Shown here: in pieces, positions 1 through 64,000 of the stretch
Position numbering within the stretch: the stretch's first letter is position 1
Layout of the letters: every line of letters begins with the position of its first letter
Virus record (IMG/VR): IMGVR_UViG_3300044701_000569
Location: 62,001-126,000 of that record
Reading direction: 5' to 3' (one strand)
DNA length: 64,000 nucleotides
Program-made: the position numbers and the translations under genes
Notes under the pieces: generated by a model
What the model saw: the letters and a program-made list of their open reading frames with translations, nothing else
What the model was told of the DNA's origin: nothing
Databases searched by the model: none

Positions 1-179
1 CTGTTTATTATTTTATCTAATGGAGCTGAATATTCAAATACTACATGGTATAAAAATTTAGTTTTAGGACCAAGTGCATGGCCGTGTTCAGTGTATAACT
101 GCATAGCGTGTCTTGCATCTCTTAGATGCAGATCGCTTTGAGTATTAATTAAATAGAGGTCTTGTGTGTTTAGTCCCAT
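1..179 (-). CDS. N-terminal part of a gene running off the window, probably a tail-tube-related or baseplate protein
   Basis: ATG at 179, frame open to base 1 (MGLNTQDLYLINTQSDLHLRDARHAMQLYTEHGHALGPKTKFLYHVVFEY...). A late-type ATAAATA box lies 5 nt upstream. Follows the tail tube gene. Not in the ORF track. Confidence 0.6.
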   Translation of the reverse strand, partial: MGLNTQDLYLINTQSDLHLRDARHAMQLYTEHGHALGPKTKFLYHVVFEYSAPLDKIIN

Positions 180-184
180 ACAAA

Positions 185-192
185 TATTTATC
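185..192 (-). promoter_or_regulatory. Late promoter box (GATAAATA)
   Basis: Variant of the T4 late TATAAATA box; the same motif recurs upstream of most structural genes. Confidence 0.6.
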
Positions 193-217
193 CAACGACA
201 AAAAGTGGGTAGATAAT

Positions 218-250
218 AAAAAAGCGAGAACTAAAATAGTCCTCGCTTCT
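218..250 (-). terminator. Intrinsic terminator after the tail tube gene
   Basis: Stem aagcgag (222-228) / ctcgctt (242-248) with an A-run at 218-223 that reads as a U-tract on the minus strand. Confidence 0.6.
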
Positions 251-278
251 TAACCGAATGCCAATAGTTAGTAGTTTA

Positions 279-950
279 TTAGATACTACCTGCGTTAGTA
301 CCACCAGTGATCTGTGTACCACCATCAGCGTCTTGTGTAGCTCTTGTAGTAATTTCGCCTACGCCAACTGTATCAGCACCTTCAGCACCATACTGTATTG
401 CGTTATCGTAACGAATTGATAGTGTTATTGTTACTGGATCGTTAGTTGCGTATGCTAAGGTATTGTAGTTTACGCTTTCTAGGTAGCAACCAACTAAGTG
501 GAATCTATCTAGAACTGCTGCGCCGCCTGCATTACCGTTACCACCGTCTAGTATTTCAATGCGTAATTGGAACTTGTATGTACCACCTGCAACTGCGCTT
601 GACTGTTCAAAGAAATCAAACTGTCTCTGTAGCTGCTGACCAACAATCTTTTGAACGTTATTGTTAGCATCTTCACGTAGTGTAAGTGTAATTGGTTCCC
701 ATGTATGCTTACCAGCTAGATATGATCTGCTGTTATAAGCATCAATAGTAATCTGTTCAAATGTTAGGTTTGGACGAGTTACGTCTACTACCTGTCTTGA
801 AATTTCTCTGACCCCGTCCGGGCCACCTGTTGTACCAAATCCGTCCAATAGCACTCTAAAGCGATATTGTAGCTTTGGCATTAAAAGCGAACTGTTAGAA
901 CCTGATCCTGAAGTTGGGATCGAAATGTTCTGAAGTGTTGTTATTGGCAT
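279..950 (-). CDS. gp19: Tail tube protein (T4 gp19-like)
   Basis: PKLQYRFRV, RPNLTFEQITI, GKHTWEPITLTLR and YATNDPVTITLSIRYD motifs; directly downstream of the sheath gene. Confidence 0.85.
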   Translation of the reverse strand: MPITTLQNISIPTSGSGSNSSLLMPKLQYRFRVLLDGFGTTGGPDGVREISRQVVDVTRPNLTFEQITIDAYNSRSYLAGKHTWEPITLTLREDANNNVQKIVGQQLQRQFDFFEQSSAVAGGTYKFQLRIEILDGGNGNAGGAAVLDRFHLVGCYLESVNYNTLAYATNDPVTITLSIRYDNAIQYGAEGADTVGVGEITTRATQDADGGTQITGGTNAGSI

Positions 951-973
951 TCTGTAATCTCCTAATACATGTG

Positions 974-981
974 TATTTATC
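974..981 (-). promoter_or_regulatory. Late promoter box (GATAAATA) for the tail tube gene
   Basis: tatttatc on the plus strand, about 24 nt upstream of the ATG, with an SD (GGAG) between. Confidence 0.6.
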
Positions 982-987
982 TATAAT

Positions 988-1012
988 GGCCCCCCATTTC
1001 TGAGGGGCCTTT
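988..1012. terminator. GC-rich hairpin between sheath and tube genes
   Basis: On the minus strand GGCCCCUCA-GAAA-UGGGGGCC; the U-run lies on the plus strand, so the orientation is uncertain. Confidence 0.5.
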
Positions 1013-1016
1013 TATA

Positions 1017-4000
1017 TTAGCCTAGTGCTGCAATTTCACCTGTGTTCTTAATTCTCAATGGAATGTAAATGAACTCAACTGCCTTGACTGGTTCAATAGC
1101 TATATCTAGATATAGCTCATTACGGTCAATTCTGCTTGGTGTATTGTTAGACTCATCACATACTACTAGATAATCATACAATGCACGTAAGCTCACAAGT
1201 TCTAGGCAGAATGCGTCAGCTGCTGCTTTGATTTGATCGCGTGTGATCTTGTCATTTGGTTCAAACAAGTATGGTCTTGCTAGTTTTTCTAGCTGCCCAC
1301 GCATGTAAACAATTAGACGTGCTACGTTTACACGGTCTAGAGCACTTGCATTTCTTGCACGAGTCTTCTGACCAAATACAACTAAGCCTGCACCACTTAA
1401 GAAAGTGATTGGATTAATTGAGTTGCTGTATAGTGTATCACGCTGTCCTGTGTTTAGAGCAATTGAAACAAACTCGCCTTCTGAGTTGATATAACCAGAA
1501 GCGGTTGCGTTTGTAACTCCACCACGACGTGTGCCTGCTGGAGCGAACCAGGGGAATGCTACTTGATCGTTTAGAATGATTGTACGTAGTGCCATATGGC
1601 TTGGAGGAACAACTACGTTGTTTCCTGCGTTATCGCTAGTAAAGCCCCATGGATAGTACATAGCCATGTATTCATCGAAGCTTACTGCACCATCATCGTT
1701 GTCTTCAACTGCACGACGAACGTTTGCACCCCACTCATTTAGACTTGTAGCGTCTGGTGTTAGTCTTGCTGGTGTATCACCTACTACGAACGCTGTTAAT
1801 CTACGATCGTAATTTAGAGTAATCATTTCACCAATCAGTTCAGAATAACCTGGGCAGGCAATTAAGTTAAAGAAGCGTGATTCTTCGTCACGAATATCTT
1901 GATTGCTGTTTACAAGTGCTTGTAGTGCCTGTACAACACTCTTGCGCTGTGCATGACGACCAAATGTTCCTGCACCGTCTTCTCTGTTACCAGAGTCAGT
2001 TACCCAGCGGTGTGGATAGTATGCATCCATTGGTTGATCTAGATAACGTGAGTTAGTCTGATTTACATCAATGTAATTGCGTACAAAACGCTTAACGTTG
2101 AAACCACTGCGACGTAGATTCCATAGTAACATACCTTTTGGATATAGTGCTGGATCTGGAGCGTCTGCGTCTAGGTAGTTAGTGCTGAGTAAGTCAACAA
2201 TGTCACCTGCATCGAGACCAGTGTTAACATCGCCGCCATTAACTCCGTAACGTGCATCAGCGAATAGAACACCGTTTTCTGTAGTTTGATCAGTCTTGTC
2301 TACTAATACCCATTCTTCTAAAATATCATTATACTTGTAGATTGTTGGGAAGTTTTCAATATCAGCTGTATCAATCCATAGATCACCCGTTACTAAAGGA
2401 TCACCATTTGATTGTGTAGTAGGCTCAGTAGCACCTACGATAGGACCATTAGGATCAGTATTACCTGTGCCATCACCGTGATCATAGTTTAGATAGCCTA
2501 CCCATGTAGTACCGTTGTGAATCATAACATCAATTTCGTCCACAACTGAACTGTACCATAATTCGCCGTCTGGTGCTAGTGTTAGTGGCTCGTCATCGTC
2601 AGCCACGTATGATAGAACTCTCCAACCAGATGCTCTGAACTGTGATGGAATTGTAGTATTATCTGTGCCTGGTTCATATGACACTCCAGGTGTACCTTCT
2701 GTAGGATCAACATAAGCACCAAATCCTGCTAGAGCAAGGCCGCCGTCGCTATCAACTAGCTTGATTTCGCCGCCTAGCTTGTGTGTTATTGATACTCTGT
2801 TTAGACCATCAACAGTTGCAAGCACGTTTACTAAACCTGCTGCATTAATTGCACCAGCTAGTGTTGTTGCATCTACCGGAGCACCTGTTGCAGTAAATGT
2901 TACTGTTACAGGCTCAAGAGCGTTTGTTGATGAGTTTCTTGGCCAGAATCTGTTATTACCTGTTCTAGTTTCAGCTATAGTAAAGTCGTATGTACCTGCT
3001 GTGATCTTGCCACTGGTAATTTTCTGACTTACTACTGTTGTTGGGCCGTTAGCTGCACGACGATAAATTGTCCAGTTACCTTTCTTGTTTAGGTCTTCAT
3101 TAATATTAGCCTTAACATAAAGATCACCTAGTACTAGATTGGCGCCGCCGCCTGTTCTGTTTAGTTGATAGATAGCATCCTCAGCTGTCTGATAAACAGG
3201 AGCAATTACTCTTTCCCATAGCTGTGTATCACCGTTGTAACGCTTTACGTTAAACACTGCACCAGCATTTGGCTGTGTCGTCTTTAACCATAGTGAACCA
3301 GTTGGACGATTGTCTTCTAGTGTCTTAAATGTTGGTACACTGGTGTGTGGAGCAATAGCTACTGCTGGTGTATTAAATGTACCTGCTGTTAAACCAAGCT
3401 GTGTTATTAGGGTTGCTGAACCGCCCGTGCCTGGTGCTATTACTAGTGTGTCATTCTCTGAATAAATTTCTAAGAAACCGTCAACGTTGGCACAAGTCAC
3501 TCCGTCAGCAGTCATTGCTAGATTAAATTCAGTTACAAATGCGTTTAAACTAGTTCCATCTTGTGTAATTAGAGTACCGTCAACTGTAATTGTAAGACCA
3601 TCAGTTATAGTTGGATTAGCATTTGTTCCGGTTACGGTTGCCCAAGATGCCTTCCATGCTACTGTTCCTACACCTACCCACTGTCCTTTGCTAGGACCAA
3701 CTACAGCCTTGTACCATAGTTTATTGTCTGTGGCAGTAGTATCAACTGCATAATCACCAACAGCACCTACTGAAGCTTTAGGTGCTTCACCAGGTGTTTC
3801 ATCAACTAACTGTGTAGCGTCAACAATAGCTATTGGACTTACTGATGTGAAAGACTGCCCGCCGGAAACTGTAATTGCTGAGCCATTCCATTCTAGAGCA
3901 CCAAAGGATGTTACTCGTGTATCTAGCCAATATGATCCATCTACAGGCTCGCCGCCAGGAGCAACGGACTTAGCTTGTAATTTAGTTGTATCTAGGTCTG

Positions 4001-4334
4001 CTCTACAAACGTAAACTCTATTGCTTACGCCTAGCAGTGAATATGCAGTGTTCAAGCCGTATTCATTTAGCTCGCCACCGTGTATCATATTTCCGTTTGT
4101 GTCAGAATAGAACAGCGCATCACCAAATGTGTCGCCTAGTTCTCTCTGGCTTGTAATTAAATAAGGCTTGCCAGCATTTGCTTTTAGCGTTCCTACTGCT
4201 GTGCCTGAACCACTTGCGCTGGTCTTGTTCTCAGCAGTGGCTATAAAAATTATTGGTACAGTACCTGCACCGGCCGGAGTATAAAAACTCTCGTCGATTA
4301 CATTTACTTCTACTCCAGGTGATACTAGTGCCAT
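1017..4334 (-). CDS. gp18: Tail sheath protein (gp18-like, about 1105 aa, with large insertion domains)
   Basis: MALVSPGVEV N-terminus and C-terminal WFAPAGTRRG, FGQKT, ALDRVNVARL, FEPND, CDESNN, PVKAVEFI. Start moved to 4334 because a GGAGAAG SD precedes it. Confidence 0.95.
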   Translation of the reverse strand: MALVSPGVEVNVIDESFYTPAGAGTVPIIFIATAENKTSASGSGTAVGTLKANAGKPYLITSQRELGDTFGDALFYSDTNGNMIHGGELNEYGLNTAYSLLGVSNRVYVCRADLDTTKLQAKSVAPGGEPVDGSYWLDTRVTSFGALEWNGSAITVSGGQSFTSVSPIAIVDATQLVDETPGEAPKASVGAVGDYAVDTTATDNKLWYKAVVGPSKGQWVGVGTVAWKASWATVTGTNANPTITDGLTITVDGTLITQDGTSLNAFVTEFNLAMTADGVTCANVDGFLEIYSENDTLVIAPGTGGSATLITQLGLTAGTFNTPAVAIAPHTSVPTFKTLEDNRPTGSLWLKTTQPNAGAVFNVKRYNGDTQLWERVIAPVYQTAEDAIYQLNRTGGGANLVLGDLYVKANINEDLNKKGNWTIYRRAANGPTTVVSQKITSGKITAGTYDFTIAETRTGNNRFWPRNSSTNALEPVTVTFTATGAPVDATTLAGAINAAGLVNVLATVDGLNRVSITHKLGGEIKLVDSDGGLALAGFGAYVDPTEGTPGVSYEPGTDNTTIPSQFRASGWRVLSYVADDDEPLTLAPDGELWYSSVVDEIDVMIHNGTTWVGYLNYDHGDGTGNTDPNGPIVGATEPTTQSNGDPLVTGDLWIDTADIENFPTIYKYNDILEEWVLVDKTDQTTENGVLFADARYGVNGGDVNTGLDAGDIVDLLSTNYLDADAPDPALYPKGMLLWNLRRSGFNVKRFVRNYIDVNQTNSRYLDQPMDAYYPHRWVTDSGNREDGAGTFGRHAQRKSVVQALQALVNSNQDIRDEESRFFNLIACPGYSELIGEMITLNYDRRLTAFVVGDTPARLTPDATSLNEWGANVRRAVEDNDDGAVSFDEYMAMYYPWGFTSDNAGNNVVVPPSHMALRTIILNDQVAFPWFAPAGTRRGGVTNATASGYINSEGEFVSIALNTGQRDTLYSNSINPITFLSGAGLVVFGQKTRARNASALDRVNVARLIVYMRGQLEKLARPYLFEPNDKITRDQIKAAADAFCLELVSLRALYDYLVVCDESNNTPSRIDRNELYLDIAIEPVKAVEFIYIPLRIKNTGEIAALG

Positions 4335-4365
4335 GTTATCTTCTCCTATTGGACTATGTTGCATG

Positions 4366-4373
4366 TATTTATT
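4366..4373 (-). promoter_or_regulatory. Late promoter box (AATAAATA) for the sheath gene
   Basis: tatttatt on the plus strand upstream of the SD and ATG at 4334. Confidence 0.6.
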
Positions 4374-4440
4374 ATAATCAAAGCAAAAAGGGCTATAATA
4401 CAGTCCAAAAAAGGGGCAGAAAAGGTGAGGTAAATACAAT

Positions 4441-4776
4441 ATGAGACCACTTTGCCTCTGCGGACAGAGACCTGCAGCCGTTAATTATAAAAAAGGAAAG
4501 AAAACCTACTATCGCAAACTATGCGAAGTGTGTCTTCGTAGTGGCGTGGGACATGGCATTCCTAAATGGAAGCAGAGCGGATATGCAAAAAAGGATGTTT
4601 GCGAGAAGTGTGGCTTCAAAAGCAAACATCCTGAACAGTTTAATGTATTTCACGTTGATGGCGACCTAAACAACTGTCGACCAAACAATTTAAAAACAGT
4701 ATGTGCTAACTGTCAACGTATTATACAGAAAGAAGGTGTACGTTGGAAGCAAGGAGATCTGAGACCTGATTTCTAA
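4441..4776 (+). CDS. Small Zn-binding HNH-like protein
   Basis: Several CxxC pairs plus FHVDGDLNNCRPNNLKTVCANC, an HNH beta-beta-alpha-metal-like segment. Confidence 0.65.
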   Translation: MRPLCLCGQRPAAVNYKKGKKTYYRKLCEVCLRSGVGHGIPKWKQSGYAKKDVCEKCGFKSKHPEQFNVFHVDGDLNNCRPNNLKTVCANCQRIIQKEGVRWKQGDLRPDF

Positions 4777-5332
4777 GGTCGTCTAACGAGCCGTCATTGG
4801 CTATTTCTTCATTGAAGCTAGTTTGCCCCCAGGCCCATTCGCTTGCATGAATATCCTTAGGTATAATACCCTGTTCTCTATAGTCACTGAACCAGCTAGG
4901 CGTTTCACCTCTTGTAACACACCAAACTTGTCCGCCAATAGTTTGTAGCATCTTAATTTCGTTAGGGAATCGAGTATCTGGAATTACCCAGTCTGTGTAA
5001 GGATCTGCTGTGATTTGCTGTTTAACAATGCTGACCCATATACCGTCAAAGAATCCTTGGCGCATGCACTCTGTGCCAAATTCTTGTAGTACTAGTCTAG
5101 GGGTAATTATTCTGCCAGTTTCAGCAGTCCAAAAATCATCCTGCTGCTCTCTCCAGGATCTGCTTTCTGTTGTATCACCTTCTAGCAAATGTCTAGGCCA
5201 ACCAAACAATTCTGCTACAGAATCTTTAAGTTTATCAGCAAACGAAATTTTCTTAAAATTATGTTCTTCAACAAGTATGTCAGCAACGGTGCCTTTGCCG
5301 CTGCCGATTAGTCCGCAAACTCCAACAATCAT
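4721..5332 (-). CDS. Deoxynucleoside monophosphate kinase (T4 gp1-like)
   Basis: P-loop GLIGSGKGT, SFADKLK, PRLVLQEFGTE, DTRFPNE and HASEW motifs. Confidence 0.9.
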   Translation of the reverse strand: MIVGVCGLIGSGKGTVADILVEEHNFKKISFADKLKDSVAELFGWPRHLLEGDTTESRSWREQQDDFWTAETGRIITPRLVLQEFGTECMRQGFFDGIWVSIVKQQITADPYTDWVIPDTRFPNEIKMLQTIGGQVWCVTRGETPSWFSDYREQGIIPKDIHASEWAWGQTSFNEEIANDGSLDDLRNQVSDLLASNVHLLSV

Positions 5333-5356
5333 TGTACGCTCCTAAGGTATATCTAT

Positions 5357-5385
5357 ACTATAACTTAGAACTAAAGATTTGTCAA
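5357..5385 (-). promoter_or_regulatory. Sigma70-type promoter for the dNMP kinase gene
   Basis: TTGACA, 17-nt spacer, TATAGT, followed by an AGGAG SD. Confidence 0.8.
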
Positions 5386-5388
5386 CAG

Positions 5389-6147
5389 TTATCCAATTAC
5401 GAATGTATAACCAACGCCGCCTGCAACAGCTTGTTCTGCGTCTTTTTCTAGCTTTTCTAGTTCTTGCTGTGCTTCGCTCTTTAGTGCGTCGCCGTTGAGT
5501 GAGCCGCCGCCTTGTGGCCCTGCAATAGTTGCAAACTTGCTACGAGCTTCACCCAGCATGTATTTGCAAGTGGCTAGGGTGTAGTCTTTGATCCACTGTT
5601 TAGCAAGATAGTCCTCTAACAACTGTGTGTCTGGTCTATAGTTATAGCACCATAACATTAGCTGTTCTTCTGCTCTCATTCTCTGTAGTAAAGTGAGTTT
5701 TCTTGAAGCACTGTTCCATTTAAATTCAATAAAAGAACCAAACATACGTCCTACAAGTTCTTGATATTGACTAAAAAAATCATAAGTTGCTAGTCCGCCC
5801 ATGTTTGAGCTCGATAATAGATATGTGTTTGTATAGGCTAAATTAAAAGGCTCAAACAGTGTGCCGCCTGATCCCATGCCGCTTCGACTGCCTATACTTC
5901 TACGGAAAACTTGTCGTACTTCAATTACTTCTGCAGGAAGTATATATTCATTTTGATCCACTACTGTTTCTAAGAAGATGTAGCTTTCTTCAACAGACCC
6001 GCTGCCTTTTTGTCGCAGTTTTGCTAATGCTTTTGATAGTGCAGTTTCATAGTGTATAGGATCTAGTTCTACGTCAATCATGCCGCCGCCCAGCATGGCA
6101 TGCACATAGTCAAAAATCTCTTGTTTTTGGTCCTTTAAATTTGCCAT
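5389..6147 (-). CDS. gp13: Neck / head-tail adaptor protein (gp13-like)
   Basis: LGGGMIDVEL, WIKDYTLATCKYMLGEARSKF and GGGSLNGDAL motifs; divergent from the gp14-like gene. Confidence 0.75.
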   Translation of the reverse strand: MANLKDQKQEIFDYVHAMLGGGMIDVELDPIHYETALSKALAKLRQKGSGSVEESYIFLETVVDQNEYILPAEVIEVRQVFRRSIGSRSGMGSGGTLFEPFNLAYTNTYLLSSSNMGGLATYDFFSQYQELVGRMFGSFIEFKWNSASRKLTLLQRMRAEEQLMLWCYNYRPDTQLLEDYLAKQWIKDYTLATCKYMLGEARSKFATIAGPQGGGSLNGDALKSEAQQELEKLEKDAEQAVAGGVGYTFVIG

Positions 6148-6165
6148 CTATAGTTCTCCGTAGTG

Positions 6166-6185
6166 TATTTATCGCAGCATAAATA
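6166..6185. promoter_or_regulatory. Back-to-back late promoter boxes
   Basis: tatttatc at 6166-6173 (minus strand GATAAATA) and ATAAATA at 6179-6185 (plus strand). Confidence 0.65.
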
Positions 6186-6190
6186 TAAAC

Positions 6191-7354
6191 ATGCCAAGAA
6201 TATCTCTATTTAAACCTGAACGCGGCAATGATTACGAATTCTTAGATCGACAGATCTCAGAAATGTTCACTGTTGGCGGTACAGACATAAACATACACAA
6301 GTACATGGGTCCTGTAAATCCTGCTGATGGTGATGCTACAGCAGACAAGCCCCAATATGACGCTGTTAAGGAAACTAACATACAAGATCTGCTATTTTTA
6401 GAAAATAGAGATAGAAAATATGATACCAGCGTTTACACTATGCGTGGTATCTATAACATACAAGACATAGACTTTAATCTAAGCCAATTTGGCTTATTTT
6501 TAAGTAACGACACACTATTCTTAACTATACACATTAGAGACAGTGTAAAAACACTAGGTAGAAAAATTATATCAGGTGATGTAATTGAACTTCCTCACTT
6601 AAAAGACGAGTATGCGCTGAACGACTATAGTATGGCCTTAAAACGTTTTTATGTAGTAGAAGATGTAAACAGAGCAGCTGAAGGATTTAGTCAAACTTGG
6701 TGGCCTCATTTGTATAGACTAAAACTTAAACAAATTTACGACGGACAGGAATACAGCGAAATACTAGATCTACCGGCATCAGAAGACAGTAATCAAACAC
6801 TAAGAGATGTGCTTAGTACCTATGAAAAAGAAATGCAGATTAATAGTGCTGTAATTGCACAAGCAGAAGCTGATGCTCCTAAGAGCGGTTTTACAACTAG
6901 TCATTTCTATACTGTAGCAACTAATGAAGACGGAACTGTTGCACTGCAAACTGCTGACGAAACAGATATAGATGCTAGCAACATTAGTACCAGTGCTGAT
7001 GAAATTGTTAACAGGCCTGCTAGAGAAGGCTATTCAGGTTATCTATTAAATTACGGTGACGGGTCAACACCTAATGCTGCACCTTACGGTTTTGGTATAC
7101 AATTTCCTCGCAGTCCTGTAGAAGGTGATTTCTTTCTTAGAACGGATTACATGCCCAATAGAATGTTCCACTATGATGGCGCTCGTTGGGTCAAATACAA
7201 AGATGATGTTAGAATGACACTAACAAATACTCTAGAAAGATATACTCACAGAACTTCGTTTATCAATAATACTAACACTAATACTATTAACGGTGAAGTA
7301 GTTGAAGAACGCCAAGCACTATCAAAAGCACTTAGACCTAAGGCGGACAACTAA
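6191..7354 (+). CDS. gp14: Neck protein (gp14-like) with C-terminal extension
   Basis: LSQFGLFLSNDTLFLTIH and GDVIELP resemble gp14; position between the gp13- and gp15-like genes. Confidence 0.6.
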   Translation: MPRISLFKPERGNDYEFLDRQISEMFTVGGTDINIHKYMGPVNPADGDATADKPQYDAVKETNIQDLLFLENRDRKYDTSVYTMRGIYNIQDIDFNLSQFGLFLSNDTLFLTIHIRDSVKTLGRKIISGDVIELPHLKDEYALNDYSMALKRFYVVEDVNRAAEGFSQTWWPHLYRLKLKQIYDGQEYSEILDLPASEDSNQTLRDVLSTYEKEMQINSAVIAQAEADAPKSGFTTSHFYTVATNEDGTVALQTADETDIDASNISTSADEIVNRPAREGYSGYLLNYGDGSTPNAAPYGFGIQFPRSPVEGDFFLRTDYMPNRMFHYDGARWVKYKDDVRMTLTNTLERYTHRTSFINNTNTNTINGEVVEERQALSKALRPKADN

Positions 7355-8778
7355 TGTTACATTTTTATGATGGACAAATAAGACGGTATGTTACCCAATT
7401 GATGAGATTGGTTAGTAACTTTCCTGTTAAGGACGGCAAAGGTCAAGAAAAAATAGTTCCTGTTATGTATGGAGATTTAACACGACAGGTTGCTAATGTT
7501 ATAAGAGATAACTCAGAGAATAAGTTACCTAGTGCTCCTAGAATGAGTGTGTATATTACAGCATTAGAATTAGACAAAGATAGATTAACTGATGCTACTT
7601 ATACACGTTCTGTAAACATACGCGAACGTGAATTTGACGAAGAATCAGGAGAATACCTAAATACTAAAGGTCCTAACTATACTGTTGAACGACTAATACC
7701 TACACCCTACATGATGAGAACTAACGTAGATATATGGAGTTCGAATACAGATCAAAAGTTACAAATACTAGAACAGTTATTGGTATTATTTAATCCTAGT
7801 CTTGAAATACAGACTACAGATAATTTTGTTGATTGGACTAGTATTACAGTAGTTAATTTAGAAAGTGTACAATTTACAAACAGAAGTATACCTGTAGGTG
7901 TTGACACAGAAATAGACATTGCTACACTAACGTTTAGTATTCCTATCTATATTAGTCCGCCCAGCAAAGTTAAGAAAATGGGTGTTATTACTAATATCAT
8001 TACTAGTATGTTTGACGAAACTAGGGGAACAATCGAAACGGGTGTATCTGCGCCTGAAACTAATGCTTATGATGATTTTGCAGTACCTGGTTCTATTGAA
8101 AATGAATTTGGCAAGAGACCTGCTACTGCACTAACCAGTCAAATGGCAAATGTAAACTACAACACCTATGGTGTTTACATTGACGGTACAACAGCACAGT
8201 TAATTTCTAGAGGTACTGTAGGTAATAAAAATTGGAGAGATATTTTTGAAGCACTGCCTGGTAACTATGTTGCCGATGTTAGTAGAATTTATCTATCTAA
8301 TCTAGACAGTAACGTAACAGTTACCGGTACTATTAGCTTAAATCCGTTTGACGAAGGCAAAGTTTCAATCAACTGGGACGCAGACAGCTTTCCGCAGGAT
8401 GACATTATAACCAGTCCTATTGCTAGTAGAACCAGTATAGATTATATCATAGATCCTACACGCTTTAACCCTTCTGGGATCAAAGCTATAGGTGTGCGAT
8501 TGCTGCTATTAGAAGATGTTGGTAACGAAGATGCTGTAGAAAATCCTGTTGCTTGGAGAAATGCTGATAACTCAGGTTTAGTAGCAGGTGCTAATGACAT
8601 AGTAGAATGGAACGGCACAGCCTGGACTATAATCTTTGATGCTAGTGAAACTACCAATACAGTATACACTACAAACTTAAATACTGGCGTACAGTATAGA
8701 TTTACTGACAGTAGCTGGTACAAGAGTGTTGACGGTGAGTATCCAATAGGCACATGGAGGATTGATCTCTACGGCTAA
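7354..8778 (+). CDS. gp15: Tail terminator / sheath stabiliser (gp15-like) with C-terminal extension
   Basis: HFYDGQIRRY, VPVMYGD, LPSAPRMS, PTPY and QILEQLLVLFNPS motifs. Confidence 0.75.
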   Translation: MLHFYDGQIRRYVTQLMRLVSNFPVKDGKGQEKIVPVMYGDLTRQVANVIRDNSENKLPSAPRMSVYITALELDKDRLTDATYTRSVNIREREFDEESGEYLNTKGPNYTVERLIPTPYMMRTNVDIWSSNTDQKLQILEQLLVLFNPSLEIQTTDNFVDWTSITVVNLESVQFTNRSIPVGVDTEIDIATLTFSIPIYISPPSKVKKMGVITNIITSMFDETRGTIETGVSAPETNAYDDFAVPGSIENEFGKRPATALTSQMANVNYNTYGVYIDGTTAQLISRGTVGNKNWRDIFEALPGNYVADVSRIYLSNLDSNVTVTGTISLNPFDEGKVSINWDADSFPQDDIITSPIASRTSIDYIIDPTRFNPSGIKAIGVRLLLLEDVGNEDAVENPVAWRNADNSGLVAGANDIVEWNGTAWTIIFDASETTNTVYTTNLNTGVQYRFTDSSWYKSVDGEYPIGTWRIDLYG

Positions 8779-8786
8779 TTATTAGT

Positions 8787-9227
8787 ATGACTAATATTAA
8801 CTGTAGCGGCGCCTTATTTTATACTTTAGAAACCAAAAGATTCCTGTTCTTATACCGCAAGAACGGTAAACGTTCTAATCAGTGGGGGATAGTTGGTGGA
8901 ACTAACGAAGGTGCGGAAACTCCTTGGGAAGGACTTCAACGTGAAATAGTTGAAGAAATTGGATCTATACCTTCTATTATCAAAACTATTCCGTTAGAAA
9001 CATTCATATCATCTGATCAGCAGTTTCATTTTCACACCTATCTTTGTGTAATCCGTTCAGAATTTATTCCTCAGCTTAACAACGAACATGACGGTTATGC
9101 TTGGGTAGGTTACGAAAATTGGCCAAGACCTCTGCATCACGGACTGCGCAATACCTTACAAAGCAAGATAAACAGAGCCAAGCTAGAAACAGTTTTTCGT
9201 ATGAGCGATTTACTTGACGAGCAGTAA
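8787..9227 (+). CDS. Nudix hydrolase
   Basis: Complete Nudix box GTNEGAETPWEGLQREIVEEIG (Gx5Ex7REUxEExG). Confidence 0.9.
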   Translation: MTNINCSGALFYTLETKRFLFLYRKNGKRSNQWGIVGGTNEGAETPWEGLQREIVEEIGSIPSIIKTIPLETFISSDQQFHFHTYLCVIRSEFIPQLNNEHDGYAWVGYENWPRPLHHGLRNTLQSKINRAKLETVFRMSDLLDEQ

Positions 9228-9242
9228 AAAATCGTGTATATT
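9214..9242 (+). promoter_or_regulatory. Sigma70-type promoter of the heptose operon
   Basis: TTGACG (9214-9219), 17-nt spacer, TATATT (9237-9242); the ATG at 9248 falls at the expected +1. Confidence 0.65.
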
Positions 9243-9247
9243 ATAGT

Positions 9248-9646
9248 ATGAAAAAAATCTTTGTCAACGGATCTTTTGATGTTTTGCATAGAGGACACAT
9301 AGAGTTACTCAAGTATGCACGGCGTCAGGGTGATTTTTTAGTAGTTGCCATAGACACTGATGAAAGGATACGCTATCTTAAAGGTACATTGCGTCCAATA
9401 AACAATCAATGGGATAGAAAATTTGTGCTAGAAAATTTACGTGCTGTTGACGACGTATGTTTATTTTCGTCAGATGCCGAATTAGTTGCACTAATAAAAG
9501 AATACGCTCCAGACGTAATGGTTAAAGGCAGTGACTATATAGGTAAAAATATTATTGGAGCAGAATACTGTAAAGAAATTAAGTTTTATGACAGAACAGA
9601 ACACTCAACAACAAAAACAATTCAGGATATTATTACTCGGGGATAA
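9248..9646 (+). CDS. rfaE2: Heptose-1-phosphate nucleotidyltransferase (HldE C-terminal domain / RfaE2-like)
   Basis: GSFDVLHRGH (HxGH), LKGTLRPINN and VKGSDY motifs; operon context. Confidence 0.85.
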   Translation: MKKIFVNGSFDVLHRGHIELLKYARRQGDFLVVAIDTDERIRYLKGTLRPINNQWDRKFVLENLRAVDDVCLFSSDAELVALIKEYAPDVMVKGSDYIGKNIIGAEYCKEIKFYDRTEHSTTKTIQDIITRG

Positions 9647-10361
9647 TTGTATTGATGTGTATCAGTATGGTACTGTTGATAGATTAAGCCCTGAGGCGCC
9701 GGTTCCTATCTTTAAATATAGTCACAAAGAACAACGACCCGGCATGGCCGGCAATGTTAATAACAATTTAAAAGCATTAGGTTGCAGTGTAAACTACCTG
9801 CATACGGAAACTAGTATGAAGACTAGGCTAATTGATAGCCGTAGTAAACAGCAGATGATTAGAATTGACGACGATGTTACAGCAACACCTATTACGTTTG
9901 AAACAGACATCCCTAACATTTACGATGCTGTTGTTATCAGCGACTATAATAAAGGAACAATAACATACGAGTTGATGGAAGAAATTATTCAATGGTCTAA
10001 CCACTCAACTAAAATTCCTGTTTTTATTGATACAAAGAAAACGGACCTAGCAAGACTGCAGGGTGCGTGGGTTAAAATTAACGAATTAGAATACAGTAAA
10101 ATTAAATCTTCTTGTTCAGGATTAATTGTAACTAGAGGAGAGAAAGGTGCTGTAATTCCGCACCATGAAATTAAATTAGATGCGCCGCGTGTTGAAGTTG
10201 TTGATGTAACAGGTGCTGGCGACACGTTTCTAGCTGCTCTTGCATACAAATGGCTAGAGACAGGAAGTATAAATGCAGCATTATTTTTTGCGGTAGAAGC
10301 GTCATCAATAACTGTACAGCATGTTGGATGCTATGCGCCAACAGTGGAGGAAATAGGATGA
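9588..10361 (+). CDS. rfaE1: Heptose-7-phosphate kinase (HldE N-terminal PfkB domain / RfaE1-like)
   Basis: RLSPEAPVP, PGMAGNV, ISDYNKG and DVTGAGDTF motifs. Start taken at the ATG at 9588. Confidence 0.9.
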   Translation: MTEQNTQQQKQFRILLLGDNCIDVYQYGTVDRLSPEAPVPIFKYSHKEQRPGMAGNVNNNLKALGCSVNYLHTETSMKTRLIDSRSKQQMIRIDDDVTATPITFETDIPNIYDAVVISDYNKGTITYELMEEIIQWSNHSTKIPVFIDTKKTDLARLQGAWVKINELEYSKIKSSCSGLIVTRGEKGAVIPHHEIKLDAPRVEVVDVTGAGDTFLAALAYKWLETGSINAALFFAVEASSITVQHVGCYAPTVEEIG

Positions 10362-11179
10362 AAATACTAGTAACAGGGCACAACGGATTTATTGGTAAAA
10401 ATCTTGCCATGTATCTTACATCAAAGGGTCACGAGGTATCTGGATGGGACTATGAACCTAACACTATACCTAATCCTGAAGGGTATGACTGGGTGGTACA
10501 TCTTGGTGCTATAACATCTACAACCTGCACAGATGTAGATCAAATAATGGAACAAAATTTTGAAAACTCTGTTAGATTAATTCAAGCCTGTGATATGATG
10601 GGAGTTAATTTTCAGTACGCTTCTAGTGCAAGTGTGTACGGATCTCATCAACATTTTAAAGAAAACGGACCTTTACTACCGCAAAGTCCGTATGCATGGA
10701 GCAAATATCTATTTGATAGATTTGTTAATCAACTTAAAGACGAATTTCAAATAACTGTTCAAGGTTTTAGATACTTTAATGTATACGGTATTGGAGAAGA
10801 ACACAAAGGTGATCAGGCTAGTCCTTACACTAAATTTAGAGAACAAGCAATTTCTAACAAAAAAATAAAATTGTTTGAAGGCAGTGAAAACTACAAGAGA
10901 GATTTTGTTTGGGTAGGTGACGTATGCCGTGTGCATGAATTAATGTTGGAAAAGTCTGAGCGTGGTATTTTCAATGTAGGCACAGGATCTCCAGTTAGTT
11001 TTGACACTATAGCAAGAACCATAGCACAGCGTTATTCAGCTGAACTAGAACACATACCTATGCCTGAAAATTTACGGTCTCAGTACCAAACCTATACCTG
11101 TGCAAATTTAGAAAAATTAAACAGTGTAATTGATATGCAATGGACTAGAATAGAGGATTATATAAATGGAACAGACTAA
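10358..11179 (+). CDS. hldD: ADP-L-glycero-D-manno-heptose 6-epimerase
   Basis: TGHNGFIG, YASSASVYG, YAWSK (YxxxK), RYFNVYG, RDFVWV and QYQTYTCA motifs. Start at the ATGA overlap with the kinase stop. Confidence 0.9.
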   Translation: MKILVTGHNGFIGKNLAMYLTSKGHEVSGWDYEPNTIPNPEGYDWVVHLGAITSTTCTDVDQIMEQNFENSVRLIQACDMMGVNFQYASSASVYGSHQHFKENGPLLPQSPYAWSKYLFDRFVNQLKDEFQITVQGFRYFNVYGIGEEHKGDQASPYTKFREQAISNKKIKLFEGSENYKRDFVWVGDVCRVHELMLEKSERGIFNVGTGSPVSFDTIARTIAQRYSAELEHIPMPENLRSQYQTYTCANLEKLNSVIDMQWTRIEDYINGTD

Positions 11180-11591
11180 TCTACAACCGCAACGACTGTC
11201 AGGAGTTGTTAAAAAAGGCTGGGGCTATGAACTTATATGGGCAACTAACGAAAAGTATGCAGGCAAAATTCTTGCATTTGATCATGCAGGATCTAAAATG
11301 AGTATGCATTTCCATAGGCAAAAAGACGAAACATGGTTTGTTAACAGCGGAAAATTTCTAGTACGTTGGATTGATACAAACACTGCTAAGGTGAATGAAA
11401 AAGAATTAAATGAAGGCGATATTTGGCACAATCCTCCACTTCAACCTCACCAACTGATTGCTCTTGTTGACGGTGCCAGTATAACTGAAGTAAGTACTCC
11501 TGATTCTGTAGAAGACAATTATAGAATTTCTCCAGGTGACAGTCAAAAGGAACAAACTAAAGATGTCAAACCGGTACCTCCACAGTATTGA
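11166..11591 (+). CDS. Cupin-fold putative sugar(-phosphate) isomerase
   Basis: KGWGYELIW, SMHFHRQKDETW, PPLQPHQL and EVSTPD cupin metal-binding motifs. Confidence 0.75.
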   Translation: MEQTNLQPQRLSGVVKKGWGYELIWATNEKYAGKILAFDHAGSKMSMHFHRQKDETWFVNSGKFLVRWIDTNTAKVNEKELNEGDIWHNPPLQPHQLIALVDGASITEVSTPDSVEDNYRISPGDSQKEQTKDVKPVPPQY

Positions 11592-12183
11592 TGTGTCTTC
11601 TGATCCTATAGCAACACGATGTGTGATAGGATTAGATCGAGACGGAGTTATAAATCGTGATCTAGGAACTTATGTAACTGATCCTGATCAATTTGAACCT
11701 ATACCAGGTAGTATAGAAGCTATTGCTAAAATACGACGCTTAGGTCATAAAATAGTTATCATTACCAATCAAGGTGGTATTGAAAAAGGTATTATGACCG
11801 AACAAGACGTTGATAGAGTTCATGCAAGAATGTTTGACATGCTGGGTGCTGCAGGATGCAGCAGTTTAGATGCTCTTTACTACAGTGCCAGTAGTAGGAA
11901 AGAAGATCCGTTTGCAAAACCAAACGTAGGCATGTTCAAACGTTGCGAAAATGAGCATCGTCAGATAAAGTTTTCTGAAGGATTTTATGTAGGGGATAAA
12001 ATAACTGATTTAAAAGCAGCCTTAAAGATTGGTGCTAGACCAGTACTGGTAAGAACTGGTTACGGAAAAGAAACTGAAGAACTATTAAATCGTTTCACTT
12101 ATAAAAGAATAAAGCAGCAAACTCAAATATTTGATGATCTTGCTGCTTTTTCTCTTTGGTTAGAATCAAACAATTACGCCTGA
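11563..12183 (+). CDS. gmhB: Heptose-1,7-bisphosphate phosphatase (HAD family)
   Basis: LDRDGVIN, ITNQGGI, KPNVGM and VGDKITD motifs. Start taken at the ATG at 11563. Confidence 0.9.
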   Translation: MSNRYLHSIDVSSDPIATRCVIGLDRDGVINRDLGTYVTDPDQFEPIPGSIEAIAKIRRLGHKIVIITNQGGIEKGIMTEQDVDRVHARMFDMLGAAGCSSLDALYYSASSRKEDPFAKPNVGMFKRCENEHRQIKFSEGFYVGDKITDLKAALKIGARPVLVRTGYGKETEELLNRFTYKRIKQQTQIFDDLAAFSLWLESNNYA

Positions 12184-15100
12184 GCTTCACCCCATTTAAT
12201 AATAATGTTTGCTGTTGTGTTTGCACCACTAACCTTATAGATATTAATAGCTAGTACGTCAGGACCATTAGGGAATGTACCCCTACCGCCTAATGGTGTA
12301 TTTGTAAGTTCTTTCAATTCTTTAAGTTCTAGTGTAGAACGTTCACCAGGTGTAGCAATAAACGAGAATACAGTTTCGCCTGGTTGTGCATACGGTGGTT
12401 CAATAAATTCAACCTGTACAGTGCCTGATCCAGCAGTTAATGTACCTGAATACGAGTTGTTAAATGACACTTGATAGAACTGTGTAGTTCCATGTCGTTG
12501 TGCTGACACTGCATTTATTTGGGTGTTAGCAGGAAACGATACTGAACCGCCCGATGTGGACACAGCAGTACCTGCTCTAGCACCTGCTGCGTCAAAACTT
12601 GCTTTAGTTATGTATGCAAAGTTTCTGTTGATCAAGTTACTGCCGTATGTAAATCTTACAACACTACCTGGACCAATATACCAATAGTTATTAGTGCTTA
12701 AAGATATACGATAGCTGCTGCCATCCTGTCTAACTCTTGTAACAGTAGTATTTGGATAGAAATATGCACCGTTAGCTCCGGCACTATTTGTAACTAGTGT
12801 AACAACAGAACCAACTGCAATTGGCCCAAGTGACTCATATACACTTTCAGATATTCTAAGCTCTGAACTGTAATATGCGCCGTCTAAAATTGTAAGATCA
12901 ACAGTTAAAATATTTACTGCTGTTAACGAAGCAGTAGTTAAACTAGAACCAGTACTCCAACTTACAGAGCCACCGGAAGCAATCTGAGCAAAACTAGGTT
13001 GTCCTCCTTGAGCAAGACCACTCAGTCCTGACCAACCAATTAAGTTAGGATCTGTAGGATAGTTGTTAGGATTTAATACGCCTTCAACAATAATACCGCC
13101 TTTGATTAACGCATCGCTACTATCAACTCCGTCTGATGTAATTTCAAGACCTTGCAATAGTAGCTGCGCACGATTTAACAATTCTCTTTCGCCTAAATCT
13201 CCAACAATAGCATTAGACACTGACGGTGCTAGACGTATTAAGAACGCTGTTTGTTTTGTAGTAGATACATCAATACCTGTTTCTGAGTATGAAAAGATAT
13301 AACCACGATCTTCATCAAACCCGCCATCTGTTAGGAAAGCACTACCCCAGTGACTAATTAACGGAGTAATTGTATTACTAATCAGTATTACACCTGTGTT
13401 TCTATCGTGTGCATCAGCACTGCCCGCAGTATAAGTTCTAGTTGCGCCTGCTTGGAAGTTACTAAATGTAGTACCTCTATCGCAGTTGATTAAAGAATTT
13501 CCGCTCTTACCACTATAGCTGACAATTTCATTGTTTATGTAAACAGTGCCACTTTCAGGAAAGAAACTAGCATCTCTTAGAGGAATAGTAGTTTGTGATG
13601 ATGTGATATTTTCTGAAAGTTGGCCTGGAGGACCTTCGTTAGTAACTTCATAACGAACCGGCAAGTTACCAGAACGCATAAATGCTTCGGTATTAATGTT
13701 GCTGTTACGCATTCTATGAGCAAAGACAAAATTACCATTTGATCCTCTCAGCATGAAGTCAATAAATCCAGCACCATACCAACTGTACTGGATACCAATC
13801 ATCTGCATCTTTGCTGGGTCAATATTATATCCGCTAGGCCCAGTACCGTCAAGTTTATCTAAGTTAAAATCTGACTGTTTGGTTTTTTTATCTGTTACTA
13901 ACATCATCTTAGCACCAGTAACGCTCCTAGTACCTCTAAAATCAGGAGTAACACTTATACTTGTATCACTAATAACGTGTGAAACAACATGTGTCATACC
14001 TCTAATAATGACTCTGTCGCCGGCTTTTAGCTGCTCAGTAAATCTAGTATTAGTGCCAACAACAGAGTTACTATCAGCGTCAATGGCTATTGTTCCCGCA
14101 CACTGGAATGTACCTGTTCTCTGCGCTACAGATATCTGTGTTCCGTCATACTCCCAATAAATTCCATTTTGATCGTCAAAAATTCCAGAACGCACAGTTG
14201 CACCGTGCCATGATACTACGCTCATTTGAGCACCAAAGCCCAGTTCAGCTGTAGTAGATCCTAGTCTTCGTTGAGCACGAACTTTGAATGTACGCTCATC
14301 ATCAATATCAACAACTTCATAATCAAACCACGGTGGCGTACTGTTTCCTTCACCGCTGTTATATCCAGGTGTTACTACTCCTAGTAATCTAATAACACCT
14401 CCTACCTGTACACCGTGATCGTTGTCATCAGTTACAATAGTAATCAATGAGTTAACTTCTACACCGTCTGCTGTCACACTTCTTAAATCGTAGCTGGGAG
14501 CAAATAGAGCACCTGTGGTATACATAATACCTTTACCAGACTGATAACGAATATACTTTTTACTTTGACGTATAGCCTGTGCACCGTGCTGCGGGCCGCC
14601 AGTGCCTAACTGTACGCCGCCATCAAATGGTCTATGTACAAAGAACGAATCTGGTCTAGGATAAATTGTCCCTGTAATATTTAAAGAGCTAGTGTCAATT
14701 GCACCAGGCGCTCTAGCTTGATAGCGTAAACTTGAGATTGTTGGGATTTCAGTAGCTATAAACGAGCCAGATGCTAAGCCATGGTTGTTTGTACCGTTAT
14801 CACTACCTGCTACAGCAAAAAATGTATCGCCAGGCACTAATCCGTGCGGTGATACAAAATCAACTCTTATAGTAGATAAAGCATCAAACAGTATACTATT
14901 ACCTCTACTAATTGTACCAGTAGTGTCATCAGACATAGTAAAGGTACAGATCAGTGGCATAATAGACCCTTCTACAGCAGGCCCTGCTGTGTAAGAAATT
15001 GCGTCTATAGTTGATCCTAATACTGATGTTACCCTTACTAAAATATCATTAGCTGGTGAAGCACCATCTAGATCACTGCCCTCTAATATAATTCTATCAC

Positions 15101-18100
15101 CAACTTTGTAATTTGTTCCGCCGCTGGTTAACCCTACAGTAGTATAAGTTCCGTTACTTCTACCAACTTCAAAAATTGCTAAACTTCCTATAGGATCATC
15201 ATTAGTGCCTGAAACACTGGTATAAGTTGCTGAGCCGCTCGCGCCGGTGCCGCTTGAAGAAATAGTTGAAATAGTACCACTAGCATTTACACCAGTTACT
15301 GTAATTGTTATATCGTTAGTTGGGGTCGTTCCACCTACAGCTAATCCTGGTATTTTTATCTGTTGATTTACTGCATACTGTAAACCACCTGTAGCAACAC
15401 TAACAGAATATACACCACTAGTTAATGTAACATCAAATGTTGCGCCATTACCATTTAACGGAACTGCTAGTACAGGAAAAATTGTTTGTGTGTTAGATCC
15501 TGTTCCTGCAACGGTAAACGTAGTAGGAGCACCGAATGCGTCCACACCAGTAATAGTTATAACACAGTTATTAGCAGGAGATGAACCATTTAAAAGTGTA
15601 CCCTGTACTGTAATTGTATCTGTAGGAACAAAATTAATACCGCCTGTTATTACAGCAGAATAAACTGTTCCTATCATTGTTATATCTACAGTAGCAGCAG
15701 TACCGGCACCAGAAGTAGCATATGTTAGGTTATTAAATGTTATATTAGCATTTGGAGCAGGCTGACTACCTGCGTTGGTAGTAAATGTTGTTACACTGCC
15801 ACCTAGTCCTACACCAGTAACGCTGACAGTTATGTCGTTAGTCCCGCTTCCACCAAGAGCAGATCCTGCTATAAGTGCTCTATCGTATTGCACCCAGTCT
15901 TCTGAAAGGTCAGGTGATAAATTCTGAACAGACGTATATACATTGTTTGAAAATGTAACGGCCATTCTTAAGCCAACACCAGAACCGTGTTGATAAACTC
16001 CGCTTAGACCAGTAAATGTCCCATCGCCGCCAAATGCTGTGCCAGTTGCTACTGTGGTTAAAATACCACCCAAGGCATTTACAGTAGCTACTCTAATTAA
16101 TAAATCATTATCGGGTGTTGATCCGCCTAATGATGTACCAGATATTAAAATTCTATCACCAACTTGATAGTTTATACCAGCAGTAGTGATAGCATCTATC
16201 GTGTATGAACCTGCACTTCTACTAATTGTAAAAATTGCGCCAGAACCTATGTTAGGATCATTAGTACCAACTACGTTAGTGTGTGAGCGTATACCTGCTA
16301 TTAAAGGTTTGGTAAATGCTGAGCTAAAGTTAAGAGTACTGCCGTCAATTCCTGTAATGAAAGTTGCAGTGCCATCACCTCTGTCAGCAGCTAGTCCTAC
16401 TTCTATACCAATAGCACTTGCTACAGACACTTCAGTTGTTCCTATAGAATAGGTCTGTGTAATTATAGGAGTTAAAAATTCGCCACCGCCTGCACTAGTT
16501 GTTCTAACACCTGTAACCTGAGCGCCTAAAGGTATATTTACGTTAGTTACCGGAGATCCAATTTCCGGTGCTATTCCGTCAAACGGAATTATATCACTAC
16601 CCGTAGAAACATTTAATTCTGCAAACATTGTTCCAGACGAACCATTACTTTCAACAGTGAATGTTGGTTGGCCAATTGAAGCACCGGTATAAAATCCTGC
16701 CTGTCTAAGCTGTGTATAGTTAGTTGACAGTACTTGCCCGTTACTTGTACCAACCTTGGCTTTGGCAAAATAGTTGAAAGTTGTTGGAGTAGGTACTCTA
16801 TTAATTATAAATGAACCTTCGGCTCTAGCTGCACCAGTAACGCTATTTTCTAAAGCCTTAAGTGTTATAGGCGTACCTGCAGTAAATCCATGAGGAGTTA
16901 CTGTAGTTACAGTAATTAAGGATTGACCAACACCTGTGCCTGCTATTCCTGCTAGTACTATTATCTGACCCGACATTGAAAGGTGATTACTACACTGATA
17001 GAAATATGTTCCTGCTTGTCCAGGATTTGGTGTCCATGTTACTGTTCCTGAGCCTTGGCCTGTTACACCTGACACTTGATTTCCTGTACCAGTTGATGCT
17101 ACTGTTTTAATATAGAGAGGATGTGTACTTGATACGCTATTTGTAAATGTTATTGTATCGCCTTCTCTAATTGTGATAGCAGGATCGTTTCCAGATATTA
17201 CTCCGTTTCTATCTATGCCGCTTATAGTATAGTTGGATGTACCGCTGTTTGTAGCAGTAAACTCAAAAGATCTTACTAAGAAACCTAAGCTAGAATCTGT
17301 TGTAACTGATACTACTTGTGTGTCAGTACCCGGTAATTCGTAAACCGACGGATAACCTCGCATAGTACCTATTGCACTCCACTTAGTAGGCTGTAATCCA
17401 TACTCGAAGTCAGCGTCAAGCATTGACAATGGAGGTGCAATACGCATACGCTCAATTGCATCTGTGCCAAAATCATGTGGTCGTGTAGTTACTACACTTT
17501 TACCATTTTCAATGTATTCAACAAAAATCTGTAAATCGTCAGTTTCATTATGACCACTGGTATCATAGTTCAGTGTAATTTTTGTAATAGCATCAGTAGT
17601 TTGTAGATACGTTGGAAAATCATCACTTGATCCGTAATACTGTATTTCTACTGCGCCGCCTGTAGTATTGTTGGCAAAATTATAAATTATTTCATTTGCT
17701 GTAGTATTAGTGATCAATAAGAAGTCTTCGGAATCGTATCTACCCTGTATTAGAATTGATCCTACACCTGCATCAACTGCTGTTGGCATTGCTGATAAAC
17801 CGCCAGTAATTACATTTACTGTTCCAGTAACTAGGGCATCGATTACAGCAGCAGCGCCTGCTTCTGCGTTTGATGTGCCAATTACTTGAGTTTCAATACC
17901 CTGTTCATCGTATGCTGTATTTGTAAAAATATAATCAGTGATAAGATCACCAATAAATGCATGAGTATCAATCTCAGGAATTCTGTTACCGTCAACTTGA
18001 GCAACATCTTCATCCCAATAATACTTAATAGTTTTTCTTAATTGCTCATTACCACCATATCTTAAATCATGAAGGTATGCATCTAAAACATAACCTAAAT

Positions 18101-19154
18101 CTCGCTGACACTTTGTAGAATTATAAGTGTAGGTAGGTGACCAAGTAACAGCTTCTACCATAGTTGTTTTGTTTGTTGTAATAGCAGTTTGCGCGGCCTG
18201 TAACCCTGCAGTTGCCCATCCTACACTCGGTAGTGTTCTTGATCCGGGTAATGCACCTGTACCATTTTCAACAACATCTGCAACTATATCAATTAGCGAA
18301 GCTACAGTAGCAGCATCACCAGTGCTAGCATTATCTCCTGAAATTACTTGAGTCTGAGTATTGCCAACAGACGGAGTAATTGCTATGCCTCTAACAATAC
18401 TACTGATAAACGTTTGTAGATATCTGTAGGCCGCTACTGTTTGTGCTTGATGTTCAGCAGTAATACCTGTTGCACCAGAAGCAGCATAGTTATTAAAAAA
18501 CTTAGCACTATCATAACTTGCGCTGTTACCGCCATATAGACTGTCATAGACAGCAGCATAGATAGCATATTTTACATCTCGTGTACACTTATCTACATTA
18601 TGATTGTGTGCTGGAAAGTTTACATTAACCCAAGCATTAACTTCGGCTGTAATAAAATCTAAGTTTGCTAATAATTTTGTTTTAGTAGCAATCTTACTTG
18701 CAGTAGCAGTTGTAGGATTTGGATAAACATGAGTACTAGCAGCAGTTCTGCCATTAGCTACAATATTTAAAAGTTCATCAAAGTAATCGTCATTGCGAGA
18801 TAGAGCAGTAGCATCAGAGCTAACTGCTGATAGGGCAGCTATTTGACTTTTAGCTCTTAGAATGGTTCTTGTTACAGTATTTGATAGATCAAGACTATTA
18901 GTTTCAGCGATACCTAAAAATATAGCATTATAGTTTGTACCTAATAATATATCCCATGCTGCGCCGTCAACTATGTATCCAATATCTCTTCTACACTTAG
19001 TTGCATCAATTATTTCTTGATCTATATATGCAACAGATTCTGCAAGCAAAAAATCTCTGTTTTGCTCTATGAGGTCATAGGCATTAGGGAATAGATTATC
19101 TAAGGCACCTATACCTGGTTTAAATACGTAATTTTTAATTTGTCTTTTTGCCAT
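12174..19154 (-). CDS. Giant Gly/Ser/Thr-rich virion fibre-like protein (2326 aa)
   Basis: Repeated KCxRD(I/L/V)GY helical units, repeated G(T/S)xY..GD.I.I.G..LGG..P.ND beta units, one cupredoxin-like domain and an LDADFEYGLQPTKW domain. Confidence 0.7.
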   Translation of the reverse strand: MAKRQIKNYVFKPGIGALDNLFPNAYDLIEQNRDFLLAESVAYIDQEIIDATKCRRDIGYIVDGAAWDILLGTNYNAIFLGIAETNSLDLSNTVTRTILRAKSQIAALSAVSSDATALSRNDDYFDELLNIVANGRTAASTHVYPNPTTATASKIATKTKLLANLDFITAEVNAWVNVNFPAHNHNVDKCTRDVKYAIYAAVYDSLYGGNSASYDSAKFFNNYAASGATGITAEHQAQTVAAYRYLQTFISSIVRGIAITPSVGNTQTQVISGDNASTGDAATVASLIDIVADVVENGTGALPGSRTLPSVGWATAGLQAAQTAITTNKTTMVEAVTWSPTYTYNSTKCQRDLGYVLDAYLHDLRYGGNEQLRKTIKYYWDEDVAQVDGNRIPEIDTHAFIGDLITDYIFTNTAYDEQGIETQVIGTSNAEAGAAAVIDALVTGTVNVITGGLSAMPTAVDAGVGSILIQGRYDSEDFLLITNTTANEIIYNFANNTTGGAVEIQYYGSSDDFPTYLQTTDAITKITLNYDTSGHNETDDLQIFVEYIENGKSVVTTRPHDFGTDAIERMRIAPPLSMLDADFEYGLQPTKWSAIGTMRGYPSVYELPGTDTQVVSVTTDSSLGFLVRSFEFTATNSGTSNYTISGIDRNGVISGNDPAITIREGDTITFTNSVSSTHPLYIKTVASTGTGNQVSGVTGQGSGTVTWTPNPGQAGTYFYQCSNHLSMSGQIIVLAGIAGTGVGQSLITVTTVTPHGFTAGTPITLKALENSVTGAARAEGSFIINRVPTPTTFNYFAKAKVGTSNGQVLSTNYTQLRQAGFYTGASIGQPTFTVESNGSSGTMFAELNVSTGSDIIPFDGIAPEIGSPVTNVNIPLGAQVTGVRTTSAGGGEFLTPIITQTYSIGTTEVSVASAIGIEVGLAADRGDGTATFITGIDGSTLNFSSAFTKPLIAGIRSHTNVVGTNDPNIGSGAIFTISRSAGSYTIDAITTAGINYQVGDRILISGTSLGGSTPDNDLLIRVATVNALGGILTTVATGTAFGGDGTFTGLSGVYQHGSGVGLRMAVTFSNNVYTSVQNLSPDLSEDWVQYDRALIAGSALGGSGTNDITVSVTGVGLGGSVTTFTTNAGSQPAPNANITFNNLTYATSGAGTAATVDITMIGTVYSAVITGGINFVPTDTITVQGTLLNGSSPANNCVITITGVDAFGAPTTFTVAGTGSNTQTIFPVLAVPLNGNGATFDVTLTSGVYSVSVATGGLQYAVNQQIKIPGLAVGGTTPTNDITITVTGVNASGTISTISSSGTGASGSATYTSVSGTNDDPIGSLAIFEVGRSNGTYTTVGLTSGGTNYKVGDRIILEGSDLDGASPANDILVRVTSVLGSTIDAISYTAGPAVEGSIMPLICTFTMSDDTTGTISRGNSILFDALSTIRVDFVSPHGLVPGDTFFAVAGSDNGTNNHGLASGSFIATEIPTISSLRYQARAPGAIDTSSLNITGTIYPRPDSFFVHRPFDGGVQLGTGGPQHGAQAIRQSKKYIRYQSGKGIMYTTGALFAPSYDLRSVTADGVEVNSLITIVTDDNDHGVQVGGVIRLLGVVTPGYNSGEGNSTPPWFDYEVVDIDDERTFKVRAQRRLGSTTAELGFGAQMSVVSWHGATVRSGIFDDQNGIYWEYDGTQISVAQRTGTFQCAGTIAIDADSNSVVGTNTRFTEQLKAGDRVIIRGMTHVVSHVISDTSISVTPDFRGTRSVTGAKMMLVTDKKTKQSDFNLDKLDGTGPSGYNIDPAKMQMIGIQYSWYGAGFIDFMLRGSNGNFVFAHRMRNSNINTEAFMRSGNLPVRYEVTNEGPPGQLSENITSSQTTIPLRDASFFPESGTVYINNEIVSYSGKSGNSLINCDRGTTFSNFQAGATRTYTAGSADAHDRNTGVILISNTITPLISHWGSAFLTDGGFDEDRGYIFSYSETGIDVSTTKQTAFLIRLAPSVSNAIVGDLGERELLNRAQLLLQGLEITSDGVDSSDALIKGGIIVEGVLNPNNYPTDPNLIGWSGLSGLAQGGQPSFAQIASGGSVSWSTGSSLTTASLTAVNILTVDLTILDGAYYSSELRISESVYESLGPIAVGSVVTLVTNSAGANGAYFYPNTTVTRVRQDGSSYRISLSTNNYWYIGPGSVVRFTYGSNLINRNFAYITKASFDAAGARAGTAVSTSGGSVSFPANTQINAVSAQRHGTTQFYQVSFNNSYSGTLTAGSGTVQVEFIEPPYAQPGETVFSFIATPGERSTLELKELKELTNTPLGGRGTFPNGPDVLAINIYKVSGANTTANIIIKWGEAQA

Positions 19155-19159
19155 GTCTT

Positions 19160-20122
19160 TTATAATCCAAATGCTATTGCTAGAGCAGTAGTTGTTGTAT
19201 CAACATATACTTTATTTACAACACTTGTGTTGATTGTTGGAGTACCTGTGATTGTAGCAGCCGTCATTGCTACTGTAGTTAATGTTGACGAATTTGCTGT
19301 AAGATTTGTAAATGCTGCTGCTGCTGGTGTTGTTAAACCTATACTAGAACTATTTATAGTACTGCTAGTAATAATTGAACTAGCTATATCAGAATTTTGT
19401 ATGGTTATATTAAGAGCATCTTCATCAACAAACCCTATAGGAAAGTCGCCTATCTTAAAAATTATTCTATTAGCTGCATCTAGCTCTAAGTTTGTTGATG
19501 ACGCTAGTGCTGGAACACCAACGCCATTAAAATTAAGACCAGTAGCTGTTACAGTGCCGCCAACATTTAAATTCTTTTCTATTCCAACACCGCCAGCAAC
19601 TGTTAACGCACCAGTAGTAGTACTAGTTGACTCGTCGGCTGTTGTTATTTCAACAGTACCAAATTTTCCAGCAGGATCAACTACATTAATAATACCATAG
19701 ATTGTTCCTATTTGGTTTCCGTAATATAATAAATCAGGAGCATCTATTGGTACTGTAAATCCTAATACACCTCCTGTTTGGCCTTGTGCAGCTTCGTCTG
19801 TACCTTCAGTGCTGTGCGCTAGGCCGTCATTATATAGGGTTTCTAGATCTGATTCGTAAATATAAAATTTTAATACAGGTACATCTAGATGTATTAGATA
19901 TCTTCTTGTTCTAGATAATGTAAGTGTTGGATTAGGTCCTGCTACTTCGCCGAATCTATAAGTATTGTCAATCCCCTCGCTAACTGTAAAATCAACAACG
20001 CCTTCGCCGCCGCCAGTGCCGAGCGTAATAGATGAGGCTACAATGTTACCTTCTGCGTCAACAGTAAAGTTAGGGCTTCTAAAACCATATTTTGACTCAA
20101 ATGCATCGTAGCTTACAGGCAT
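19160..20122 (-). CDS. Virion structural protein with a degenerate cupredoxin-like domain and hydrophobic C-terminus
   Basis: NPTLTLSRTRRY...APDLLYY segment, NKVYVD coil motif and C-terminal TALAIAFGL. Confidence 0.6.
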   Translation of the reverse strand: MPVSYDAFESKYGFRSPNFTVDAEGNIVASSITLGTGGGEGVVDFTVSEGIDNTYRFGEVAGPNPTLTLSRTRRYLIHLDVPVLKFYIYESDLETLYNDGLAHSTEGTDEAAQGQTGGVLGFTVPIDAPDLLYYGNQIGTIYGIINVVDPAGKFGTVEITTADESTSTTTGALTVAGGVGIEKNLNVGGTVTATGLNFNGVGVPALASSTNLELDAANRIIFKIGDFPIGFVDEDALNITIQNSDIASSIITSSTINSSSIGLTTPAAAAFTNLTANSSTLTTVAMTAATITGTPTINTSVVNKVYVDTTTTALAIAFGL

Positions 20123-20140
20123 CGTTTCCTCCAGTTACTA

Positions 20141-20148
20141 TATTTATT
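20141..20148 (-). promoter_or_regulatory. Late promoter box (AATAAATA)
   Basis: tatttatt upstream of the GGAGG SD of the gene starting at 20122. Confidence 0.55.
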
Positions 20149-20153
20149 CTTTA

Positions 20154-20546
20154 TTAGGTATCCAGATTACAGTAGTAATTAGCACTAAAAATTACTTTAG
20201 AACCAGCTGTAGCAGGTGAAACTGGATTTGCTATAATTCTAACTCTAGCACTGTCTACTTCGGCTGTGATTGTTATTAAGGGAGTTCCTAAATCAGATCG
20301 GCCAATCACTTGGGCCTTAGCTAGATCGGGTGAAGCTATCACTACTACTTTTAAAATCTCTTTACTTGTTTGATCTAAACTAGCTGTAATAGTATACTCT
20401 GCACTGGCAAAATCGCCAACAAACCATTCATCTAGAAGTGTGTTTGTATAAACAGGCTTCCAGTGATTTTTGTAAGAAAACTGTGTTTGATTTGACAATC
20501 TTACAGTATTGTGCAAACCCTTTGTGAAATAATCTCTAAAATTCAT
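20154..20546 (-). CDS. Hypothetical virion-associated protein
   Basis: 130-aa ORF in the fibre cluster with a CTAAATA box upstream. Confidence 0.6.
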   Translation of the reverse strand: MNFRDYFTKGLHNTVRLSNQTQFSYKNHWKPVYTNTLLDEWFVGDFASAEYTITASLDQTSKEILKVVVIASPDLAKAQVIGRSDLGTPLITITAEVDSARVRIIANPVSPATAGSKVIFSANYYCNLDT

Positions 20547-20615
20547 AGCCTTGATCCATTTATAGTAGTATTTAGTAATTTTGAGGCATAAGTAAAACTA
20601 TACCAGGAATTGCAC

Positions 20616-21314
20616 ATGTTTTCAAAAAAGATAAATTTAACAGCCTACACACTAGATAAAAATATATACGACTTTTGTAAACCTGTTTATAAAAGCAAAG
20701 CTAAACCTTCATGGTTAGAGCAGCTAAAGAGTGTAATAGTAAGTTGGGACGAACGTACACAGATGCCTGCTAAGAGCGGAACTTTGTTAACTTGTCCAGG
20801 CGTTAGAGATTTTTTATCAACACCAATACAAGTACCTATGTGGGGAGATATAGATATTCTTATCAAACCTGATGGTTCTTGGACATACAATACTAGACCA
20901 GAATGGGGACTAACAGTAACTCATCACAACGAAGCTCAGTTTAAAGGAGCATATAATAATCGTCTAGCACTAAAATTATCTAACCCTTGGATTTTTAAAA
21001 CAGATTCTAAAGTAAATTTTATGGTAACAGAATCACATTATAGTACCAGTTACTTTAGAGATCTAGGTGTGTTATTTTCTCCAGGAGTAACAAATTATTA
21101 TAAGCAACATTCGTTAAATGTTCATTTAAATTGTCCCATAAAAGATGAAGCATATATTATTAATTTAAAACACGGAATGCCATTGATATCAATTTTTCCT
21201 ATGACTGAAAGAGAAATAGAGTTTGATTCACAATTAATAAGTGTTGAAGAATGGAATAATATTTCAAACCATTTTCCTTACACATTTGTAGGTAGGTATT
21301 TTAAAAAGGACTAG
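20616..21314 (+). CDS. Hypothetical protein, possibly dUTPase-like beta fold (DUF6065-like)
   Basis: TCPGVRDF, KLSNPW and PLISIFP segments. AGGA SD 7 nt before the ATG at 20616. Confidence 0.5.
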   Translation: MFSKKINLTAYTLDKNIYDFCKPVYKSKAKPSWLEQLKSVIVSWDERTQMPAKSGTLLTCPGVRDFLSTPIQVPMWGDIDILIKPDGSWTYNTRPEWGLTVTHHNEAQFKGAYNNRLALKLSNPWIFKTDSKVNFMVTESHYSTSYFRDLGVLFSPGVTNYYKQHSLNVHLNCPIKDEAYIINLKHGMPLISIFPMTEREIEFDSQLISVEEWNNISNHFPYTFVGRYFKKD

Positions 21315-21315
21315 T

Positions 21316-22041
21316 ATGGCAAAGACTGTTTATTGGGCTCCGTGGGGGCCGCCACAAAAATATAGTGAGTCTTTTTTAGGATACACAGATCCTGTAAATG
21401 TTTTTACAGATACAATGAGATTTACTAATAAGGAAAACAAATTAGATAATTTCTTTAGCTGTCCAGCATTTGTTAATTCTGTAAAAAATACATTTTTATT
21501 TAAAAGTCCTGCAAATTGTGATGTAGAGTTTAAAGAAGAATATATTATTAATAAAGCTAGTCCTAATATAATATACGATCGCGATGTTCTAGTCTTTAAA
21601 AATCCATCAATGTTAGATTCATATACAATTAGATTTGCAGCTAATTGGATTTTTTTTAGTGACGATGACTTAGATATAGAATCAAGACATCCGTATCTTC
21701 ATCAAACTCAGGTATCTAAATACGGTTATTACGTTCCGGGTACTATGAATATAGGCGCTTGGTTTAGGCCGCTGGAATATGCATTTCAATGTTGGCCGGG
21801 TGTTACTGAGTTTAAAGTAGATCAAGAAGATCCTTTAATGTATCTTAAAGTTAATACTAATGATCCAGTTGTTTTTAAAAAGTTTTATTTAACACCTGAA
21901 TTATTTGATCTTTCTATGAGCTGTGTAAGATTAAAAAATTATTGGCGAGAAAGAAATTTAAAAAGGTTGTACAATATTTTTAATGCATCTAAAATACGCA
22001 ATAAAATTCTTAATGAAATTAAAAAGAATCTAATGGATTAA
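21316..22041 (+). CDS. Hypothetical protein, distant paralogue-like of the preceding gene
   Basis: SCPAF, PGTMNIGAWFRP and DPLMYL segments; translationally coupled to the upstream gene. Confidence 0.5.
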   Translation: MAKTVYWAPWGPPQKYSESFLGYTDPVNVFTDTMRFTNKENKLDNFFSCPAFVNSVKNTFLFKSPANCDVEFKEEYIINKASPNIIYDRDVLVFKNPSMLDSYTIRFAANWIFFSDDDLDIESRHPYLHQTQVSKYGYYVPGTMNIGAWFRPLEYAFQCWPGVTEFKVDQEDPLMYLKVNTNDPVVFKKFYLTPELFDLSMSCVRLKNYWRERNLKRLYNIFNASKIRNKILNEIKKNLMD

Positions 22042-22043
22042 CA

Positions 22044-22625
22044 ATGCAATTTGACGAAATATTTCCTACCTATCTAGTTAAAGACATTAATTTAAAATTA
22101 GCAGAAAAACTATTACCTCTCTGCAATAGATACACAGATGAAACAAAAACTAATTGCCTTCATATAGAAAATTTTCCAAGTACGCTGTATGATAGAGATT
22201 TAGAACGTAAGGTTATGGATGAACCTGAGGTTAAAGAAGCGTTTGATATTATCATTGAGTCTTACTTGAAGCCGTTTTTAAATCATCGAGGTATAAATTT
22301 GCCACAGCCTTTAAAACCTTTTGGGTTTTTTAGTTCAATGAAAAAGCATGCTTATCTTAGAAAGCACTGTCATTTAGATTCTTTATTTGCTGGAATAATC
22401 TATTTAGAAGTAGGTAAAGAAGTGCCACCGTTAATTCTGTATGATCCTAAACCAATGAGATCGTTCATAAACTGGCCGTTGTTACCCAACAATACTAAAG
22501 ATACCCCTCTATTGGTTATACCCCCTCAACAAGGTTTAGTATTATTGTGGGACTCGTATTTAGAACACGAGGTTCCTCAAAAATTAAATGACGAACCTCG
22601 TAAAACTTTTGTCTTTAATCTTTAA
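22044..22625 (+). CDS. Putative 2OG-Fe(II) oxygenase
   Basis: HCHLDSLFAGIIYL, LILYDP, LEHEVP and RKTFVFN give the double-stranded beta-helix His/His/Arg pattern. Confidence 0.75.
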   Translation: MQFDEIFPTYLVKDINLKLAEKLLPLCNRYTDETKTNCLHIENFPSTLYDRDLERKVMDEPEVKEAFDIIIESYLKPFLNHRGINLPQPLKPFGFFSSMKKHAYLRKHCHLDSLFAGIIYLEVGKEVPPLILYDPKPMRSFINWPLLPNNTKDTPLLVIPPQQGLVLLWDSYLEHEVPQKLNDEPRKTFVFNL

Positions 22626-24421
22626 TTTTTAATCTGCACTAACTTTCCGTATTCTGGCAAATATAGATATTCTATATCACTTCTTGCCAGTGTGTCTAAT
22701 GCGTCGTCTAGTGTTTCAACTAACGGATCTCCGCCAAGATTAAAACTTGTATTAAACAATATAGGAACTCCAGTTTTTTTGTAAAACTCGTTTATTAGAC
22801 CGTAATAGTGAAGATTTTGTTCTTCTGTTACAGTCTGTATACGGCAAGTTCCGTCAATGTGAATAATGCTTGGAATTTTTTCTTCTATTCCTGGTTGACA
22901 ATTAACAGCATACATCATATATGGGGTATCTTCCATACCTCGTAAATCAAACCATTCGTGTACGTGCTCTTTTAAAATACTTCCAGCGAACGGTCTAAAA
23001 TATTCTCGTCTCTTAACATTATTTACAAATTCTTTACCATCTTTAAATCTAGGATCAAATAGAATACTTCTGTTTCCTAATGCTCTAGGTCCGTTTTCTG
23101 ATTTTCCTTGAAAAATAGCAACAATATTTTTTTCTTCTAGCAAACTAACTATTTTTAAATAGTCGGCTTCTACAATTTTACCGTTAACTTTTTCTACAGC
23201 TTGTTCTAACTCGTTATTGCTGTAAGTGTATTCAAATCCAAGATAAAGGCCATCTTTAGTGTAATCAACACAAGAGTCTGGTTGTAGATCATAATATACC
23301 AACATTGCTGCACCTATAGCAGTGCCTGCATCGTTGCTGATTGGTTCTACATACATCTTAATACCCAAGTCGTTTAATTTATTTAGATAATAGTAATTTG
23401 CAACGCAATTTAATCCGTAGCCGCCGCTTACTACTACATTCTTTTCACCTGTTAGTTCACAGGCCTTAATAATTAAATCTAAAACAAGGTCTTGTGTCTG
23501 TGTTTGAACAGCATAGGCAAGATCTCTTCTGTTTTCTAATAGCGTTACATCGTAATCATCTGTATTGCCGTGATCATTTAAAAATTTAAATATTCCGTAA
23601 TTAACTACACTACCGTTTGGATATGTAGGCACTATTAAGTTTCTATTAGAAAGAGGCAGGTCACTAGTAGAATCAAACAGTTCTGGAATCTTGTCGTTTG
23701 GTTTACCGTACGGAAATAAACCCATAGTCTTTCCTGCTTCGATGCCGGGCCAACCGCAGTATTGTGTTACTGCTTCGTATACTTTTACTATTCCAGCTCT
23801 ATCGCTTACAATAGCTTGGTGTGTCTGACCTTTTTCACCGTACATCGTACCGTCTGCATCATTTACAACAAAACAATTTTGTATGCCTCGCATTCCAACA
23901 TTTTTATAGAGTGTTTTAAAATTATTTGGATACCCGCAAGAAAAAATTGATTCTGTTTCCCATCCTATAGACTGCTCTCCATAGATATCTTTCATAGGAA
24001 TAAATGTGCCTGCTCCATCTACTATAACTGCTGCTGCACTTTTAAAACCTGATCTATAAAATGCACAGGCTGCATGTAGCTTATGGTGCATTGTGCTAAG
24101 ATCAATTACTTGAGGGTGATTAATCATATCACCCTTTCTGTCAATAAGATTTAATTTTCTAGCGAGACCAGTATAAACATCTTCGCCCATAAAATCAACT
24201 TTGCCTGCTGTATCTTTTAAAGATTGAGTGTGTGCTACTACAAGATAATCAAGTTTGTCAGTATATTCTTTTATTTTCATCATAGCAGCGTAGGGGCCGC
24301 CATCGTACTTGGCTCTTGTTAAACGTTCTTCTTCAATGCTAAAAACAATTTTTCCATTTTTTAGAAGACAAACGCTAGCATTATGTCCTCTTGCTATTCC
24401 TGCTATCCAAATATCTTTCAT
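22622..24421 (-). CDS. O-carbamoyltransferase (NodU/CmcH family)
   Basis: HNASVCL, EEERLTRAK, HHKLHAACAF, GKTMGLFPYG, NDAGTAIG, GPRALGNRS, REYFRPFA, HIDGTCRIQTV and NTSFN motifs. Confidence 0.95.
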   Translation of the reverse strand: MKDIWIAGIARGHNASVCLLKNGKIVFSIEEERLTRAKYDGGPYAAMMKIKEYTDKLDYLVVAHTQSLKDTAGKVDFMGEDVYTGLARKLNLIDRKGDMINHPQVIDLSTMHHKLHAACAFYRSGFKSAAAVIVDGAGTFIPMKDIYGEQSIGWETESIFSCGYPNNFKTLYKNVGMRGIQNCFVVNDADGTMYGEKGQTHQAIVSDRAGIVKVYEAVTQYCGWPGIEAGKTMGLFPYGKPNDKIPELFDSTSDLPLSNRNLIVPTYPNGSVVNYGIFKFLNDHGNTDDYDVTLLENRRDLAYAVQTQTQDLVLDLIIKACELTGEKNVVVSGGYGLNCVANYYYLNKLNDLGIKMYVEPISNDAGTAIGAAMLVYYDLQPDSCVDYTKDGLYLGFEYTYSNNELEQAVEKVNGKIVEADYLKIVSLLEEKNIVAIFQGKSENGPRALGNRSILFDPRFKDGKEFVNNVKRREYFRPFAGSILKEHVHEWFDLRGMEDTPYMMYAVNCQPGIEEKIPSIIHIDGTCRIQTVTEEQNLHYYGLINEFYKKTGVPILFNTSFNLGGDPLVETLDDALDTLARSDIEYLYLPEYGKLVQIKN

Positions 24422-24424
24422 ATA

Positions 24425-25345
24425 TTAAACCTTTTTCTTTATGTGTTCTCTAATTTTTTCAATTAACTCGTTGGTTTCTTTTTCTGTAAAATCCATACAA
24501 GAATCATTATATCTATTAGCTATATCAGCATCTATACCATTTTCAGAAATTCTAATAGGAAAGTATCGTATATCAACTGGGGTTTTTTGTAATATTTGAA
24601 AATGATCAGAATATGTTATATTTTCAGCAAACGTGCTGCCAAGTATCACAGTTCCGGGCTTATCAAATGCGTAAGCCATATGTTGTCCTACGCTGTCACA
24701 GCCTATAAAATAATCAGATGCTTCAACAATAGCTGCCCATTGTCTTAGACTAGTTTGTATTTTAAACGACTTATTTTCAACATCAAGATGCTCGCCAAAA
24801 TAAATTACATTGTAATCTTTCATTAAATTATCTAAAATTTGATTGTAGGCTTTCTTTGTGAGAGATCTACTCATTGGATCAATTACTTCGCTGTGCATTA
24901 CAGTTGATGATCTACCAAACGGTTGAATAACTATAGTCTTTTCTCTGTTTTGAGCTTTCTTAGCGTTAATGAGAGCATCAACAGCATTCATTTCTTCTTG
25001 TTTAGATAATACTATTTTTGGTTTTTCTAAATCTGAATGATCTTCGGTGTCATTGATCAAATAGTCAAATGACTCGATTAAATTTCTTTTTTGATTATAA
25101 TATCCGTGATCTCTATAAGGTTCAGGAGTAACTATAACATTTGGTTTAATTATAGTTTCAAAAAGATTTTTTGTTTCAGGACCATAAGCAAGGTCCTGCA
25201 ATTCTTTAATACCTACAAAGAATTCAAGACCGCTCTCTGCTAGAATGTAAAAATTTGGGCCGTGTTTCTTATAATACTTTAGCAGTGCTGGAATAGCACA
25301 TATTACTCTGCCAGCGCCTCCGCCAATAGCAAAAATTTTTTTCAT
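24425..25345 (-). CDS. GT9-like (ADP-heptose-type) glycosyltransferase
   Basis: N-terminal GGGAGRVICAIPAL; C-terminal LRQWAAIVEASDYFIGCDSVGQHMAYAFDKPGTVILGST matches the GT9 pattern IGNDSGPMHLAAALGxPTVALFG. Confidence 0.75.
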   Translation of the reverse strand: MKKIFAIGGGAGRVICAIPALLKYYKKHGPNFYILAESGLEFFVGIKELQDLAYGPETKNLFETIIKPNVIVTPEPYRDHGYYNQKRNLIESFDYLINDTEDHSDLEKPKIVLSKQEEMNAVDALINAKKAQNREKTIVIQPFGRSSTVMHSEVIDPMSRSLTKKAYNQILDNLMKDYNVIYFGEHLDVENKSFKIQTSLRQWAAIVEASDYFIGCDSVGQHMAYAFDKPGTVILGSTFAENITYSDHFQILQKTPVDIRYFPIRISENGIDADIANRYNDSCMDFTEKETNELIEKIREHIKKKV

Positions 25346-25399
25346 AAAAAATCCCTAGTTGTTGAATACAATATTAGTTATTCAAATCAACTAGGGATT
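25346..25399 (-). terminator. Long hairpin plus U6 that overlaps the SD of the GT9-like gene
   Basis: aatccctagttg (25350-25361) / caactagggatt (25388-25399) plus ttgaata / tattcaa; the minus strand continues UUUU into the AUG. Confidence 0.65.
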
Positions 25400-25415
25400 A
25401 TGTGTAAATTAGAGT

Positions 25416-26162
25416 TTATTCAGGATCTGGGCCGCCATCGTCTGTGGCAGTTTCATCTGCTGTCCAATTTAGTTCTGTTTTTAAATAATCAATAAACTGT
25501 TGTTGATCTGCCTCAACTTTTTTCCAGTGTGCTAAGAACGTACTTAACTCAGTGTCTGGTATAGGAAGAGATTCAACTGTGTGTTCAAATTCTGTTCCTT
25601 CAGCAAAAACTATAGGATTAGAAAAAACACAAAGATTTGGATTATTATCTGTAGCACCTTCAATACCCGCTATCATTTTCTTTGTATCAACTAATTTTGT
25701 TTTATACTCGTTAAGCGTATCCATAGTTACTGGTGGTAGAGGTTGGCTAAGAATAGACACAAAGACTGGTAGTGGGAATTTTTTTACTACTTCTACTCGT
25801 TCTTCTAAGGGAGGAACAGGAACAGGAGGCAGAACAGTTGTACCAAGCACTACTGGCTCTCCACTAGCTTCTGCTTCCTCTATGAGACGCAATAATCTTT
25901 CTCTTTCTGCTGTTTCTTCTGCTTCTCTAGCAAGTATTACAACATTCTCTTCTTCTCGTTTAGCAAAAATATAATCTTCAATTTCCTTGTATCCATCGCC
26001 GCCTAATTTAATTACTTTATTATTAAAATAAAAATCACCCGGCTGTACGTCAACATCAGTTTCAACCCAGGGTTGACCTGTTATTTCAACAAAGTGACGA
26101 TCATCAGTAACAGCCATTACAATTTCTAAATTATATTGTTTAGTTTCAGTTCTAAAAAACAT
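25416..26162 (-). CDS. Hypothetical protein downstream of the Cys-rich fibre gene
   Basis: 248-aa acidic/Pro-rich ORF; the position would fit a fibre chaperone, but this is unproven. Confidence 0.6.
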   Translation of the reverse strand: MFFRTETKQYNLEIVMAVTDDRHFVEITGQPWVETDVDVQPGDFYFNNKVIKLGGDGYKEIEDYIFAKREEENVVILAREAEETAERERLLRLIEEAEASGEPVVLGTTVLPPVPVPPLEERVEVVKKFPLPVFVSILSQPLPPVTMDTLNEYKTKLVDTKKMIAGIEGATDNNPNLCVFSNPIVFAEGTEFEHTVESLPIPDTELSTFLAHWKKVEADQQQFIDYLKTELNWTADETATDDGGPDPE

Positions 26163-26172
26163 ATTTTTTTCC

Positions 26173-27642
26173 TTAATATACTATAACAACTGCACCGCCA
26201 CCACCAGCAGTATTAAGTCTATTGCCGCCACCGCCGTATCCTGGTGCAGCAACACTTGCACCGTTACCAAATTTAAAGTCAGTTAGATTTCCGCCAGTTT
26301 CACTCTTAAGAGTTGATAACGGAATAACTGCACTGTCTTCTGCGTTTGATAGGACGGTGTCATCTCTTACATAACCTAAGTTGTAGCAAGTGGTTGCACC
26401 TGCTGCGCCTGCTAGGTGTGTTATACATGAACATGGCCAGTTTGAAATACCGCTACCAAACACAAATGTAAAGTGATCTTGGCTAAATCCAATGTAGCAA
26501 ACATAAGTTGAAGTTGCGCCGCTGCCGCCGCCACCGGCGCTGCCTGCCATTGTTGAAACAACCTGTTCACTGTGTGCATTACTGCCGTCGGCGCTACTGT
26601 TTCCTGCCTGAGCTCCAAGACCTACTGGACATGACTTAAATAGGTAGCTGTCACTTGTTCCCCAATCACCGGAGCTTGCACGTTGAGTTGCGCCGGCCCA
26701 AACGTGTCTGTTAGTGCCGCCGCCGCTGCCGCCTATGCATAGGCATGCACAGCAGAAACGTTGGCACATACAGCTAGCCCAAGGCATATTGGTGTAGCAC
26801 TGTCCACCAAATACGTTGTGATAGGATATTAAACAGTTACAGCCCATGTTAGTGTATGAACTAAAAAATCCGCAGCCGCATGAAGATGATGGGCAAGCAG
26901 TTGGACAAGCACAAATTACTGTACAAATACAGTTGTAGCGTGTTCCGCCAAAGCTGTAGTCATAACCTGTTGAGTAAGATGAGCTATTTGTACAAGTGTA
27001 AGGGGTGCCGCCTCCAGTCGCTGCTCCAGCGCCGTCGTAACAGCTATCCTGTTCCCAATACGGAATAAAAACTCCTCTACCGCCAGTTCTGTTTACATCA
27101 CCACCTGTAGCTGTACCACCTGTATTAAAATATCCGCTGATGCAGTTTGCATAACCGCAAACTGGCAGCGTAAATCCTACAGATGTAGGATTGTCATTAG
27201 AACTTGTTCTAGCAGTACTATTGCTTAAACAGGTCCAAGATATTGCTGTTTCTGTAGCATTGTTAGCTGTTACCGTAGTAGCACCAGATGAAACTACACT
27301 TGCAGTTAAGCCTCCAATTGATCCTACACTAACTGAAACACTTGATCCAGGTGATAAGTCAGTAACTGTTTTTTCTGCGTAGCCGCCACCTGCGCCAGGA
27401 AGTATGCCTTTAAATCTCATACAGTAGTTTTGCGAAGGTGTTGTAACACCCGAACAGCAGTTACTACTGCAAAAGAAAAATGAGGTTTCTCTATAGCAAG
27501 ATCCTGCACCTATTACAAAAACTTTTGCTTGATTAACGCCTGCAGGAACAGTCCATGTGGTTGTACCAGGAGTCGTAAATACTTTAGCGTATTTGTATCC
27601 TGTAGCTGTATTACTTTCAGTAATGTTTACAAATCTTCCCAT
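26173..27642 (-). CDS. Gly-rich, Cys-rich fibre-tip / receptor-binding candidate
   Basis: FTTPGTTTWTVPAGV...VIGAG, GAGGGYAEK and GGGGAVVIVY glycine-rich-domain frame with about 31 Cys inserted. Confidence 0.7.
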   Translation of the reverse strand: MGRFVNITESNTATGYKYAKVFTTPGTTTWTVPAGVNQAKVFVIGAGSCYRETSFFFCSSNCCSGVTTPSQNYCMRFKGILPGAGGGYAEKTVTDLSPGSSVSVSVGSIGGLTASVVSSGATTVTANNATETAISWTCLSNSTARTSSNDNPTSVGFTLPVCGYANCISGYFNTGGTATGGDVNRTGGRGVFIPYWEQDSCYDGAGAATGGGTPYTCTNSSSYSTGYDYSFGGTRYNCICTVICACPTACPSSSCGCGFFSSYTNMGCNCLISYHNVFGGQCYTNMPWASCMCQRFCCACLCIGGSGGGTNRHVWAGATQRASSGDWGTSDSYLFKSCPVGLGAQAGNSSADGSNAHSEQVVSTMAGSAGGGGSGATSTYVCYIGFSQDHFTFVFGSGISNWPCSCITHLAGAAGATTCYNLGYVRDDTVLSNAEDSAVIPLSTLKSETGGNLTDFKFGNGASVAAPGYGGGGNRLNTAGGGGAVVIVY

Positions 27643-27653
27643 TTTTTAGTTCC

Positions 27654-27974
27654 TTACACCGTAGATGTTTCGATACCGTAGGCAACGGCACTAACACTGG
27701 TTGCACTTGCACGAACTACTAGTAGTTTACCTGCATCAATAACTATACCAGTGCGTTCAAGTACACCTTTAGGTGCAATCGCTGCTTCGTATTCTAAATA
27801 TTCACTATCACTAGGAGTAGCTGAACTAGCCATTGCTAATCTAACAGTTACCGTACTAGAACCTCTATTGCAAAATGATACAGATGCAATAGCAAATGTG
27901 CTAGATGGGCAAGTATACAACGTAGTATTCGTTGTAGCTGCTAAATCAAGGGCTCCTAATCTTCCTGTTGCCAT
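27654..27974 (-). CDS. Small beta-sandwich virion adaptor protein
   Basis: 106 aa; TTLYTCP, SVSFCNR and TGIVIDAG resemble the ORFs at 37880 and 45212. Confidence 0.6.
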   Translation of the reverse strand: MATGRLGALDLAATTNTTLYTCPSSTFAIASVSFCNRGSSTVTVRLAMASSATPSDSEYLEYEAAIAPKGVLERTGIVIDAGKLLVVRASATSVSAVAYGIETSTV

Positions 27975-27987
27975 AATATGTTCTCCA

Positions 27988-30900
27988 TTAACTTGATGCT
28001 AAGAAGTAGTTTAGGGCCAATGGTGAACCGTCTACTCCTTGTTTAAAATTCATTCTCTTGTTTATATTAATCGGACCACCACTAGTAGTAGTTATCTGAT
28101 TTGTTGAAATTACAACATCTCCCGCTGTAACTGTATTTACATTTAATATGGCACCACCGCCACCAATTTGCGATTCAATGTAAGTTCTAATAGCTCTCTG
28201 AGTTGGAACAATACTATCGCTGTTGGCTGCAAATGTTCCGTCTGTTGAAAACTCGTTAACAGCAGTGTTTGAGCTTCCTAGTGTTACTGAACCTAACTGT
28301 AGTTCCTGTAGACCGCTTAGGTTAAAGGCATTAGCATTTAGCGTTGATCTACCAGTTGACTGTTCAACTGAGAACAAATCACCTACTCTAAAGTTACCAT
28401 CTTGGTCAGTGCTGGTAAAGAACACACGACCGCCGCCAAATTCTTTAGTTTCTTTAGTTTGATCTGGTGCTATTAAAGGTGTTCCAGGATAGTTTGTATT
28501 TGCAAAATTACCTGTACCAATATCTAAGAAGTCATGACCTGTTAAGCGTACTTGGCTGTATCTAATTCTAATAGTAGCTGTAGTTAAATGTTCTGGTGCT
28601 AGAGCAATAGTAACTTCTGGGCTCAACTGTAATCTAGCTGTATAAGGTCCTGAACCTAACAGTTCAGTTACTGATACTAATTTGTATACAGATGAATTAC
28701 CATCAAAGACTACGTTAGAGCCAGCAGTTGGTACAGAAGTTAGTCCTGACATGTTAACATAGAAACCGTTTTGGTATTGATCTCTATAACCTTCACCAGT
28801 CATAAACGCACCAGTAGCTGAATAGCCAACTCCGCCTGATACTATTGACGGACTGCCTAGCGCACCGTTTCCTGTTCTTACAGTATAAGTTGCTTCACTG
28901 GTATTCACAGGATCTGTTATTGTTATAGTTGGTACTGAAGCATATCCGCTGCCTGGTTCCCACAAATTAATTGCTGATATCTGTCCACTAGCAACTACTG
29001 CTCTGCCTTGAGTGCGTGTTATGTTTGGTATAGATAATGCACTAGATGCTCCTGTAGCAATAATAGTCCATATTGGGTTGCTGCTTGGATTACCAAAACC
29101 AACAGTTGTCCACGTATCTGAACTTACTGCTCTTGATGTCCATGTAATGCCGTCTGTGCTTGTTGCAATAGCAACTGATGTACCACCGCCATAGCCGGCT
29201 ATAGCAATGAACGTTCCTTGACCGTAGTGTATTTCTTTCCATGTGCTGGACGCTGGCAGTGTTGCAGATACCCAGGTTATACCATCAAAGGAATAAGCTG
29301 CGTCTGCACTGCCTGTGGCTACTGCTACGAATCTTCCATTGCCGTAGGTTACACTGGTCCAGTTAGCACTAGCTGGTAGTGTTGCTGCTAACCAAGTTGT
29401 GCCGTTAGTACTATAAGCAGCAGCAGTACTTGCTCCACTTGCACCTGATATTGCAACAAACTTGTTTTTACCATAAGTTACACTGTTCCATGTAGTGCTT
29501 GAGGGCAATGCGCCGCCTGCTGTCCAACTAGTACCGTTAGTGCTGTATGCTGTATCAGTTCCGCCACTGGCTACTGCTACAAATCTGCTTCCGCCAAATG
29601 CAACACTAGTCCATGTAACTGATGCAGGAAGTGTTGCAGCAGTCCATGATGTACCACCGTTTGTAGAGTACGCTGCATTTGTGCCGCCGCTGGCTACAGC
29701 AACATGATAAGTTGTACTACTAATAACACCGCTATCAACAGAGCTCCATGTAGCACTTGCTGGTAATGCGCCACCAGCAGTCCACGAAGTACCATTTGAC
29801 GAATAAGCAGAATCTGTTCCGCCGCTGGCTACTGCTACAAACTGGCCGCCTCCATATGCTACAGAAGTCCAATTAGACGGTGAAGGCATCGTTCTAGATG
29901 AAGCTGTATATGTTGGTGCTGTAAATTCAATTCTTGGTTCTATCTGATATACTGTAGTTAAATCTAATGTTGATTCAATAGTAGTACCAGGTACAACATG
30001 ATCCCATCCAGCTGTTCCTGTTGATTCTTTGTAGATAGTAGCTACCTTAGTACCCGAATCGTATGCTTGTACGTAGCCGTATTGACCTACACCTTTACCG
30101 CTAGCAACGACTACTCTCATTCCTAAGTATTGTGTGCTAATACCTGTGTCAGCGCCTGACAATGTAATACTAGTTGTGTTACCTGTTTGAGCTATTCCTG
30201 ATGGATAGCCGTAATCAGCGCCGGCAGTTAACATTCTTACTTCAAAGACAGCACCGTCTCTAATTTCATCTCCAACGACAGTCGCGCCAAAGCCATTACC
30301 AGTAAAGGTAAATGCATTATTTGAAGTTGTGTACTCGCTACCTGCATTCTTGTATTCAAGTCTTAGAATGCTGTTACCGTTAGTGAACACATTACCAATT
30401 TCTGCTTCATAAGCTCTGTTGTTTACTGTTCCGGTAATAGGAGTTTCTGAAACATCAAAACCTTCTGCTACGCAACCAAACGAGCCATATGATGAGTTTC
30501 CGTTTGTTGCACGAATTTTTCCGCCGTGTTCTGCTAGGTAACCTATGTGTCCATAATAAGAGAACACAGAAACAAGTTCTGATCTGCCTAACTCTGTACA
30601 CCATACGCCAATACCGTCACTTAGTACTTGTGTAAAGTCGTTAGCAACAATAGAATCATTACCACCGTTGTGCAAGCTGCCGTCTATTTTTAGACCAACG
30701 CAGGCTGTACCAAATGTAGTAACGTTCTGAACATATGGGGACTTGTTAATAATCCATGCCTTAGTATCGTTGGGACCCCAACCTGGATCTAAACTAACAA
30801 ACGCACCTGCACTTGGTCTACGTGTTCCAAACGCATTTGGTGATCCTAGCGTACCTGTTAGACCTTGAACAGTACAGTTACGAAGACCTGTACCATTTCT

Positions 30901-33462
30901 CATGTAGAACATGTCTTCTTCTAAGCAACCATTAACTGCATTTACGTAATAACGAGCAGCTAACAGTGATTTGTAATTGCCTGTATAAATTAAATCGTAT
31001 TTGATAGCATCTAAGTACCTATCAACGTCTCGTGCGCACTTAGCTGAATCATATACATATGATGGATAGGTAACTGCAATATATGCTAAAATTTCAGCTT
31101 TAATAAATGCTCTGTTAGCTTCAATAGATTCAACAGCATAGGTATAACCAGTTGATGTTTCAGGCGTATTACTACCTGCTGAAAGCGGAACAGTTGAGTC
31201 ACCTGTTGCTCCGTTTACACCCCAATTAATGTAGTCCTGCATCTGTTGCACTAGTTCAGCTGCAACAGTTCCTGCACCTGCTGAACCAGCTGGTCTAGTT
31301 GTAACTTGTGTTTCAGTATTGCCTACCGAAGGAGTAACAGCTATATTTTGTGATATGTTACCAATAATAGCTTCTAATCTTGCTAGTCCTGCTAGACTGT
31401 AAGGCGTGTCTGCTGAATCAACTAAACTTCCTGCTGGTAAAATTCGTGTGCTTCTTAGTTCGTCACCTACTACTGCGGTGTTCTCTGGAACAATGATCGG
31501 GGTAACTTCGTAGAATTCACCTGTTTTAACAAATATAGTATGTGTTGGCTTTCTTTCTACAACAATGTTTGCGAATAGTCCACTGTCTACAGGATCACTG
31601 ATTACATCTAGAAGTGTTTCTAGTGCTGCTTGAGCGCCTGTTTCTTCAACCAGTGCTGTATTAATAACTTGTGTTATAGGACTTGGCACACTGTTTAGTG
31701 TTTGGTAATTAGCTGCTGGCGCAACATTTGATATAACAGCATCAATCAATGTAGCCATATATCCCAATGCTGCTGCAAACTGATCAGCTTCGTCAGTCAT
31801 TGCTGCAATAAGTGTGCCGCCACTAAAATAGCTTGCAACCATACTTCTACTGCGAGCATTTCCGCCATGAGAGATATCCCATACCAGTGCATCTACTATT
31901 TTACCAAATTCTACTTCAGTAAGATATTCATTGTCATTAACAAATCCTGACCAGATACCAGCGCCTCCGGTGATCTGATATGTTACCCAATTAAATATTT
32001 CTGCTTGGATAAAGCTTCTATTTTTTTCTAACGATGTTTTAACATTAGGATTTCTATGTCCTGCTTCAACTCTTTCCGCAGCATATCTTACTGTTTTAAA
32101 AGGTTTATCTAGAGTGTAACCGTAATCTAATTCATCTGTTCCGTTTGGTTCTACGTAGTAGACTCCGTCAATTTGACCCCATGTGTCCCATGATAAATTT
32201 CCTGCTGTAACTTTTAGTACTTGACCATCTGTTCCTATAGGCAGTCTTGCAGGGCCTGAACCACTGTAGTAAACAATATCACCTTGTGTGGTCATTACAG
32301 TAGTTTCAACACCACCTGTTAATAGATTCCAATATGTTCCAAGTGTATCAACATCTGGTCTATTAGTAGCTGTTGCAGATGTGTGTGACAATACGCAGAC
32401 ATATGTAAAATTGTTATACTTTACTGAATCACCTAGCTCATAATCTGTAGCGTCTGCCCATGCGCTTCTCCACTTATAACCATAATTAAGTCTTTGCCAG
32501 TAGGTTGTAAGAGGTGGCTTGTTGCCTGATGAAGATGTATGATCTCCTGTGCATAGATAAGTGTAACCATTTAATCTAACAACATCACCTACCTTATAGT
32601 CTGTAGCTAGAGCAAAATCACCTATAAACTTAAATCCTGTTGAGAACAAATCCCAATTAGTTGAAGAAGATGTTGGTGTTTGATTAGAATGGTTTGTTTT
32701 TGCTACGTACTGATATCCGCCGTAAGTAACAACGTCACCTGGCTGATAAACAGTAACTGAACTCCAACTATCTTCAAATTCTAAACCTTCTACAAATTGG
32801 CCCCACCTGCCGTTATCTTCATCAGTTTCAAAGGTTACTGCAACGTTTGACGTGTGGTACAAGGTGCATATCCAAAGGCCGCCGCCGTACTTTACAACAT
32901 CATTTTTCTTGTATCTTACTGTTGAATTACTCCAAGTTCCTTTATAATCAAAACTCTGGGTGACAATATCCCACTTAAGGATATCGTCTTCTAAACCCAA
33001 CGTTGCTGTAGCAGCACTAGTGTGACTGTCGTTACATCTATAAACAGTAGCACCGTAACGAACTACATCGCCTAATTTATAATAAGTTGCTGTAGACCAG
33101 TTACCTTTCCAATCAAACGAAGCTGTTGCAAAAGTTTCCCATTTGGATTGATCATCTTCAAGATAAGTTTGAGAAGTATGCCCTGTTGAACATATATAGA
33201 CTAAACTACCCCATGTAACTAGATCGCCTAGCTTATAGTATGTGGATCCTGTCCAATTACCTTTGTATTCTTGGCCATCACTGGCTAAGTTCCATTTTGC
33301 TGCATCGAGGTCAATGTAAAAATCGCCTGCTGAAGTATGTCCTTCGATACATATATACGTTTTTCCGCCATAACGAATTACGTCATCTCTATAGTAGGTA
33401 GTAGAAGAATTCCATAGGTTTTTCCAAACAAATCTAATTCTACCTAATTTAAACTCAGCCAT
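27988..33462 (-). CDS. Giant fibre protein (1824 aa)
   Basis: N-terminal WxxxxxYxxGDVVxYGG (CBM5/12-like) repeats, NKSPYVQNVTTFG beta-helix-like region, propeller repeats and a C-terminal QVRLTGHDFLDIGTG domain. Confidence 0.75.
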   Translation of the reverse strand: MAEFKLGRIRFVWKNLWNSSTTYYRDDVIRYGGKTYICIEGHTSAGDFYIDLDAAKWNLASDGQEYKGNWTGSTYYKLGDLVTWGSLVYICSTGHTSQTYLEDDQSKWETFATASFDWKGNWSTATYYKLGDVVRYGATVYRCNDSHTSAATATLGLEDDILKWDIVTQSFDYKGTWSNSTVRYKKNDVVKYGGGLWICTLYHTSNVAVTFETDEDNGRWGQFVEGLEFEDSWSSVTVYQPGDVVTYGGYQYVAKTNHSNQTPTSSSTNWDLFSTGFKFIGDFALATDYKVGDVVRLNGYTYLCTGDHTSSSGNKPPLTTYWQRLNYGYKWRSAWADATDYELGDSVKYNNFTYVCVLSHTSATATNRPDVDTLGTYWNLLTGGVETTVMTTQGDIVYYSGSGPARLPIGTDGQVLKVTAGNLSWDTWGQIDGVYYVEPNGTDELDYGYTLDKPFKTVRYAAERVEAGHRNPNVKTSLEKNRSFIQAEIFNWVTYQITGGAGIWSGFVNDNEYLTEVEFGKIVDALVWDISHGGNARSRSMVASYFSGGTLIAAMTDEADQFAAALGYMATLIDAVISNVAPAANYQTLNSVPSPITQVINTALVEETGAQAALETLLDVISDPVDSGLFANIVVERKPTHTIFVKTGEFYEVTPIIVPENTAVVGDELRSTRILPAGSLVDSADTPYSLAGLARLEAIIGNISQNIAVTPSVGNTETQVTTRPAGSAGAGTVAAELVQQMQDYINWGVNGATGDSTVPLSAGSNTPETSTGYTYAVESIEANRAFIKAEILAYIAVTYPSYVYDSAKCARDVDRYLDAIKYDLIYTGNYKSLLAARYYVNAVNGCLEEDMFYMRNGTGLRNCTVQGLTGTLGSPNAFGTRRPSAGAFVSLDPGWGPNDTKAWIINKSPYVQNVTTFGTACVGLKIDGSLHNGGNDSIVANDFTQVLSDGIGVWCTELGRSELVSVFSYYGHIGYLAEHGGKIRATNGNSSYGSFGCVAEGFDVSETPITGTVNNRAYEAEIGNVFTNGNSILRLEYKNAGSEYTTSNNAFTFTGNGFGATVVGDEIRDGAVFEVRMLTAGADYGYPSGIAQTGNTTSITLSGADTGISTQYLGMRVVVASGKGVGQYGYVQAYDSGTKVATIYKESTGTAGWDHVVPGTTIESTLDLTTVYQIEPRIEFTAPTYTASSRTMPSPSNWTSVAYGGGQFVAVASGGTDSAYSSNGTSWTAGGALPASATWSSVDSGVISSTTYHVAVASGGTNAAYSTNGGTSWTAATLPASVTWTSVAFGGSRFVAVASGGTDTAYSTNGTSWTAGGALPSSTTWNSVTYGKNKFVAISGASGASTAAAYSTNGTTWLAATLPASANWTSVTYGNGRFVAVATGSADAAYSFDGITWVSATLPASSTWKEIHYGQGTFIAIAGYGGGTSVAIATSTDGITWTSRAVSSDTWTTVGFGNPSSNPIWTIIATGASSALSIPNITRTQGRAVVASGQISAINLWEPGSGYASVPTITITDPVNTSEATYTVRTGNGALGSPSIVSGGVGYSATGAFMTGEGYRDQYQNGFYVNMSGLTSVPTAGSNVVFDGNSSVYKLVSVTELLGSGPYTARLQLSPEVTIALAPEHLTTATIRIRYSQVRLTGHDFLDIGTGNFANTNYPGTPLIAPDQTKETKEFGGGRVFFTSTDQDGNFRVGDLFSVEQSTGRSTLNANAFNLSGLQELQLGSVTLGSSNTAVNEFSTDGTFAANSDSIVPTQRAIRTYIESQIGGGGAILNVNTVTAGDVVISTNQITTTSGGPININKRMNFKQGVDGSPLALNYFLASS
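29090..29885 (-). repeat. Tandem coding repeats of about 42 aa (beta-propeller-like)
   Basis: W(T/S/N)SV(A/T)YGxGxFVAVASGGTxxAYSxNGxxW units, about 6-7 copies. Confidence 0.8.
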
Positions 33463-33490
33463 CTTATACTCCAGTATCCTTAGTTATTAA

Positions 33491-33498
33491 TATTTATC
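33491..33498 (-). promoter_or_regulatory. Late promoter box (GATAAATA)
   Basis: tatttatc upstream of the GGAG SD of the gene starting at 33462. Confidence 0.6.
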
Positions 33499-33500
33499 CA

Positions 33501-36500
33501 TTATCGCTTAAAGTAAGCAAGTGCTAGTAAACTACCTTCAACACCACCAGTAAAACGTGCTACTGCATCAAAATCTATACTCCCTGTTGCCGAAGTAATT
33601 TGATTGTTGTTAATAATTATCTGTCCAGCACGTAATTGGCTAACGTTGAGATCCTCACCACCACCACCAATTTGAGCAGCTATGTAAGTTTTTAAAGCTC
33701 TTTGCGTAGGCACAATATTGTTAGAATTTGCACCTAACGTTGCATCAGTGCTGAATTCTCTAATTACAGCACCTGTTCCTCCCAGTACAACACCGCCTAA
33801 TCTTAACTCAGTTAAACCTGTTAGGTCAAAAGCGTCAGCATTTAGTGTAATAATACCTGTGGCCTGTTCAACTTTAAACAATTCGCCTACACGGAAGTTA
33901 CCGTCTTGGTCGGTTGAAGTATAGAATACTCGTCCGCCGCCTGCGTCATTTGTTTCTCTAAAAGCTTCAGGTTCATTTTGAGGAAGTCCTGGATAATTTG
34001 TTTCTACAAAATTACCTGTGCCAATATCTAAGAAGTCATGACCTGTTAGTCGTACTTGACTATAGTTTTCTCTAACAGTAATTGCAGAAGAGTGTGCGGG
34101 TGATTCATACGTATCTATTCTAGGACTTACTCTAAGTTTAGCACTTTGATTTCCTAAACTACCGGTTATATCTTCTATAGTTACTAGTCTATAAACGGTA
34201 GAATTTCCATTAAATTGTACGTTAGCACCGGGTCCTGGTTGTCCAGTTAAACCAGTTACCCATATGTAACTTCCTGTTTGGAATGCATCTTGTAGACCAA
34301 CACCAGTAACTGTTGCATTAGCCGTAACATATCCGGTTCCTCTATTAGAAAAAGTAGGCTGTGCTAGTACACCACTTCCTATTCTTGCTGTCCAAGTACC
34401 TGTAGAAGTAGCATTAGGATCAACTACAGTAATAGTAGGTTGATTCAAATATCCTGAACCGGGATTTATAATCCTAAAACTTCCTATTCTACCAGAAGCT
34501 ATTGCTACTCTAGCTGTTGCTCTAGTACCAGTTCCTACAGAAATAATAACTCTTGGTTCAATCTGATATCTGCTGGTGCTAGCTGGATCAACAATAGGTG
34601 TGCCGGATAACATGTGATCCCATCCAGATGTATCATCTGATTCTTTAGATATAGAAGCTATCTTAGTAAGAGGATCGTATGCAGATATATAACCATATTG
34701 TCCTACGCCTGCGCCTGATATAATAACTAACTTCATACCAAGATAAACAGATTCTTCACTCTCATCACTATTCGCTAGAGTTATAGTACCTGATGAACCG
34801 CTGCCCCCTTGTGCATAGTTTTGTCTTATTAGATAACCAGTGCCGCCCACAGTTCCCGAATCGTACGGGTCTGTTATTCTAATTTCATAAATTCCGTTTG
34901 TTACTACGTTTGCACTGCTAACTGCTGCGTTAAGACCTGCACCCGTAAATGTATAAGCTGCGGCAGAGTCGTAGTTAATACCAGCGTTAGTGTATTCTAA
35001 ACTTAGTATTTGATCTCCATCTGTGAACACATAACCAATTTGTGCTTCAAAATTTCTATTGTTTACACTACCAGTAATAGGAGTCTCTGTAGCATCAATT
35101 CCTTCTGCTATAGAACCGTAGTCTCCATAAGAATTATTTCCGTTAGTAGCACGAATTTTTCCGCCAGCAGTTGCAAGATAGCCAACATGACAGTAGTAGG
35201 TAAACACAGAAACAAGTTCTGCTCTTCCTAGATCTGTAATCCAACAACCTATACCGTCACTTATGACTTGTGTAAAGTCGTTGGCAACTATAGAATCATT
35301 GCCGCCGGCATGTAGAGAGCCATCAACCTTTAACCCTACGCATCCTGTACCAAATGTAGTAACGTTTTGAATATACGGAGATTTATTAGTAATCCATACT
35401 GTTGAGTCGCCTGTTCCTGTGCCAGGATCTAGCGAAACAAATTTTACATCATTTAATGGTCGCTGAGTAAAATATTCGTTAGGTGATGACAATGTATCAA
35501 ATAATCCCTGTAGAGTCATGTTTCTTATGCCTGTGGCATTTCTAACATAAAACATGTCAGTACTTTCATATCCAGCTGCTGGTTGTACTATAGTACTTCT
35601 TAACTCGTCACCAACTAATGCTACACCTGCAGGTATACTAATAGGTAACTCTTCTTCGTATACACCTGTTTTTATAAAAATAGTTGCAGGGCCTGTTATG
35701 TTTGCACAGGCATACTTAATTGTTCTCCACGGCTCGTTAAGAGTAGTTCCTCTTCCAGCTGCGTCAACACCGTCTGTTGCTACATAGTACACTTTTGAAA
35801 CGTTGCCAAATAAATCCCAATCAAATGTAGTTCCGTTAGATACTTTAATTAATTCATTTTCGCTACCCTTTGGAAACCTATCCTTTGCTCCACTGTTATA
35901 CCATAGAATATCACCCTGTGCTGCTAGAACGTTAGATGAATGTCCTTCTACATATACATCCCAATATGTTCCCGAACCTGCTATGTCTGTGTCTGGGCGT
36001 GTAGGTGATGACCCTGTGTGTGCTAATTTACAAACATAAGTAGTTGAACCGTATGTTGCTAAGTCGCCTAGTTTATAGGATATACCAGTTATCCATAGAC
36101 CTCGCCATGCTTCGCTGGGAGAAACTATTTCCCAATAAGATAAGTTTGGTGGTTCTTCATTAGTGTTGTCTGCTACTGCAACATAAAGATAGCCTCTGTG
36201 TCTTACAACATTGCCAACTTCGTACGCTGGACCTACTGCCCAATCACCGTCAAACGTGTATCTTTCAGAGACTGGTTGCCAATATGCACTAGCAGTTACA
36301 GGATTTTGATTAGTGTTGTTTTGTTTTGCTCTATAATTATAACCGCCGTACCAAACAACATCACCTTGTTGATAGTATGTAGAACTATCGTAAATACTTT
36401 CAAATTCTAAACCTTCAAGGTAAACTGTCCAGTTAGCTAGATTAGCAGCAAAACCTGTAGATGTATGTTCTGTATTTGCTACCCAAAGGGTAGAACCGTA

Positions 36501-37481
36501 CTTAACTATGTCGCCAACTTTATAGCGTACAGCTTGTGCCCAGTCACCGATAAAATGTGTACCGTCATACACAGTGTCCCATTTTTCAATGTCAGCTTCT
36601 AATCCGCTTGACACTGTAGATGCACTGGTATGTCCTGTGTTGCATCTATAAACTATGCCACCGTATACTACTAGATCTCCTACTTTATATCTCGTACTAG
36701 TTAGCCAAACATTTTTCCAGTCTTCAGATTCAGTTACTTCTCTCCAGAAACGTTGATTGACTTCTAATCCTAGTGAAGCTAATATTGTTGAGGTATGGAT
36801 AGTTAAGCACTCGTATATTTTACCGCCATAACGTACTTTATCTCTTTCGTTGTAAAGTGTATTAAGTTGCCATGTGCCGCGCCAATGTGATCCTTCAAAC
36901 ATCAGCTCCCAAGTTGAACTTGTTGATGCAGCTATTGAGTTTCCGTAGCCTGTAGCAGCCTGTGACCAATAGTATAATGTGTTTGGAGTATCATCTTTAA
37001 TTTCAATCCTAACCTCTCTAAGACCAGCAGAAGAAAATCCTGAAACATATCCAGTAGCACTTACTTCAACATTGTCTAGATAATAAGTTACGTTTTTTGT
37101 ATAGTTACTGCCGCCGCCGTAAAATCCATTGGCTGTAGATGAAAAGTATAAAGGATGTTGACTTGCTGAAAAAGAAACGTTAGATGCATCATTTTGATTA
37201 AAAATATAAGGTCTACCCTTTTTAAGTGTTAAGTCAGGTCTTTCAACACCATTAATAAAAAACACATCAGCTGTGTCTGCTGTATTTCTAGCAACAGTTA
37301 CTACTAGATCTCTCGGTGTGCTACCAAAGTCAGTATAAAAAGCACTGCTCGAAGTATGCGAATCTAATGCTACATAGGCTTTGCCTGCATAATACACTAC
37401 ATCGTCTTTGGTATAGTCTGTAGCAGGTGCCCAGTTACCTGTCCATCTAAATTTAAGTCTATCTATTTTAAAATTAGCCAT
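33501..37481 (-). CDS. Giant fibre protein (1326 aa), paralogue of the 1824-aa protein
   Basis: Same N-terminal F(K)xxRxxFxW start, W-Y repeats, NKSPYIQNVTTFG and QVRLTGHDFLDIGTG domains. Confidence 0.75.
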   Translation of the reverse strand: MANFKIDRLKFRWTGNWAPATDYTKDDVVYYAGKAYVALDSHTSSSAFYTDFGSTPRDLVVTVARNTADTADVFFINGVERPDLTLKKGRPYIFNQNDASNVSFSASQHPLYFSSTANGFYGGGSNYTKNVTYYLDNVEVSATGYVSGFSSAGLREVRIEIKDDTPNTLYYWSQAATGYGNSIAASTSSTWELMFEGSHWRGTWQLNTLYNERDKVRYGGKIYECLTIHTSTILASLGLEVNQRFWREVTESEDWKNVWLTSTRYKVGDLVVYGGIVYRCNTGHTSASTVSSGLEADIEKWDTVYDGTHFIGDWAQAVRYKVGDIVKYGSTLWVANTEHTSTGFAANLANWTVYLEGLEFESIYDSSTYYQQGDVVWYGGYNYRAKQNNTNQNPVTASAYWQPVSERYTFDGDWAVGPAYEVGNVVRHRGYLYVAVADNTNEEPPNLSYWEIVSPSEAWRGLWITGISYKLGDLATYGSTTYVCKLAHTGSSPTRPDTDIAGSGTYWDVYVEGHSSNVLAAQGDILWYNSGAKDRFPKGSENELIKVSNGTTFDWDLFGNVSKVYYVATDGVDAAGRGTTLNEPWRTIKYACANITGPATIFIKTGVYEEELPISIPAGVALVGDELRSTIVQPAAGYESTDMFYVRNATGIRNMTLQGLFDTLSSPNEYFTQRPLNDVKFVSLDPGTGTGDSTVWITNKSPYIQNVTTFGTGCVGLKVDGSLHAGGNDSIVANDFTQVISDGIGCWITDLGRAELVSVFTYYCHVGYLATAGGKIRATNGNNSYGDYGSIAEGIDATETPITGSVNNRNFEAQIGYVFTDGDQILSLEYTNAGINYDSAAAYTFTGAGLNAAVSSANVVTNGIYEIRITDPYDSGTVGGTGYLIRQNYAQGGSGSSGTITLANSDESEESVYLGMKLVIISGAGVGQYGYISAYDPLTKIASISKESDDTSGWDHMLSGTPIVDPASTSRYQIEPRVIISVGTGTRATARVAIASGRIGSFRIINPGSGYLNQPTITVVDPNATSTGTWTARIGSGVLAQPTFSNRGTGYVTANATVTGVGLQDAFQTGSYIWVTGLTGQPGPGANVQFNGNSTVYRLVTIEDITGSLGNQSAKLRVSPRIDTYESPAHSSAITVRENYSQVRLTGHDFLDIGTGNFVETNYPGLPQNEPEAFRETNDAGGGRVFYTSTDQDGNFRVGELFKVEQATGIITLNADAFDLTGLTELRLGGVVLGGTGAVIREFSTDATLGANSNNIVPTQRALKTYIAAQIGGGGEDLNVSQLRAGQIIINNNQITSATGSIDFDAVARFTGGVEGSLLALAYFKR

Positions 37482-37492
37482 AGTTGTAACCT

Positions 37493-37870
37493 TTATTCTG
37501 TTCCGTCAGAGCTTATACCAGAAGGATATGTGTAAGCTGTATTCAATCTCATAACTAGATCACCGTCATCATTTATGTAGTAAAGAGCGTTTCTATCATC
37601 CCATCTGTACTGTTCATATACTAAGTTTTGATAAAGTAGGTCTCTGTCTTGATTTCGTCCTTCGAAGAAATCTTGACCTATTTCAAAATAAGGATAGTTG
37701 TCTTCTTCTGCACCGGGCTTGTTTACGCTAATTGAATCAGAATTATTTAATTGATCAACTTTACCAAAAAACAATTCTCCCTTGTCTGTTCTTCTAAATC
37801 CGTAGAAAAATCTGCTGCTGAGAGTAGCTGCTACAGAATCCGGAGTAAACCCAATATAATTTAATGACAT
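37493..37870 (-). CDS. Hypothetical virion-cluster protein
   Basis: 125-aa ORF tightly packed in the operon. Confidence 0.6.
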   Translation of the reverse strand: MSLNYIGFTPDSVAATLSSRFFYGFRRTDKGELFFGKVDQLNNSDSISVNKPGAEEDNYPYFEIGQDFFEGRNQDRDLLYQNLVYEQYRWDDRNALYYINDDGDLVMRLNTAYTYPSGISSDGTE

Positions 37871-37879
37871 AATTTTTCC

Positions 37880-38209
37880 TTATACGATATCTACGTAGCT
37901 TATCACAGCATCTAGCGCACTGTCTTGATCAGCCACCAACAACAATTGATTTAGCGGTGCTAGTATTAATTTTTCACCTGCACTTAATGCTCTTAAACTT
38001 GAGTGTGCTGGTATCATTACATCTCTAAGATAATAACCTTCAACACTGGTATCATCATGCACTAGAACACTTGCATAGACAATTCCAGAAGTTAAGTTAG
38101 CAAGACTTAGTCCAATTACAGTTGATCTTGTACCAGCATTAGTTTCAAGTGCAAGTATAGGTACTGTTCCTATTTCTTTAATTACTTTATTTTTAAACGT
38201 TGTTGCCAT
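37880..38209 (-). CDS. Small beta-sandwich virion adaptor protein
   Basis: MATTFKN, VIGLSLANL, AGEKLIL and VISYVDIV; similar to the ORFs at 27654 and 45212. Confidence 0.6.
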   Translation of the reverse strand: MATTFKNKVIKEIGTVPILALETNAGTRSTVIGLSLANLTSGIVYASVLVHDDTSVEGYYLRDVMIPAHSSLRALSAGEKLILAPLNQLLLVADQDSALDAVISYVDIV

Positions 38210-38213
38210 TCTT

Positions 38214-41200
38214 TTATCCTAATGTCAAAATATATTCAACTGCTAAATTTTCAGCGGCAGTAAAAGTAATAGCACCAGAACTACCTGCTACAGATACCCA
38301 ACTTACTCCGTCCCAGATTTCTAAATAGCTTTGATCAGTATTATATCTAACCATACCTAATTCTCTATACGGAGGAATAGGTCTTTCAGTATCTAAACCA
38401 ACTGGGACAACAAAACCTTTATTGCCCTCTATTTTAAAATAACCGGTACCACTGTTTCTAAAGTATGTTATACCGTTGTTAGTTCTATTTATAATAGATG
38501 AATCTTTAAATCCTAGTTCGTCAATAACAACTGAACCAATTCCATTAGCATTTAATAACAGATCTTGATTAAGTGTTGTAATACTAATAGTGTTATCGTC
38601 TATTGATATATCATCTACTTCAAATCTATCTGCTCTAAATCTAGCCGAAGTCATATCAGCAACTAAAGAGCCATCAGCATAAAATCTAATAGTATTATCA
38701 TTTGCACCAGGAGTTAATTCAGCAGTGATATAGGTGTTTAGATCTAAGTCGTAAACACCATTAAGTGCTATCCAATTTCCATCATACCCTTCAAACAGGT
38801 TAGTGTCAGTGTTGTATCTTATCATACCAACACTAGGTGTTCCTGGTCGTTCTGCTATAGATCCTGTGGGTAAATTAAATGCGCCCGTGGCATTTAATCT
38901 TACAGTTCCGCTAGCTGCATCTAGTATAATATCGCCTGTGGTGCTTGATATTGTATTGCCACTAATTACTAAATTACCAGTATTAATTTGTTCGCCAGTA
39001 ATTGTTGTTGTGCTAGCACCAGTTGTAATAGATATACCAGTACTAGTTTCAATATTAAATGTTGCACTAGTAAAGTTTACTGTACCCGTCTGTTGATCTA
39101 CAAAGAATAAATCACCAACTCTAAAATCACCATCATGATCAACTGAGCTATATCTTATTCTTGCATTGTTTAGTTCTATAACTTCGTTAGTTTGTATAAC
39201 AGTTAACGGATCGTTTGACGTTTCTTTTCCGTTACCTATATAAGCAAAGTTTTGACTAATTAGGTACATCAATACGCCCGGACCGTTTCCGTAAGCACCG
39301 TAATTTCCGTATACACAAGCACTGGCAATAGAACGAACCTCGCCACCAAAGTCAGTAAAGTCAACCAGTGTTATTGCTGTAGCAGTTGCGCCGCCACTAA
39401 ATCTAACATCCTGCACCTGTTGAGCATCGTCGTCAATAGTAATAGAGCTGTCTGTGCCGTTAAAATGTAGTAGCAGTACAGTGTATTGATCGCTTAGATA
39501 TTCTGCTGTAGGAACAGTAAAAGTACCTGAACTGCGGCCGCTACCTTTTGAAATTCTTACTTCGTCAATGCGTCCAGCAAATGCAAAACTTCCATTAGGG
39601 TCTGCACCTATTCTCACAGGGCGAGCTGCATAGCTATTAGCATCAACATAAGTAGAACCGACCTGTACGCCATTTATAAATGCTCGTGTATTGCCACTTA
39701 CTCTAGATAAACGCACATGTGTCCAAGTGCTAATAGGAACTGTTCCAACAGGGCCTATTCTAAAATTAAAATTGTAGTAGAAATAAAGCTGATTAGCATC
39801 TGTAAGACCTAAGACAATGCCGCCGCCATCACCGGGACTAGCAGTTCTTAGGTCAAAGATAGTTCTATACGTACCTGTTGTAGTTGGATACAACCATGCT
39901 TCTAAGCAAAAATCACCTGTACCAAATCCAAAATCAGCATGGGATGGATAAGAAATATAATCCCCTGTGCCATCAAGTTCTAAACTTGCTGTGCCAAACT
40001 TCTTAAGAGAAGTATCTAATCTAGCTTCATTTGCAATAGTTGCAGTCTTACCGGCTCTTTCAAGATAAGTTTCAAATCCCGTCTGCTTACCAGTTATATA
40101 AAATTTACCGTCAACGTCTTTACTTGCAATAGTACCTGTTGCTAGAACAGTTACTCCGTCAGTATCATAGTAGGTTACAGTTTCACCTGAATTAAATGTG
40201 CCTGTTACATTATCAACTCTTAGTGCTGTTTTACCTTGACCTTGTAGTCCTGTTGCACCATCAAAAGCGTACATGCCTCTGTTGGCAAAATATGTAAAGC
40301 AGTTGAGCCATTCAACTCTTGCACCGTTTGTAATTACCAGTGCATCTACACCGGGTGTGATAAAAGTTACTGAGTGAAATAAACAACTTGCTTCGCGTGA
40401 GCTTACACTAGCCACTGCACCATCAATGTACGCACCTTTGCCTGCATCACCCGCTGCAAATCCTCTAGGATCACTGCCGCTGGTTACAGAGCCTGATGTA
40501 ATAACTGATACGTTTCTAACATAAGGTGAACGACTGGTTACTGTAAATCCGGGCGCAAATTTAAACGCATATCCTGTAAAGAAATCTTTTACAGTTATGT
40601 CTTCAACTGTTACTTCACCGTTAAGTAGGAATGCGTCATTATTTTGTGTGGCAATGCTAGGCTTAATATTAACGCTTCTTAAACTGTGTCCTTTGACAGT
40701 TACGCCAGCTGGAACTGTAATTGGAAATGTTTCTGTATATGTTCCTGGATAAATGTGAATAGTATCACCAGCACCTGCTACTGTTACAGCGTGTGTTAGA
40801 CTAGCAAACGGAGCACTTGGATGATCACCGTCAAGCGAATCGCTTCCGTTTTCCGCAACATAGTAAATGTTACCCTGTCTTAGAGCTAGTTCTACTCCAT
40901 CAACTGTTAAGTTAGCGGTATTGATAGTTGCAGTGTCTGCATAGATATTATCTACATAGGCATTGCGCCATTGTTTGCCGCCTGTTGCTGGATCAGAACC
41001 TAGATCATAAGCATTTGAACTATCAGGAATTATGTTTGATACTATTTCAGCATTAAAGACTACATTATCAGTGTCTTGATTACCAATAGTAATGTTCCCG
41101 TCAGCAGTAATAGATCCTGTAGCTACTATGTTACCGTAAACATTTGTATCTGCAAATATCTCTACAGTACCTGTACCGTTTGGACGAAATTCTAAATTTT

Positions 41201-41552
41201 CATTGGATGTGTTTGTACTGATTATGTTATCTTCAATACTAACACTGTCAACAGTTAATTTGTTTTGATATACAACAGTATCAGCTGTACCTAACTCTAG
41301 TGTAGGCTGTGTTGTACTGATTGTGTTGCCTGAGAATGTAACATCAGCAATATTAGCTAATGTACTTACTGTTAGATTTGTACTGTAAACTGAACCGTTT
41401 ACATCTAGATCGTATTGAGGTGATGCTGTTCGTATACCGATACGGCTGTTGTTAACATCAAGATATAATAGATCAGTCTCAAAGGCCAGATTTACTCCCT
41501 CGCGAAGGAGGTTAGCCTTTAAGAGCGGACCACTAATACGACCAATAGCCAT
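38214..41552 (-). CDS. Fibre protein with beta-helix-like and LamG/ConA-like domains (1112 aa)
   Basis: GRISGPLL start, IYYVAENG, RSPYVRNVSV, FGTGDFCLEAW...GRIDEVRISKG and PxGxxxERP/GMIRYNTD motifs. Confidence 0.7.
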   Translation of the reverse strand: MAIGRISGPLLKANLLREGVNLAFETDLLYLDVNNSRIGIRTASPQYDLDVNGSVYSTNLTVSTLANIADVTFSGNTISTTQPTLELGTADTVVYQNKLTVDSVSIEDNIISTNTSNENLEFRPNGTGTVEIFADTNVYGNIVATGSITADGNITIGNQDTDNVVFNAEIVSNIIPDSSNAYDLGSDPATGGKQWRNAYVDNIYADTATINTANLTVDGVELALRQGNIYYVAENGSDSLDGDHPSAPFASLTHAVTVAGAGDTIHIYPGTYTETFPITVPAGVTVKGHSLRSVNIKPSIATQNNDAFLLNGEVTVEDITVKDFFTGYAFKFAPGFTVTSRSPYVRNVSVITSGSVTSGSDPRGFAAGDAGKGAYIDGAVASVSSREASCLFHSVTFITPGVDALVITNGARVEWLNCFTYFANRGMYAFDGATGLQGQGKTALRVDNVTGTFNSGETVTYYDTDGVTVLATGTIASKDVDGKFYITGKQTGFETYLERAGKTATIANEARLDTSLKKFGTASLELDGTGDYISYPSHADFGFGTGDFCLEAWLYPTTTGTYRTIFDLRTASPGDGGGIVLGLTDANQLYFYYNFNFRIGPVGTVPISTWTHVRLSRVSGNTRAFINGVQVGSTYVDANSYAARPVRIGADPNGSFAFAGRIDEVRISKGSGRSSGTFTVPTAEYLSDQYTVLLLHFNGTDSSITIDDDAQQVQDVRFSGGATATAITLVDFTDFGGEVRSIASACVYGNYGAYGNGPGVLMYLISQNFAYIGNGKETSNDPLTVIQTNEVIELNNARIRYSSVDHDGDFRVGDLFFVDQQTGTVNFTSATFNIETSTGISITTGASTTTITGEQINTGNLVISGNTISSTTGDIILDAASGTVRLNATGAFNLPTGSIAERPGTPSVGMIRYNTDTNLFEGYDGNWIALNGVYDLDLNTYITAELTPGANDNTIRFYADGSLVADMTSARFRADRFEVDDISIDDNTISITTLNQDLLLNANGIGSVVIDELGFKDSSIINRTNNGITYFRNSGTGYFKIEGNKGFVVPVGLDTERPIPPYRELGMVRYNTDQSYLEIWDGVSWVSVAGSSGAITFTAAENLAVEYILTLG

Positions 41553-41563
41553 CTCTTCTCCTC

Positions 41564-41660
41564 AATACGGGGATCCTGTCCCTCCAACCAAATTCTCATC
41601 CTTACGGCTCTTTGCTGGTTGACCACAGTTTGGTCCTGCGAGAGTTGGTCGCTCCTGCAT
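41564..41660 (-). promoter_or_regulatory. Structured 5' leader of about 100 nt (candidate cis-regulatory RNA)
   Basis: GC-rich non-coding stretch between a late box (41667-41674) and the SD, with several hairpins. Confidence 0.45.
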
Positions 41661-41666
41661 TAGTAG

Positions 41667-41674
41667 TATTTATC
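41667..41674 (-). promoter_or_regulatory. Late promoter box (GATAAATA)
   Basis: tatttatc on the plus strand just after the stop of the 996-aa gene. Confidence 0.6.
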
Positions 41675-41685
41675 GATTTTTGGAT

Positions 41686-44676
41686 TTAACCTAAGACAAG
41701 GGTGTAAATATCAAGAATTTCACCCATAAGTTCTGCAGTAACAATTTCGCCTTCGCCTGCTGATCTCTGCCACTCGCTGCCGTTCCAAGTTTCAAGATAG
41801 TCTCTGTCAGTATTCCAGCGTGTAGTTCCTTGTGGTGGAACTGAGGGACGTTCTACATCTGTACCTGTAGGAATTACTAGTCCCCGAACATTATCAAACA
41901 CTAGATAACCATTATTAGTATGACTAACACTTAGATTATTATTACTAGTATTATCTATAACATTATCGTATACAGCTAAATCATCAAAATATACAACTCC
42001 AGTTCCGTTAGCTTCTAGTTCTAAATTTGAATTAGAAGTTGATGTTGTAATTAGGTTATTCTGAATTAAAATATCTCCGGTATACAATCCAGTTAACTGT
42101 ATTGCACCTGGTATTACTCTACCTGCTTCTATGCTATTTGCAGTAAAAATAATGTGTCCTTGAAGGTTGTTAGCATTAATACTTGTATTTCTATTTTCAC
42201 TGAATACTCCATTAAAAGTAGTTGTAGTAGTACTATATCCTTCAAATCGTTGCGAAGTTGTATTATAACGTATATCCGACTGTTCAGATATACGCTGTGC
42301 TGTAGTTCCTCTAGGAAGTATTATATTTGAATTACTAGATACATTTAAAAAACCAGATCCAGGATTCCATATTAGGTCACCGTTTACTGTTACTACAGAA
42401 TTTCCGCTGAATCTAATATTACCTATATCAATGCGTTCGCCGTCAATGTAAGTAATTTCTCCGCCAGTGTTTATAACTATTGCACTTACGCCACTAAAGT
42501 CAATACTGCTAGCATCAATACTAGTTTCACCTGTATCAAAGTCTACGTAGAATACGTTCCCAACTCTAAATGTCCCTCTAGCATCTGTTGACACATAATA
42601 GATTTTTCCGCTGTTTAGTTCTACAGCTTCTTGATCTCTTAGCGTTAGCGTTGAATCGTTATTTGCTTCTGTGCCGGCGCCTATGTATGCAAAGTTTTGT
42701 CCTATTAGATACATCAGCGTGTCTGCACCGTCTGCTACAGCACCGTAATTTCCGTATACACTGGCCGATCCAATAGAACGAATTTCTGCTCCAAACTCTG
42801 TGCCTAAATTTGCAAAGCCTGCTGATCCCTGTAGTGCATACAATCCTCTGTTTGCAAAATATGTAAATGAGTTAAGCCATTCTACCCTCACGCCATTTGT
42901 CATAGTAATACAATCAACACCTGGAGTTATAAATGTAGCACTGTGAAACAGCATACTTGCTTGTGTGCTGGCACTGTTTAATTCACTACCGTCAATCCAT
43001 GCTCCGGCTCCTGCTGGAATCGCAGACGTTGTTGCAGGAGAAGAAAAAATTGGAATTCCTGAAGCAGGAACTAAAGACGTAGTTACATATATTCTCCACA
43101 TGTTAGTATTAATAGGATCTTCAATTACGTAATCTACAACATAAAGAACACCGTTATTATTAATAGACCAATCTGCGCCAACTACAGTATTAAAATCTGA
43201 AGGTAAGTTAGTTTTATAATAAGCTACCCAAGGTTCTCCAACAGAAGCTCCTGTAGTATCATAGTCATTAGGTGGAAGAATAAAAGTTGTTCCGCTAGGA
43301 TATATGGAAAAAGAATAACCTTGCTGCAAGGAATCGAACGGTTCAGCTAAAATAAGATTCCATAACGTTGTTGGATCTGCCGGTGACGGTTCGTATCCTG
43401 TGATTGTATAAAACGTAACAGGAGATAAAGGACCAAAATGAGTTGCCATTGTTTTTCCAACCCAGCTTTGCACTAGTGCTTCGCTATGTCCAGATTTAGT
43501 TACAGTTATTCCATATGTGTCGAAAGATAGGCCGAGGCCTTCTGGATCAACATAAACTTCTCCAGGCGCAGTTGACGCTGCTGTTTCTGCTGTTATAACA
43601 CTTACGTTTCTTACATACGGGCTACGTTCATTAATAATTGCTCCAGAAGCAAATCTAAATGCATAGCCTGTGTTATTTCCGCTATCAAACGTAAAATCTC
43701 TAACAGTTATATTTTCAACTAGAGTATTTTGATTTAAATGAAATATGTCTTCGCCCTGACTAGCAGTGTTTGGACTTATTATTGTATTCCTTAAATCTTC
43801 GCCAGTGATAGTTGTATTCTGTGGAACTATTAGAGGAGTAGTTTCTTCATACTCTCCGGGATAGATATGTATTGTTACAGGGCCTGCTGTGCTGCCGTCT
43901 GCGACTGCAAGAGCATGGGCTATTGTTCTAAACGGACCTTGAGGATGATCACCTACATTTGTGTCATCACCATTTACGGCAACAAAAAAAGTGTTGCCTG
44001 GTCTAGTTGCTAGACTAGCATCTTCAACAACTACAACATTAGATACTAAGTTATTACCAATTAAATTGTTGGTATATAAATTTCTCCAACGTTTTACACT
44101 AGTACCTAAGTCGTAGGTTGACGTAGCATCTGGTATAATGTGGCTGTTAATATCTGCATTAAAATCTACACTGTCAGTATTGTCATTACCTAAAGTTAAT
44201 GTTCCGCCAAAAGTTATATCGCCTGTTGCGTGTAAACTTCCAGTAACATTTGTATTAGCATGTATTTCTAATGTACCAGTACCGTCGGGTCTAATTTCTA
44301 CATTAGAATTAGGTACAGTGGTACCAATAGAATTAAAATTTATATCAAGATCGTCTGTGCGAAGATTAGATAATTTAATTTGATTAGCTGCATTTAAAAA
44401 CATGTTGCCTGGTGCAACATTAATTGCTCCAGACTGTATTGTAAAATTAGCAACTTTTAAGTCTACGTCTTGTATTAGATGACTGGCGCCCAGCGTAGTT
44501 GCTACTTCAAGAACATCTATAGGACTTTCAGTATTAACACCAATTCTAGCTGTGTTTACTTTGAGCTGTAGTAATGCAGTGTCTAGTGTTTCGTTTTTAA
44601 AATTTAAATCAACACCGTTTCTTACAAGGTTGTCTTGTAAAACTCCACCACTGATTCTACCTATTTGCCCTGCCAT
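41686..44676 (-). CDS. Fibre protein (996 aa), paralogue of the 1112-aa protein
   Basis: GRISGGVL start, RSPYVRNVSV, SMLFHSATFITPGVD and RVEWLNSFTYFANRG shared with the downstream paralogue. Confidence 0.7.
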   Translation of the reverse strand: MAGQIGRISGGVLQDNLVRNGVDLNFKNETLDTALLQLKVNTARIGVNTESPIDVLEVATTLGASHLIQDVDLKVANFTIQSGAINVAPGNMFLNAANQIKLSNLRTDDLDINFNSIGTTVPNSNVEIRPDGTGTLEIHANTNVTGSLHATGDITFGGTLTLGNDNTDSVDFNADINSHIIPDATSTYDLGTSVKRWRNLYTNNLIGNNLVSNVVVVEDASLATRPGNTFFVAVNGDDTNVGDHPQGPFRTIAHALAVADGSTAGPVTIHIYPGEYEETTPLIVPQNTTITGEDLRNTIISPNTASQGEDIFHLNQNTLVENITVRDFTFDSGNNTGYAFRFASGAIINERSPYVRNVSVITAETAASTAPGEVYVDPEGLGLSFDTYGITVTKSGHSEALVQSWVGKTMATHFGPLSPVTFYTITGYEPSPADPTTLWNLILAEPFDSLQQGYSFSIYPSGTTFILPPNDYDTTGASVGEPWVAYYKTNLPSDFNTVVGADWSINNNGVLYVVDYVIEDPINTNMWRIYVTTSLVPASGIPIFSSPATTSAIPAGAGAWIDGSELNSASTQASMLFHSATFITPGVDCITMTNGVRVEWLNSFTYFANRGLYALQGSAGFANLGTEFGAEIRSIGSASVYGNYGAVADGADTLMYLIGQNFAYIGAGTEANNDSTLTLRDQEAVELNSGKIYYVSTDARGTFRVGNVFYVDFDTGETSIDASSIDFSGVSAIVINTGGEITYIDGERIDIGNIRFSGNSVVTVNGDLIWNPGSGFLNVSSNSNIILPRGTTAQRISEQSDIRYNTTSQRFEGYSTTTTTFNGVFSENRNTSINANNLQGHIIFTANSIEAGRVIPGAIQLTGLYTGDILIQNNLITTSTSNSNLELEANGTGVVYFDDLAVYDNVIDNTSNNNLSVSHTNNGYLVFDNVRGLVIPTGTDVERPSVPPQGTTRWNTDRDYLETWNGSEWQRSAGEGEIVTAELMGEILDIYTLVLG

Positions 44677-44700
44677 TTAGGTCTCCTTTGACAGTAGTAT

Positions 44701-45210
44701 TTATTTGTCAAAGTTGTGGATTACAGTTACGTCTTTTCCGAATGGAACTGCTGTACCAAACTCGATATACCATCCTTCTGCTTTTCCTGGAGGATTCTGC
44801 GCTAAGGAATAGTTTGTTCCTGGAATTTGATAAACGTTTTCTACAAATACTAAAATATTTCTTTCTGTAGCAGGTATAGGATAATCTGCATCGCCTGAAT
44901 TTAGTATACCAAATACAGTTTCAATTGCGTCACCTGGGCCAAATGTTTGCTGCACTATACCTGGATTTCTGTTTGGTTCTTTAAATCTTAGTTTTCTCCA
45001 AGCACCGTCTTGATAAGCTTCTACTTCATCTGTAGTTGTATTATATCTTAGATGTCCGTCAGTTGGGTAAAATGGTCGTTCAGATGTTGAACCTTTAGGA
45101 AGTCTAATAGAATTATTAGAATCCATAATTATTTGATCATTAGTGTCAAAGTGAACACCCTTGCCTGATAGGCTTCTTAAATTTGTACTTTGACGCTTTA
45201 AAAATCTCAT
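44701..45210 (-). CDS. Virion structural protein
   Basis: LPKGSTSERP / GHLRYNTT fibre motif and VFVENVYQIPG beta domain. Confidence 0.6.
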   Translation of the reverse strand: MRFLKRQSTNLRSLSGKGVHFDTNDQIIMDSNNSIRLPKGSTSERPFYPTDGHLRYNTTTDEVEAYQDGAWRKLRFKEPNRNPGIVQQTFGPGDAIETVFGILNSGDADYPIPATERNILVFVENVYQIPGTNYSLAQNPPGKAEGWYIEFGTAVPFGKDVTVIHNFDK

Positions 45211-45211
45211 G

Positions 45212-45550
45212 TTATACTTCCAAATAACTCACAGTTGCAGAAAGATTTGTAGGTGATTCACCTAAAAGAATTATACGGTCACCTTCTTCTAAAATAATTT
45301 TTTCAGAATCAAATGTGAAAGTTTCTCCTGCGGGTAGAAGCAAATTTCTAACTACCATGTTTACATTACCTTTGGCTTGTCCGTTAGGTACTAAGTGCAT
45401 ATCAAAACTAGTCAATCCGTCTTCTTCGTGTCCTGGATTTGGTGTCCAAGTATTGCAGACTAGGATTGTTGTGATAGCATATCGTTTGCCTACAGGAACT
45501 TCTAAAAGTTCTGTGTCAATATTTGTTACTAATACGTTTGCTATTGCCAT
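45212..45550 (-). CDS. Small beta-sandwich virion adaptor protein
   Basis: AITTILVCN, LPAGETFTFDSEKIILEEGD and ATVSYLEV. Confidence 0.6.
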   Translation of the reverse strand: MAIANVLVTNIDTELLEVPVGKRYAITTILVCNTWTPNPGHEEDGLTSFDMHLVPNGQAKGNVNMVVRNLLLPAGETFTFDSEKIILEEGDRIILLGESPTNLSATVSYLEV

Positions 45551-45559
45551 TGTCTGTCC

Positions 45560-46534
45560 TTAAAATATCATACTGTAAATAAGAGATCTGTTGTTACTTA
45601 TAATTTCGTCTCTTCTTAATTCTGCATTTACAAAAAATAATCCTGTTCCTCCGGTGGATTCATTTTTAACATAAAGTTTTAAACCGTCTGTTGAAATTGG
45701 AGGAACAACTGAAGGATCATCAGGACTAGGCAAATAATTTATCTGCAAAGTGTCGTCAACTACTATATGACCTAACCCGGGAGCAGATAGAACTAAATTT
45801 TCATCTGACGCTGTGGTTTCAATCCTAGTACCAACAATTCTAATATTTCCTAACTCAAATCTATCAGCATAGATATTAGCTACTACATTAGTATCAATAG
45901 CAATTTCTATTCTGCTAGCAGTTCCTGTAGTTTCACTGTCAAGTGCTTTTACAGTCGTTGGATCTATAACACCATCACCAATCTGTGTTAATAGTGTACT
46001 AGCAAAAGCTAAAGTAATTGCATCATCAACATATTTTTTATTTGTTATATGATCATCATCGGTAACATTTGTTTCGTAGTTATTAGTGCCTTCTACGCTA
46101 ATAACTCCTGAACCTGCATTAATTAAAAATAAATCACCGCCACCTGTGCTAATGCTGTTTGTTCTAATGCCTACTAGCGTTGATAGATCATTCCTAAAAA
46201 TAAATCCGCCAGTTACTGTTGTATCTGATACAGGGTCTCTCCAAGTTACATTTTCATCAAACAAAATGTAAGCATCTGGTTGTACTCCTCTATCAATCCT
46301 TATACCTGATGTGTCTAAAGTTATTCCTGATCCTGTTTCACCAGCGTTAAGAAGGATAATGTTATCAGTGACAGACATATCAGTTGACTCAACCGTAGTT
46401 GTAGTTCCTTCAACTAATAAATTACCTGTGATTATCACAGTGCCTTCACCTGAACCTGTATTCAAAACGATTTCATCACCAGGTTCAACTGATATCTTAT
46501 AACCGCCTTCTGTAACTCTTAAAAATTTAGACAT
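45560..46534 (-). CDS. Virion structural / fibre-root protein
   Basis: GNLLVEGTTTTVES...DNIILLN, NKKYVDD coil motif and hydrophobic C-terminus RSLIYSMIF. Confidence 0.6.
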   Translation of the reverse strand: MSKFLRVTEGGYKISVEPGDEIVLNTGSGEGTVIITGNLLVEGTTTTVESTDMSVTDNIILLNAGETGSGITLDTSGIRIDRGVQPDAYILFDENVTWRDPVSDTTVTGGFIFRNDLSTLVGIRTNSISTGGGDLFLINAGSGVISVEGTNNYETNVTDDDHITNKKYVDDAITLAFASTLLTQIGDGVIDPTTVKALDSETTGTASRIEIAIDTNVVANIYADRFELGNIRIVGTRIETTASDENLVLSAPGLGHIVVDDTLQINYLPSPDDPSVVPPISTDGLKLYVKNESTGGTGLFFVNAELRRDEIISNNRSLIYSMIF

Positions 46535-46550
46535 TCATTGTTCCTATAAG

Positions 46551-46572
46551 GTAAGGGGATTTCTCCCCTTAC
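46551..46572 (-). terminator. Hairpin after the 147-aa gene
   Basis: GUAAGGGGA-GAAA-UCCCCUUAC on the minus strand; no clear U-tract. Confidence 0.45.
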
Positions 46573-46574
46573 TA

Positions 46575-47018
46575 TTAGATAGCTGTTAATCGCATTACAG
46601 TTTCTGTCGAGTCGTTCTCAATAGTCCACTTGTATCTTGCGTTGTTGAAATCTCTACAAGTACGATTGAATAGTTTCTTAATACGAACCTGTGTACCACC
46701 AGTACCAACAATAGTACCTTGTATTGACATTTCATTAGCTGCTAAAGAACCAACAGCTTTGTCAACTAGTGTGCAAATTCCTACGTTACCTGTACCAGAA
46801 CCGCTTGGTGTTACCTTAGTACCTGCTTTAGTATCGTTTACTAAAAACTTGTTTGAACTACGCTGTCTTAAAATGTAGCCTTCGTCGCTAGCAGAGTTGC
46901 TGGCAACTTTTACGTTTACTGTGATGTTAAAAAAAGTTTCGTTTGATGCTGGTGCATAACGTGTATCGTCAGCGTCTGCTAACCAACCAAAGAATTTCTT
47001 ATTTACTGGACGTCCCAT
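46575..47018 (-). CDS. Hypothetical late protein
   Basis: MGRPVNKKFFG start, strong AAGGAG SD and its own late box at 47086. Confidence 0.7.
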   Translation of the reverse strand: MGRPVNKKFFGWLADADDTRYAPASNETFFNITVNVKVASNSASDEGYILRQRSSNKFLVNDTKAGTKVTPSGSGTGNVGICTLVDKAVGSLAANEMSIQGTIVGTGGTQVRIKKLFNRTCRDFNNARYKWTIENDSTETVMRLTAI

Positions 47019-47085
47019 TTGTTTTCTCCTTTATGTTGACGTTCTAGGTCTACGCAGTGGGTAACTGCATAAGTCTTAGACAAAG

Positions 47086-47093
47086 TATTTATC
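47086..47093 (-). promoter_or_regulatory. Late promoter box (GATAAATA)
   Basis: tatttatc immediately downstream (minus sense) of the pqqA terminator. Confidence 0.6.
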
Positions 47094-47102
47094 ATAAAAG
47101 AT

Positions 47103-47128
47103 AAAAGCCCAACAATGTTGGGCTTTTT
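47103..47128 (-). terminator. Bidirectional intrinsic terminator after pqqA
   Basis: aaaagcccaac-aat-gttgggctttt perfect stem with U-tracts on both strands. Confidence 0.85.
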
Positions 47129-47142
47129 AAAAGAACTATAGT

Positions 47143-47214
47143 TTATCTGTTAGCAATATACATTGTAACTTCAAAACCATAGCGCATTTCTGTTGCTACT
47201 GGTTTGGTCCACAT
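47143..47214 (-). CDS. pqqA: Pyrroloquinoline quinone precursor peptide PqqA (23 aa)
   Basis: Manual translation [23 protein letters not shown] has the MWxKP start and the GFEVTxY core with the E-x3-Y cross-link residues. AGGAGG SD at 47223-47228, 8 nt before the ATG. Too short for the ORF track. Confidence 0.93.
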
Positions 47215-47237
47215 AATGTTTTCCTCCTTTGCACTAT

Positions 47238-47245
47238 TAATTATA
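47238..47245 (-). promoter_or_regulatory. Promoter box for pqqA (TATAATTA)
   Basis: Perfect TATAAT -10 at 47240-47245 that also reads as a late-box variant; no good -35 seen. Confidence 0.5.
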
Positions 47246-47299
47246 CACAGTTATAGTAGGAAAAACATACGTAAAATCATTAAAATATCATCAGTCAAA

Positions 47300-47325
47300 G
47301 AAATAGGGCCTTTCGGCCCTATTTC
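47300..47325 (-). terminator. Intrinsic terminator after the major capsid gene
   Basis: GAAAUAGGGCC-GAAA-GGCCCUAUUUC-UUU on the minus strand. Confidence 0.85.
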
Positions 47326-47349
47326 AATTTGCTTACCTAACAGGTAGTA

Positions 47350-48525
47350 TTATCTGAAGCTTACGCTTGAAGAAGTAATACCAACAGTTGCTAGGTAGTC
47401 TGCTGCGTTACCAAGTGACGAAGCTGTGTTGGTTAGCTCAACATAACCATAACGTGTCATAAAGCTGACAGTTGGTTCGAATGTTGATGGATCTAGTACA
47501 ACACCGCTGCTCATCAATGGAATGTATGGGCAGTAGAATGCTGGAGCATCAGATTCTGAAGTTCCCTTGTAACCAATGATAACGTTAGCATTGTCAGCAG
47601 CATAAGTGTTGACATATACCTTCATTGCATTGTTTAGAGTACCAACTAGCTTTGTGTTAGTTGGAGCTTCAAACGTACCTTCTGTAGTACGTGCAAATGC
47701 TGATGTTGTTGCGCTCTGTAGAATTGTTAGTGCAAATGGTGAAACTACAGCGTAGTTACCAGCACCACGACGTGTACGCTGAGCGATTAGGTTTGCTGCA
47801 CGGTTGATTTGAACAGCTAGTGCAGCATGCTCGTCACCAACAAATGTAGCAGTACCGCTAACAGCAGTCTGGTCGTATGTTTCTACAGCAGCACCAGCTA
47901 GAGTGTTTAGCGAAGCTAACACTTCCTGGTCGATTTCAGCTGTAATTTCTTGAGCAAGAGCAGCCATAATTTCTGCTTCTACGTCGATGCCATGCATAGA
48001 CTGTGCGTCTTGTGCAGCTTCGAAAGTCCAACGTGCGCTGAGCTTACGAGTCTTGGCTTCAACTGTTTGCTTCAAGATTTGAATGCTTAGTCTGTTACCA
48101 GCAACACCTTCTAGCGCAGCAGTTGCGTCTGCCTTAGCTGTTGAAGTATTGCCTGAATAGGCTTCAGCAATCTTAAATGGGCTTAGAGCTTCTTCACCTG
48201 CAACTGCACCTGAAGCGCCTGAGCCTGCTGTGTCCGCATAGCGAACACGTAGAGTGTGGATTTGACCCACGGGTCCTGTCATTGGCTGAACACCAACTAA
48301 CTCGTTAGCAATAACGGTTGGCATCACACGACGGATGACTGGTAGGATAACACGGTTTAGTGTTGCGACATTACCGGCAGAAGTAGCACCAGCAGTAGCA
48401 CTTTCTGCAAGATACCTACGGGTATTTTCCAGTGTAGTGGCCATTACTGACTTTTTGTTGCCTTGAAGGCCTTCAAGAAGTGCTGCTTTTGTATCCTGCC
48501 AGCGACTTTCTAGTAGTTCTGACAT
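47350..48525 (-). CDS. gp23: Major capsid protein (gp23-like, 391 aa)
   Basis: VRRVMP-like segment, GVQPMTGPVGQI, VEAKTRKLSARWTFEAAQD, EIDQEV, FYCPYIPL and MTRYG motifs. Confidence 0.97.
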   Translation of the reverse strand: MSELLESRWQDTKAALLEGLQGNKKSVMATTLENTRRYLAESATAGATSAGNVATLNRVILPVIRRVMPTVIANELVGVQPMTGPVGQIHTLRVRYADTAGSGASGAVAGEEALSPFKIAEAYSGNTSTAKADATAALEGVAGNRLSIQILKQTVEAKTRKLSARWTFEAAQDAQSMHGIDVEAEIMAALAQEITAEIDQEVLASLNTLAGAAVETYDQTAVSGTATFVGDEHAALAVQINRAANLIAQRTRRGAGNYAVVSPFALTILQSATTSAFARTTEGTFEAPTNTKLVGTLNNAMKVYVNTYAADNANVIIGYKGTSESDAPAFYCPYIPLMSSGVVLDPSTFEPTVSFMTRYGYVELTNTASSLGNAADYLATVGITSSSVSFR

Positions 48526-48535
48526 TATTATCTCC

Positions 48536-49630
48536 TTAATTTAATCCAGCTAGACGCTTAATTGCGATAACATTATCGGCGTCTGCTTTACTACTAATTG
48601 TAATTTGATCTCTGTTGCCTGTTACTTCTTTGCCTTCTGTTAATGTTGCCTTCTGCTTTGCTGGAGATTTACCGTCTATTACTGCCGGTAGGTATCTTTC
48701 AAACTGTGAGCGTAGCTTGTTTGTTTGAACACTTTCCAGTAAGTCTGTCATAATTTCGCGCTGATCCTTGCTTAGTGGGGCAAGTAATTCGCTAACTATT
48801 TCTTTGCGCTGTGCAGATTCAATTAGGCGTTGCTTTTCAGCTTCCTTTGATTCTGCCAACTGTTTTGCCTTTGCAGCAAATGCTTTTGCTTCTGATAGTT
48901 GCTTGTCCTTAACGGCAAGAACTTTTAGAAGTTTAGCAGTTTCTGACTTCTCATTTAGGTATGATGTGCCAAACTCTGCTGCAAATGCTTCAAATATCTT
49001 ACGACCAAAATCGTTCTCACGTGCTGCATCAATGTCTTCCTTGAGTGCGCCAATTTCCTTAGTTAAGGCTTTAGCAACGGTCTCTTGTACTAATGCGGCA
49101 CTTCTTTCGATAAAGTTTTGTTTAACCTTAGCGAAGTGTGTCTTAGCTTCACGTACTAAACGTACTTTTGTTTCAGCTAAATCTTTCTTATCTTCATAAA
49201 ACTCTGCGATTTCAGATGATAAAGCTTCTACTACAAACTCTTCTAGCTTAGAGTACTGTGACTCCATAGCTTTCTTGTCTGTACGAAGTTCCTGGATTTC
49301 GTTTTGTAGTTGTTCAACTACGAAATTACGTAGTAGACCTGCATTCTCACGCATAGCAACAGCATACTTTGCTTTTGCTTCTGCTAGTGACTTACGATCT
49401 TCTGCAAATTCTGCGATTTCTTCTGCTAGGCGTTCTGACAATAGCGAGTCAATAGCTTCTACCATTGAATTCTTATCGTGCTCGTACTTCTGAGCGAACT
49501 CTTCACGAAGTTCAGCAACTGCTTGTTGCTTATTCTCGTTTACCTTTGCAGTCCAAGCTGCTTCAATATCTGCTCTGATTTCTTCTGAAATTACATTGTT
49601 TTCGAAGAGTTTTTTCAGTGCATCCAACAT
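48536..49630 (-). CDS. gp22: Prohead core scaffold protein (gp22-like)
   Basis: Long coiled-coil between the protease and capsid genes. Confidence 0.8.
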   Translation of the reverse strand: MLDALKKLFENNVISEEIRADIEAAWTAKVNENKQQAVAELREEFAQKYEHDKNSMVEAIDSLLSERLAEEIAEFAEDRKSLAEAKAKYAVAMRENAGLLRNFVVEQLQNEIQELRTDKKAMESQYSKLEEFVVEALSSEIAEFYEDKKDLAETKVRLVREAKTHFAKVKQNFIERSAALVQETVAKALTKEIGALKEDIDAARENDFGRKIFEAFAAEFGTSYLNEKSETAKLLKVLAVKDKQLSEAKAFAAKAKQLAESKEAEKQRLIESAQRKEIVSELLAPLSKDQREIMTDLLESVQTNKLRSQFERYLPAVIDGKSPAKQKATLTEGKEVTGNRDQITISSKADADNVIAIKRLAGLN

Positions 49631-49644
49631 ATTCTTCTCCTAGT

Positions 49645-50268
49645 TTACTGGAGCTTGTTGATGATATTCATCAACGATTCCTTGAGGTACTTCTGAGCCT
49701 TTGTATCGCCTCTAACTTCTTGTGCTATTTTATATGCCTGATACCCGCCACGATTATTCATTAAGTGTTCATAAATGGGTGTTGGGTATGCACCGGGTGC
49801 GCTAGGTTGAGCTACTACATCCACAGTGATTATTTCAAAGTCGGAAACTTCACCGCTTCCGTCTTCTTTAACATTTCCGCTACCACGTGATGAGACACCT
49901 AGCTTAACTCCGCTTTCAAGCATTGTCTTTACTAGGTTTCCCATCGGTGTTGGTAGGATTTTTAGTTTTCCGTAACCGTTTGGACCATCCATCCACATTT
50001 CTGAAATCATGTGGCTAACACGGTCTAGGTTAATATTAAGGCCTTCTGGATGATCAACTTCGCCGAGAACTGAGTAACCGCCGCTGACTTGATCATTGAG
50101 AGTTTTGACAGCCCTGCCAATTTCATTTACAGGATACACTCGCTGATTTGCGTTTCGAACGCCACCTTGAATGCAAATACCCTTCATGTAAAGGTTCTTA
50201 CCTTCATCGGTGGATTCTACTACAATCCTTGCCTGGTCAAAGCTCAAATTCTCTCGTAAGTTTATCAT
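49645..50268 (-). CDS. gp21: Prohead protease (gp21-like)
   Basis: NANQRVYP, LGEVDHP, GVSSRGSG and VAQPSAPGA motifs. Confidence 0.95.
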   Translation of the reverse strand: MINLRENLSFDQARIVVESTDEGKNLYMKGICIQGGVRNANQRVYPVNEIGRAVKTLNDQVSGGYSVLGEVDHPEGLNINLDRVSHMISEMWMDGPNGYGKLKILPTPMGNLVKTMLESGVKLGVSSRGSGNVKEDGSGEVSDFEIITVDVVAQPSAPGAYPTPIYEHLMNNRGGYQAYKIAQEVRGDTKAQKYLKESLMNIINKLQ

Positions 50269-50281
50269 CTAAACTTCCTTA

Positions 50282-51250
50282 TTATCTGCTGCCAATAGTT
50301 GACTTCTTATTGTCAGCTTGCTCGCCTGCGCCTTTCTTTTCAGCGCCGTGGCCTTTTGACATTGCCTTTAGAGACTTAGCTGCTTTACCGCCTGGTACAT
50401 TTACGTTACCTGCGTTGTCTTCCTTTTCAGTGCCCTTAAATAGGCTGCTGCCCTTTAGCTGTCCCTTGTTAGCTTCAACAGGAGACTTTTCAGTGTCAGC
50501 TTGATTTAGGTTCTTTACAGTGCCGCCCATGTCGTTCTTGCTAGCAACTGTTGACTTGGTGTTTACACCGTTGTCGCCCATTGTAGCACTAACTTTTTCT
50601 ACGTATTCACGCATCTGTTCAGCTGATGACTTCTTTTCGGCTTTCTTATCAGCCTTCTTGTCATCCTTCTTCTCTTTAGCTTCGCCAAAGTTAAAGGCTT
50701 CTTTTTCTTCGTCGCCTTCGTCTTCTTCGCCCTCGTCGTCGCCCATGTCCATATCCATGTCATCAGCGCCTTCTTCGCCGCCTTCGTCAGCCATTAGCTT
50801 TTCAAATTCAGCTTTTAGATCTTCAAGAGCATCTTCAAGGTCTTCAACACGATCTTCTACATCGCCTTCTGGACCTTCTTCTTCACCTTCTTCGTCACCG
50901 CCCATATCAATGTCACCCATCATATCATCTGTTGGGTCACCGCCCATAGCGGCCATTGGGTCAGCTTCTACTTCAAACTCGTCTAGATTAAAATCTTCGT
51001 TAGTTTCTTCATCAGTGTCCTCATCAGAAGCTTCGTCTACTTTATCTTCGTCTTCATCTTCGTCTTTTGAGGCTTCATCTACTTCTTCATCGTCTGATGC
51101 TTCTTCAATGTCTTCATCATCTTCTAGTAGATTTTCATAAATTTCACGTGACTTTTCCACAACTAACTCGTGGAATATGGCTTGTGCGCCTTCCTTATCT
51201 TCATTGATAAGACGCTCTAGCATTTCTTCAAATTTCTTACGATCGGCCAT
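50282..51250 (-). CDS. Highly acidic prohead core / internal protein
   Basis: Asp/Glu-rich low-complexity ORF between portal and protease, the position of gp67/gp68 in T4. Confidence 0.65.
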   Translation of the reverse strand: MADRKKFEEMLERLINEDKEGAQAIFHELVVEKSREIYENLLEDDEDIEEASDDEEVDEASKDEDEDEDKVDEASDEDTDEETNEDFNLDEFEVEADPMAAMGGDPTDDMMGDIDMGGDEEGEEEGPEGDVEDRVEDLEDALEDLKAEFEKLMADEGGEEGADDMDMDMGDDEGEEDEGDEEKEAFNFGEAKEKKDDKKADKKAEKKSSAEQMREYVEKVSATMGDNGVNTKSTVASKNDMGGTVKNLNQADTEKSPVEANKGQLKGSSLFKGTEKEDNAGNVNVPGGKAAKSLKAMSKGHGAEKKGAGEQADNKKSTIGSR

Positions 51251-51341
51251 TTGTTTCTCCTATAAATGTATAATACCATACGAAATGGTAAGGCTGTCAT
51301 TTTTATTTAGTTGGAATGGGAAAATATGCGTAGAAATAGAG

Positions 51342-51959
51342 TCAAAACGACTCGTTTTGAATCGCAACAGTGTTTTCGTTGAACTTTTTATTAAACTCAA
51401 CTACTGTCATATGCTGTAAATTAGTTAAACTTTGCAGTTCTCTAGGTATAAGAGTGTCCTCTTCTACTACTCTTATATATCTTTTTTTATTAAATTGATG
51501 TATTGTAGATGTAGTTTGTTTTAACCAATTGCCGTAATAAGTAGCACGTTCATCAACTCTTTTGTAGTTAAAAGACCCTGAATAGATGTTGTTTACTTGT
51601 TGTTTATCGTCACCTATACCTGCATAATCAAAACCTAAAATATAGATTTCTTCATTGTCATGCTCAGACGCCATCCACAATGCTGTTGGGCCACTACTCC
51701 AGCCTTTAGCAGGATTAAAAAAATTTAATCCTGGTATTTTTAGAAAAGTTTTATTTGAATTGGTCCACACAGGTATTTTATGCTGATATCTAGCTTCTGC
51801 TAGTTCAAGTACCATCTTTATGTCTACTGCAATTAGATAATCAGGATCAAAGTCTCTGTACAAAGCATTACAGCCGTAGATTTTTCCGTGTGTTCTAAGT
51901 GATTCTAAAGAAATAGATTTGCGACTAACGCCGTTACCTATAACAAATGCTCTGTTCAA
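51342..51959 (-). CDS. Maf/MptE (DUF115)-like Rossmann-fold protein, possible glycosyltransferase
   Basis: FVIGNGVSR, YGCNALY, YLIAVD, SSGPTALWMA and IYILGFDY motifs. TTG start. Confidence 0.55.
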   Translation of the reverse strand: MNRAFVIGNGVSRKSISLESLRTHGKIYGCNALYRDFDPDYLIAVDIKMVLELAEARYQHKIPVWTNSNKTFLKIPGLNFFNPAKGWSSGPTALWMASEHDNEEIYILGFDYAGIGDDKQQVNNIYSGSFNYKRVDERATYYGNWLKQTTSTIHQFNKKRYIRVVEEDTLIPRELQSLTNLQHMTVVEFNKKFNENTVAIQNESF

Positions 51960-51962
51960 TTA

Positions 51963-52211
51963 TCATGCTCCGCCTGCTGCTGCGTTGGCTGCAATGCCAT
52001 ACATCTGCTTAATAAAGTCAAGTTCTGACTGCTTGTCTTTTTTATGTAGCTCAGAAGCTTTGCGGATACGATTAATTTGAGAAAGTGATAATCTAGTTCT
52101 GCGTGTATCGTCAAAGTCAATAGGACTTTGATCGTGTTCAGGCTCGTAGCGATTATCTTCTACGGGCTCAACAGTCTCTTTATCAAAATAAAATAATTCA
52201 CGCAGTATCAT
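51963..52211 (-). CDS. Small protein downstream of the portal gene
   Basis: 82 aa, with a late box at 52219-52226 just upstream. Confidence 0.65.
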   Translation of the reverse strand: MILRELFYFDKETVEPVEDNRYEPEHDQSPIDFDDTRRTRLSLSQINRIRKASELHKKDKQSELDFIKQMYGIAANAAAGGA

Positions 52212-52230
52212 AGCAAAGTATTTATTCTAT

Positions 52231-53964
52231 TTAGGCAATTGGAGCAGCAGTTGGTGCAGTAGGTTCAACTCCGGTTGTTTCAGGAGCTAATTCAGCGCCT
52301 GCTGCTGCTTCTGTTCCTTCTTCAGGAGCAGTATCTTCCATAGATCCTGCATCAGCACTAATACCAGCAGAGCTAATACCTGCACTTCTCAATTCTGCAC
52401 TTGCATCAGTTGGTAGTGTAAGGTTTTCTGCGTTTTCTTCTTTCCACAGACGTTCATTTTCAGCTAGTTCTTCTTCAGTCATTCCTAAGAATCGTTTTAG
52501 AGCAAACCTGTTAGACATGTAAGGGATCTGTGCCATCTGTGTATAAGTTGGTACTCTCGCATTATCAATTTCTGCTTGACGATAGCTAGCAAAGTTCTGT
52601 GGTGGTTGAAATTTAATATCAAACATGTTAGTATCAATGTTGACACCTTTTTCTAACAAGTATCTTTTAAATTCTGTATCAAATGCTTCAGTTACTAATC
52701 CCTGAAGTCTTTCGCAATAGGTATTAAAACGCAGTTCTTGTATATAAGCTGTACCTACTCTACCGTCATTGTACTGTGCTGCTGAGTCATCTGCACCTGT
52801 TGGTAAGTAGCTGCTTGGGATTCTTAAACCTCTAACCAGTTTGTTAGTAAAATATCTTAAATCGTCAATTTCACCTAAGTTAGTACCGCCGGGTAATGTT
52901 TCAACTTTACTTCCACGACCTTCTGCTGTCTGCGGAAAGAAGTAGTCTTCGTTAATACTTAGAGGATTATACGAACTGTCAATTACATTTGCTCCGCCTC
53001 CTGTAGAAGAAGGAATACGTCGTTGATGTATTTCTGTTTTTACTCGCTCAACAAACTGCATAGCTAAGTGACTAGGCATATTGCCAACATCAACGTAAAA
53101 AACACGGCGTTCAGGAGCTCGCTGCACACGGTAGATAATGATGGCATCTTCTAACAGTTCCTTCTGCTTGTATACTTTGAAAATAGTTTCAAGTAGTGAA
53201 TTGCCAAATGGATAGTTATTATCCAAACCTTCTGATAGACTTAGATGCACAACATGTTTAGCATCAACTGTAATTTCATTTTGATCATTTTGAAAACGTG
53301 TGCCAGTTGACTGTGAACTAGATAAACCAACCATGCCACGAACACCGCCAGTTAAGTAACCACTACCTCCACCGGTAACGTTGCCGTTAGTTTGATACGG
53401 AGTTGTTGCTACACCTTCAACAAAATTTAAATTGAAGTTTTTAACAACGTATTGTTCTGGAACTTTGCCTTCTGACTCATTAACAATAATTTTTGTAATA
53501 TTTGCAGGATCTACATGAAACCAACGTTTTGTTTCAGGATCTCTTACAAAGAACTGATCCCCATATTTGAATGTATTACGAAACAGTCTAAACATTTTAG
53601 TTTCAAAGTCTTGCAGTTTACACCACTGCTGCAAATATTTTTGAATAACTGTTATTTCGCTATTAGTAGCATCAGTTTTATAATTTATAATAAAGTGTGT
53701 ATTATTTTGTTTGTTAGTTTGTGTACAAAATTCTGCTAGAATATCTAGTGCAGCGTTTACTTCAGAATCAAGATCCATTACATTATATTGACCATAACGC
53801 TCAACTCTGTTAGGACTGCCTGTATAGACATCAGGTAAAAAGGAACTATAGTTGGTTCTCGCAGGACCAGCTTGACCTCCATATCTTCTACCGCTCAGAG
53901 GCGAGTAGCTACCTTCTGGATTATCACCTGTTCTTACTGGAGTAAAAAATTTCTTCCAACTCAT
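52231..53964 (-). CDS. gp20: Portal protein (gp20-like)
   Basis: EDAIIIYRVQRAPERRVFYVDVGNMP, EDYFFP, ETLPGGTNLGEIDD and ELRF motifs. Confidence 0.97.
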   Translation of the reverse strand: MSWKKFFTPVRTGDNPEGSYSPLSGRRYGGQAGPARTNYSSFLPDVYTGSPNRVERYGQYNVMDLDSEVNAALDILAEFCTQTNKQNNTHFIINYKTDATNSEITVIQKYLQQWCKLQDFETKMFRLFRNTFKYGDQFFVRDPETKRWFHVDPANITKIIVNESEGKVPEQYVVKNFNLNFVEGVATTPYQTNGNVTGGGSGYLTGGVRGMVGLSSSQSTGTRFQNDQNEITVDAKHVVHLSLSEGLDNNYPFGNSLLETIFKVYKQKELLEDAIIIYRVQRAPERRVFYVDVGNMPSHLAMQFVERVKTEIHQRRIPSSTGGGANVIDSSYNPLSINEDYFFPQTAEGRGSKVETLPGGTNLGEIDDLRYFTNKLVRGLRIPSSYLPTGADDSAAQYNDGRVGTAYIQELRFNTYCERLQGLVTEAFDTEFKRYLLEKGVNIDTNMFDIKFQPPQNFASYRQAEIDNARVPTYTQMAQIPYMSNRFALKRFLGMTEEELAENERLWKEENAENLTLPTDASAELRSAGISSAGISADAGSMEDTAPEEGTEAAAGAELAPETTGVEPTAPTAAPIA

Positions 53965-53974
53965 TTATTTTTCC

Positions 53975-56900
53975 TTAGAATGACGTAACGTCTCTATTTG
54001 CAACATCTACACCAGTGCCGCGTTTGGTGTTCTTTTCAATCTTATCACTGATTTCTTTCATTTGTTGCAGTAGTTCAACCATTCTCGTCATTGTACCATT
54101 TAATTGTTCTGTATTGCCGGCACCTGTACTTGTATTTACACTAATGTTCTTTAATATGTCCCCAGCATTGGCTTTAGAATCGCCCATACCAAATAACCCG
54201 CCTCTGTTTTCATTAGCTAATTCTTTGTTAAGATCTGCTAGAGTTCTTGTTAAATCTCTCAATGCTGTATTGTAGGATGATAGTTTAGTTGCATCAAGTC
54301 CATTTAGAGCTGTTAGTGTAGTTTGTAGATTTTGAACATTTGCAATTGATTGTAAGCCGGCAGCAGTTTGTTGTAGTCCACCATTACTACCAATAGTTGC
54401 TAGTCTGCCCAAGCTAGCTACTGAATCAGGCGGTATTGAAAGATTAGCAGTGCCTTGGCCACCACCTTTAAAAGCATTTAGTGCATTTCCAAACGCTGCC
54501 ATTGCTTCTGCATTTGCTTTTATTCGCTGTGCGTCAATGCGCAACTCGCCAAACTGTCTCATACTGTCCCATGGCATCTGTTGACTGCCACCAAAGAAAC
54601 TTCTTAACCCTTCAAGTAATCCTCCGCTTCGTGTTCCATCTATTTGCGGAACTTTACTCAAAGCATCACCGAATGCTGCCATTGCTTCAGCATTAGTCTT
54701 AATTTTATCAACTGGTAATGTAAGCTGACCAAATGCAACTGCTTGTGCCCATGGTACTTGTTGAGAACCCATAAAGAAGTTTGCTACAGCACCAATTAAT
54801 CCGCCAGTGCGTTCACCATTCACAGTAGGAATATTACTCATAGCTTCAGCAAATGCTTTTACTGCAAGACTGTTTTGCTGCATCTTAGTAGCATCTAGAT
54901 TGTAAGATTGAAATTCTACCATCTTAGCGTATGGTAATTTTACTTCGCCGCCGAAGAAACCAACTAAACCGTTAACAGCATTAGCAACTAAATTACCTAG
55001 TGCTCCTGTTGCGCCACCAGAACCCATTGATGACATTGCCTTTGAATAAGCTACAACAGCATTTGCATTAGCTTCAACTCTTGCTGCATCAATATTAAGT
55101 TGAGAAAATTCTTGCAGTTTATCAAACGGAGTTTTACCGCCAAACAAACTTGTAATGCCTTCTGCAAGGCCTCCTAGCATTCCGCCAAGACCAGACACAA
55201 CGCTTGAAGCACCCATAGCAGCCATTGCTAAACTGATTGCTCCAATACCTTTACCAACCTGTATTAAATTGTTGCCATCAAGCTCGGCAAATTTCTGCAT
55301 ACCTTCTGCAAAGGTTGGAAGAGCTTTTCCTACTAGCCATGTAGCGCCAGCAATGCCTGCACCTATTACAACTATAGCACCACTTAGTATACCAGCGCCT
55401 ATTAGTATTTGCGGATTAGCAAATGCACCAAGACCCTTAGCTAATCCTTCTAGTATTCCGCCAAGACCTTTGCCGATTCCCTTACCAATTTCACCTACTG
55501 TTTTTCCAAATTCAGCAAAACCTCTAGCAACTCCTGTTAATAGTTTTTGTATTCCAGCACCAACAGATTTTAGTGCTTGACTTGCTGATACTGCTGCGTT
55601 GCCTGCGCCTGCTGCTGCACCACCTGCGGCATTAGCTGCTGCACCACCTGCAATATTTGCGCCTGCTGTTGGGGCGGCTCTAGCACCAAAGCCGCCCATC
55701 ATTTTACTTGCTATATTATCAGTTACTCCGCTCAGACCTCTACCAAGAGCTCCTATTACAGATTTCGCTAGGAACAGAGCACCAATACCTGCTACCATTG
55801 CAGCTACTACAGTACCGTTAGTAAATATTCCTTTAATAGCATCGCCAACTAATCCTAGTACTGCTGGTAAAAATCCGTCTACTTTTACTGATTCAGTAAA
55901 TGCTTTTATAGAGTCTGCCATGCCTGATATTAAGTCAGCGGCCCTGTTTATGCCTATAGCAAATAATTCTATTAATCCACTGTCAATAAAAGCTGTTTGA
56001 ATAGCTGAACTTAGTTTTCTAATTGAATCTTGAAATGTAGTTAATGCTGTAGTAGTTTCGTTTTCTTTCTTTGCTTCTTCCTCAGCTGCGGTAATATTTA
56101 GATTACTTACCTCTAACATAGATCTGTTGTTGTCGATAAGACCTCTTAGTACAGGATCAACTTGCCCTAATGCTCCAAGGAAAGCAGCGTCTCGCGCACC
56201 GCCTTTTGTAAATCGATTTTCTAATGTTTCGCTGGTTCTTCTTAGAGCGTCTTGCAGAATTCTTGGATCAGCACCTTGACCAACCTTCATCATTGCATCT
56301 CTTAATTCAGGACCAGCTTGAGCTAAAAGTTTTTGTGCTGCTTCAGTATTAGCTACGCCGTCGGCTAGATCTTTTAGAGCATCGCCAGTTTCTTTTGGCA
56401 GCTTGTTTATCATATCCATGCTTCTTTGAAAGTTTTGAGCTTGTATACTTCCTTCTTCAAACTGATTTGCCAGTGCTCTAAACGATGCGTCGGCGGCTTG
56501 CGCGGCTCGTTGATCCATTAATTCTTTACGACTCTGGCCTGTTAGTTTAGCCATCATATCAAGTTCTTTAAGATAGCTTGCCGAGCCAGCTGCTAGTTCC
56601 TGTGTACTTTTGCCTTGAAGCCTTCCTAGTCTACTCTGTAATTCAACATAGCTAGCCATACCTTCATTAATTTCTGATATACTAAATCCCATACCTTTGA
56701 GTTGTTCAAAAGTACCTGTATCCTTTAAAGCATTGTTCATAGCGGTAAATCGCTGAACACCTTGAGTAACAGTACCTCCAAATTTAGCAAACGTCTGTGA
56801 GTTATTACGTACCAAGGTTGAAAATTCTTCTAGAGTAAGACCGTTCTGTGCTGCTGCACGACGCATGGCTACGATGTCGTTGTTAAACCCTGCACCTACA

Positions 56901-57349
56901 GAACTTAATTCTCTAAATGCGTCAACAGACTTATCTAAGTACCCTGCCATTGCTCCTAGCAAAGATCCAACAATAGGAACCTGCGAAGCATAAGCTGCCA
57001 TTGAATCTTCACCTGCTAGTAATGAACGAGTCATACCTGCAAGGCTGGCCATTACTTGGCCAACGCCACGCATGGCCAGCGCACCAAAGCCTTTAGCTAA
57101 ATTAGATGCTGCTTCTGTTGTCTTATTAGTAGCTGCGGTTTGTGCTGTAGTAGCTGCGGTTTGTGTTGTAGTAGCTGTTGTTCCTGCTTGTTGAGCTTTG
57201 TTGTACATTTCTTGTACTTTGGAACCAGAACCACGTTGGCCTTTCTGTCCTCCCATTCGTTCAATAGCACGAACTAGAGCCAACAGAGTGGCTTCGCTGG
57301 CTACGCCACTTTCACCACCTACATTACCAATAATTACTTCATCAGCCAA
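53975..57349 (-). CDS. Tail tape measure protein
   Basis: 1124 aa, Ala/Gly-rich and helical, with hydrophobic stretches and imperfect internal repeats. Confidence 0.75.
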   Translation of the reverse strand: MADEVIIGNVGGESGVASEATLLALVRAIERMGGQKGQRGSGSKVQEMYNKAQQAGTTATTTQTAATTAQTAATNKTTEAASNLAKGFGALAMRGVGQVMASLAGMTRSLLAGEDSMAAYASQVPIVGSLLGAMAGYLDKSVDAFRELSSVGAGFNNDIVAMRRAAAQNGLTLEEFSTLVRNNSQTFAKFGGTVTQGVQRFTAMNNALKDTGTFEQLKGMGFSISEINEGMASYVELQSRLGRLQGKSTQELAAGSASYLKELDMMAKLTGQSRKELMDQRAAQAADASFRALANQFEEGSIQAQNFQRSMDMINKLPKETGDALKDLADGVANTEAAQKLLAQAGPELRDAMMKVGQGADPRILQDALRRTSETLENRFTKGGARDAAFLGALGQVDPVLRGLIDNNRSMLEVSNLNITAAEEEAKKENETTTALTTFQDSIRKLSSAIQTAFIDSGLIELFAIGINRAADLISGMADSIKAFTESVKVDGFLPAVLGLVGDAIKGIFTNGTVVAAMVAGIGALFLAKSVIGALGRGLSGVTDNIASKMMGGFGARAAPTAGANIAGGAAANAAGGAAAGAGNAAVSASQALKSVGAGIQKLLTGVARGFAEFGKTVGEIGKGIGKGLGGILEGLAKGLGAFANPQILIGAGILSGAIVVIGAGIAGATWLVGKALPTFAEGMQKFAELDGNNLIQVGKGIGAISLAMAAMGASSVVSGLGGMLGGLAEGITSLFGGKTPFDKLQEFSQLNIDAARVEANANAVVAYSKAMSSMGSGGATGALGNLVANAVNGLVGFFGGEVKLPYAKMVEFQSYNLDATKMQQNSLAVKAFAEAMSNIPTVNGERTGGLIGAVANFFMGSQQVPWAQAVAFGQLTLPVDKIKTNAEAMAAFGDALSKVPQIDGTRSGGLLEGLRSFFGGSQQMPWDSMRQFGELRIDAQRIKANAEAMAAFGNALNAFKGGGQGTANLSIPPDSVASLGRLATIGSNGGLQQTAAGLQSIANVQNLQTTLTALNGLDATKLSSYNTALRDLTRTLADLNKELANENRGGLFGMGDSKANAGDILKNISVNTSTGAGNTEQLNGTMTRMVELLQQMKEISDKIEKNTKRGTGVDVANRDVTSF
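57128..57177. repeat. 21-bp tandem coding repeat, about 2.4 copies
   Basis: agtagctgcggtttgtg(c/t)tgt units encoding T(T/A)QTAAT in the tape measure N-terminus. Confidence 0.7.
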
Positions 57350-57376
57350 TTTTGTTCAACCTGAATAATGTGCGTA

Positions 57377-57416
57377 TATAAATAGAATAGATACATACTT
57401 ATACATTGTATTTATT
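57377..57416. promoter_or_regulatory. Opposed late promoter boxes
   Basis: TATAAATA at 57377-57384 (plus strand) and AATAAATA at 57409-57416 (minus strand). Confidence 0.6.
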
Positions 57417-57427
57417 CGGAGACAGAA

Positions 57428-58306
57428 ATGGCAGATTTTAACCCGCTAATGGCAGGCAAGCAACAGTCAAACCCACTACAGAAGTATTTTAGACAACCTA
57501 AAGTTTATATTACTTTACCCAGCAAGGGTAAATTTTATAAACCCGGCGCTGTTGATCTTCCGGAGAACGGAGAACTACCAGTCTTTCCTATGACTGCTAA
57601 GGATGAACTAACGCTAAAGACACCCGATGCTTTATTAAATGGACAAGCTACTGTTGATGTAATACAAAGCTGTATTCCTGCTATTAAAGATGCGTGGCAG
57701 ATGCCATCAATTGATCTTGATGCAGCATTAATTGGTATAAGAATTGCTACCTATGGCGATAAATTAGATCTTACAACAAAAATTCCTGGTCTTAATGAAG
57801 AAAGAGAATTTAGTGTTGATTGTAAGACACTGCTTAACAAGTTAGTTACTAAAGAATTTGTTGATACTATTGAATACAACAATATGGTTGTTAAGATACG
57901 TCCATTAAATTATAGAGAATTTACTACTAACAGCATTAAAACTTTTGAAGAACAAAGAATTTTCGCTCTAGTTAATGACGGTAAGATGAGTGAAGAAGAA
58001 AAGTTATCTAAATTTAATGAAAGTTTTAAAAAGCTAACAGAGCTTACTGTAGATACAATGGGTAAAACTATTGTAAGTATAACAGTTGACGATGTTATAG
58101 TAACTGATAGAAATCATATTCAAGAATTTCTAACTAATACAGATAAAAACTTTTATAGTGCAATTTTAGAACACATTGAACAGCAGAAAGAACTGTTTAG
58201 TATTGAACCGCTCAAAGTTGAATGTTCAGACGAAGACGTTGAACGTGGTGCTCCTGAAAGATTTGAAGTTCCTATTACATTTGATCAATCAAATTTTTTC
58301 GGATAA
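57428..58306 (+). CDS. gp26: Baseplate hub / tail assembly protein (gp26-like)
   Basis: VYITLPSKGKFY, PMTAKDE and IDLDAALIGIRIATYG motifs. Confidence 0.75.
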   Translation: MADFNPLMAGKQQSNPLQKYFRQPKVYITLPSKGKFYKPGAVDLPENGELPVFPMTAKDELTLKTPDALLNGQATVDVIQSCIPAIKDAWQMPSIDLDAALIGIRIATYGDKLDLTTKIPGLNEEREFSVDCKTLLNKLVTKEFVDTIEYNNMVVKIRPLNYREFTTNSIKTFEEQRIFALVNDGKMSEEEKLSKFNESFKKLTELTVDTMGKTIVSITVDDVIVTDRNHIQEFLTNTDKNFYSAILEHIEQQKELFSIEPLKVECSDEDVERGAPERFEVPITFDQSNFFG

Positions 58307-58311
58307 GGATC

Positions 58312-58530
58312 TTGCCCTGGTCTCTTGACGAGATTCTAGACGAGGTCCGTAATTTTGAAAATCAACAAAAAGAATTAAAGCACGATCTGTTTAAGGTCTG
58401 CTGGTACATGCGCGGCGGCATAACTCTTGAAGAGGCTTACAACTTGTGTGCCGAAGATAAAGAAATTATTGGAAAAATAATTAAGGAAAACCTAAACACT
58501 ACTAAAGAGTCAGGTCTTCCTTTCTTTTAA
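58312..58530 (+). CDS. gp51-like ORF, probably the -1 frameshift extension of the upstream gene
   Basis: WYMRGGITLEEAYNL segment; poor TTG start; the frame is open back to the T TTT TTC heptamer at 58294-58300. Confidence 0.6.
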   Translation: MPWSLDEILDEVRNFENQQKELKHDLFKVCWYMRGGITLEEAYNLCAEDKEIIGKIIKENLNTTKESGLPFF

Positions 58531-59354
58531 ATGTAGTTTATGCCGACAACTTCGTTGGTGTTTTCGACTAAACGAATACGTAATCCTAGATCAGCCCAAC
58601 CTAAGTTGTACTCTCTAAGCATCTTAGTAATAGCATAATACACGCTCTGTGTTAAGAAACGCTCGCCCTGCTTGGCATTTGCTGTCCAAGCTGGCTGAAG
58701 TTTAGAAATATCATATCCTGCTTTAGCAAAATTCATAATCTTTTGAGCAGCAAACACACCACTCTCCTTGTCGCCCTTGGCTAGTTTAGCTAGATCAGCT
58801 TGTATGCCTTGTGACATCTTGTCAGGCAGTGGTTTTGTTCCACTTTGAACTGTACGTATGTTGCTTTTAGCCTTTTCAAACGAATCACTACCAGCTTTAT
58901 TAGCTGGATTAGCAGAGGCAGCTGGATCGTTAAGTGTAGGTTCTACTCTACTGCCAGTAGGTGCAGTAGCTTTAGCTGGTGCTGCTGTAGCAGCAGCTGG
59001 CTTAGCAGGAGCCGCAGCAGTTGTTGGAGCACTAGCTGGCTTAGCAGGAGTTTGTAGTGCTGTAACTACAGATTTTTGATCCTGTGGTGAAAGAGATTTT
59101 AGAACATCAAGGGCTTTTTGTGCAGCTGGCGGAAGTTGAACATTACCTTGTTCGTCATCACCAGCACCTGCTACAGTTGATTTACCAGCTTGATAGCCTT
59201 TTTTAAGGGCACTACCTAAACCAGCTACTCCTCCAGCAACAGCACCAGCAGCTTTAGCAGCAGTTCCTACGCCTTTACCGATAGCAGAACCTATTTTATT
59301 TAAAACCGGTCCTTCTACTAGTTCAGATTCATTTGTAATATCAGAAATTTTCAT
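58527..59354 (-). CDS. Ala/Pro-rich candidate internal head protein
   Basis: MKISDITNESELVEG N-terminus with an L-x-E site, a low-complexity linker and a late box at 59383-59390. Confidence 0.5.
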   Translation of the reverse strand: MKISDITNESELVEGPVLNKIGSAIGKGVGTAAKAAGAVAGGVAGLGSALKKGYQAGKSTVAGAGDDEQGNVQLPPAAQKALDVLKSLSPQDQKSVVTALQTPAKPASAPTTAAAPAKPAAATAAPAKATAPTGSRVEPTLNDPAASANPANKAGSDSFEKAKSNIRTVQSGTKPLPDKMSQGIQADLAKLAKGDKESGVFAAQKIMNFAKAGYDISKLQPAWTANAKQGERFLTQSVYYAITKMLREYNLGWADLGLRIRLVENTNEVVGINYI

Positions 59355-59517
59355 TTGTTCAAGTCCTAAGCTCTATATGATTTATTTATTCAAAGTCTTT
59401 TTGATTTACTATTTAAGTATCAACTACGTTGATACGTGTTTTCGCTATCGCTCAAACACATATTTTTCTTTTTAATAGTGATATAAGAGCAATATCACGA
59501 AGTGATATTGTTTAAAC

Positions 59518-59877
59518 TTCATGTAGATTGTTTCAGTCAGACGGAACCTACTACGGTTCCATCCTATCTCTGGTTTTCATGTGAGTAGTCACAGCCGAGA
59601 CATGGAAGTAGGTGTTTGTGCGCTGCTCAATGGGCTCTGACCTTTCCCAACCTACGCCGACATTACAGTATTTCTACTGCTACCCTCCGCTTCGTTCCTA
59701 GTGCAAGAGGTTTTTATGAGCAATATGCGTTTTTCGACTGCCAACAGTCAATCTACATCAACCAGTAGCCCAATTTGTCTGATGGCCTGCCTCCCATAGG
59801 GGGTTGATCAATGTGTTACGTGTCCGGATATCACCCCGGTTTTTCCACAGCGGTATTACTAAACTGGCCCGCCAACC
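59518..59877 (-). ncRNA. Large, highly structured non-coding RNA (family unassigned)
   Basis: No ORF. Helices at 59521-30/59749-58 (10 bp perfect), 59540-63, 59581-92, 59608-13/59650-55, 59666-79 (GAAA loop), 59736-49 and 59824-39. More GC-rich than the flanking intergenic DNA. Confidence 0.7.
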
Positions 59878-60318
59878 TTAAGTGTTGGTATGATTTGCCT
59901 GTTCTAGAAGTGCCTTACGCAATTTATCGGAACCGCCCACTCTACAATTAATAATTCCGTTATAATATTCATCCGTCTCTAACACACGGCGGTCAAATTG
60001 CTCTCTTGCCTCGATATATGACATTTCTGCCTTGGAAGTGCAGTAGTAAAGTATTTCTCTAGTGAAGTTTTCTGGACCTAATTGTGCAACGTCAGCGTTG
60101 AGTCTATCGGATGAACCCCAATAATCACGCCAGTCGCTTTCTACAGTGGAACGCCTTTTGAGTTTTTTGCCTTTTAGCGGAGGTTTTGTACGTTTGAATT
60201 GTGCAAGTTTTTTGCCTATGTACTTTTGTCCAGTTTTTAGATTGGTTATAAGGTAAACAAAGCCTATTTTGCCTTCTGGTATTTGTTCAACGATGTTACC
60301 TTGATAAGTCCACTGCAT
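59878..60318 (-). CDS. GIY-YIG (Seg-like) nuclease
   Basis: GFVYLITNLKTGQKYIGKK, YWGSS, FTREIL, EAREQF and YYNG motifs. Confidence 0.85.
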   Translation of the reverse strand: MQWTYQGNIVEQIPEGKIGFVYLITNLKTGQKYIGKKLAQFKRTKPPLKGKKLKRRSTVESDWRDYWGSSDRLNADVAQLGPENFTREILYYCTSKAEMSYIEAREQFDRRVLETDEYYNGIINCRVGGSDKLRKALLEQANHTNT

Positions 60319-60326
60319 GAGTGTAC

Positions 60327-60548
60327 TTACCGAGGCTCGTTTTTAGCTGCCTCTCTCTTGAGTTGTTTAACTTCATTGTGTGATTTGTGTATTTCTTCCA
60401 TGCGTAGTTTAGCGAGCCTGCGTATTTCTCTTAAATGCCTTCGTGCAGCTACATGGTTACGCACCGAATTACTCAGCTTAAAGCGATCGTGAGTCTTAAA
60501 ATACTCAAGGTATGCTTGAATCAGTAATTCGTGCGTGTCTTTTTCCAT
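60327..60548 (-). CDS. Hypothetical basic helical protein
   Basis: 73-aa ORF coupled to gp46. Confidence 0.6.
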   Translation of the reverse strand: MEKDTHELLIQAYLEYFKTHDRFKLSNSVRNHVAARRHLREIRRLAKLRMEEIHKSHNEVKQLKREAAKNEPR

Positions 60549-62323
60549 TAGTCTACGTAGTCAATGTCATTGGCGTAACTGGTAAAGCCGTTTTCCTTAA
60601 TAACCTTAAGGACATTGTTAACTCTTCCAATTAATTCATCCTTGTGGCTGATTAGATAGATATTCTTTTGACGTTCTCTACCCATTTTCTTAAGGACACC
60701 TAGTGAATTTTCAACTCCCGCAGTATCCATACCACTGTCAATTAGCTCATCAATGAATAGTAAGTTGATATTTTGATATAAACTTTCCCATACATCACGG
60801 AATGCAAAGCTGAGACCTAAAATAAGTCTATTTCGTTCACCGCGGCTTAGGTTATCAAAGTCTAGGTCCTGTCCTAGCTGTGTGATTTCAACATTTAGGT
60901 CGTTTAAGAACACAACTTGATGTGGAAGTCCTAGTTTGTCTAGATAGTACGTTAGTCTATTGTTTAGATAGGCTAGATTTTGATCAATAATCTTCTTGCG
61001 GATAAAGCTATCCTTGTTAGTCAGTAGTTTTAACAAGAACTCTTGATGTTCCCTGTAAGAAGTTAGATCGTTAACAGTTCCCCAAGTTATTTCTTGGATA
61101 GCAGTCTTGTTTAACTCGTCAATCTGCGCCTGATAAGGATCGTCTTCGTTAAGTTTTTGTTCAAGTGCCTTCTTAAGATTCTCAACATTGTTGCGATGAT
61201 CGTAGGCTTCCTTAGCAGTTTCATAGAAAGTGTTTGGCTTGCCGTTGATATTTCCTATTTGAGCAAGAGCCATTACAGTATCGCTCAACTTTGTGCTAAC
61301 TTCCTGATAGTAAGTATCTGCATCACGCAGTTCCTTGCTCTTTTTAGCTAGAATTTCCTGCTTCTTGTCAGCATGCAAGGGCTGATTACATGCATAGCAA
61401 ACAGCTTCTTCTAAATCTTCAATGTCTTTTTCGACCTTTTTAACAGTCTTTTCTGCTTGCAGTAGAGCACTGTCCAATGTGCTTTTTTCTTTATTAAGAG
61501 CCGTAATTTGCTTGTTAAGTTCCGACCAATTAGCCAGCTTTTCGTGATTTTCAAGCTCTTGATCAATGTCAAGTTGCTCTAATTCTTGTATAGCTTGCTG
61601 TAATTTTGCCGCATCTTGTGCTGTTTTTGACTGCCAAGCCTTCTGTGTAGACTTTAAACTTTCAATAGTTGTCTGTATTTTAGCATTAGCTGCTTGCAGA
61701 GCATTGATTTTCAGTGTCTCTTCTGTGATTGCATCTTTGGTTAGTTTTACTTGTTCTTTTAGAGACTCTGCCTTCTCAGAAAGTATAGTAATACCTAACA
61801 GTTGCTCAATAATAGCTCTTTGATCGTTCTGCTTCATAGCTAGGAACGGTTCAGTATAGGTGTTTAGTGCAAGGATATGTTTAAACATATCATGGCTCAT
61901 GCCTAACAGTGTGTCAATAGTGTTCTGCGTATCTCTACTGTCACCTTGGCTTTCGTCTGTGAGTTCTTGTTCTTCGTCGTTTATATAAAATTTAAGAAGA
62001 TTAGGAGAGCGTCCGCGCTCAATCCTATAATCAACACCACTTTTTTCAAAGTGCAGTGTAACTAACATGCCTTTGTTGTTGGTTTTGTTAATTAAGTTAT
62101 TCTTCTTAATGTTAGTTAATGCTTGGCCGTACAGTGCATAACTGAGTGCATTAATAATAGTAGTTTTGCCTGTACCGTTACGAGAACCAGTATCGTCACC
62201 TCCTTGATCTAAGTTTTCGCCAAGCACTAGAGTTAGCTGTTCCTTGTTAAAGTTAACAGCTTGAGTTTGGTTGCCCACACTCATAAAGTTTTTTACAGTA
62301 AGATCTTTAATTTTTATTGTCAT
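60548..62323 (-). CDS. gp46: Recombination endonuclease ATPase subunit (Rad50/SbcC-like)
   Basis: KNFMSVGN, NGTGKTT, CYAC zinc hook, LSRGERNR signature and LLFIDELIDSG. Confidence 0.95.
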   Translation of the reverse strand: MTIKIKDLTVKNFMSVGNQTQAVNFNKEQLTLVLGENLDQGGDDTGSRNGTGKTTIINALSYALYGQALTNIKKNNLINKTNNKGMLVTLHFEKSGVDYRIERGRSPNLLKFYINDEEQELTDESQGDSRDTQNTIDTLLGMSHDMFKHILALNTYTEPFLAMKQNDQRAIIEQLLGITILSEKAESLKEQVKLTKDAITEETLKINALQAANAKIQTTIESLKSTQKAWQSKTAQDAAKLQQAIQELEQLDIDQELENHEKLANWSELNKQITALNKEKSTLDSALLQAEKTVKKVEKDIEDLEEAVCYACNQPLHADKKQEILAKKSKELRDADTYYQEVSTKLSDTVMALAQIGNINGKPNTFYETAKEAYDHRNNVENLKKALEQKLNEDDPYQAQIDELNKTAIQEITWGTVNDLTSYREHQEFLLKLLTNKDSFIRKKIIDQNLAYLNNRLTYYLDKLGLPHQVVFLNDLNVEITQLGQDLDFDNLSRGERNRLILGLSFAFRDVWESLYQNINLLFIDELIDSGMDTAGVENSLGVLKKMGRERQKNIYLISHKDELIGRVNNVLKVIKENGFTSYANDIDYVD

Positions 62324-63333
62324 TATAACCCGTGATATATTTCTAGCAGTGTTTTCTTGTCAAAATTATCAGTATCAAGTTCTGATATTTCGCCCGCAAC
62401 AATTTGATCTACGGATTCAAATCCGCTGATATCTAAATTAGTTGAAATTTCTTCAATCTGTTTCTGCGGTATCAGTGTAATTTCTCTACAGTCATATGTA
62501 GACATAAATGTTTCTTTGATAAAATTTGCTTCTTCGTAGCTGATTGGAATGTCCAGAGTAACACGCAGATACATCTTTGATTTGATTATTTCTTCTGTCT
62601 TATCCAATAGCTTTGACAATGATACAGTCCTATACTTAGGACAATTATCCCAATTAATATACTCTGGTTCACCGTCATTTTCTTTATCAAGAATCATCAT
62701 ACCTCGTGCATCGTCCCATGCATCTGCATAGTTGTGCGGAAATGCATTGCCAATGTAGTGTATTGCGCCCTGTTGTTGACGCTTATGAAAGTGTCCTGAG
62801 AACACATACTTTTGATGTTTGAAGTGTTCTGCTTTGAGATCGCCGTGATCAGGCATCTGTACCATAGCATTCATATAAAAGTAAGGAAGTTCAAAATGTC
62901 CAAACATATATTTTGTTTTGATCTTTTCGATATTCTTCCATTCGTCTCCAACAAGCCACGGAATTAGTGCAACATCTTCACTAACCATAATCTTGTCTAC
63001 AAATGTGATGCCTGGTATGTGTCTACCAAATGCAGTTGATGAAACATCACGCTTATCTTTGTAGTACATGTCGTGGTTTCCAACAAACATGTAGAAGTTT
63101 TCAAAGGCAGCACCTAGCTTTTCCATGCTGCGAATAGTTGCATCCATAGTTGCTAGATTGAGGCTGTTTCTATTGTGATGCCAGTCTCCACAAAAAATGC
63201 CTGTTTCACAACCCTGCTCCTTAGCAGTGGCAATGAACCAGTCTACGAATTCTTCGCAGTCATTGTTGTGTACTGTAGAGTTACCTTTCAATCCAAAGTG
63301 GATATCAGTAAATACTGCTGCCTTTTTAAACAA
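62323..63333 (-). CDS. gp47: Recombination endonuclease nuclease subunit (Mre11/SbcD-like)
   Basis: DIHFG, GDWHH, GNHD and SGHFH metallophosphoesterase motifs. TTG start. Confidence 0.95.
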   Translation of the reverse strand: MFKKAAVFTDIHFGLKGNSTVHNNDCEEFVDWFIATAKEQGCETGIFCGDWHHNRNSLNLATMDATIRSMEKLGAAFENFYMFVGNHDMYYKDKRDVSSTAFGRHIPGITFVDKIMVSEDVALIPWLVGDEWKNIEKIKTKYMFGHFELPYFYMNAMVQMPDHGDLKAEHFKHQKYVFSGHFHKRQQQGAIHYIGNAFPHNYADAWDDARGMMILDKENDGEPEYINWDNCPKYRTVSLSKLLDKTEEIIKSKMYLRVTLDIPISYEEANFIKETFMSTYDCREITLIPQKQIEEISTNLDISGFESVDQIVAGEISELDTDNFDKKTLLEIYHGL

Positions 63334-63356
63334 AGTTATACTCCAATTGTTTTACT

Positions 63357-63385
63357 AGTGTAAGATAAGATGTAATAAAAGTCAA
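63357..63385 (-). promoter_or_regulatory. Sigma70-type promoter for gp47-gp46
   Basis: TTGACT, 17-nt spacer, TACACT, then a GGAG SD. Confidence 0.7.
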
Positions 63386-63393
63386 GACTAATT

Positions 63394-64000
63394 TTACGAA
63401 TCGCCGTTGCTGTCATTGTATCTTTTTTGAGCTGCTTCAAATTCGCCTTGATGCTGTCTTGTAAATGACGGATTCAAATCATTCATTTCTAAGATGTCGT
63501 CGCGAATATTTTGATTACGCTTTTCAATATTAATAACTCGCACGAAACTGTTAGTAACGGCAGCAGTATAATAAGCAAAAGGATTGTTAGACTTACTTTC
63601 ATCGAATTGTAATCCTATCTGTGTGAGTTGTAAAATGGCTTGCCCGCGCATTTCATCGTTGTAAGTATAACCTCGAACGTTGCCTCTAGTAGCGTATCTT
63701 TCGCATAGCTTCATCCACATCATTGCAAGGGTTCTTGTAGCTTGTCCGTGATCTTTTGAAAATTGTCCGTTCTGCATACCGCCAGTCCAATGACTTTTTC
63801 CTACGCAGACTAACTCGTCGTTGTCGTCAAATTTCCAATGTTGGAACGGTGGAAAGTTTAATTTGGTTTTGCTGTCTGCAATACTTTTGGGGTTTTTCTT
63901 TCGCCCACTTTCGTCCGGTATATGATCAAATGTCATTATACGAAATACAAGATCAGTCTTGTTTATTTTCTTATAATCAACTTCGCAATCACTTTGCTTA
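63394..64000 (-). CDS. gp55: Late-transcription sigma factor (gp55-like), 5' end outside the window
   Basis: RGYTYNDEM and FDESKSNNPFAYYT...EKRNQNIRD motifs; the frame stays open from 63936 to the window edge. Confidence 0.85.
   Translation of the reverse strand, partial: KQSDCEVDYKKINKTDLVFRIMTFDHIPDESGRKKNPKSIADSKTKLNFPPFQHWKFDDNDELVCVGKSHWTGGMQNGQFSKDHGQATRTLAMMWMKLCERYATRGNVRGYTYNDEMRGQAILQLTQIGLQFDESKSNNPFAYYTAAVTNSFVRVINIEKRNQNIRDDILEMNDLNPSFTRQHQGEFEAAQKRYNDSNGDS

What the first reader, a model, noticed from the sequence alone, without database searches (positions are those of the whole stretch)
9248..27642. Possible virion heptosylation and carbamoylation system
Seen: a nucleotide-heptose operon (9248-12183) and a GT9-like transferase plus carbamoyltransferase (22622-25345) flank or sit within very large Ser/Thr/Gly-rich fibre genes, many with SGG/TGG motifs. 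Known: GT9 enzymes use ADP-heptose; bacterial AAH/TibC enzymes heptosylate serines of autotransporter adhesins; NodU/CmcH enzymes O-carbamoylate sugars. Inference: the phage makes its own activated heptose, transfers it to virion fibres and may carbamoylate the glycan. The alternatives are remodelling host LPS (superinfection exclusion) or DNA hypermodification, since some phage carbamoyltransferases act on hydroxymethylcytosine.
Basis: inference. Interest (0 to 1): 0.68.

Follow-up and report, generated by a model that had tools for sequence, protein, structure and literature searches.

The report
Phage heptose and carbamoyl transfer cassette
A large freshwater T4-like phage carries genes to make an activated seven-carbon sugar plus a phage-only transferase/carbamoyltransferase pair set among its tail-fibre genes; this most likely decorates the virus particle, but the target is unproven.

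Summary
The genes are real and correctly placed. On the + strand, 9248-12183 encodes HldE-like adenylyltransferase and kinase, an HldD-like epimerase, a metal cupin and a GmhB-like phosphatase. On the - strand, 22622-25345 encodes a NodU/TobZ-type O-carbamoyltransferase and a 306-aa protein. That protein misses Pfam GT9 but folds as a GT9 enzyme (Z 19-23 to 3TOV, WaaF, TibC, WaaC; next folds Z 12 or less). In P-SSM2 and S-CAM3 the same genes form one cassette between tail-fibre genes, so the window holds a split version. The conserved core is the GT9-like gene followed directly by the carbamoyltransferase (74 of 80 viral loci). The family is phage-specific. Three corrections: no GmhA exists in the 357-kb genome, and the cupin is the candidate replacement; the Asp that is catalytic in WaaC is Arg or Lys in this family; SGG/TGG motifs are barely enriched. 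DNA modification is unlikely because the only ThyA homolog is a true thymidylate synthase and no TET or C5-methylase is present. Context in structural gene arrays behind late-promoter motifs, repeated in unrelated Aeromonas and Vibrio phages, favours a virion target. The acceptor remains inferred.

The parts
6179..6185 (+). ATAAATA, a T4-type late-promoter-like motif. It heads the + strand array 6191-12183.
   Evidence: 13 of 16 copies of this motif lie in the 6.8% of the window that is intergenic, 6-115 nt before gene starts.
6191..8778 (+). Virion structural protein (387 aa) and gp15 tail sheath stabiliser (474 aa). These are the first genes of the array that continues into the heptose genes.
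   Evidence: phrog_11591 at 5e-89. PF16724 T4-gp15_tss at 8e-26. Gaps to the next genes are -1, 8 and 20 nt.
8787..9227 (+). NUDIX hydrolase. It is a conserved neighbour of gp15 and probably not part of the system.
   Evidence: PF00293 at 2e-13. NUDIX sits next to gp15 in 21 of 80 related loci whether or not heptose genes are nearby.
9248..9646 (+). Heptose-1-phosphate adenylyltransferase-like protein (HldE domain II type, 132 aa).
   Evidence: TIGR02199 at 5.7e-34, 117 bits against a 181.5-bit cut-off; phrog_7878 at 2e-44.
9588..10361 (+). PfkB-type heptose-7-phosphate kinase-like protein (HldE domain I type, 257 aa from the ATG at 9588).
   Evidence: TIGR02198 at 6.6e-49, 167 bits against a 345-bit cut-off. 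Start codon chosen from the translation.
10358..11179 (+). ADP-glyceromanno-heptose 6-epimerase-like SDR (273 aa from the ATG at 10358).
   Evidence: TIGR02197 at 3.4e-69, 233 bits against a 274.6-bit cut-off. Start codon.
11166..11591 (+). Metal-binding cupin (141 aa). It is the candidate sedoheptulose-7-phosphate isomerase standing in for the missing GmhA.
   Evidence: - Cupin_2 hit.
- Invariant H48, H50, E55, H95.
- Fold matches include D-lyxose/mannose isomerase, phosphomannose isomerase and the CapF cupin domain.
- Neighbouring Atlas clusters carry Lyx_isomer or MannoseP_isomer hits.
- It is present in every cultured phage that has the kinase.
11563..12183 (+). GmhB-like HAD-IIIA heptose-1,7-bisphosphate phosphatase (206 aa from the ATG at 11563).
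   Evidence: NF006506 at 5e-40, 137 bits against a 178-bit cut-off. The DRDGV motif is visible in the translation.
12174..19154 (-). Virion structural protein of 2326 aa lying between the two clusters. It is a candidate acceptor.
   Evidence: phrog_5838 at 7e-256. 32% S+T+G. Homologs sit beside the cassette in S-CAM3.
22044..22625 (+). 2OG-Fe(II) oxygenase, convergent on the carbamoyltransferase gene. The association is loose.
   Evidence: PF13759 at 9e-15. Found near the cassette in 9 of 80 loci and in P-SSM2.
22622..24421 (-). NodU/CmcH/TobZ-type O-carbamoyltransferase (599 aa).
   Evidence: PF16861 at 6.5e-58 and PF02543 at 2.6e-26. PDB relatives by sequence are TobZ, NovN and GdmN. It follows the GT9-like gene in 74 of 80 loci.
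24425..25345 (-). Phage-specific GT9-fold transferase (306 aa, phrog_8954). It has the motif GGxGR where WaaC and WaaF have GD.
   Evidence: - AlphaFold2 model, pLDDT 97.
- VIA-align Z 23.1 (3TOV), 21.2 (WaaF), 20.8 (TibC), 19.3 (WaaC); next fold Z 11.8 or less.
- D217/S218/H222 align with WaaC D261/T262/H266.
- R13 sits at the position of WaaC D13.
25346..25400 (-). Stable hairpin followed by U6. The U run ends one base before the GT9-like start codon.
   Evidence: dG -21.8 kcal/mol, z -5.7, 0 of 200 shuffles fold as well. Sequence.
25416..27974 (-). Three genes between the fibre gene and the transferase: an unknown 248-aa protein, a Cys- and Gly/Ser/Thr-rich 489-aa protein, and a 106-aa fibre-associated protein.
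   Evidence: The 248-aa and 489-aa proteins have no family hits. The 489-aa protein is 6.3% Cys and 39% S+T+G. The 106-aa protein matches phrog_11338 (tail fibre) and is conserved next to the fibre gene in P-SSM2 and S-CAM3.
27988..33462 (-). Tail fibre protein (1824 aa), the first gene of the - strand array that ends with the carbamoyltransferase. It is a candidate acceptor.
   Evidence: phrog_9851 at 7e-198. Gaps down the array are 13, 11, 10, 70 and 3 nt.
33491..33497 (-). ATAAATA late-promoter-like motif, 29 nt upstream of the 1824-aa fibre gene.

Best explanation
This is one phage glycosylation cassette that has been split into two parts in this genome.

Part A (9248-12183) makes an activated heptose, most likely ADP-L-glycero-beta-D-manno-heptose. 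The proposed steps are:
1. The cupin converts sedoheptulose-7-phosphate to D-glycero-D-manno-heptose-7-phosphate. This step is inferred; it replaces the absent GmhA.
2. The PfkB kinase makes the 1,7-bisphosphate.
3. The HAD phosphatase removes the 7-phosphate.
4. The adenylyltransferase makes ADP-heptose.
5. The SDR epimerises C6.

Part B (22622-25345) is a phage-specific GT9-fold transferase that is translationally coupled to an O-carbamoyltransferase. The transferase puts the heptose on an acceptor. The carbamoyltransferase then carbamoylates a sugar hydroxyl using carbamoyl phosphate and ATP. The resulting carbamoyl-heptose would resemble the one in the Pseudomonas LPS inner core.

Both parts lie in arrays of virion genes behind late-promoter motifs. 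The most likely acceptor is therefore a phage-made virion protein, such as a tail fibre or one of the neighbouring structural proteins.

Shown here: the gene identities by best match, the GT9 fold, the conserved donor-site motif, the gene pairing and the synteny. Inferred: the donor sugar, the order of reactions, the cupin's role and the acceptor.
For: - Best family matches of the five + strand genes are the ADP-heptose enzymes.
- The GT9-like protein's fold is specifically GT9: Z 19-23, against 11.8 or less for all other folds (Foldseek).
- Its C-terminal D-S-x-x-x-H motif aligns with the ADP-heptose site of WaaC and WaaF.
- No GT2 or GT1-type (PF00534) glycosyltransferase was detected in the genome, and it holds a single GT9-like gene. 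That gene is the only glycosyltransferase detected that could use the heptose.
- P-SSM2 and S-CAM3 carry all these genes as one block between tail-fibre genes.
- The carbamoyltransferase follows the GT9-like gene in 74 of 80 viral loci and starts within tens of bases of its stop.
- All seven cultured cyanophage species with the pair also carry the heptose kinase.
- Aeromonas phage HJ05 and Vibrio phage D505 have the transferase alone. It lies between a fibre-like gene and the tail sheath gene in HJ05, and between a 2109-aa hypothetical and a 1756-aa annotated tail protein in D505.
- Late-promoter-like motifs head both arrays, and gaps between genes are tiny.
- The family is found only in viral contigs and in scattered MAG contigs.
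- Cyanobacterial LPS is reported to lack heptose and Kdo (PMC4515613 abstract). The usual GT9 acceptor is therefore missing in the hosts of the cyanophage relatives.
- Precedents: TibC is a GT9-fold enzyme (one search lists its structures) that heptosylates a protein (background knowledge). Mycobacteriophage capsid and tail proteins are glycosylated (Freeman 2023, as cited in PMC12619734). A carbamoyl group sits on heptose II of the Pseudomonas core, attributed to WapO (PMC8005017).
- The closest solved relatives of the carbamoyltransferase by sequence are TobZ, NovN and GdmN. From background knowledge these are O-carbamoyltransferases, and TobZ and NovN act on sugar hydroxyls.
Against: - No experiment or dataset shows a modified virion protein.
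- All heptose-enzyme matches are below NCBIfam equivalog cut-offs, so the sugar could be a different heptose or a different nucleotide.
- The Asp that is catalytic in WaaC (D13) is Arg or Lys in 70 of 72 family members. The chemistry or the acceptor may therefore differ from known GT9 enzymes. A glycine-rich loop with Arg hints at an anionic acceptor, for example one bearing phosphate.
- [ST]GG motifs are barely enriched, and there are no AIDA-like repeats.
- Only 15-17 of 80 loci have the nucleotide-heptose genes within 10 kb.
- A complete 372-kb relative has the transferase with neither kinase nor carbamoyltransferase.
- The regions beside fibre genes are also common insertion sites for accessory genes in T4-like phages, so position alone is weak evidence.
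- A terminator-like hairpin sits directly before the transferase gene.
Confidence: 0.4

Rival explanations
1. Host envelope remodelling. The transferase adds (carbamoyl-)heptose to a host surface glycan or a lipid-linked precursor during infection. The effect could be to block superinfection, to stop new virions sticking to debris, or to alter grazer recognition. This is the traditional 'LPS gene' reading.
For: - All characterised GT9 enzymes except the TibC/AAH group act on LPS cores.
- JGI names some homologs 'ADP-heptose:LPS heptosyltransferase'.
- The literature files these genes under LPS genes (PMC3037559; PMC7378029).
- Carbamoyl-heptose is a known LPS core feature in Pseudomonas (PMC8005017).
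- The GGxGR loop could bind a phosphate-bearing lipid-linked acceptor (inference).
- The host of this freshwater phage is unknown.
Against: - The family is phage-specific, with no copy found in a cultured bacterial genome among 185,579 species genomes.
- WaaC's catalytic Asp13 is not conserved.
- Cyanobacterial LPS lacks heptose and Kdo (PMC4515613), yet cyanophages carry the full cassette.
- The genes sit in late structural arrays, not among early or moron genes.
- In three unrelated phage types the gene lies beside fibre or tail genes.
Confidence: 0.2
2. Another acceptor or a soluble product. The pair might make a carbamoylated nucleotide-heptose or a small glycoside. Alternatively it might modify a non-virion phage or host protein or an anionic metabolite, for example in counter-defence.
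For: - Arg/Lys at the usual catalytic-base position suggests an acidic or phosphate-bearing acceptor.
- TobZ, NovN and GdmN, the closest solved carbamoyltransferases by sequence, act on small molecules (background knowledge).
- The transferase can occur alone.
- The heptose module occurs without it in S-SM2, P-TIM68 and S-T4.
Against: - The family's fixed position in structural modules across phage lineages is not explained.
- No transporter or further tailoring genes were recognised nearby.
Confidence: 0.15
3. The transferase-like protein is not a working glycosyltransferase (for example a sugar-nucleotide-binding assembly factor), or the two clusters are functionally unrelated accessory DNA.
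For: - The Asp that is catalytic in WaaC is missing.
- The Pfam GT9 score is below the cut-off.
- Sullivan et al. raised 'stuffer DNA' as a possibility (PMC3037559).
- The complex prediction gave no answer, which is no evidence either way.
Against: - 28 columns are invariant or nearly so across 72 sequences that are 25-49% identical to the window protein. These include the whole donor-site motif D217, S218, H222 and R160, R201.
- At least 590 viral contigs carry the gene.
- It is tightly coupled to an intact carbamoyltransferase with about 100 invariant residues.
- The cassette keeps the same order in marine and freshwater phages.
Confidence: 0.1
4. DNA hypermodification. Heptose and/or carbamoyl groups are attached to a hydroxylated pyrimidine in phage DNA to evade restriction.
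For: - Phage gene clusters can put heptose on 5hmC (bioRxiv 10.1101/2023.12.21.572611).
- A phage carbamoyltransferase makes 5-carbamoyloxymethylcytosine (PMC8670742).
- Such clusters can lie near structural genes.
Against: - The only thymidylate-synthase homolog in the 357-kb genome passes the ThyA equivalog cut-offs. It has the PPCH and PFNIASY motifs of a dUMP enzyme.
- No TET/JBP and no C5 DNA methylase was found, although the TET search had no positive control.
- The DNA heptosyltransferase resembles T4 beta-glucosyltransferase, not GT9.
- In the eLife study, DNA-acting carbamoyltransferases sit beside ThyA-like genes, while those on unmodified contigs sit beside glycosyltransferases.
Confidence: 0.05

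Closest known systems
LPS inner-core heptosyltransferases WaaC and WaaF (CAZy GT9)
   Same: Same GT-B fold: Z 21.2 to WaaF and 19.3 to WaaC over about 250-264 residues. The same C-terminal donor-site motif: D217/S218/H222 align with WaaC D261/T262/H266. The gene is linked to ADP-heptose synthesis genes.
   Different: - Only 12-14% identity, and below the Pfam cut-off.
- WaaC's G12-D13 is G12-R13 here, with P19-A20-L21 in register.
- The family is phage-only.
- It sits among virion genes.
- Carriers include cyanophages whose hosts are reported to lack heptose and Kdo in LPS.
Autotransporter heptosyltransferases TibC/AAH (BAHT family)
   Same: GT9-type fold: Z 20.8, rmsd 2.9-3.0 over 263 residues, model 1-306 aligned to TibC 97-391. 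These enzymes show that a GT9-fold enzyme can heptosylate proteins using ADP-heptose.
   Different: - No N-terminal extension.
- No conserved cysteines that could form TibC's iron finger.
- Arg where the catalytic Asp is expected.
- No AIDA-like repeats in the candidate acceptors.
Pseudomonas inner-core carbamoyl-heptose (heptosyltransferases plus WapO/PA5005)
   Same: A heptosyltransferase working with a carbamoyltransferase to give O-carbamoyl-heptose (PMC8005017). This is the same predicted product chemistry.
   Different: That system is bacterial and acts on LPS, and its genes are part of a large core cluster. Here the pair is a translationally coupled two-gene unit in phage structural modules. 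Orthology to WapO was not tested.
The 'LPS gene' cluster of cyanophages P-SSM2, S-SSM7 and S-SM2 (T4-GC 302-308)
   Same: Homologous genes (34-64% identity) and the same set of functions. P-SSM2 genes 307-314 match the window's two clusters.
   Different: In the window the cassette is split by about 10 kb of virion genes and partly inverted. The genome is a 357-kb freshwater phage without psbA or transaldolase. It has a full-size GmhB-like phosphatase where P-SSM2 has a 114-aa HAD protein that is annotated as 'phosphoheptose isomerase'.
Mycobacteriophage virion glycosylation
   Same: Phage-encoded glycosyltransferases modify capsid and tail proteins (Freeman 2023, as cited in PMC12619734).
   Different: Different glycosyltransferase families, different sugars and Gram-positive-type hosts. 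No heptose or carbamoyl group is reported there.

Membership tests
CAZy GT9 / Pfam PF01075 heptosyltransferases | GT-B fold closest to solved GT9 structures | tested here: met
   Z 23.1 (3TOV), 21.2 (WaaF), 20.8 (TibC), 19.3 (WaaC); the next fold scores 11.8 or less. The top 30 Foldseek hits are all GT9.
CAZy GT9 / Pfam PF01075 heptosyltransferases | Sequence score above the family cut-off | tested here: not met
   PF01075 scores 14 bits against a 22-bit cut-off. TIGR02201 scores 24.6 bits against 170. phmmer against PDB sequences finds no GT9 chain; only a family profile does, E = 0.0017.
CAZy GT9 / Pfam PF01075 heptosyltransferases | C-terminal ADP-heptose-site motif D-[ST]-G-x-x-H | tested here: met
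   D217, S218 and H222 are invariant or nearly so in 72 sequences. They align to WaaC D261/T262/H266 and to the WaaF equivalents.
CAZy GT9 / Pfam PF01075 heptosyltransferases | Catalytic Asp at the start of helix 1 (WaaC D13) | tested here: not met
   Ungapped N-terminal comparison: WaaC has G12-D13...P19-A20-L21 and the window protein has G12-R13...P19-A20-L21. Across the family the position is R in 66 and K in 4 of 72 sequences; P-SSM2, S-CAM3, HJ05 and D505 all have R there. The catalytic role of D13 comes from background knowledge.
CAZy GT9 / Pfam PF01075 heptosyltransferases | Transfers heptose from ADP-heptose | not testable with these tools
   Only genomic linkage to heptose-nucleotide genes is available.
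BAHT protein heptosyltransferases (TibC/AAH) | Iron-finger cysteines and a dodecamer-forming extension | tested here: not met
   No cysteine is among the conserved columns. The model aligns to TibC residues 97-391 only, so the N-terminal part has no counterpart. Oligomeric state was not tested.
BAHT protein heptosyltransferases (TibC/AAH) | Repeat-rich autotransporter-type acceptor encoded nearby | tested here: not met
   No tandem repeats of protein-repeat size were found in 12000-45000.
ADP-L-glycero-beta-D-manno-heptose pathway (GmhA, HldE, GmhB, HldD) | GmhA sedoheptulose-7-phosphate isomerase (SIS fold) | tested here: not met
   No SIS_2 match in the whole 357-kb genome; the control search matched in 9 genomes. 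The 'phosphoheptose isomerase' genes of P-SSM2 and S-CAM3 are HAD phosphatases.
ADP-L-glycero-beta-D-manno-heptose pathway (GmhA, HldE, GmhB, HldD) | Kinase, phosphatase, adenylyltransferase and epimerase reach equivalog scores | tested here: inconclusive
   Each gene's best hit is the expected enzyme, but each is below the cut-off: 167 bits against 345, 137 against 178, 117 against 181.5, and 233 against 274.6.
NodU/CmcH/TobZ O-carbamoyltransferases | Both Pfam domains (Kae1-like N-terminal, YrdC-like C-terminal) above cut-off | tested here: met
   PF02543 scores 93 bits against a cut-off of 24, and PF16861 scores 195 against 27. PDB relatives by sequence are TobZ, NovN and GdmN. About 100 residues are invariant in 36 sequences.
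Phage 5hmC carbamoyltransferases (DNA-modifying subgroup) | Co-occurrence with a ThyA-like dCMP hydroxymethylase | tested here: not met
   There is a single ThyA homolog about 115 kb away. It passes the thymidylate synthase cut-offs and has the dUMP-type PFNIASY motif.
Phage 5hmC carbamoyltransferases (DNA-modifying subgroup) | Discriminating residues at TobZ positions 408, 421 and 423 | not tested
   No residue-level alignment to TobZ numbering was made. The paper's text does not give the residues for each group.
Cupin aldose-ketose isomerases (type II PMI, D-lyxose isomerase) | Cupin fold with a His/His/Glu/His metal site | tested here: met
   H48, H50, E55 and H95 are invariant. Model pLDDT is 85. 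Fold hits include 7NZP, 3KMH and 7ZVY, but oxalate decarboxylase and quercetinase score equally well.
Cupin aldose-ketose isomerases (type II PMI, D-lyxose isomerase) | Family-level sequence match (PF01050 or PF07385) | tested here: not met
   Only Cupin_2 and Cupin_1 match at E of 0.01 or better. PF07385 and PF01050 appear only in a minority of members of neighbouring Atlas clusters.

The most novel reading that the evidence does not exclude
A phage-only branch of the GT9 fold swapped the catalytic Asp for Arg and became fused in function to an O-carbamoyltransferase. Together they coat tail fibres or other virion proteins with carbamoyl-heptose. The sugar comes from a self-contained phage pathway whose first step is run by a small metal cupin instead of GmhA. 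This would be the first heptosylated and carbamoylated virus particle. It would also be a new sedoheptulose-7-phosphate isomerase family, and both would be widespread in marine and freshwater T4-like phages.
Probability: 0.25. Interest if true: 0.8.

Novelty: new variant of a known kind. Interest (0 to 1): 0.55.

Why it matters
These genes have been listed in cyanophage genomes as 'LPS genes' since the first such genomes were compared, and their function has never been tested (PMC3037559). At least 590 viral contigs carry the transferase.

If the cassette decorates virions, it would add a new kind of protein glycosylation to phage biology. It would bear on host range, particle stability and grazing or adsorption losses in lakes and oceans. 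It would also change how these 'auxiliary metabolic genes' are counted.

Two enzymology questions become directly testable. One is how a GT9-fold enzyme works with Arg in place of its catalytic Asp. The other is whether a 120-140-aa cupin can replace GmhA.

If the target is instead the host envelope, the system would still be an unusual case of a lytic phage importing a sugar that its host does not use.

Tried and rejected
- Nucleotide search (megablast) of both clusters against 50,697 phage records found nothing. Protein-level searches were needed.
- phmmer of the transferase against PDB sequences gave only noise.
- hhalign of the family profile against WaaC aligned only the C-terminal motif. 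The N-terminal comparison therefore rests on an ungapped reading of the two sequences.
- The first related-loci run failed because the 72-sequence alignment had no stretch conserved enough to search with. A 12-sequence alignment worked.
I could therefore not test directly whether picocyanobacteria lack gmhA or hldE, and relied on a review abstract (PMC4515613).
- Complex prediction of carbamoyltransferase plus transferase returned 'no answer' (score 0.02). This is not evidence for or against binding.
- The sigma-70 promoter scan showed no enrichment: 70 found against 70 expected. The full TATAAATA octamer is rare, with 3 copies. The 7-mer ATAAATA was the informative pattern.
- The cupin fold search cannot separate isomerase from oxygenase or decarboxylase cupins. 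An RmlC-type epimerase role was set aside, because by background knowledge such epimerases lack the His/His/Glu/His metal site conserved here.
- The S-SCSM1 'mannose-6-phosphate isomerase' (PMC9602691) is not a tblastn hit of this cupin. That literature does not describe this family.
- Pfam at E up to 5 gave nothing useful for the unknown genes at 19160-22041 and 25416-27642.
- The transaldolase search, meant to test a sedoheptulose-7-phosphate supply link, was negative.
- The metatranscriptome contigs show presence in an RNA library only. DNA carry-over is not excluded and strand is unknown, so I do not count them as proof of expression.

Full report
**What is there**

The window is part of a 357,559-bp IMG/VR virus record judged complete by CheckV. 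It has about 39% G+C and T4-type virion genes: a gp13-like adaptor, gp15, and many fibre and baseplate genes. Near-identical DNA is found in freshwater and lake metagenomes from at least 14 studies. The genome has no psbA/psbD and no transaldolase. It is therefore a freshwater relative of the T4-like cyanophages with an unknown host, not a typical cyanophage.

**The + strand cluster**

On the + strand, 8787-12183 holds the genes below. Gaps between them are tiny or negative.

| Coordinates | Product | Best NCBIfam match: bits (cut-off) |
|---|---|---|
| 8787-9227 | NUDIX hydrolase | no heptose-enzyme match |
| 9248-9646 | cytidylyltransferase-fold protein | heptose-1-P adenylyltransferase domain of HldE: 117 (181.5) |
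| 9588-10361 | PfkB kinase | heptose-7-P kinase domain of HldE: 167 (345) |
| 10358-11179 | SDR | ADP-glyceromanno-heptose 6-epimerase: 233 (274.6) |
| 11166-11591 | 141-aa cupin | only weak cupin-subfamily hits |
| 11563-12183 | HAD-IIIA phosphatase | GmhB: 137 (178) |

All heptose-enzyme scores are below the curated equivalog cut-offs. The assignment is 'best match', not proven orthology. The first pathway enzyme, GmhA, is absent from the whole genome.

**The - strand cluster**

On the - strand, 22622-24421 encodes a 599-aa carbamoyltransferase with both Pfam domains well above cut-off. TobZ, NovN and GdmN are its solved relatives by sequence.

Three bases upstream, 24425-25345 encodes a 306-aa protein with no Pfam hit at E of 0.01 or better. 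It gives only a weak match to the C-terminal part of LPS heptosyltransferase III/RfaQ. Its family has about 363 clusters at 50% identity. A 72-sequence alignment gave an AlphaFold model with mean pLDDT 97.

- Foldseek's top 30 PDB hits are all GT9 enzymes.
- VIA-align separates GT9 members cleanly from every other GT-B fold. 3TOV scores Z 23.1, WaaF 21.2, TibC 20.8 and WaaC 19.3; all other folds score 11.8 or less.
- A family profile finds WaaF and WaaC in the PDB through one motif. hhalign places D217, S218 and H222 on WaaC D261, T262 and H266, the ADP-heptose site.

**A difference from known GT9 enzymes**

The two N-termini can be read without gaps.

- WaaC reads ...S-M-G12-D13-V-L-H-T-L-P19-A20-L21.
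- The window protein reads ...G-A-G12-R13-V-I-C-A-I-P19-A20-L21.

D13 is the proposed catalytic base of WaaC (my background knowledge). In the phage family this position is Arg in 66 and Lys in 4 of 72 sequences. The P-SSM2, S-CAM3, Aeromonas HJ05 and Vibrio D505 homologs all have Arg there too. No cysteines are conserved, so the iron finger of TibC is absent.

The family keeps the donor site but not the usual base. Other invariant acidic residues (E75 in an E-P-Y motif, E117, D156) could take over, or the acceptor could be anionic. This lowers 'it is a GT9 heptosyltransferase' more than it lowers 'it works like one'.

**The two clusters are one system**

In Prochlorococcus phage P-SSM2 (genes 307-314) and Synechococcus phage S-CAM3, homologs lie in one block. 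It holds, in order, the transferase, carbamoyltransferase, adenylyltransferase, kinase, a small HAD phosphatase, the cupin and the epimerase. The block sits between tail-fibre genes and is followed by the large virion protein and the gp13-gp15 genes. The window holds the same parts, with the heptose genes moved next to gp15 and several virion genes in between.

Among cultured phages, the transferase occurs in P-SSM2, P-SSM5, S-SSM7, S-SSM6a, S-CAM1, S-CAM3 and Sf-FS3. All of them also have the adjacent close carbamoyltransferase and the heptose kinase. The kinase and cupin also occur without the transferase in S-SM2, P-TIM68, S-T4 and Sf-CH5/8. The cupin's distribution matches the kinase's.

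A scan of IMG/VR found at least 590 contigs with the transferase. Counts in the 80 best loci:

| Feature within 10 kb of the transferase | Loci (of 80) |
|---|---|
| Carbamoyltransferase next gene downstream, same strand, starting within tens of bases | 74 |
| GmhB-like phosphatase | 47 |
| Adenylyltransferase, kinase, cupin or epimerase (range over the four) | 15-17 |

In a 280-kb relative the kinase lies tens of kilobases from the transferase. A complete 372-kb relative with terminal repeats has the transferase but neither kinase nor carbamoyltransferase. The core is therefore the transferase. The carbamoyltransferase is its near-constant partner, and the sugar-nucleotide genes are an accessory module.

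In this genome no GT2 or GT1-type (PF00534) glycosyltransferase was detected, and there is only one GT9-like gene. That gene is the only glycosyltransferase detected that could use the heptose.

**Where the family lives**

Only 12 of 185,579 species genomes have a hit. All are MAG contigs labelled with scattered taxa, from Verrucomicrobiales to Woesearchaeota, and one contig is 335 kb long. They look like mis-binned phage DNA.

Distant homologs (about 30% identity) occur in two phage types outside the T4-like cyanophages.

- In the 79-kb Aeromonas phage HJ05 the gene sits between a tail-fibre-like gene and the tail sheath gene.
- In the 78-kb Vibrio phages such as D505 it sits between a 2109-aa hypothetical and a 1756-aa annotated tail protein, just after the terminase gene.
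- No heptose or carbamoyl genes lie nearby in either.

By background knowledge, those hosts make ADP-heptose for their own LPS. Cyanobacterial LPS is reported to lack heptose and Kdo (PMC4515613 abstract). This fits a picture in which the phage brings the sugar pathway only where the host cannot supply it. It is an inference.

**Timing**

The heptamer ATAAATA, the core of the T4-type late promoter, occurs 16 times in the window. Thirteen of these lie in the 6.8% of the window that is intergenic, 6-115 nt upstream of gene starts.

- The copy at 6179-6185 heads the + array: virion protein, gp15, NUDIX and the heptose genes.
- The copy at 33491-33497 heads the - array: the 1824-aa fibre, three small genes, the transferase and the carbamoyltransferase.

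A very stable hairpin followed by six U ends one base before the transferase start codon (dG -21.8 kcal/mol, z -5.7). There is no room for a promoter after it. The pair is therefore probably expressed by attenuated read-through of the fibre transcript.

A freshwater metatranscriptome from the same study as a source-like DNA run holds exact short contigs from the transferase, carbamoyltransferase and neighbouring genes. This is only a weak sign of expression.

**The missing GmhA and the cupin**

The genes annotated 'phosphoheptose isomerase' in P-SSM2 and S-CAM3 are small HAD phosphatases. No GmhA was seen in this genome or in the P-SSM2 and S-CAM3 cassettes examined.

- The cupin has the full His/His/Glu/His metal site.
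- Its model (pLDDT 85) matches many cupins. These include D-lyxose/D-mannose isomerases, a phosphomannose isomerase and the CapF cupin domain, but oxalate decarboxylase scores as well.
- Neighbouring viral cupin clusters in the ESM Atlas carry Lyx_isomer or MannoseP_isomer hits in a minority of members.

Sedoheptulose-7-P to D-glycero-D-manno-heptose-7-P is the seven-carbon analogue of fructose-6-P to mannose-6-P. I therefore propose the cupin as the replacement isomerase, with probability about 0.5. The alternative is a CapF/WbuC-like modification of the nucleotide sugar together with the SDR.

**Rivals**

DNA modification deserves attention. Phage clusters can put heptose on 5hmC (bioRxiv 10.1101/2023.12.21.572611), and a phage carbamoyltransferase makes 5-carbamoyloxymethylcytosine (PMC8670742).

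- Those systems start from a ThyA-like hydroxymethylase or hydroxylase, or from a methylase plus TET (also PMC13326640).
- Here the single ThyA homolog passes thymidylate synthase cut-offs and has the PPCH and PFNIASY motifs of a dUMP enzyme.
- No TET/JBP or C5 methylase was found. The TET search lacked a positive control.

Host envelope remodelling is the traditional reading (PMC3037559). It cannot be excluded for a phage with an unknown host. However, it fits poorly with the phage-only family, the lost WaaC-type base, the heptose-free LPS of cyanophage hosts and the late structural context.

A soluble or other anionic acceptor remains possible because of the Arg.

The large ORFs are 30-39% Ser+Thr+Gly; by background knowledge this is ordinary for fibres. 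[ST]GG occurs 35 times against 26 expected from shuffles (P = 0.03). Only the Cys-rich 489-aa ORF is nominally enriched on its own. The fibres have no tandem repeats. The motifs add nothing to the case.

**Verdict**

- The functional link between the two clusters is well supported.
- The donor sugar is probably ADP-heptose.
- The product is probably a carbamoyl-heptoside.
- A virion protein is the most likely acceptor, at about 0.4, and this is unproven.

The gene set itself is known from cyanophage genomes. New here are the fold assignment of the 'hypothetical' transferase and its Asp-to-Arg change. Also new are the near-obligate pairing with the carbamoyltransferase, the restriction of the family to phages, the lack of GmhA with a cupin candidate, and the late-array context.

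Noticed in passing
whole window; G000 = 357,559 bp: The source is a freshwater phage. The stretch 22000-28000 is held at about 100% in lake and freshwater metagenomes, and parts of it in at least 14 studies. The genome lacks psbA/psbD and transaldolase although its closest cultured relatives are marine cyanophages, so its host is unknown.
   Followed up: partly
window 25346-25400 (- strand): A very stable hairpin (dG -21.8 kcal/mol, z -5.7) followed by UUUUUU ends one base before the AUG of the GT9-like gene. It looks like an intrinsic terminator or attenuator between the fibre genes and the enzyme pair. Its conservation in relatives was not checked.
   Followed up: partly
window 26173-27642 (- strand): A 489-aa ORF with 31 cysteines (6.3%, against 0.3-0.7% in the large fibres) and 39% Ser+Thr+Gly. 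It has no family hit and sits two genes upstream of the transferase. Homologs were found only in the closest relatives (8 of 80 loci).
   Followed up: partly
window, 16 sites (e.g. 6166-6172, 6179-6185, 20141-20147, 33491-33497, 41667-41673, 44698-44704, 57378-57384, 59383-59389): ATAAATA is rarer than chance overall (16 copies against 24 expected). Thirteen of the 16 copies sit in the 6.8% intergenic DNA just upstream of genes, marking T4-type late promoters in this freshwater phage.
   Followed up: yes
L002:17312-17656 (P-SSM2 PSSM2_311); L001:15597-15917 (S-CAM3 gp150): Genes annotated 'phosphoheptose isomerase' in public cyanophage records match HAD-type phosphatases (EcbF/BcbF capsule phosphatase family), not GmhA. 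The annotation has spread to other records and papers.
   Followed up: yes
L087-L098 (genome-contig hits): Contigs carrying the phage transferase are binned into MAGs labelled Verrucomicrobiales, Polynucleobacter, Woesearchaeota, Methanobacteriota, Chitinophagales and Neomarinimicrobiota, including contigs of 335 kb and 153 kb. These are probably phage genomes mis-binned into cellular MAGs.
   Followed up: no
window 20610-22625 (+ strand): A three-gene + strand unit: two unknowns of 234 and 241 aa (phrog_7084, phrog_17480), then a PF13759 2OG-Fe(II) oxygenase. Its end overlaps the carbamoyltransferase stop region. The trio travels with the cassette in the closest relatives (L006-L009, L013).
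   Followed up: partly
L067 / G003 (372,173 bp, direct terminal repeats): A complete jumbo relative has the GT9-like gene placed directly beside NUDIX and gp15. It has no carbamoyltransferase and no heptose kinase anywhere in the genome.
   Followed up: partly
window 9588-9646: The kinase reading frame (from the only available ATG at 9588) overlaps the end of the adenylyltransferase gene by 59 nt, an unusually long overlap. The order adenylyltransferase then kinase is the reverse of the fused bacterial HldE.
   Followed up: no
fold search of model m898fbf1055ec: Chains in the plant NDH-PSI supercomplex structures (9GRX chain 1, 7WFF chain a, 7F9O chain 6) match the phage transferase as well as the bacterial GT9 enzymes do (Z 18.5-19).
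   Followed up: no

What the first reader, a model, noticed from the sequence alone, without database searches (positions are those of the whole stretch)
47103..47325. Phage-encoded PQQ precursor peptide (pqqA) as an insulated mini transcription unit behind the capsid gene
Seen: a 23-codon ORF at 47143-47214 (-), [23 protein letters not shown], invisible to the ORF track. It has a perfect AGGAGG SD and a TATAAT box, and lies between the capsid terminator (47300-47325) and its own terminator (47103-47128). Known: PqqA is the ribosomal precursor whose Glu and Tyr (E-x3-Y) are cross-linked by PqqE/PqqD and excised to make PQQ. It is consumed stoichiometrically, and PQQ is the cofactor of methanol (MxaF/XoxF), alcohol and glucose dehydrogenases. 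No pqqB-E occur in this window. Inference: the phage supplies only the consumable substrate of a host peptide-derived cofactor pathway, to sustain periplasmic oxidation and energy during infection. From memory the ATEMR segment resembles Methylophilaceae PqqA, which would point to a methylotroph host. An alternative is a decoy that occupies PqqD/PqqE. I cannot confirm whether this has been described before.
Basis: partly seen in the sequence, partly recalled or inferred. Interest (0 to 1): 0.92.

Follow-up and report, generated by a model that had tools for sequence, protein, structure and literature searches.

The report
Phage-borne PQQ precursor gene cassette

Summary
Window 47143-47214 (-) is a 23-codon ORF that passes both curated PqqA models (Pfam 32 bits, cut-off 21; TIGR02107 35 bits, cut-off 20). 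It has an AGGAGG site, a TATAAT box and a hairpin on each side. It sits between the Gp23 capsid gene and the next late gene, at a hotspot where relatives carry nothing or other inserts.

Four relatives in this lineage hold pqqA at the same hotspot, one of them inverted. The same peptide type occurs in at least 120 IMG/VR contigs. It also occurs, unannotated, in all ten cultured Methylophilales/Methylophilaceae phage records that a peptide search of the phage collection returned. Every copy is intact and under purifying selection. None lies next to pqqB. Cellular matches are mostly Methylophilaceae.

Best explanation: a moron-type auxiliary gene that resupplies the consumed PqqA precursor to the host's PqqB-E enzymes. 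This is inferred, not shown.

The concept is not new: Coutinho et al. 2020 reported viral PqqA in Lake Baikal. New here are the breadth, the cassette's mobility, a conserved upstream operator-like motif, and placement of the Rfam "freshwater-2" RNA directly downstream.

The parts
47350..48525 (-). Major capsid protein gene (Gp23 family), the upstream neighbour
   Evidence: Pfam PF07068 Gp23, 329 bits. 68-70% nt identity to the capsid genes of 121Q/PBECO4-type jumbo phages.
47300..47325 (.). GC-rich hairpin after the capsid gene. It folds on both strands, and in relative L162 the equivalent hairpin also lies directly after the stop codon of an inverted pqqA.
   Evidence: -21.6 kcal/mol (- strand) and -20.2 kcal/mol (+ strand), z about -7. 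Listed by the terminator scan. Conserved position in relatives.
47271..47283 (-). Upstream motif TTAATGATTTTAC, operator-like; its TAATGATT core starts 37 nt before the -10 box
   Evidence: Occurs once in the window with no mismatch. Present upstream of pqqA in 35 non-redundant phage copies, with a good -10 hexamer at offset 37-38 in 19 of them.
47240..47245 (-). TATAAT, the -10-like box of the pqqA unit
   Evidence: Read. Its fixed spacing to the motif is shared across phage lineages.
47223..47228 (-). AGGAGG ribosome-binding site, 8 nt before the ATG
   Evidence: Read. 95% of 111 non-redundant phage copies have an SD-like site.
47143..47214 (-). pqqA: 23 codons plus stop, with W2, K4, P5 and the E15-x3-Y19 cross-link pair
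   Evidence: both HMMs above cut-off. Identical in the independent contig L326.
47103..47127 (-). Intrinsic-terminator-like hairpin of the pqqA unit
   Evidence: 11-bp stem with a T-rich tail. -15.1 kcal/mol, z -5.2.
47085..47093 (-). GATAAATAC box, a T4-late-promoter-like element for the next gene and the right-hand boundary of the insert
   Evidence: 4 copies in the window, all on the - strand within about 20-115 nt upstream of - strand gene starts. Expected 0.84, and 0 of 100 shuffles reach 4. Conserved in relatives that lack pqqA.
47016..47094 (-). Rfam RF02980 'freshwater-2' cis-regulatory RNA motif, the conserved 5' leader of the next gene
   Evidence: 55.7 bits against a gathering score of 49.9. 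Also found in relative L130 at 66 bits.
46575..47018 (-). 147-aa late gene of unknown function, the downstream neighbour
   Evidence: Homologues follow the capsid gene in relatives at distances of 142-1767 nt. No Pfam or NCBIfam family.

Best explanation
The window comes from a large T4-like (Gp23/Gp20) myovirus. An independent, 99%-identical metagenome contig of at least 156 kb carries the same region. Between the capsid gene's terminator and the late promoter and leader of the next gene sits an insert of about 200 nt. It is a complete transcription unit: an upstream operator-like motif, a -10 box, a strong ribosome-binding site, a 23-codon pqqA and a terminator. The peptide is a genuine PqqA of the type found mostly in Methylophilaceae.

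The most likely mechanism has four steps. (1) Host RNA polymerase transcribes the unit on its own; this is inferred from the promoter architecture and from the fact that one relative carries the cassette inverted relative to the capsid gene. (2) The peptide is translated (inferred). (3) The host's own PqqD/PqqE, PqqB, PqqC and peptidases convert it to PQQ (inferred from conservation of the leader and of the Glu-x3-Tyr pair). (4) This keeps PQQ-dependent methanol dehydrogenase loaded, and so keeps energy flowing, while host gene expression declines (inferred).

Only the precursor is carried because it is the one component consumed one-for-one. It is also tiny, and hosts already keep it as stand-alone promoter-gene-terminator units that are easy to capture.
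For: Identity: PF08042 and TIGR02107 both match above their cut-offs.

Phage context: Gp23 capsid, T4 portal, gp15, tail sheath and SegE-like endonuclease.

Insert at a hotspot: the gap between the capsid gene and the next gene ranges from 142 to 1767 nt in relatives. The shortest gaps contain only the terminator plus the GATAAATAC box and leader.

Modular mobility: pqqA occurs at this hotspot in L162/L163 (inverted), L194 and L094, in different orders relative to another small insert.

Selection: 110 unique phage alleles are all intact. P5, N22 and the stop position never vary, although the search pattern did not enforce them. pN/pS is 0.31 on the 10 unenforced codons. For copies found without the pqqA pattern, pS is 0.58-0.73 against pN 0.14-0.18.

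Recurrence: a peptide search of 50,697 phage records returned pqqA in all ten cultured Methylophilales/Methylophilaceae phage records it hit. These are Melnitz x4 (Kyanoviridae), MEP401/402 (Zobellviridae), and Venkman, MEP301 and P19250A. At least 120 IMG/VR contigs also carry it.

Not host contamination: 0 of 94 viral copies are followed by pqqB, against 21 of 92 host copies.

Host link: of the 80 listed genome hits, 62 are named Methylophilaceae or Methylophilales and one is named for another family. The commonest host allele is also the commonest viral allele.

Specificity: no IMG/VR contig has the Pseudomonas/Acinetobacter-type core, and a positive control confirmed the search pattern works.

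Precedent: a viral PqqA alongside a viral methanol dehydrogenase in Lake Baikal. Methylotrophs keep several stand-alone pqqA copies whose expression tracks PQQ output.
Against: There are no expression, translation or PQQ data.

From general knowledge, PQQ is a stable, tightly bound cofactor that methylotrophs excrete, so it is not obvious that it becomes limiting within one latent period.

Only three of the 80 closest capsid relatives carry the gene at this site (a fourth carrier came from the pqqA scan), so it is dispensable for the lineage.

The window's allele is not close to any sampled host allele: at most 20 of 23 residues and 60 of 72 nt. Its IANR tail was seen among cellular genomes only in high-GC MAGs, so its fit to the true host's PqqD/E is unverified.

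The rest of the phage genome was not seen, so other PQQ-related genes may exist outside the window.

The viral and genome samples were drawn with a pattern that fixes the core residues, so conservation of the core within those samples is not independent evidence.
Confidence: 0.7

Rival explanations
1. Decoy or inhibitor: the phage peptide occupies PqqD/PqqE without yielding PQQ, shutting down or redirecting host cofactor synthesis.
For: It is an orphan gene with no pqqB-E nearby. The window's allele has an unusual Y12 and an IANR tail compared with low-GC Methylophilaceae alleles.
Against: Glu and Tyr and the whole core are retained. Many viral alleles are identical in amino acids to the commonest host allele (32 viral against 47 host copies). 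A decoy would be expected to lose or alter the cross-linking residues. Hosts themselves keep most copies as orphans (71 of 92).
Confidence: 0.06
2. Neutral passenger: a piece of host DNA (a stand-alone pqqA unit) picked up by illegitimate recombination at a recombination-prone intergenic hotspot, with no benefit to the phage.
For: The site is a hotspot holding many different inserts. Only a few relatives carry pqqA there. Host orphan copies are ready-made units, 90% of them with a terminator.
Against: All 110 unique phage alleles are intact, with pN well below pS. The window's allele is far from any sampled host allele, so it is not a recent capture. The gene is kept in at least four unrelated phage families, including all ten cultured Methylophilales-phage records returned by the peptide search. 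A phage-typical upstream motif is held at fixed spacing.
Confidence: 0.1
3. The peptide is made into PQQ, but for a phage-encoded PQQ enzyme (such as a viral methanol dehydrogenase elsewhere in the genome) or for another PQQ role, and not to sustain the host's own dehydrogenase.
For: The Lake Baikal viruses encode both methanol dehydrogenase and PqqA. Only 64 kb of a genome of at least 156 kb was seen.
Against: No PQQ-dependent dehydrogenase is in this window. The small cultured phages (35-44 kb) carry pqqA, and the papers describing them list no such enzyme among their AMGs.
Confidence: 0.1
4. A DNA- or RNA-level element and not a coding gene: an attachment-site core, a recombination handle or a small regulatory RNA that happens to overlap a PqqA-like frame.
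For: Short host-identical sequences in phages are often attachment sites. The Melnitz copy lies next to a tRNA gene.
Against: Variation is codon-like: third positions are near saturation while the amino acids are kept. The start codon, SD and stop are always present. No long exact identity to any sampled host copy was found. The carrier is a T4-like myovirus, and no integrase was found among the ORFs scanned.
Confidence: 0.03

Closest known systems
Viral PqqA in Lake Baikal T4-like Methylophilaceae viruses (population VP_266; Coutinho et al. 2020, Microbiome, PMC7678222)
   Same: A phage-encoded PqqA precursor peptide in T4-like viruses predicted to infect Methylophilaceae, proposed as an auxiliary gene that boosts methanol oxidation.
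   Different: That report is one annotated gene in one metagenomic population, next to a viral methanol dehydrogenase. Here the gene is alone in the window, lies in a lineage whose capsid is closest to 121Q/PBECO4-type jumbo phages, and is a defined mobile cassette at a capsid-proximal hotspot. It also turns out to be present in all the cultured Methylophilales-phage records found, which that paper did not examine.
Stand-alone extra pqqA copies of methylotrophs (five copies in a Hyphomicrobium strain per PMC9851590; Methylovorus sp. MP688 per its cited Ge et al. 2015)
   Same: A 23-aa peptide of the same type, with its own promoter and terminator and no adjacent pqqB. 71 of 92 sampled host copies are orphans.
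   Different: The phage copies have a distinct upstream arrangement: the TTAATGATTTT motif lies 37 nt before the -10 box and 49-94 nt before the ATG. That arrangement is seen in 2 of 118 host copies within the same distance. Fewer phage copies have a terminator (45% against 90%).
Cyanophage psbA (D1 protein), a functional analogy only
   Same: A phage carries the fast-consumed component of the host's central energy-harvesting machinery so that energy supply outlasts host shut-off (general knowledge).
   Different: A different protein family and pathway. PqqA is a sacrificial substrate, not a subunit. psbA's role has experimental support, whereas phage pqqA has none.
Phage morons (self-contained promoter-gene-terminator inserts between conserved phage genes)
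   Same: An independent transcription unit inserted between two genes that are adjacent in relatives, variable in presence and orientation.
   Different: Classical morons are described mainly in temperate lambdoid phages. This one is in the late structural region of a large T4-like phage.

Membership tests
PqqA (PF08042 / TIGR02107) | Match to the curated family models above their cut-offs | tested here: met
   Pfam 32 bits against 21.1; TIGR02107 (equivalog) 35 bits against 20.
PqqA (PF08042 / TIGR02107) | Small peptide of about 20-30 residues with the Glu-x3-Tyr pair that becomes PQQ | tested here: met
   23 residues with E15-V-T-M-Y19.
PqqA (PF08042 / TIGR02107) | N-terminal leader (W-x-K-P) used for recognition by PqqD | tested here: met
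   W2, K4 and P5 are present. P5 is invariant in 110 phage alleles although the search pattern did not enforce it. Actual binding is not testable here.
PqqA (PF08042 / TIGR02107) | Located at the head of a pqqBCDE operon | tested here: not met
   No pqqB-E in the window. This is not strictly defining: 71 of 92 host copies are also orphans.
PqqA (PF08042 / TIGR02107) | Cross-linked by PqqE/PqqD and converted to PQQ | not testable with these tools
   Needs complementation or an in vitro assay.
Phage auxiliary metabolic gene | Encoded inside a genuine phage genome, not in host contamination | tested here: met
   Flanked by Gp23 capsid, portal, sheath and gp15 genes. An independent 156-kb contig carries the identical cassette. 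No viral copy lies next to pqqB.
Phage auxiliary metabolic gene | Close homologue of a host metabolic gene, kept under purifying selection | tested here: met
   Same allele types as Methylophilaceae. pN/pS about 0.2-0.3.
Phage auxiliary metabolic gene | Expressed during infection and changes host metabolism | not testable with these tools
   No transcriptome or metabolite data.
Moron | Own promoter and terminator, inserted between genes that are adjacent in relatives | tested here: met
   Terminator folds. -10 box plus conserved upstream motif. Relatives with 142-175-nt gaps lack any insert. Promoter activity itself is untested.
Rfam RF02980 freshwater-2 RNA (the neighbouring element) | Covariance-model score above the gathering threshold | tested here: met
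   55.7 bits against 49.9 at 47016-47094 (-).
Fur box (candidate identity of the upstream motif) | Match to the 19-bp Fur consensus and binding by Fur | tested here: inconclusive
   Host versions are palindromic (CTAATGATTTTCATTAG type). They share the arms of the E. coli Fur consensus as I recall it, which is a lead and not a test. Phage versions keep mainly one half-site. No binding data.

The most novel reading that the evidence does not exclude
pqqA is the signature auxiliary gene of phages that infect Methylophilaceae, the methylotroph counterpart of cyanophage psbA. It is carried by unrelated phage families (a T4-like Kyanoviridae phage, Zobellviridae podoviruses, the smaller 35-39-kb phages Venkman, MEP301 and P19250A, and this large myovirus with a 121Q/PBECO4-like capsid). 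It behaves as a roughly 200-nt mobile cassette whose conserved operator-like motif, at a fixed 37 nt from the -10 box, ties its expression to a host regulator, possibly an iron-sensing Fur-type protein.
Probability: 0.4. Interest if true: 0.7.

Novelty: new member of a known kind. Interest (0 to 1): 0.5.

Why it matters
Methylophilaceae (OM43 in the sea, LD28 and Methylotenera in lakes) are major consumers of methanol and other one-carbon compounds. If their phages routinely resupply the consumed precursor of the methanol dehydrogenase cofactor, then phage infection directly shapes one-carbon oxidation in natural waters. Cultured phage-host pairs already exist (Venkman or Melnitz on H5P1, MEP301, MEP401/402, P19250A) in which this could be tested. 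On the practical side, the gene is missed by standard annotation because it has only 23 codons, so AMG surveys undercount it, and it could serve as a host-prediction marker for methylotroph phages. The finding also gives a genomic home to the orphan Rfam motif freshwater-2: the 5' leader of the gene that follows the capsid gene in a large freshwater phage lineage.

Tried and rejected
- Megablast of 20 kb of the window against 50,697 phage records found nothing, so the phage has no close cultured relative.
- The consensus promoter scan found no -35/-10 pair on the pqqA strand. The promoter call therefore rests on comparative evidence.
The PDB sequence search gave no hit.
- Single-linkage clustering of the viral loci by shared proteins lumped 120 of 126 loci into one component and could not count lineages. 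I used the taxonomy of the cultured phages instead.
- Two transcriptome papers on Methylophilaceae/OM43 gave no statement on pqqA expression.
- I considered that the upstream motif might be a general promoter of this phage. I rejected this because it occurs only once in the window.
- I considered that the motif was exclusive to phages. I rejected this too: about a dozen host copies carry a palindromic version 110-170 nt upstream of pqqA, with the upstream neighbouring genes mostly on the same strand, so the box belongs to pqqA's own upstream region.
- I considered 'Acinetobacter phage MD-2021a' as a non-methylotroph phage carrying pqqA. I rejected it because the record is a bacterial pqqABCDE locus.
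- A PqqA tree for host assignment was not built: 23 residues, about half of them invariant, give no resolution. I used allele types and GC content instead.
- The attachment-site reading was rejected because of the codon-like variation and the lack of any exact host identity.

Full report
**1. The observation.**
- AGGAGG lies 8 nt before the ATG (47223-47228), and TATAAT lies at 47240-47245.
- Downstream, an 11-bp GC-rich hairpin with a T-rich tail (47103-47127) folds at -15.1 kcal/mol (z -5.2).
- Upstream, behind the capsid gene, a hairpin at 47300-47325 folds at -21.6 kcal/mol (z -6.9).
- The simple consensus scan did not call a -35/-10 pair on this strand.
- The peptide passes both curated PqqA models: Pfam PF08042 at 32 bits (cut-off 21.1) and the TIGR02107 equivalog at 35 bits (cut-off 20).
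- It has W2, K4, P5 and the E15-x3-Y19 pair.
- An independent 156-kb metagenome contig (L326, Ga0315909_10000045) is 99% identical to window 33105-48170 and carries the identical cassette and flanks. The cassette is therefore not an assembly artefact.

**2. The carrier.**
- The upstream gene is a Gp23-family major capsid protein (329 bits).
- The window also encodes a T4-type portal, a gp15-like sheath stabiliser, a tail sheath, a baseplate protein, a SegE-like GIY-YIG endonuclease and a dNMP kinase.
- The capsid gene is 68-70% identical in DNA to those of the 121Q/PBECO4-type jumbo phages, but nothing in 50,697 phage records matches by megablast.
- GC content is 34-42%.
- None of the 47 ORFs of 90 aa or more hits a PQQ-related family, and tblastn with a host PqqB finds nothing.

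**3. Anatomy of the site.** I fetched the 80 best of at least 600 IMG/VR capsid relatives (82-93% amino-acid identity).
- The distance from the capsid stop to the homologue of the next gene (the 147-aa protein at 46575-47018) ranges from 142 to 1767 nt.
- In the shortest versions the gap holds only three things: the capsid terminator; a GATAAATAC box; and a conserved leader that ends at the ribosome-binding site.
- Other relatives have different small ORFs, or a structured RNA-like segment, inserted between the terminator and that box.
- In the window the insert is the pqqA unit, roughly 47094-47292.
- The GATAAATAC box occurs four times in the window, always on the minus strand within about 20-115 nt upstream of a minus-strand gene start. 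The chance expectation is 0.84, and 0 of 100 shuffles reach 4. It resembles the T4 late promoter TATAAATA (my own knowledge).
- The conserved leader is the Rfam motif RF02980 'freshwater-2' (55.7 bits against 49.9 at 47016-47094; 66 bits in relative L130).

**4. pqqA in relatives.**
- Only three of the 80 capsid-relative loci have pqqA behind the capsid gene. L162 and L163 (identical peptide and coordinates) carry it on the opposite strand, with the capsid terminator directly after its stop codon. L194 carries it on the same strand, after another small ORF.
- A fourth relative, L094, has it on the same strand before that other small ORF.
- The window's allele is no closer to these than to alleles in unrelated phages (pS 0.65-0.73).
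- So the cassette is an accessory module that has entered, or been shuffled within, the same hotspot more than once.

**5. pqqA in other phages.**
- A DNA search with the region matched pqqA at 83-88% identity in cultured phages of Methylophilales.
- A tblastn search with the peptive against all phage records hit Melnitz x4 (Kyanoviridae), Venkman, MEP301, P19250A, MEP401 and MEP402 (Zobellviridae), and one uncultured freshwater virus. Every hit covers at least 96% of the peptide, and intact ORFs were read directly in Melnitz, Venkman, MEP301, P19250A, MEP402 and the uncultured virus.
- None is annotated as pqqA. In Melnitz the annotated 'hypothetical protein' lies on the opposite strand.
- The only other hits, 'Acinetobacter phage MD-2021a', are a bacterial pqqABCDE operon in a mislabelled record.
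- A pattern for the Pseudomonas/Acinetobacter-type core found none, and a positive control confirmed that the pattern works.

**6. Coding constraint.**
- 110 unique phage DNA alleles all keep the start codon, P5, N22 and the stop position, none of which the search pattern enforced.
- On the ten unenforced codons pN/pS is 0.31.
- For copies found without the pqqA pattern, pS is 0.58-0.73 and pN 0.14-0.18 against the window.
- 95% of 111 non-redundant phage copies have an SD-like site, and 45% have a strict terminator-like hairpin within 90 nt.

**7. Host link.**
- The same pattern in one genome per species gave at least 120 loci. Of the 80 listed, 62 are named Methylophilaceae or Methylophilales genera, 17 carry only higher-rank names and one is an Acidovorax MAG.
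- Host and phage share allele types, and the commonest host allele is also the commonest viral allele.
- In hosts, 21 of 92 copies are followed by PqqB (TIGR02108, 385 bits). In viral contigs, 0 of 94 are.
- Caveat: the window's allele matches no sampled host allele better than 20 of 23 residues. Its IANR tail was seen in cellular genomes only in MAGs with 59-68% GC, while low-GC Methylophilaceae end in VMNK or VCNK.
- With a phage GC of 39%, a shared promoter motif and DNA similarity to Methylophilales-phage copies, a Methylophilaceae host is likely (I estimate about 0.7) but not proven. The freshwater-2 motif points to a freshwater setting.

**8. A shared upstream element.**
- The sequence tTAATG(A/G)TTtt(c/a)nn(t/g)AT lies 49-94 nt before the ATG in the window, in MEP301, P19250A and Melnitz, in all pqqA-bearing relatives of this lineage, and in 37 of 116 IMG/VR copies. 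It occurs within the same distance in only 2 of 118 host copies.
- In 19 of 35 non-redundant phage cases a good -10 hexamer starts 37-38 nt after the motif, with no more than 3 at any other offset. The sequence between the motif and the -10, and to the left of the motif, is unrelated between lineages.
- The motif occurs only once in the window.
- About a dozen host copies carry a palindromic version (CTAATGATTTTCATTAG type) 110-170 nt upstream, mostly with same-strand upstream neighbours, so it belongs to pqqA's own upstream region.
- I read it as a binding site for a host regulator that the phage cassettes keep in a compact geometry.
- Its arms match the E. coli Fur-box consensus as I remember it. 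That is a lead, not a test.

**9. Mechanism.**
- Shown by sequence: a bona fide PqqA gene; its own translation and termination signals; its insertion at a hotspot; its recurrence in unrelated phages of one host family; purifying selection; and the absence of the pathway enzymes.
- Inferred: transcription by host polymerase independent of late read-through (supported by the inverted copy in L162); translation; processing by host PqqD/E, B, C and peptidases; and the benefit (keeping PQQ-dependent methanol dehydrogenase supplied while host expression declines).
- The reasoning for carrying only pqqA is that the peptide is the one component consumed stoichiometrically (established PQQ biochemistry; see the references listed). 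Methylotrophs themselves multiply stand-alone pqqA copies whose expression tracks PQQ output.
- The decoy, neutral-passenger, other-use and DNA-element readings are each disfavoured, as set out under the rival explanations.

**10. Comparison with what is known, and novelty.**
- Coutinho et al. 2020 (PMC7678222) already reported a viral PqqA, together with a viral methanol dehydrogenase, in T4-like Lake Baikal viruses assigned to Methylophilaceae, and proposed the same role. So the concept is known.
- In the searchable literature, the papers on Venkman, Melnitz, MEP301 and MEP401/402 do not mention a phage pqqA.
- What this analysis adds:
  - (a) a new carrier lineage, with the insert boundaries defined;
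  - (b) evidence that the gene moves as a cassette, in both orientations, within one hotspot;
  - (c) its presence in all ten cultured Methylophilales-phage records that the peptide search returned, across at least four phage groups;
  - (d) a conserved operator-like motif at fixed spacing;
  - (e) the placement of the freshwater-2 RNA.
- I file it as a new member of a known kind, with interest 0.5.

Noticed in passing
window 47016-47094 (-); L130 5556-5639: The Rfam orphan motif RF02980 'freshwater-2' is the conserved 5' leader of the 147-aa gene that follows the capsid gene in this phage lineage (55.7 and 66 bits against a gathering score of 49.9). This gives the motif a genomic home in a large freshwater phage.
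   Followed up: partly
window 973-981, 6165-6173, 41666-41674, 47085-47093 (all -): GATAAATAC occurs four times, always within about 20-115 nt upstream of a minus-strand gene start (expected 0.84; 0 of 100 shuffles reach 4). It resembles the T4 late promoter TATAAATA. Rfam models this box as part of the first stem of freshwater-2, which may be a misreading of a promoter.
   Followed up: partly
window 47271-47283 (-); L002, L004, L001, L094, L162, L194 and about 35 IMG/VR loci: The upstream motif tTAATGATTTT(c/a)nn(t/g)AT sits at a fixed 37-38 nt from the -10 box of phage pqqA cassettes. Palindromic versions lie 110-170 nt upstream of about a dozen host pqqA copies. It resembles a Fur box, but the regulator is unknown.
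   Followed up: partly
window 8787-12183 (+): A cluster of sugar-nucleotide genes: NUDIX, cytidylyltransferase-like, PfkB kinase, NAD-dependent epimerase, cupin and a HAD phosphatase. It looks like an ADP-heptose-type pathway. The cytidylyltransferase and PfkB ORFs overlap (9248-9646 and 9555-10361), like a split HldE.
   Followed up: no
window 22044-24421: A carbamoyltransferase (NodU/CmcH type, 599 aa) lies next to a 2OG-Fe(II) oxygenase. These are possible modification or auxiliary genes.
   Followed up: no
window 59878-60318 (-): A SegE-like GIY-YIG homing endonuclease (120 bits) lies beside an SbcC/gp46-like ATPase gene.
   Followed up: no
window 27988-37481 (-) and 12174-19154 (-): Two giant ORFs (1824 and 1326 aa) carry repeated CBM_5_12 carbohydrate-binding modules and are probably fibres. 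A 2326-aa ORF has no Pfam match at all.
   Followed up: no
window 43015-43592 against L326 4579-4598: The 99%-identical contig L326 lacks about 577 nt inside the 996-aa fibre-like gene (41686-44676). This is strain-level length variation in a likely host-recognition protein.
   Followed up: no
L162 5380-5670; L130 5230-5540: In some relatives the same hotspot holds a GC-richer, structured, non-coding-looking segment of about 250 nt, with its own TTGAC...TATA-type promoter and terminator. It has no Rfam match and may be a phage small RNA.
   Followed up: partly
L001 (Melnitz MZ577097) 2989-3063; L334 (CAKLQF020000010.1): Two database issues. Melnitz gene 152 ('hypothetical protein') is annotated on the strand opposite the real pqqA. 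The records named 'Acinetobacter phage MD-2021a' contain a bacterial pqqABCDE operon with ppk and are not phage DNA at that locus.
   Followed up: yes

What the first reader, a model, noticed from the sequence alone, without database searches (positions are those of the whole stretch)
58289..58530. Programmed -1 frameshift fusing the gp26-like and gp51-like genes
Seen: the 292-aa ORF ends TCA AAT TTT TTC GGA TAA, containing the canonical X XXY YYZ heptamer T TTT TTC (58294-58300). The -1 frame is open from there (F-R-I-R-I-L-P-W...) into the 72-aa ORF, whose only start is a TTG with its SD-like AGGA just 2 nt away. The pair is adjacent to the tape measure gene. Known: tail assembly chaperones G/GT of lambda and many other phages are made by such a frameshift next to the tape measure gene; I do not know of this for T4 gp26/gp51. 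Inference: these genes are G/GT-type chaperones.
Basis: partly seen in the sequence, partly recalled or inferred. Interest (0 to 1): 0.6.

Follow-up and report, generated by a model that had tools for sequence, protein, structure and literature searches.

The report
Frameshift in phage tail chaperone gene
A jumbo T4-type phage almost certainly makes a short and a long form of its gp26-like tail/baseplate assembly chaperone by a conserved -1 ribosomal slip at T TTT TTC; this is real, but the principle was published for T4-like phages in 2022.

Summary
The 292-aa PF12322 (T4 gp26/gp51 family) ORF ends ...AAT TTT TTC GGA TAA. The heptamer lies in phase at 58294-58300, and the -1 frame is open from 58285 to 58530.

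One heptamer alone is no evidence: the window holds 18, against about 19 expected by chance. The comparative evidence is decisive:
- The in-phase heptamer is invariant in all 76 distinct relatives examined, down to 28% protein identity. These include Atu_ph07, Phosso, PA5oct, XaC1, BF17 and 7t3.
- It recurs as T TTT TTY in cyanophages, KVP40, Melnitz and pf16.
- Wobble-position variation switches from the 0 frame to the -1 frame exactly at the heptamer.
- Start codons in the downstream ORF are not conserved. PA5oct has none, and the window's TTG is a Leu codon in most relatives.

Phages with this arrangement carry one PF12322 gene. T4 and Acj9 carry two: short gp26 and long gp51. The gp51 C-terminal extension matches the cyanophage-type -1 ORF (hhalign E 1e-10).

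[quoted passage not shown] The window is a new member, in an uncultured jumbo lineage.

Still inferred: that the divergent 1124-aa neighbour is the tape measure, and any structural kinship to lambda gpG.

The parts
57428..58306 (+). gp26-like ORF (short, 'TAC-N' product, 292 aa, about 33 kDa); 0-frame stop TAA at 58304-58306
   Evidence: PF12322 T4_baseplate E 1.5e-7, 31.8 bits against a cut-off of 24.5. phrog_150 baseplate hub E 1.4e-12. It is the only PF12322 gene in the 357,559-bp genome. AF2 model has mean pLDDT 85.5.
58294..58300 (+). slippery heptamer T TTT TTC in X XXY YYZ phase
   Evidence: Read directly. Invariant and in phase in 76/76 distinct relatives. Also present in 78 of 81 cyanophage loci and in KVP40; Melnitz and pf16 have T TTT TTT.
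58300..58530 (+). -1-frame extension: 76 sense codons from CGG at 58300, stop TAA at 58528-58530. With residues 1-291 of the upstream ORF it gives a 367-aa fusion (about 42 kDa) with junction ..SNFF|RIRILPW..
   Evidence: Frame open; fusion length computed. The -1 peptide FFR[IVM][RK][IVL]L is conserved from the slip site. Wobble periodicity is in the -1 frame from +7 onward. AF2 gives a mainly helical domain: a short N-terminal helix plus three further helices, pLDDT 89.9.
58312..58314 (+). TTG listed as the start of the 72-aa ORF; most likely an ordinary Leu codon
   Evidence: At this codon the 70 distinct close relatives have TTG 20, TTA 19, CTG 12, CTA 9, CTT 3 and other 7. 24 of 70 have no ATG/GTG/TTG in -1 codons 3-12. 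PA5oct has no canonical start in its first 40 -1 codons.
58306..58313 (+). 5' arm (AGGAUCUU) of a candidate stimulatory stem, starting 5 nt after the heptamer; it contains the 'SD-like' AGGA
   Evidence: RNAalifold consensus stem. For the 8-bp version, 87.8% of cells are paired, against at most 52% when the partner is slid. There are 15 double-sided changes against 6.0 expected, and 0 of 500 shuffles reach the covariation score.
58330..58337 (+). 3' arm (GAGAUUCU) of the candidate stem
   Evidence: AGG to AAA (Arg to Lys) changes in the 5' arm are accompanied by synonymous ATC CTA to ATT TTA changes in the 3' arm.
53975..57349 (-). divergently transcribed 1124-aa protein; putative tail tape measure (inferred)
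   Evidence: No Pfam, PHROG or NCBIfam hit. Homologous to the positional orthologue in Phosso, E 1e-7 over 500 aa. The order portal - this gene - gp26-like is conserved in Phosso, PA5oct, XaC1, BF17 and 7t3. The PA5oct orthologue is flagged as found in virions by MS. 27 of 30 named ESM-Atlas look-alikes are tape-measure families. No T4 gp29 match in the genome.

Best explanation
The gp26-like gene at 57428-58306 is the tail/baseplate-hub assembly chaperone gene of a T4-core jumbo phage, and it is decoded in two ways.

Most ribosomes terminate at TAA 58304-06 and make the 292-aa short form, the equivalent of T4 gp26 or lambda G.

A minority slip back one nucleotide. This happens when tRNA-Phe occupies both the P-site codon TTT and the A-site codon TTC of T TTT TTC (58294-58300). 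Both tRNAs can re-pair with TTT TTT in the -1 frame. These ribosomes then read CGG ATA AGG... to the TAA at 58528-30 and make a 367-aa long form, the equivalent of T4 gp51 or lambda GT. A stem starting 5 nt downstream (58306-13 pairing with 58330-37) probably pauses the ribosome over the site.

Shown here by comparison: the slippery site, its phase, and -1-frame coding from the slip site onward are under strong purifying selection.

Inferred: the slip is ribosomal; its efficiency is low; the short and long forms cooperate in assembling the hub, tape measure and tube; neither stays in the virion.
For: 1. Family. The ORF belongs to PF12322 and phrog_150. T4 gp26 and gp51 are both PF12322 paralogues.

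2. Slippery site. The heptamer is present in phase in all 86 evaluable homologous loci, and all 7 nucleotides are invariant in the 76 distinct sequences among 85 of them. These include six cultured jumbo phages at 28-35% identity. The 0-frame stop lies 3, 9, 12 or 33 nt downstream.

3. Frame switch. The least-conserved codon phase changes from the 0-frame third position upstream (mean 0.58) to the -1-frame third position downstream (mean 0.57), exactly at the heptamer. The codon after the heptamer is GNN (Gly/Ala/Glu/Val) in the 0 frame but is CGN = Arg in the -1 frame in every relative except PA5oct (CAG, Gln).

4. No conserved start. The first canonical start in the -1 ORF ranges from codon 4 to 39 or is absent. 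The -1 ORF is unannotated in PA5oct and truncated in the Atu_ph07, XaC1 and 7t3 annotations.

5. Wider distribution. The same layout occurs in P-SSM2 and 77 further cyanophage loci, and in KVP40, Melnitz and pf16.

6. Gene count. There is one PF12322 gene in every frameshift-type genome tested (9) and two in T4 and Acj9.

7. Identity of the extension. The cyanophage-type -1 ORF matches the C-terminal extension of full-length gp51: hhalign probability 96.9%, E 1.3e-10, and tblastn hits at the 3' end of gene 51 in Acj9, IME13 and SJ_PmiM. An alignment of fusion proteins aligns with gp51 straight through the junction (E 7e-4).

8. RNA structure. The window's lineage has a covarying stem. Atu_ph07 and Phosso have strong but different structures (z -6.3 and -4.2).

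9. Literature. gp26 and gp51 are listed as hub assembly chaperones (PMC3004832). The paper titled as identifying the TAC genes of T4-like phages (Vladimirov 2022) is relayed as describing a short gene plus a long fusion gene, and poly-T slippery sites in TAC-N genes (PMC10885494 and PMC12846349).
Against: - There is no direct expression evidence for this phage or any relative.
- Some relatives have an ATG at or beside the 0-frame stop (Atu_ph07, Phosso, BF17, KVP40). Cyanophages have a conserved ATG at -1 codon 6 (61 of 66). An independently initiated small protein may therefore also exist in those lineages.
- BF17, 7t3 and PA5oct show no significant downstream structure.
- The link between the window's own extension and the gp51 C-domain is weak: hhalign E 1e-3 to 3e-3, probability 11-19%.
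- No fold or sequence similarity to lambda-type chaperones or to any solved structure was found.
- The tape-measure identity of the neighbour is inferred.
Confidence: 0.88

Rival explanations
1. Two separate proteins and no fusion: the downstream ORF is translated on its own, from TTG 58312 or by termination-reinitiation at the overlapping stop. On this view the -1 phase merely reflects ATGA/TAATG-type gene overlaps.
For: Atu_ph07 and Phosso have ATG overlapping TGA, and BF17 and KVP40 have TAATG. Cyanophages keep an ATG at -1 codon 6, and their annotations call the small ORF a separate 'gp51'.
Against: - The window has ATA where those phages have ATG. Its TTG has a 2-nt spacer after AGGA and is a Leu synonym in 43 of 70 relatives.
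- 24 of 70 relatives have no start in -1 codons 3-12, and PA5oct has none in its first 40 -1 codons.
- Gene overlap does not explain the invariance of three wobble positions in the heptamer, or the conservation of the -1 peptide upstream of any start. In 7t3 and XaC1 that conservation runs over 11 codons of overlap with the 0 frame.
- T4 gp51 carries the extension in frame.
Confidence: 0.06
2. The fusion is made by transcriptional slippage: RNA polymerase adds one U in the T6 run, which gives mRNA in which the two ORFs are in frame. The protein would be identical to the frameshift product.
For: The site is a homopolymeric T run (T6; T7 in pf16 and T8 in Melnitz). The products of the two mechanisms cannot be told apart from sequence. 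No RNA reads could be examined.
Against: Six T is shorter than the runs of about 9 or more that are known to give efficient slippage by bacterial RNA polymerase (my knowledge of the field, not tested here). The C at heptamer position 7 is conserved in the jumbo and cyanophage groups. There is a covarying stem 5 nt downstream, at the spacing typical for ribosomal -1 frameshifting.
Confidence: 0.05
3. Chance juxtaposition: an FF motif at the C-terminus happens to be encoded TTT TTC next to an unrelated small ORF.
For: TTTTTTC is not enriched in the window (18 observed, 19 expected). FF is a conserved protein motif even in T4 gp26, where it is encoded by non-slippery TTC TTT.
Against: The conservation is at nucleotide level across more than 150 loci in several phage families. 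Phase and -1 ORF are conserved, and the slippery layout always goes with a single-copy PF12322 gene.
Confidence: 0.01

Closest known systems
T4 gp26 / gp51 (hub assembly chaperones; reported as the tail assembly chaperones of T4-like phages by Vladimirov, Gautam & Davidson, Virology 2022, PMID 34826709)
   Same: Same Pfam family for the N-domain (PF12322). There is a short form that ends just after a conserved FF motif, and a long form that continues with a C-terminal extension of about 50-75 aa.
   Different: T4 encodes the two forms as separate, divergently transcribed paralogous genes, and the FF codons of gene 26 are not slippery (TTC TTT). The window has one gene plus a frameshift. The window's lineage has also lost both CxxC zinc-knuckle motifs. 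I could not read the primary paper. Its content is taken from two citing papers, and I do not know whether it covers jumbo phages.
Cyanophage and KVP40-type gp26 + small 'gp51' gene pairs (P-SSM2 PSSM2_014/015; KVP40.0328/0327)
   Same: Identical layout: a single PF12322 gene, in-phase T TTT TTC one codon before the stop, and a small ORF in the -1 frame.
   Different: Their -1 ORF is shorter (59-68 codons from the slip) and is clearly homologous to the gp51 C-domain (E 1e-10). The window's 78-codon extension matches it only weakly (E about 1e-3). Cyanophages also keep a conserved ATG at -1 codon 6. In KVP40 and pf16 the gene follows the tail tube gene.
Lambda gpG / gpGT, and the equivalents P2 gpE/E+E' and Mu gp41/42 (my knowledge of these; Xu, Hendrix & Duda 2004 is cited)
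   Same: [quoted passage not shown] The proteins are needed for tail assembly but are absent from virions.
   Different: No sequence or structural similarity was detected. The heptamer differs (lambda uses G GGA AAG, from my knowledge). The gene here is not in the tube-chaperone-tape measure order; it is transcribed divergently from the putative tape measure gene.
E. coli dnaX -1 frameshift (A AAA AAG plus downstream stem-loop; abstract of PMC4344849)
   Same: A bacterial-type -1 frameshift on a homopolymeric heptamer, with a downstream RNA structure a few nucleotides away.
   Different: No upstream internal Shine-Dalgarno element is visible here. In dnaX the shifted product is the shorter one, not the longer.

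Membership tests
T4-like tail/hub assembly chaperone family (gp26/gp51; PF12322 with or without PF28602) | N-terminal PF12322 (T4_baseplate) domain | tested here: met
   P0001 scores 31.8 bits, E 1.5e-7, against a cut-off of 24.5, and covers profile positions 9-200 of 219. phrog_150 E 1.4e-12.
T4-like tail/hub assembly chaperone family (gp26/gp51; PF12322 with or without PF28602) | Long isoform carries the gp51-type C-terminal domain (PF28602 on gp51 homologues) | tested here: inconclusive
   PF28602 is not in the local Pfam copy. The window-lineage extension against the gp51 C-extension gives hhalign E 0.003, and against cyanophage-type extensions E 0.0012 (probability 11-19%); both align the same G..[ST]L..[EA]...[LM][SP]..[ED]R motif. 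The cyanophage-type extension against the gp51 C-extension is solid (E 1.3e-10). The position, directly after the FF motif, is the same.
T4-like tail/hub assembly chaperone family (gp26/gp51; PF12322 with or without PF28602) | Two products, short and long, with a common N-terminus | tested here: met
   Met by comparative inference only: conserved heptamer, conserved phase and -1 coding from the slip site. There is one PF12322 gene here, against two in T4 and Acj9. No protein-level data.
T4-like tail/hub assembly chaperone family (gp26/gp51; PF12322 with or without PF28602) | Required for hub/tail assembly but absent from the finished virion | not testable with these tools
   Indirect only. The PA5oct orthologue gp336 lacks the ESI-MS/MS virion flag that both of its neighbours carry. 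The T4 literature says gp51 is not in the particle.
Lambda-type tail assembly chaperones gpG/gpGT | Programmed -1 frameshift near the 3' end giving N and NC isoforms | tested here: met
   See (comparative evidence, not experimental).
Lambda-type tail assembly chaperones gpG/gpGT | Gene lies between the tail tube gene and the tape measure gene, on the same strand | tested here: not met
   In the window the gene is transcribed divergently from the putative tape measure gene, and no tube gene is adjacent. In KVP40 and pf16 the orthologue does follow the tube gene directly, with a large unannotated ORF downstream.
Lambda-type tail assembly chaperones gpG/gpGT | Sequence or fold similarity to known tail assembly chaperone families | tested here: not met
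   No chaperone family in the Pfam, PHROG or NCBIfam hits. Foldseek against the PDB gave nothing at E <= 0.001. VIA-align found only generic helical-hairpin matches, Z <= 8.2 over residues about 158-215. A profile search of PDB sequences was empty. A missing match does not prove that the folds differ.
Lambda-type tail assembly chaperones gpG/gpGT | N-domain binds the tape measure protein; C-domain of the long form binds the tube protein | not tested
   I sent no complex prediction. The tape measure (1124 aa) exceeds the size limit together with the chaperone. The tube gene was not securely identified: there is only a weak PF06841 hit, E 0.016, just outside the window.

The most novel reading that the evidence does not exclude
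Two readings go beyond what I could confirm as published.

1. The T TTT TTY frameshift may be the ancestral way of making the chaperone pair across the whole T4-core superfamily. That would include the Rak2/PA5oct/Atu_ph07-type jumbo phages and this uncultured lineage, each with its own stimulatory RNA structure. The separate gp26 and gp51 genes of T4 would then be a derived duplication.

2. The PF12322 fold shows no detectable kinship to lambda-type chaperones. The short/long frameshift strategy may therefore have arisen independently, by convergence, in this family.
Probability: 0.35. Interest if true: 0.5.

Novelty: new member of a known kind. Interest (0 to 1): 0.35.

Why it matters
The result corrects annotation across a large group of phages. 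In PA5oct the -1 ORF is not annotated at all. In Atu_ph07, XaC1 and 7t3 it is truncated. In the other relatives examined it is called a separate gene: a hypothetical protein, or 'gp51' in the cyanophages. The real product is most likely a 360-370-aa fusion.

It also ties the long-puzzling T4 hub 'catalyst' gp51 and gp26 to the general short/long chaperone logic of long-tailed phages. It extends that logic to jumbo phages with T4-type cores.

Finally, it offers a clean natural series for studying how a U6-type bacterial frameshift site is tuned: the same heptamer with different downstream RNA structures, or with none. For the field this is confirmation and extension of a 2022 paper, not a new principle.

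Tried and rejected
- Heptamer enrichment in the window: none (18 observed, 19 expected). The single-sequence argument therefore carries no weight.
- HMM of the extension against gp51 sequences: not significant (best E 0.028 in a 90-sequence database). Only profile-profile comparison, and the route through cyanophage intermediates, gave signal.
- BLASTP of the window's extension against T4 gp51: nothing.
- Pfam, PHROG and NCBIfam on the extension: nothing meaningful.
- Pfam PF28602, which is carried by gp51 homologues, could not be queried because it is not in the local library.
- The 1124-aa neighbour against T4 gp29: BLASTP E 0.77, and no gp29 match in the genome. tblastn against the phage records was empty. 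Pfam on its orthologues, and on the large ORFs downstream of the chaperone in KVP40, pf16, P-SSM2 and Melnitz, was empty.
- Fold searches of the 292-aa model against the PDB (Foldseek and VIA-align wide) gave no specific match. The extension model matched only small uncharacterised phage proteins in BFVD, best E 5e-3, TM 0.74-0.81. PDB sequence-profile searches were empty.
No reads were laid, so transcriptional slippage could not be tested.
- The first alignment for the search for related loci was too divergent.
- I sent no complex-prediction job, because there was no well-founded domain pair within the size limit.
- The primary 2022 paper is not held.
Full report
**1. What is in the sequence**

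ORF 57428..58306 (+) encodes 292 aa and ends ...TCA AAT TTT TTC GGA TAA.
- T TTT TTC lies at 58294-58300 in the X XXY YYZ phase.
- The -1 frame has a TGA at 58282-84 and is then open from 58285 to the TAA at 58528-30.
- A -1 slip gives the junction ..SNFF|RIRILPW.. and a 367-aa product.
- The only canonical start near the beginning of the -1 ORF is TTG 58312, 2 nt after AGGA. The next is an ATG at codon 39.

On its own the heptamer means nothing: the window holds 18 copies of TTTTTTC, against 19.0 +/- 4.2 in shuffles.

**2. What the genes are**

The 292-aa protein is a member of PF12322 (T4_baseplate; E 1.5e-7, above the cut-off) and of phrog_150, 'baseplate hub'. The window comes from a 357,559-bp virus record, and this is its only PF12322 gene.

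The surrounding genes are T4-core genes:
- portal gp20, prohead protease and major head protein
- baseplate wedge and fibre genes
- gp46/47-like nuclease and the gp55 late sigma factor

The closest cultured relatives of the gp26-like protein are jumbo phages, at 28-35% identity: Atu_ph07, Phosso, PA5oct, XaC1, the PBECO4/BF17 group and 7t3. The order portal - large structural protein - gp26-like - small ORF is conserved in Phosso, PA5oct, XaC1, BF17 and 7t3.

**3. Comparative test of the frameshift**

I fetched six cultured jumbo-phage loci and 80 IMG/VR loci (54-73% identity).

*Slippery site.* All 86 evaluable loci carry TTTTTTC in phase at the 3' end of the gp26-like ORF, followed by a -1 ORF of 72-79 codons that is open from the heptamer.
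- Among 76 distinct sequences, all seven heptamer nucleotides are invariant.
- The invariant positions include three 0-frame wobble positions.
- The 15 preceding 0-frame wobble positions have consensus frequencies of 0.40-0.93.
- The 0-frame stop sits 3, 9, 12 or 33 nt after the heptamer.

*Frame switch.* The least-conserved codon phase changes exactly at the heptamer. Upstream it is the third position of the 0 frame (mean conservation 0.58). Downstream it is the third position of the -1 frame (0.57). The codon after the heptamer is GNN in the 0 frame (Gly, Ala, Glu or Val). In the -1 frame it is CGN = Arg in every relative except PA5oct (CAG, Gln).

*Peptide conservation.* The -1 peptide FFR[IVM][RK][IVL]L... 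is conserved from the slip site onward, even at 15-35% identity. In 7t3 and XaC1 it is conserved where it overlaps 11 further codons of the 0 frame.

*Start codons are not conserved.*
- The window's TTG codon is TTG in 20 of 70 distinct close relatives, another Leu codon in 43, and something else in 7.
- 24 of 70 have no ATG/GTG/TTG in -1 codons 3-12.
- PA5oct has no canonical start in the first 40 -1 codons and no annotated gene there.
- Where Atu_ph07 and Phosso have ATG overlapping the stop, the window has ATA.

Together these results are what a programmed -1 frameshift predicts. Independent initiation does not predict them.

**4. RNA context**

In the window's lineage an 8-bp stem starts 5 nt after the heptamer: 58306-13 AGGAUCUU pairs with 58330-37 GAGAUUCU.
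- 87.8% of cells are paired, against at most 52% when the 3' partner is slid.
- There are 15 double-sided changes, against 6.0 expected.
- No shuffle out of 500 reaches the observed covariation score.
- Arg-to-Lys changes (AGG to AAA) in the 5' arm go with synonymous changes in the 3' arm.

The 'SD-like AGGA' is thus better read as part of this stem.

Atu_ph07 and Phosso have a different and much stronger long-range structure, starting 2-3 nt after the heptamer (z -6.3 and -4.2). BF17, 7t3 and PA5oct show none that stands out. The stimulator therefore seems to be lineage-specific. The shuffle control does not correct for relatedness of the sequences, so I rate the stem as probable, not proven.

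**5. Link to T4 gp26 and gp51**

T4 has two PF12322 genes.
- gp26 (208 aa) ends ..EFFELL*, with the FF encoded by non-slippery TTC TTT.
- gp51 (249 aa) is a paralogue of gp26 (BLASTP E 2e-6). Its PF12322 match ends at residue 201 (..DVFK), followed by a 48-aa extension.
- gp51 homologues carry a second Pfam domain, PF28602, which is not in the local library.

The cyanophage P-SSM2 has gp26 followed by a 57-aa gene annotated 'gp51' in the -1 frame.
- Its junction reads ..CAG AGT TTT TTC GTA TAA. This is the same heptamer, in the same phase, one codon before the stop.
- 78 of 81 related cyanophage loci show the same layout; the other three contigs probably end too early.
- KVP40 has GAT TTT TTC GTA TAA. 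Melnitz and pf16 have T TTT TTT.

A profile of these -1 ORFs matches the C-terminal extension of T4-type gp51 with hhalign probability 96.9%, E 1.3e-10. tblastn of the P-SSM2 -1 ORF lands on the 3' end of full-length gene 51 in Acj9, IME13 and Proteus SJ_PmiM.

Gene counts fit this picture.
- One PF12322 gene: the window's genome, Atu_ph07, Phosso, PA5oct, BF17, KVP40, P-SSM2, Melnitz and pf16.
- Two PF12322 genes: T4 and Acj9.

For the window's own lineage the link is weaker.
- Extension against gp51 C-extension: E 0.003.
- Extension against cyanophage-type -1 ORFs: E 0.0012.
- The whole-fusion alignment aligns with gp51 through the junction at E 7e-4.
- The same G..[ST]L...[LM][SP]..[ED]R motif aligns each time.

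I take the homology of the extension as likely, not shown.

**6. Function**

The T4 literature lists gp26 and gp51 as hub assembly chaperones. It says gp51 is required but absent from the particle (PMC3004832). In PA5oct both neighbours of the gp26-like gene are flagged as virion proteins by MS, and the gene itself is not.

The divergent 1124-aa neighbour has no family hit. It is homologous to its positional orthologue in Phosso (E 1e-7). 27 of its 30 named ESM-Atlas look-alikes are tape-measure families, at score 0.93, which is a lead and not a proof. Its sequence has Gly/Ala-rich hydrophobic stretches and tandem repeats of about 55-60 aa, as many tape measures do. There is no T4 gp29 match.

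In KVP40 and pf16 the chaperone gene directly follows the tail tube gene and precedes a large unannotated ORF. That is the classic tube - chaperone - tape measure order.

The AF2 model of the 292-aa protein is confident (pLDDT 85.5). The extension is mainly helical, with a short N-terminal helix and three further helices (pLDDT 89.9). Neither model has a specific match among solved structures. The protein therefore works like G/GT, but I cannot file it in the lambda-type chaperone family.

**7. Prior art**

My first literature searches found nothing that links gp26 or gp51 to frameshifting. [quoted passage not shown]'. The paper is not held. Two citing papers describe its content:
- Some T4-like phages carry one short gene and one longer fusion gene instead of frameshifting (PMC10885494).
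- Poly-T slippery sequences occur in the TAC-N genes of T4-like phages (PMC12846349).

The concept is therefore published. I cannot tell whether the jumbo lineages, the exact heptamer statistics or the RNA structures are covered there.

**8. Rivals**

- Independent initiation or reinitiation as the only route is unlikely (0.06). It may coexist with the frameshift in lineages that have an ATG at the overlap.
- Transcriptional slippage on T6 would give the same protein and could not be tested (0.05).
- Chance is excluded by the conservation.

**9. Verdict**

It is a new member, in an uncultured jumbo-phage lineage, of a kind described in 2022. The practical consequence is re-annotation of many phage genomes. 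The reads tools could not be used.

Noticed in passing
window 54457-55177 (-), residues about 725-965 of the 1124-aa protein: About four tandem repeats of roughly 55-60 aa. Each has an FFGG/LFGG..P[WYF] motif followed by a ..NA.A..AF..A[LM]S helix. Repeats like these in a tape measure would set tail length. Read by eye from the translation.
   Followed up: no
window 57428-58306 (residues about 118-125 and 266-275), compared with L001-L006 and T4: Cultured jumbo phages and T4 gp26/gp51 keep two CxxC zinc-knuckle-like motifs. The window's protein and its IMG/VR relatives have lost both: KIPGLNEE and ECSDEDVERG stand in their place.
   Followed up: partly
L003:3834-4061 (PA5oct); L001:5995-6231 (Atu_ph07); L004:3813-4031 (XaC1); L006:3858-4076 (7t3): Public annotations miss or truncate the -1 ORF. 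PA5oct has no gene annotated there. Atu_ph07 gp687 starts at an internal ATG (40 aa). XaC1_326 and 7t3_0448 start about 20 codons after the slip site.
   Followed up: yes
L001:5995-6084 and L002:5905-5994: Atu_ph07 and Phosso share a long-range stem (GAGGCUCUU(U)G ... CAA(A)GAGCC) that encloses an inner hairpin, directly after the heptamer (z -6.3 and -4.2). The one-base length difference in the 5' arm is matched in the 3' arm.
   Followed up: partly
gp51 homologues P0008-P0099: Nearly all T4-type gp51 homologues carry a precomputed second Pfam domain, PF28602, besides PF12322. The family is newer than the local Pfam copy and could not be queried. It is probably the gp51 C-terminal domain.
   Followed up: partly
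window 58527-59354 (-): A 275-aa Ala/Pro/Gly-rich ORF converges on the extension ORF. Its end overlaps the stop of the extension ORF by 4 nt. It has no Pfam or PHROG family.
   Followed up: no
window 22622-24421 (-), 59878-60318 (-), 27988-44676 (-): Other content of the window: a Nol-like carbamoyltransferase (phrog_1601, E 2e-167); a 146-aa ORF that hits 'NAD synthetase' and homing-endonuclease phrogs; and four very large paralogous baseplate-wedge or tail-fibre genes of 996-1824 aa.
   Followed up: no
G000:C1:61532-61681 (-), just upstream of the window (L182): The only, and weak, match to the T4 gp19 tail-tube family PF06841 in the genome (E 0.016, below the cut-off). It lies in a 446-aa open frame next to the start of the window.
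   Followed up: no
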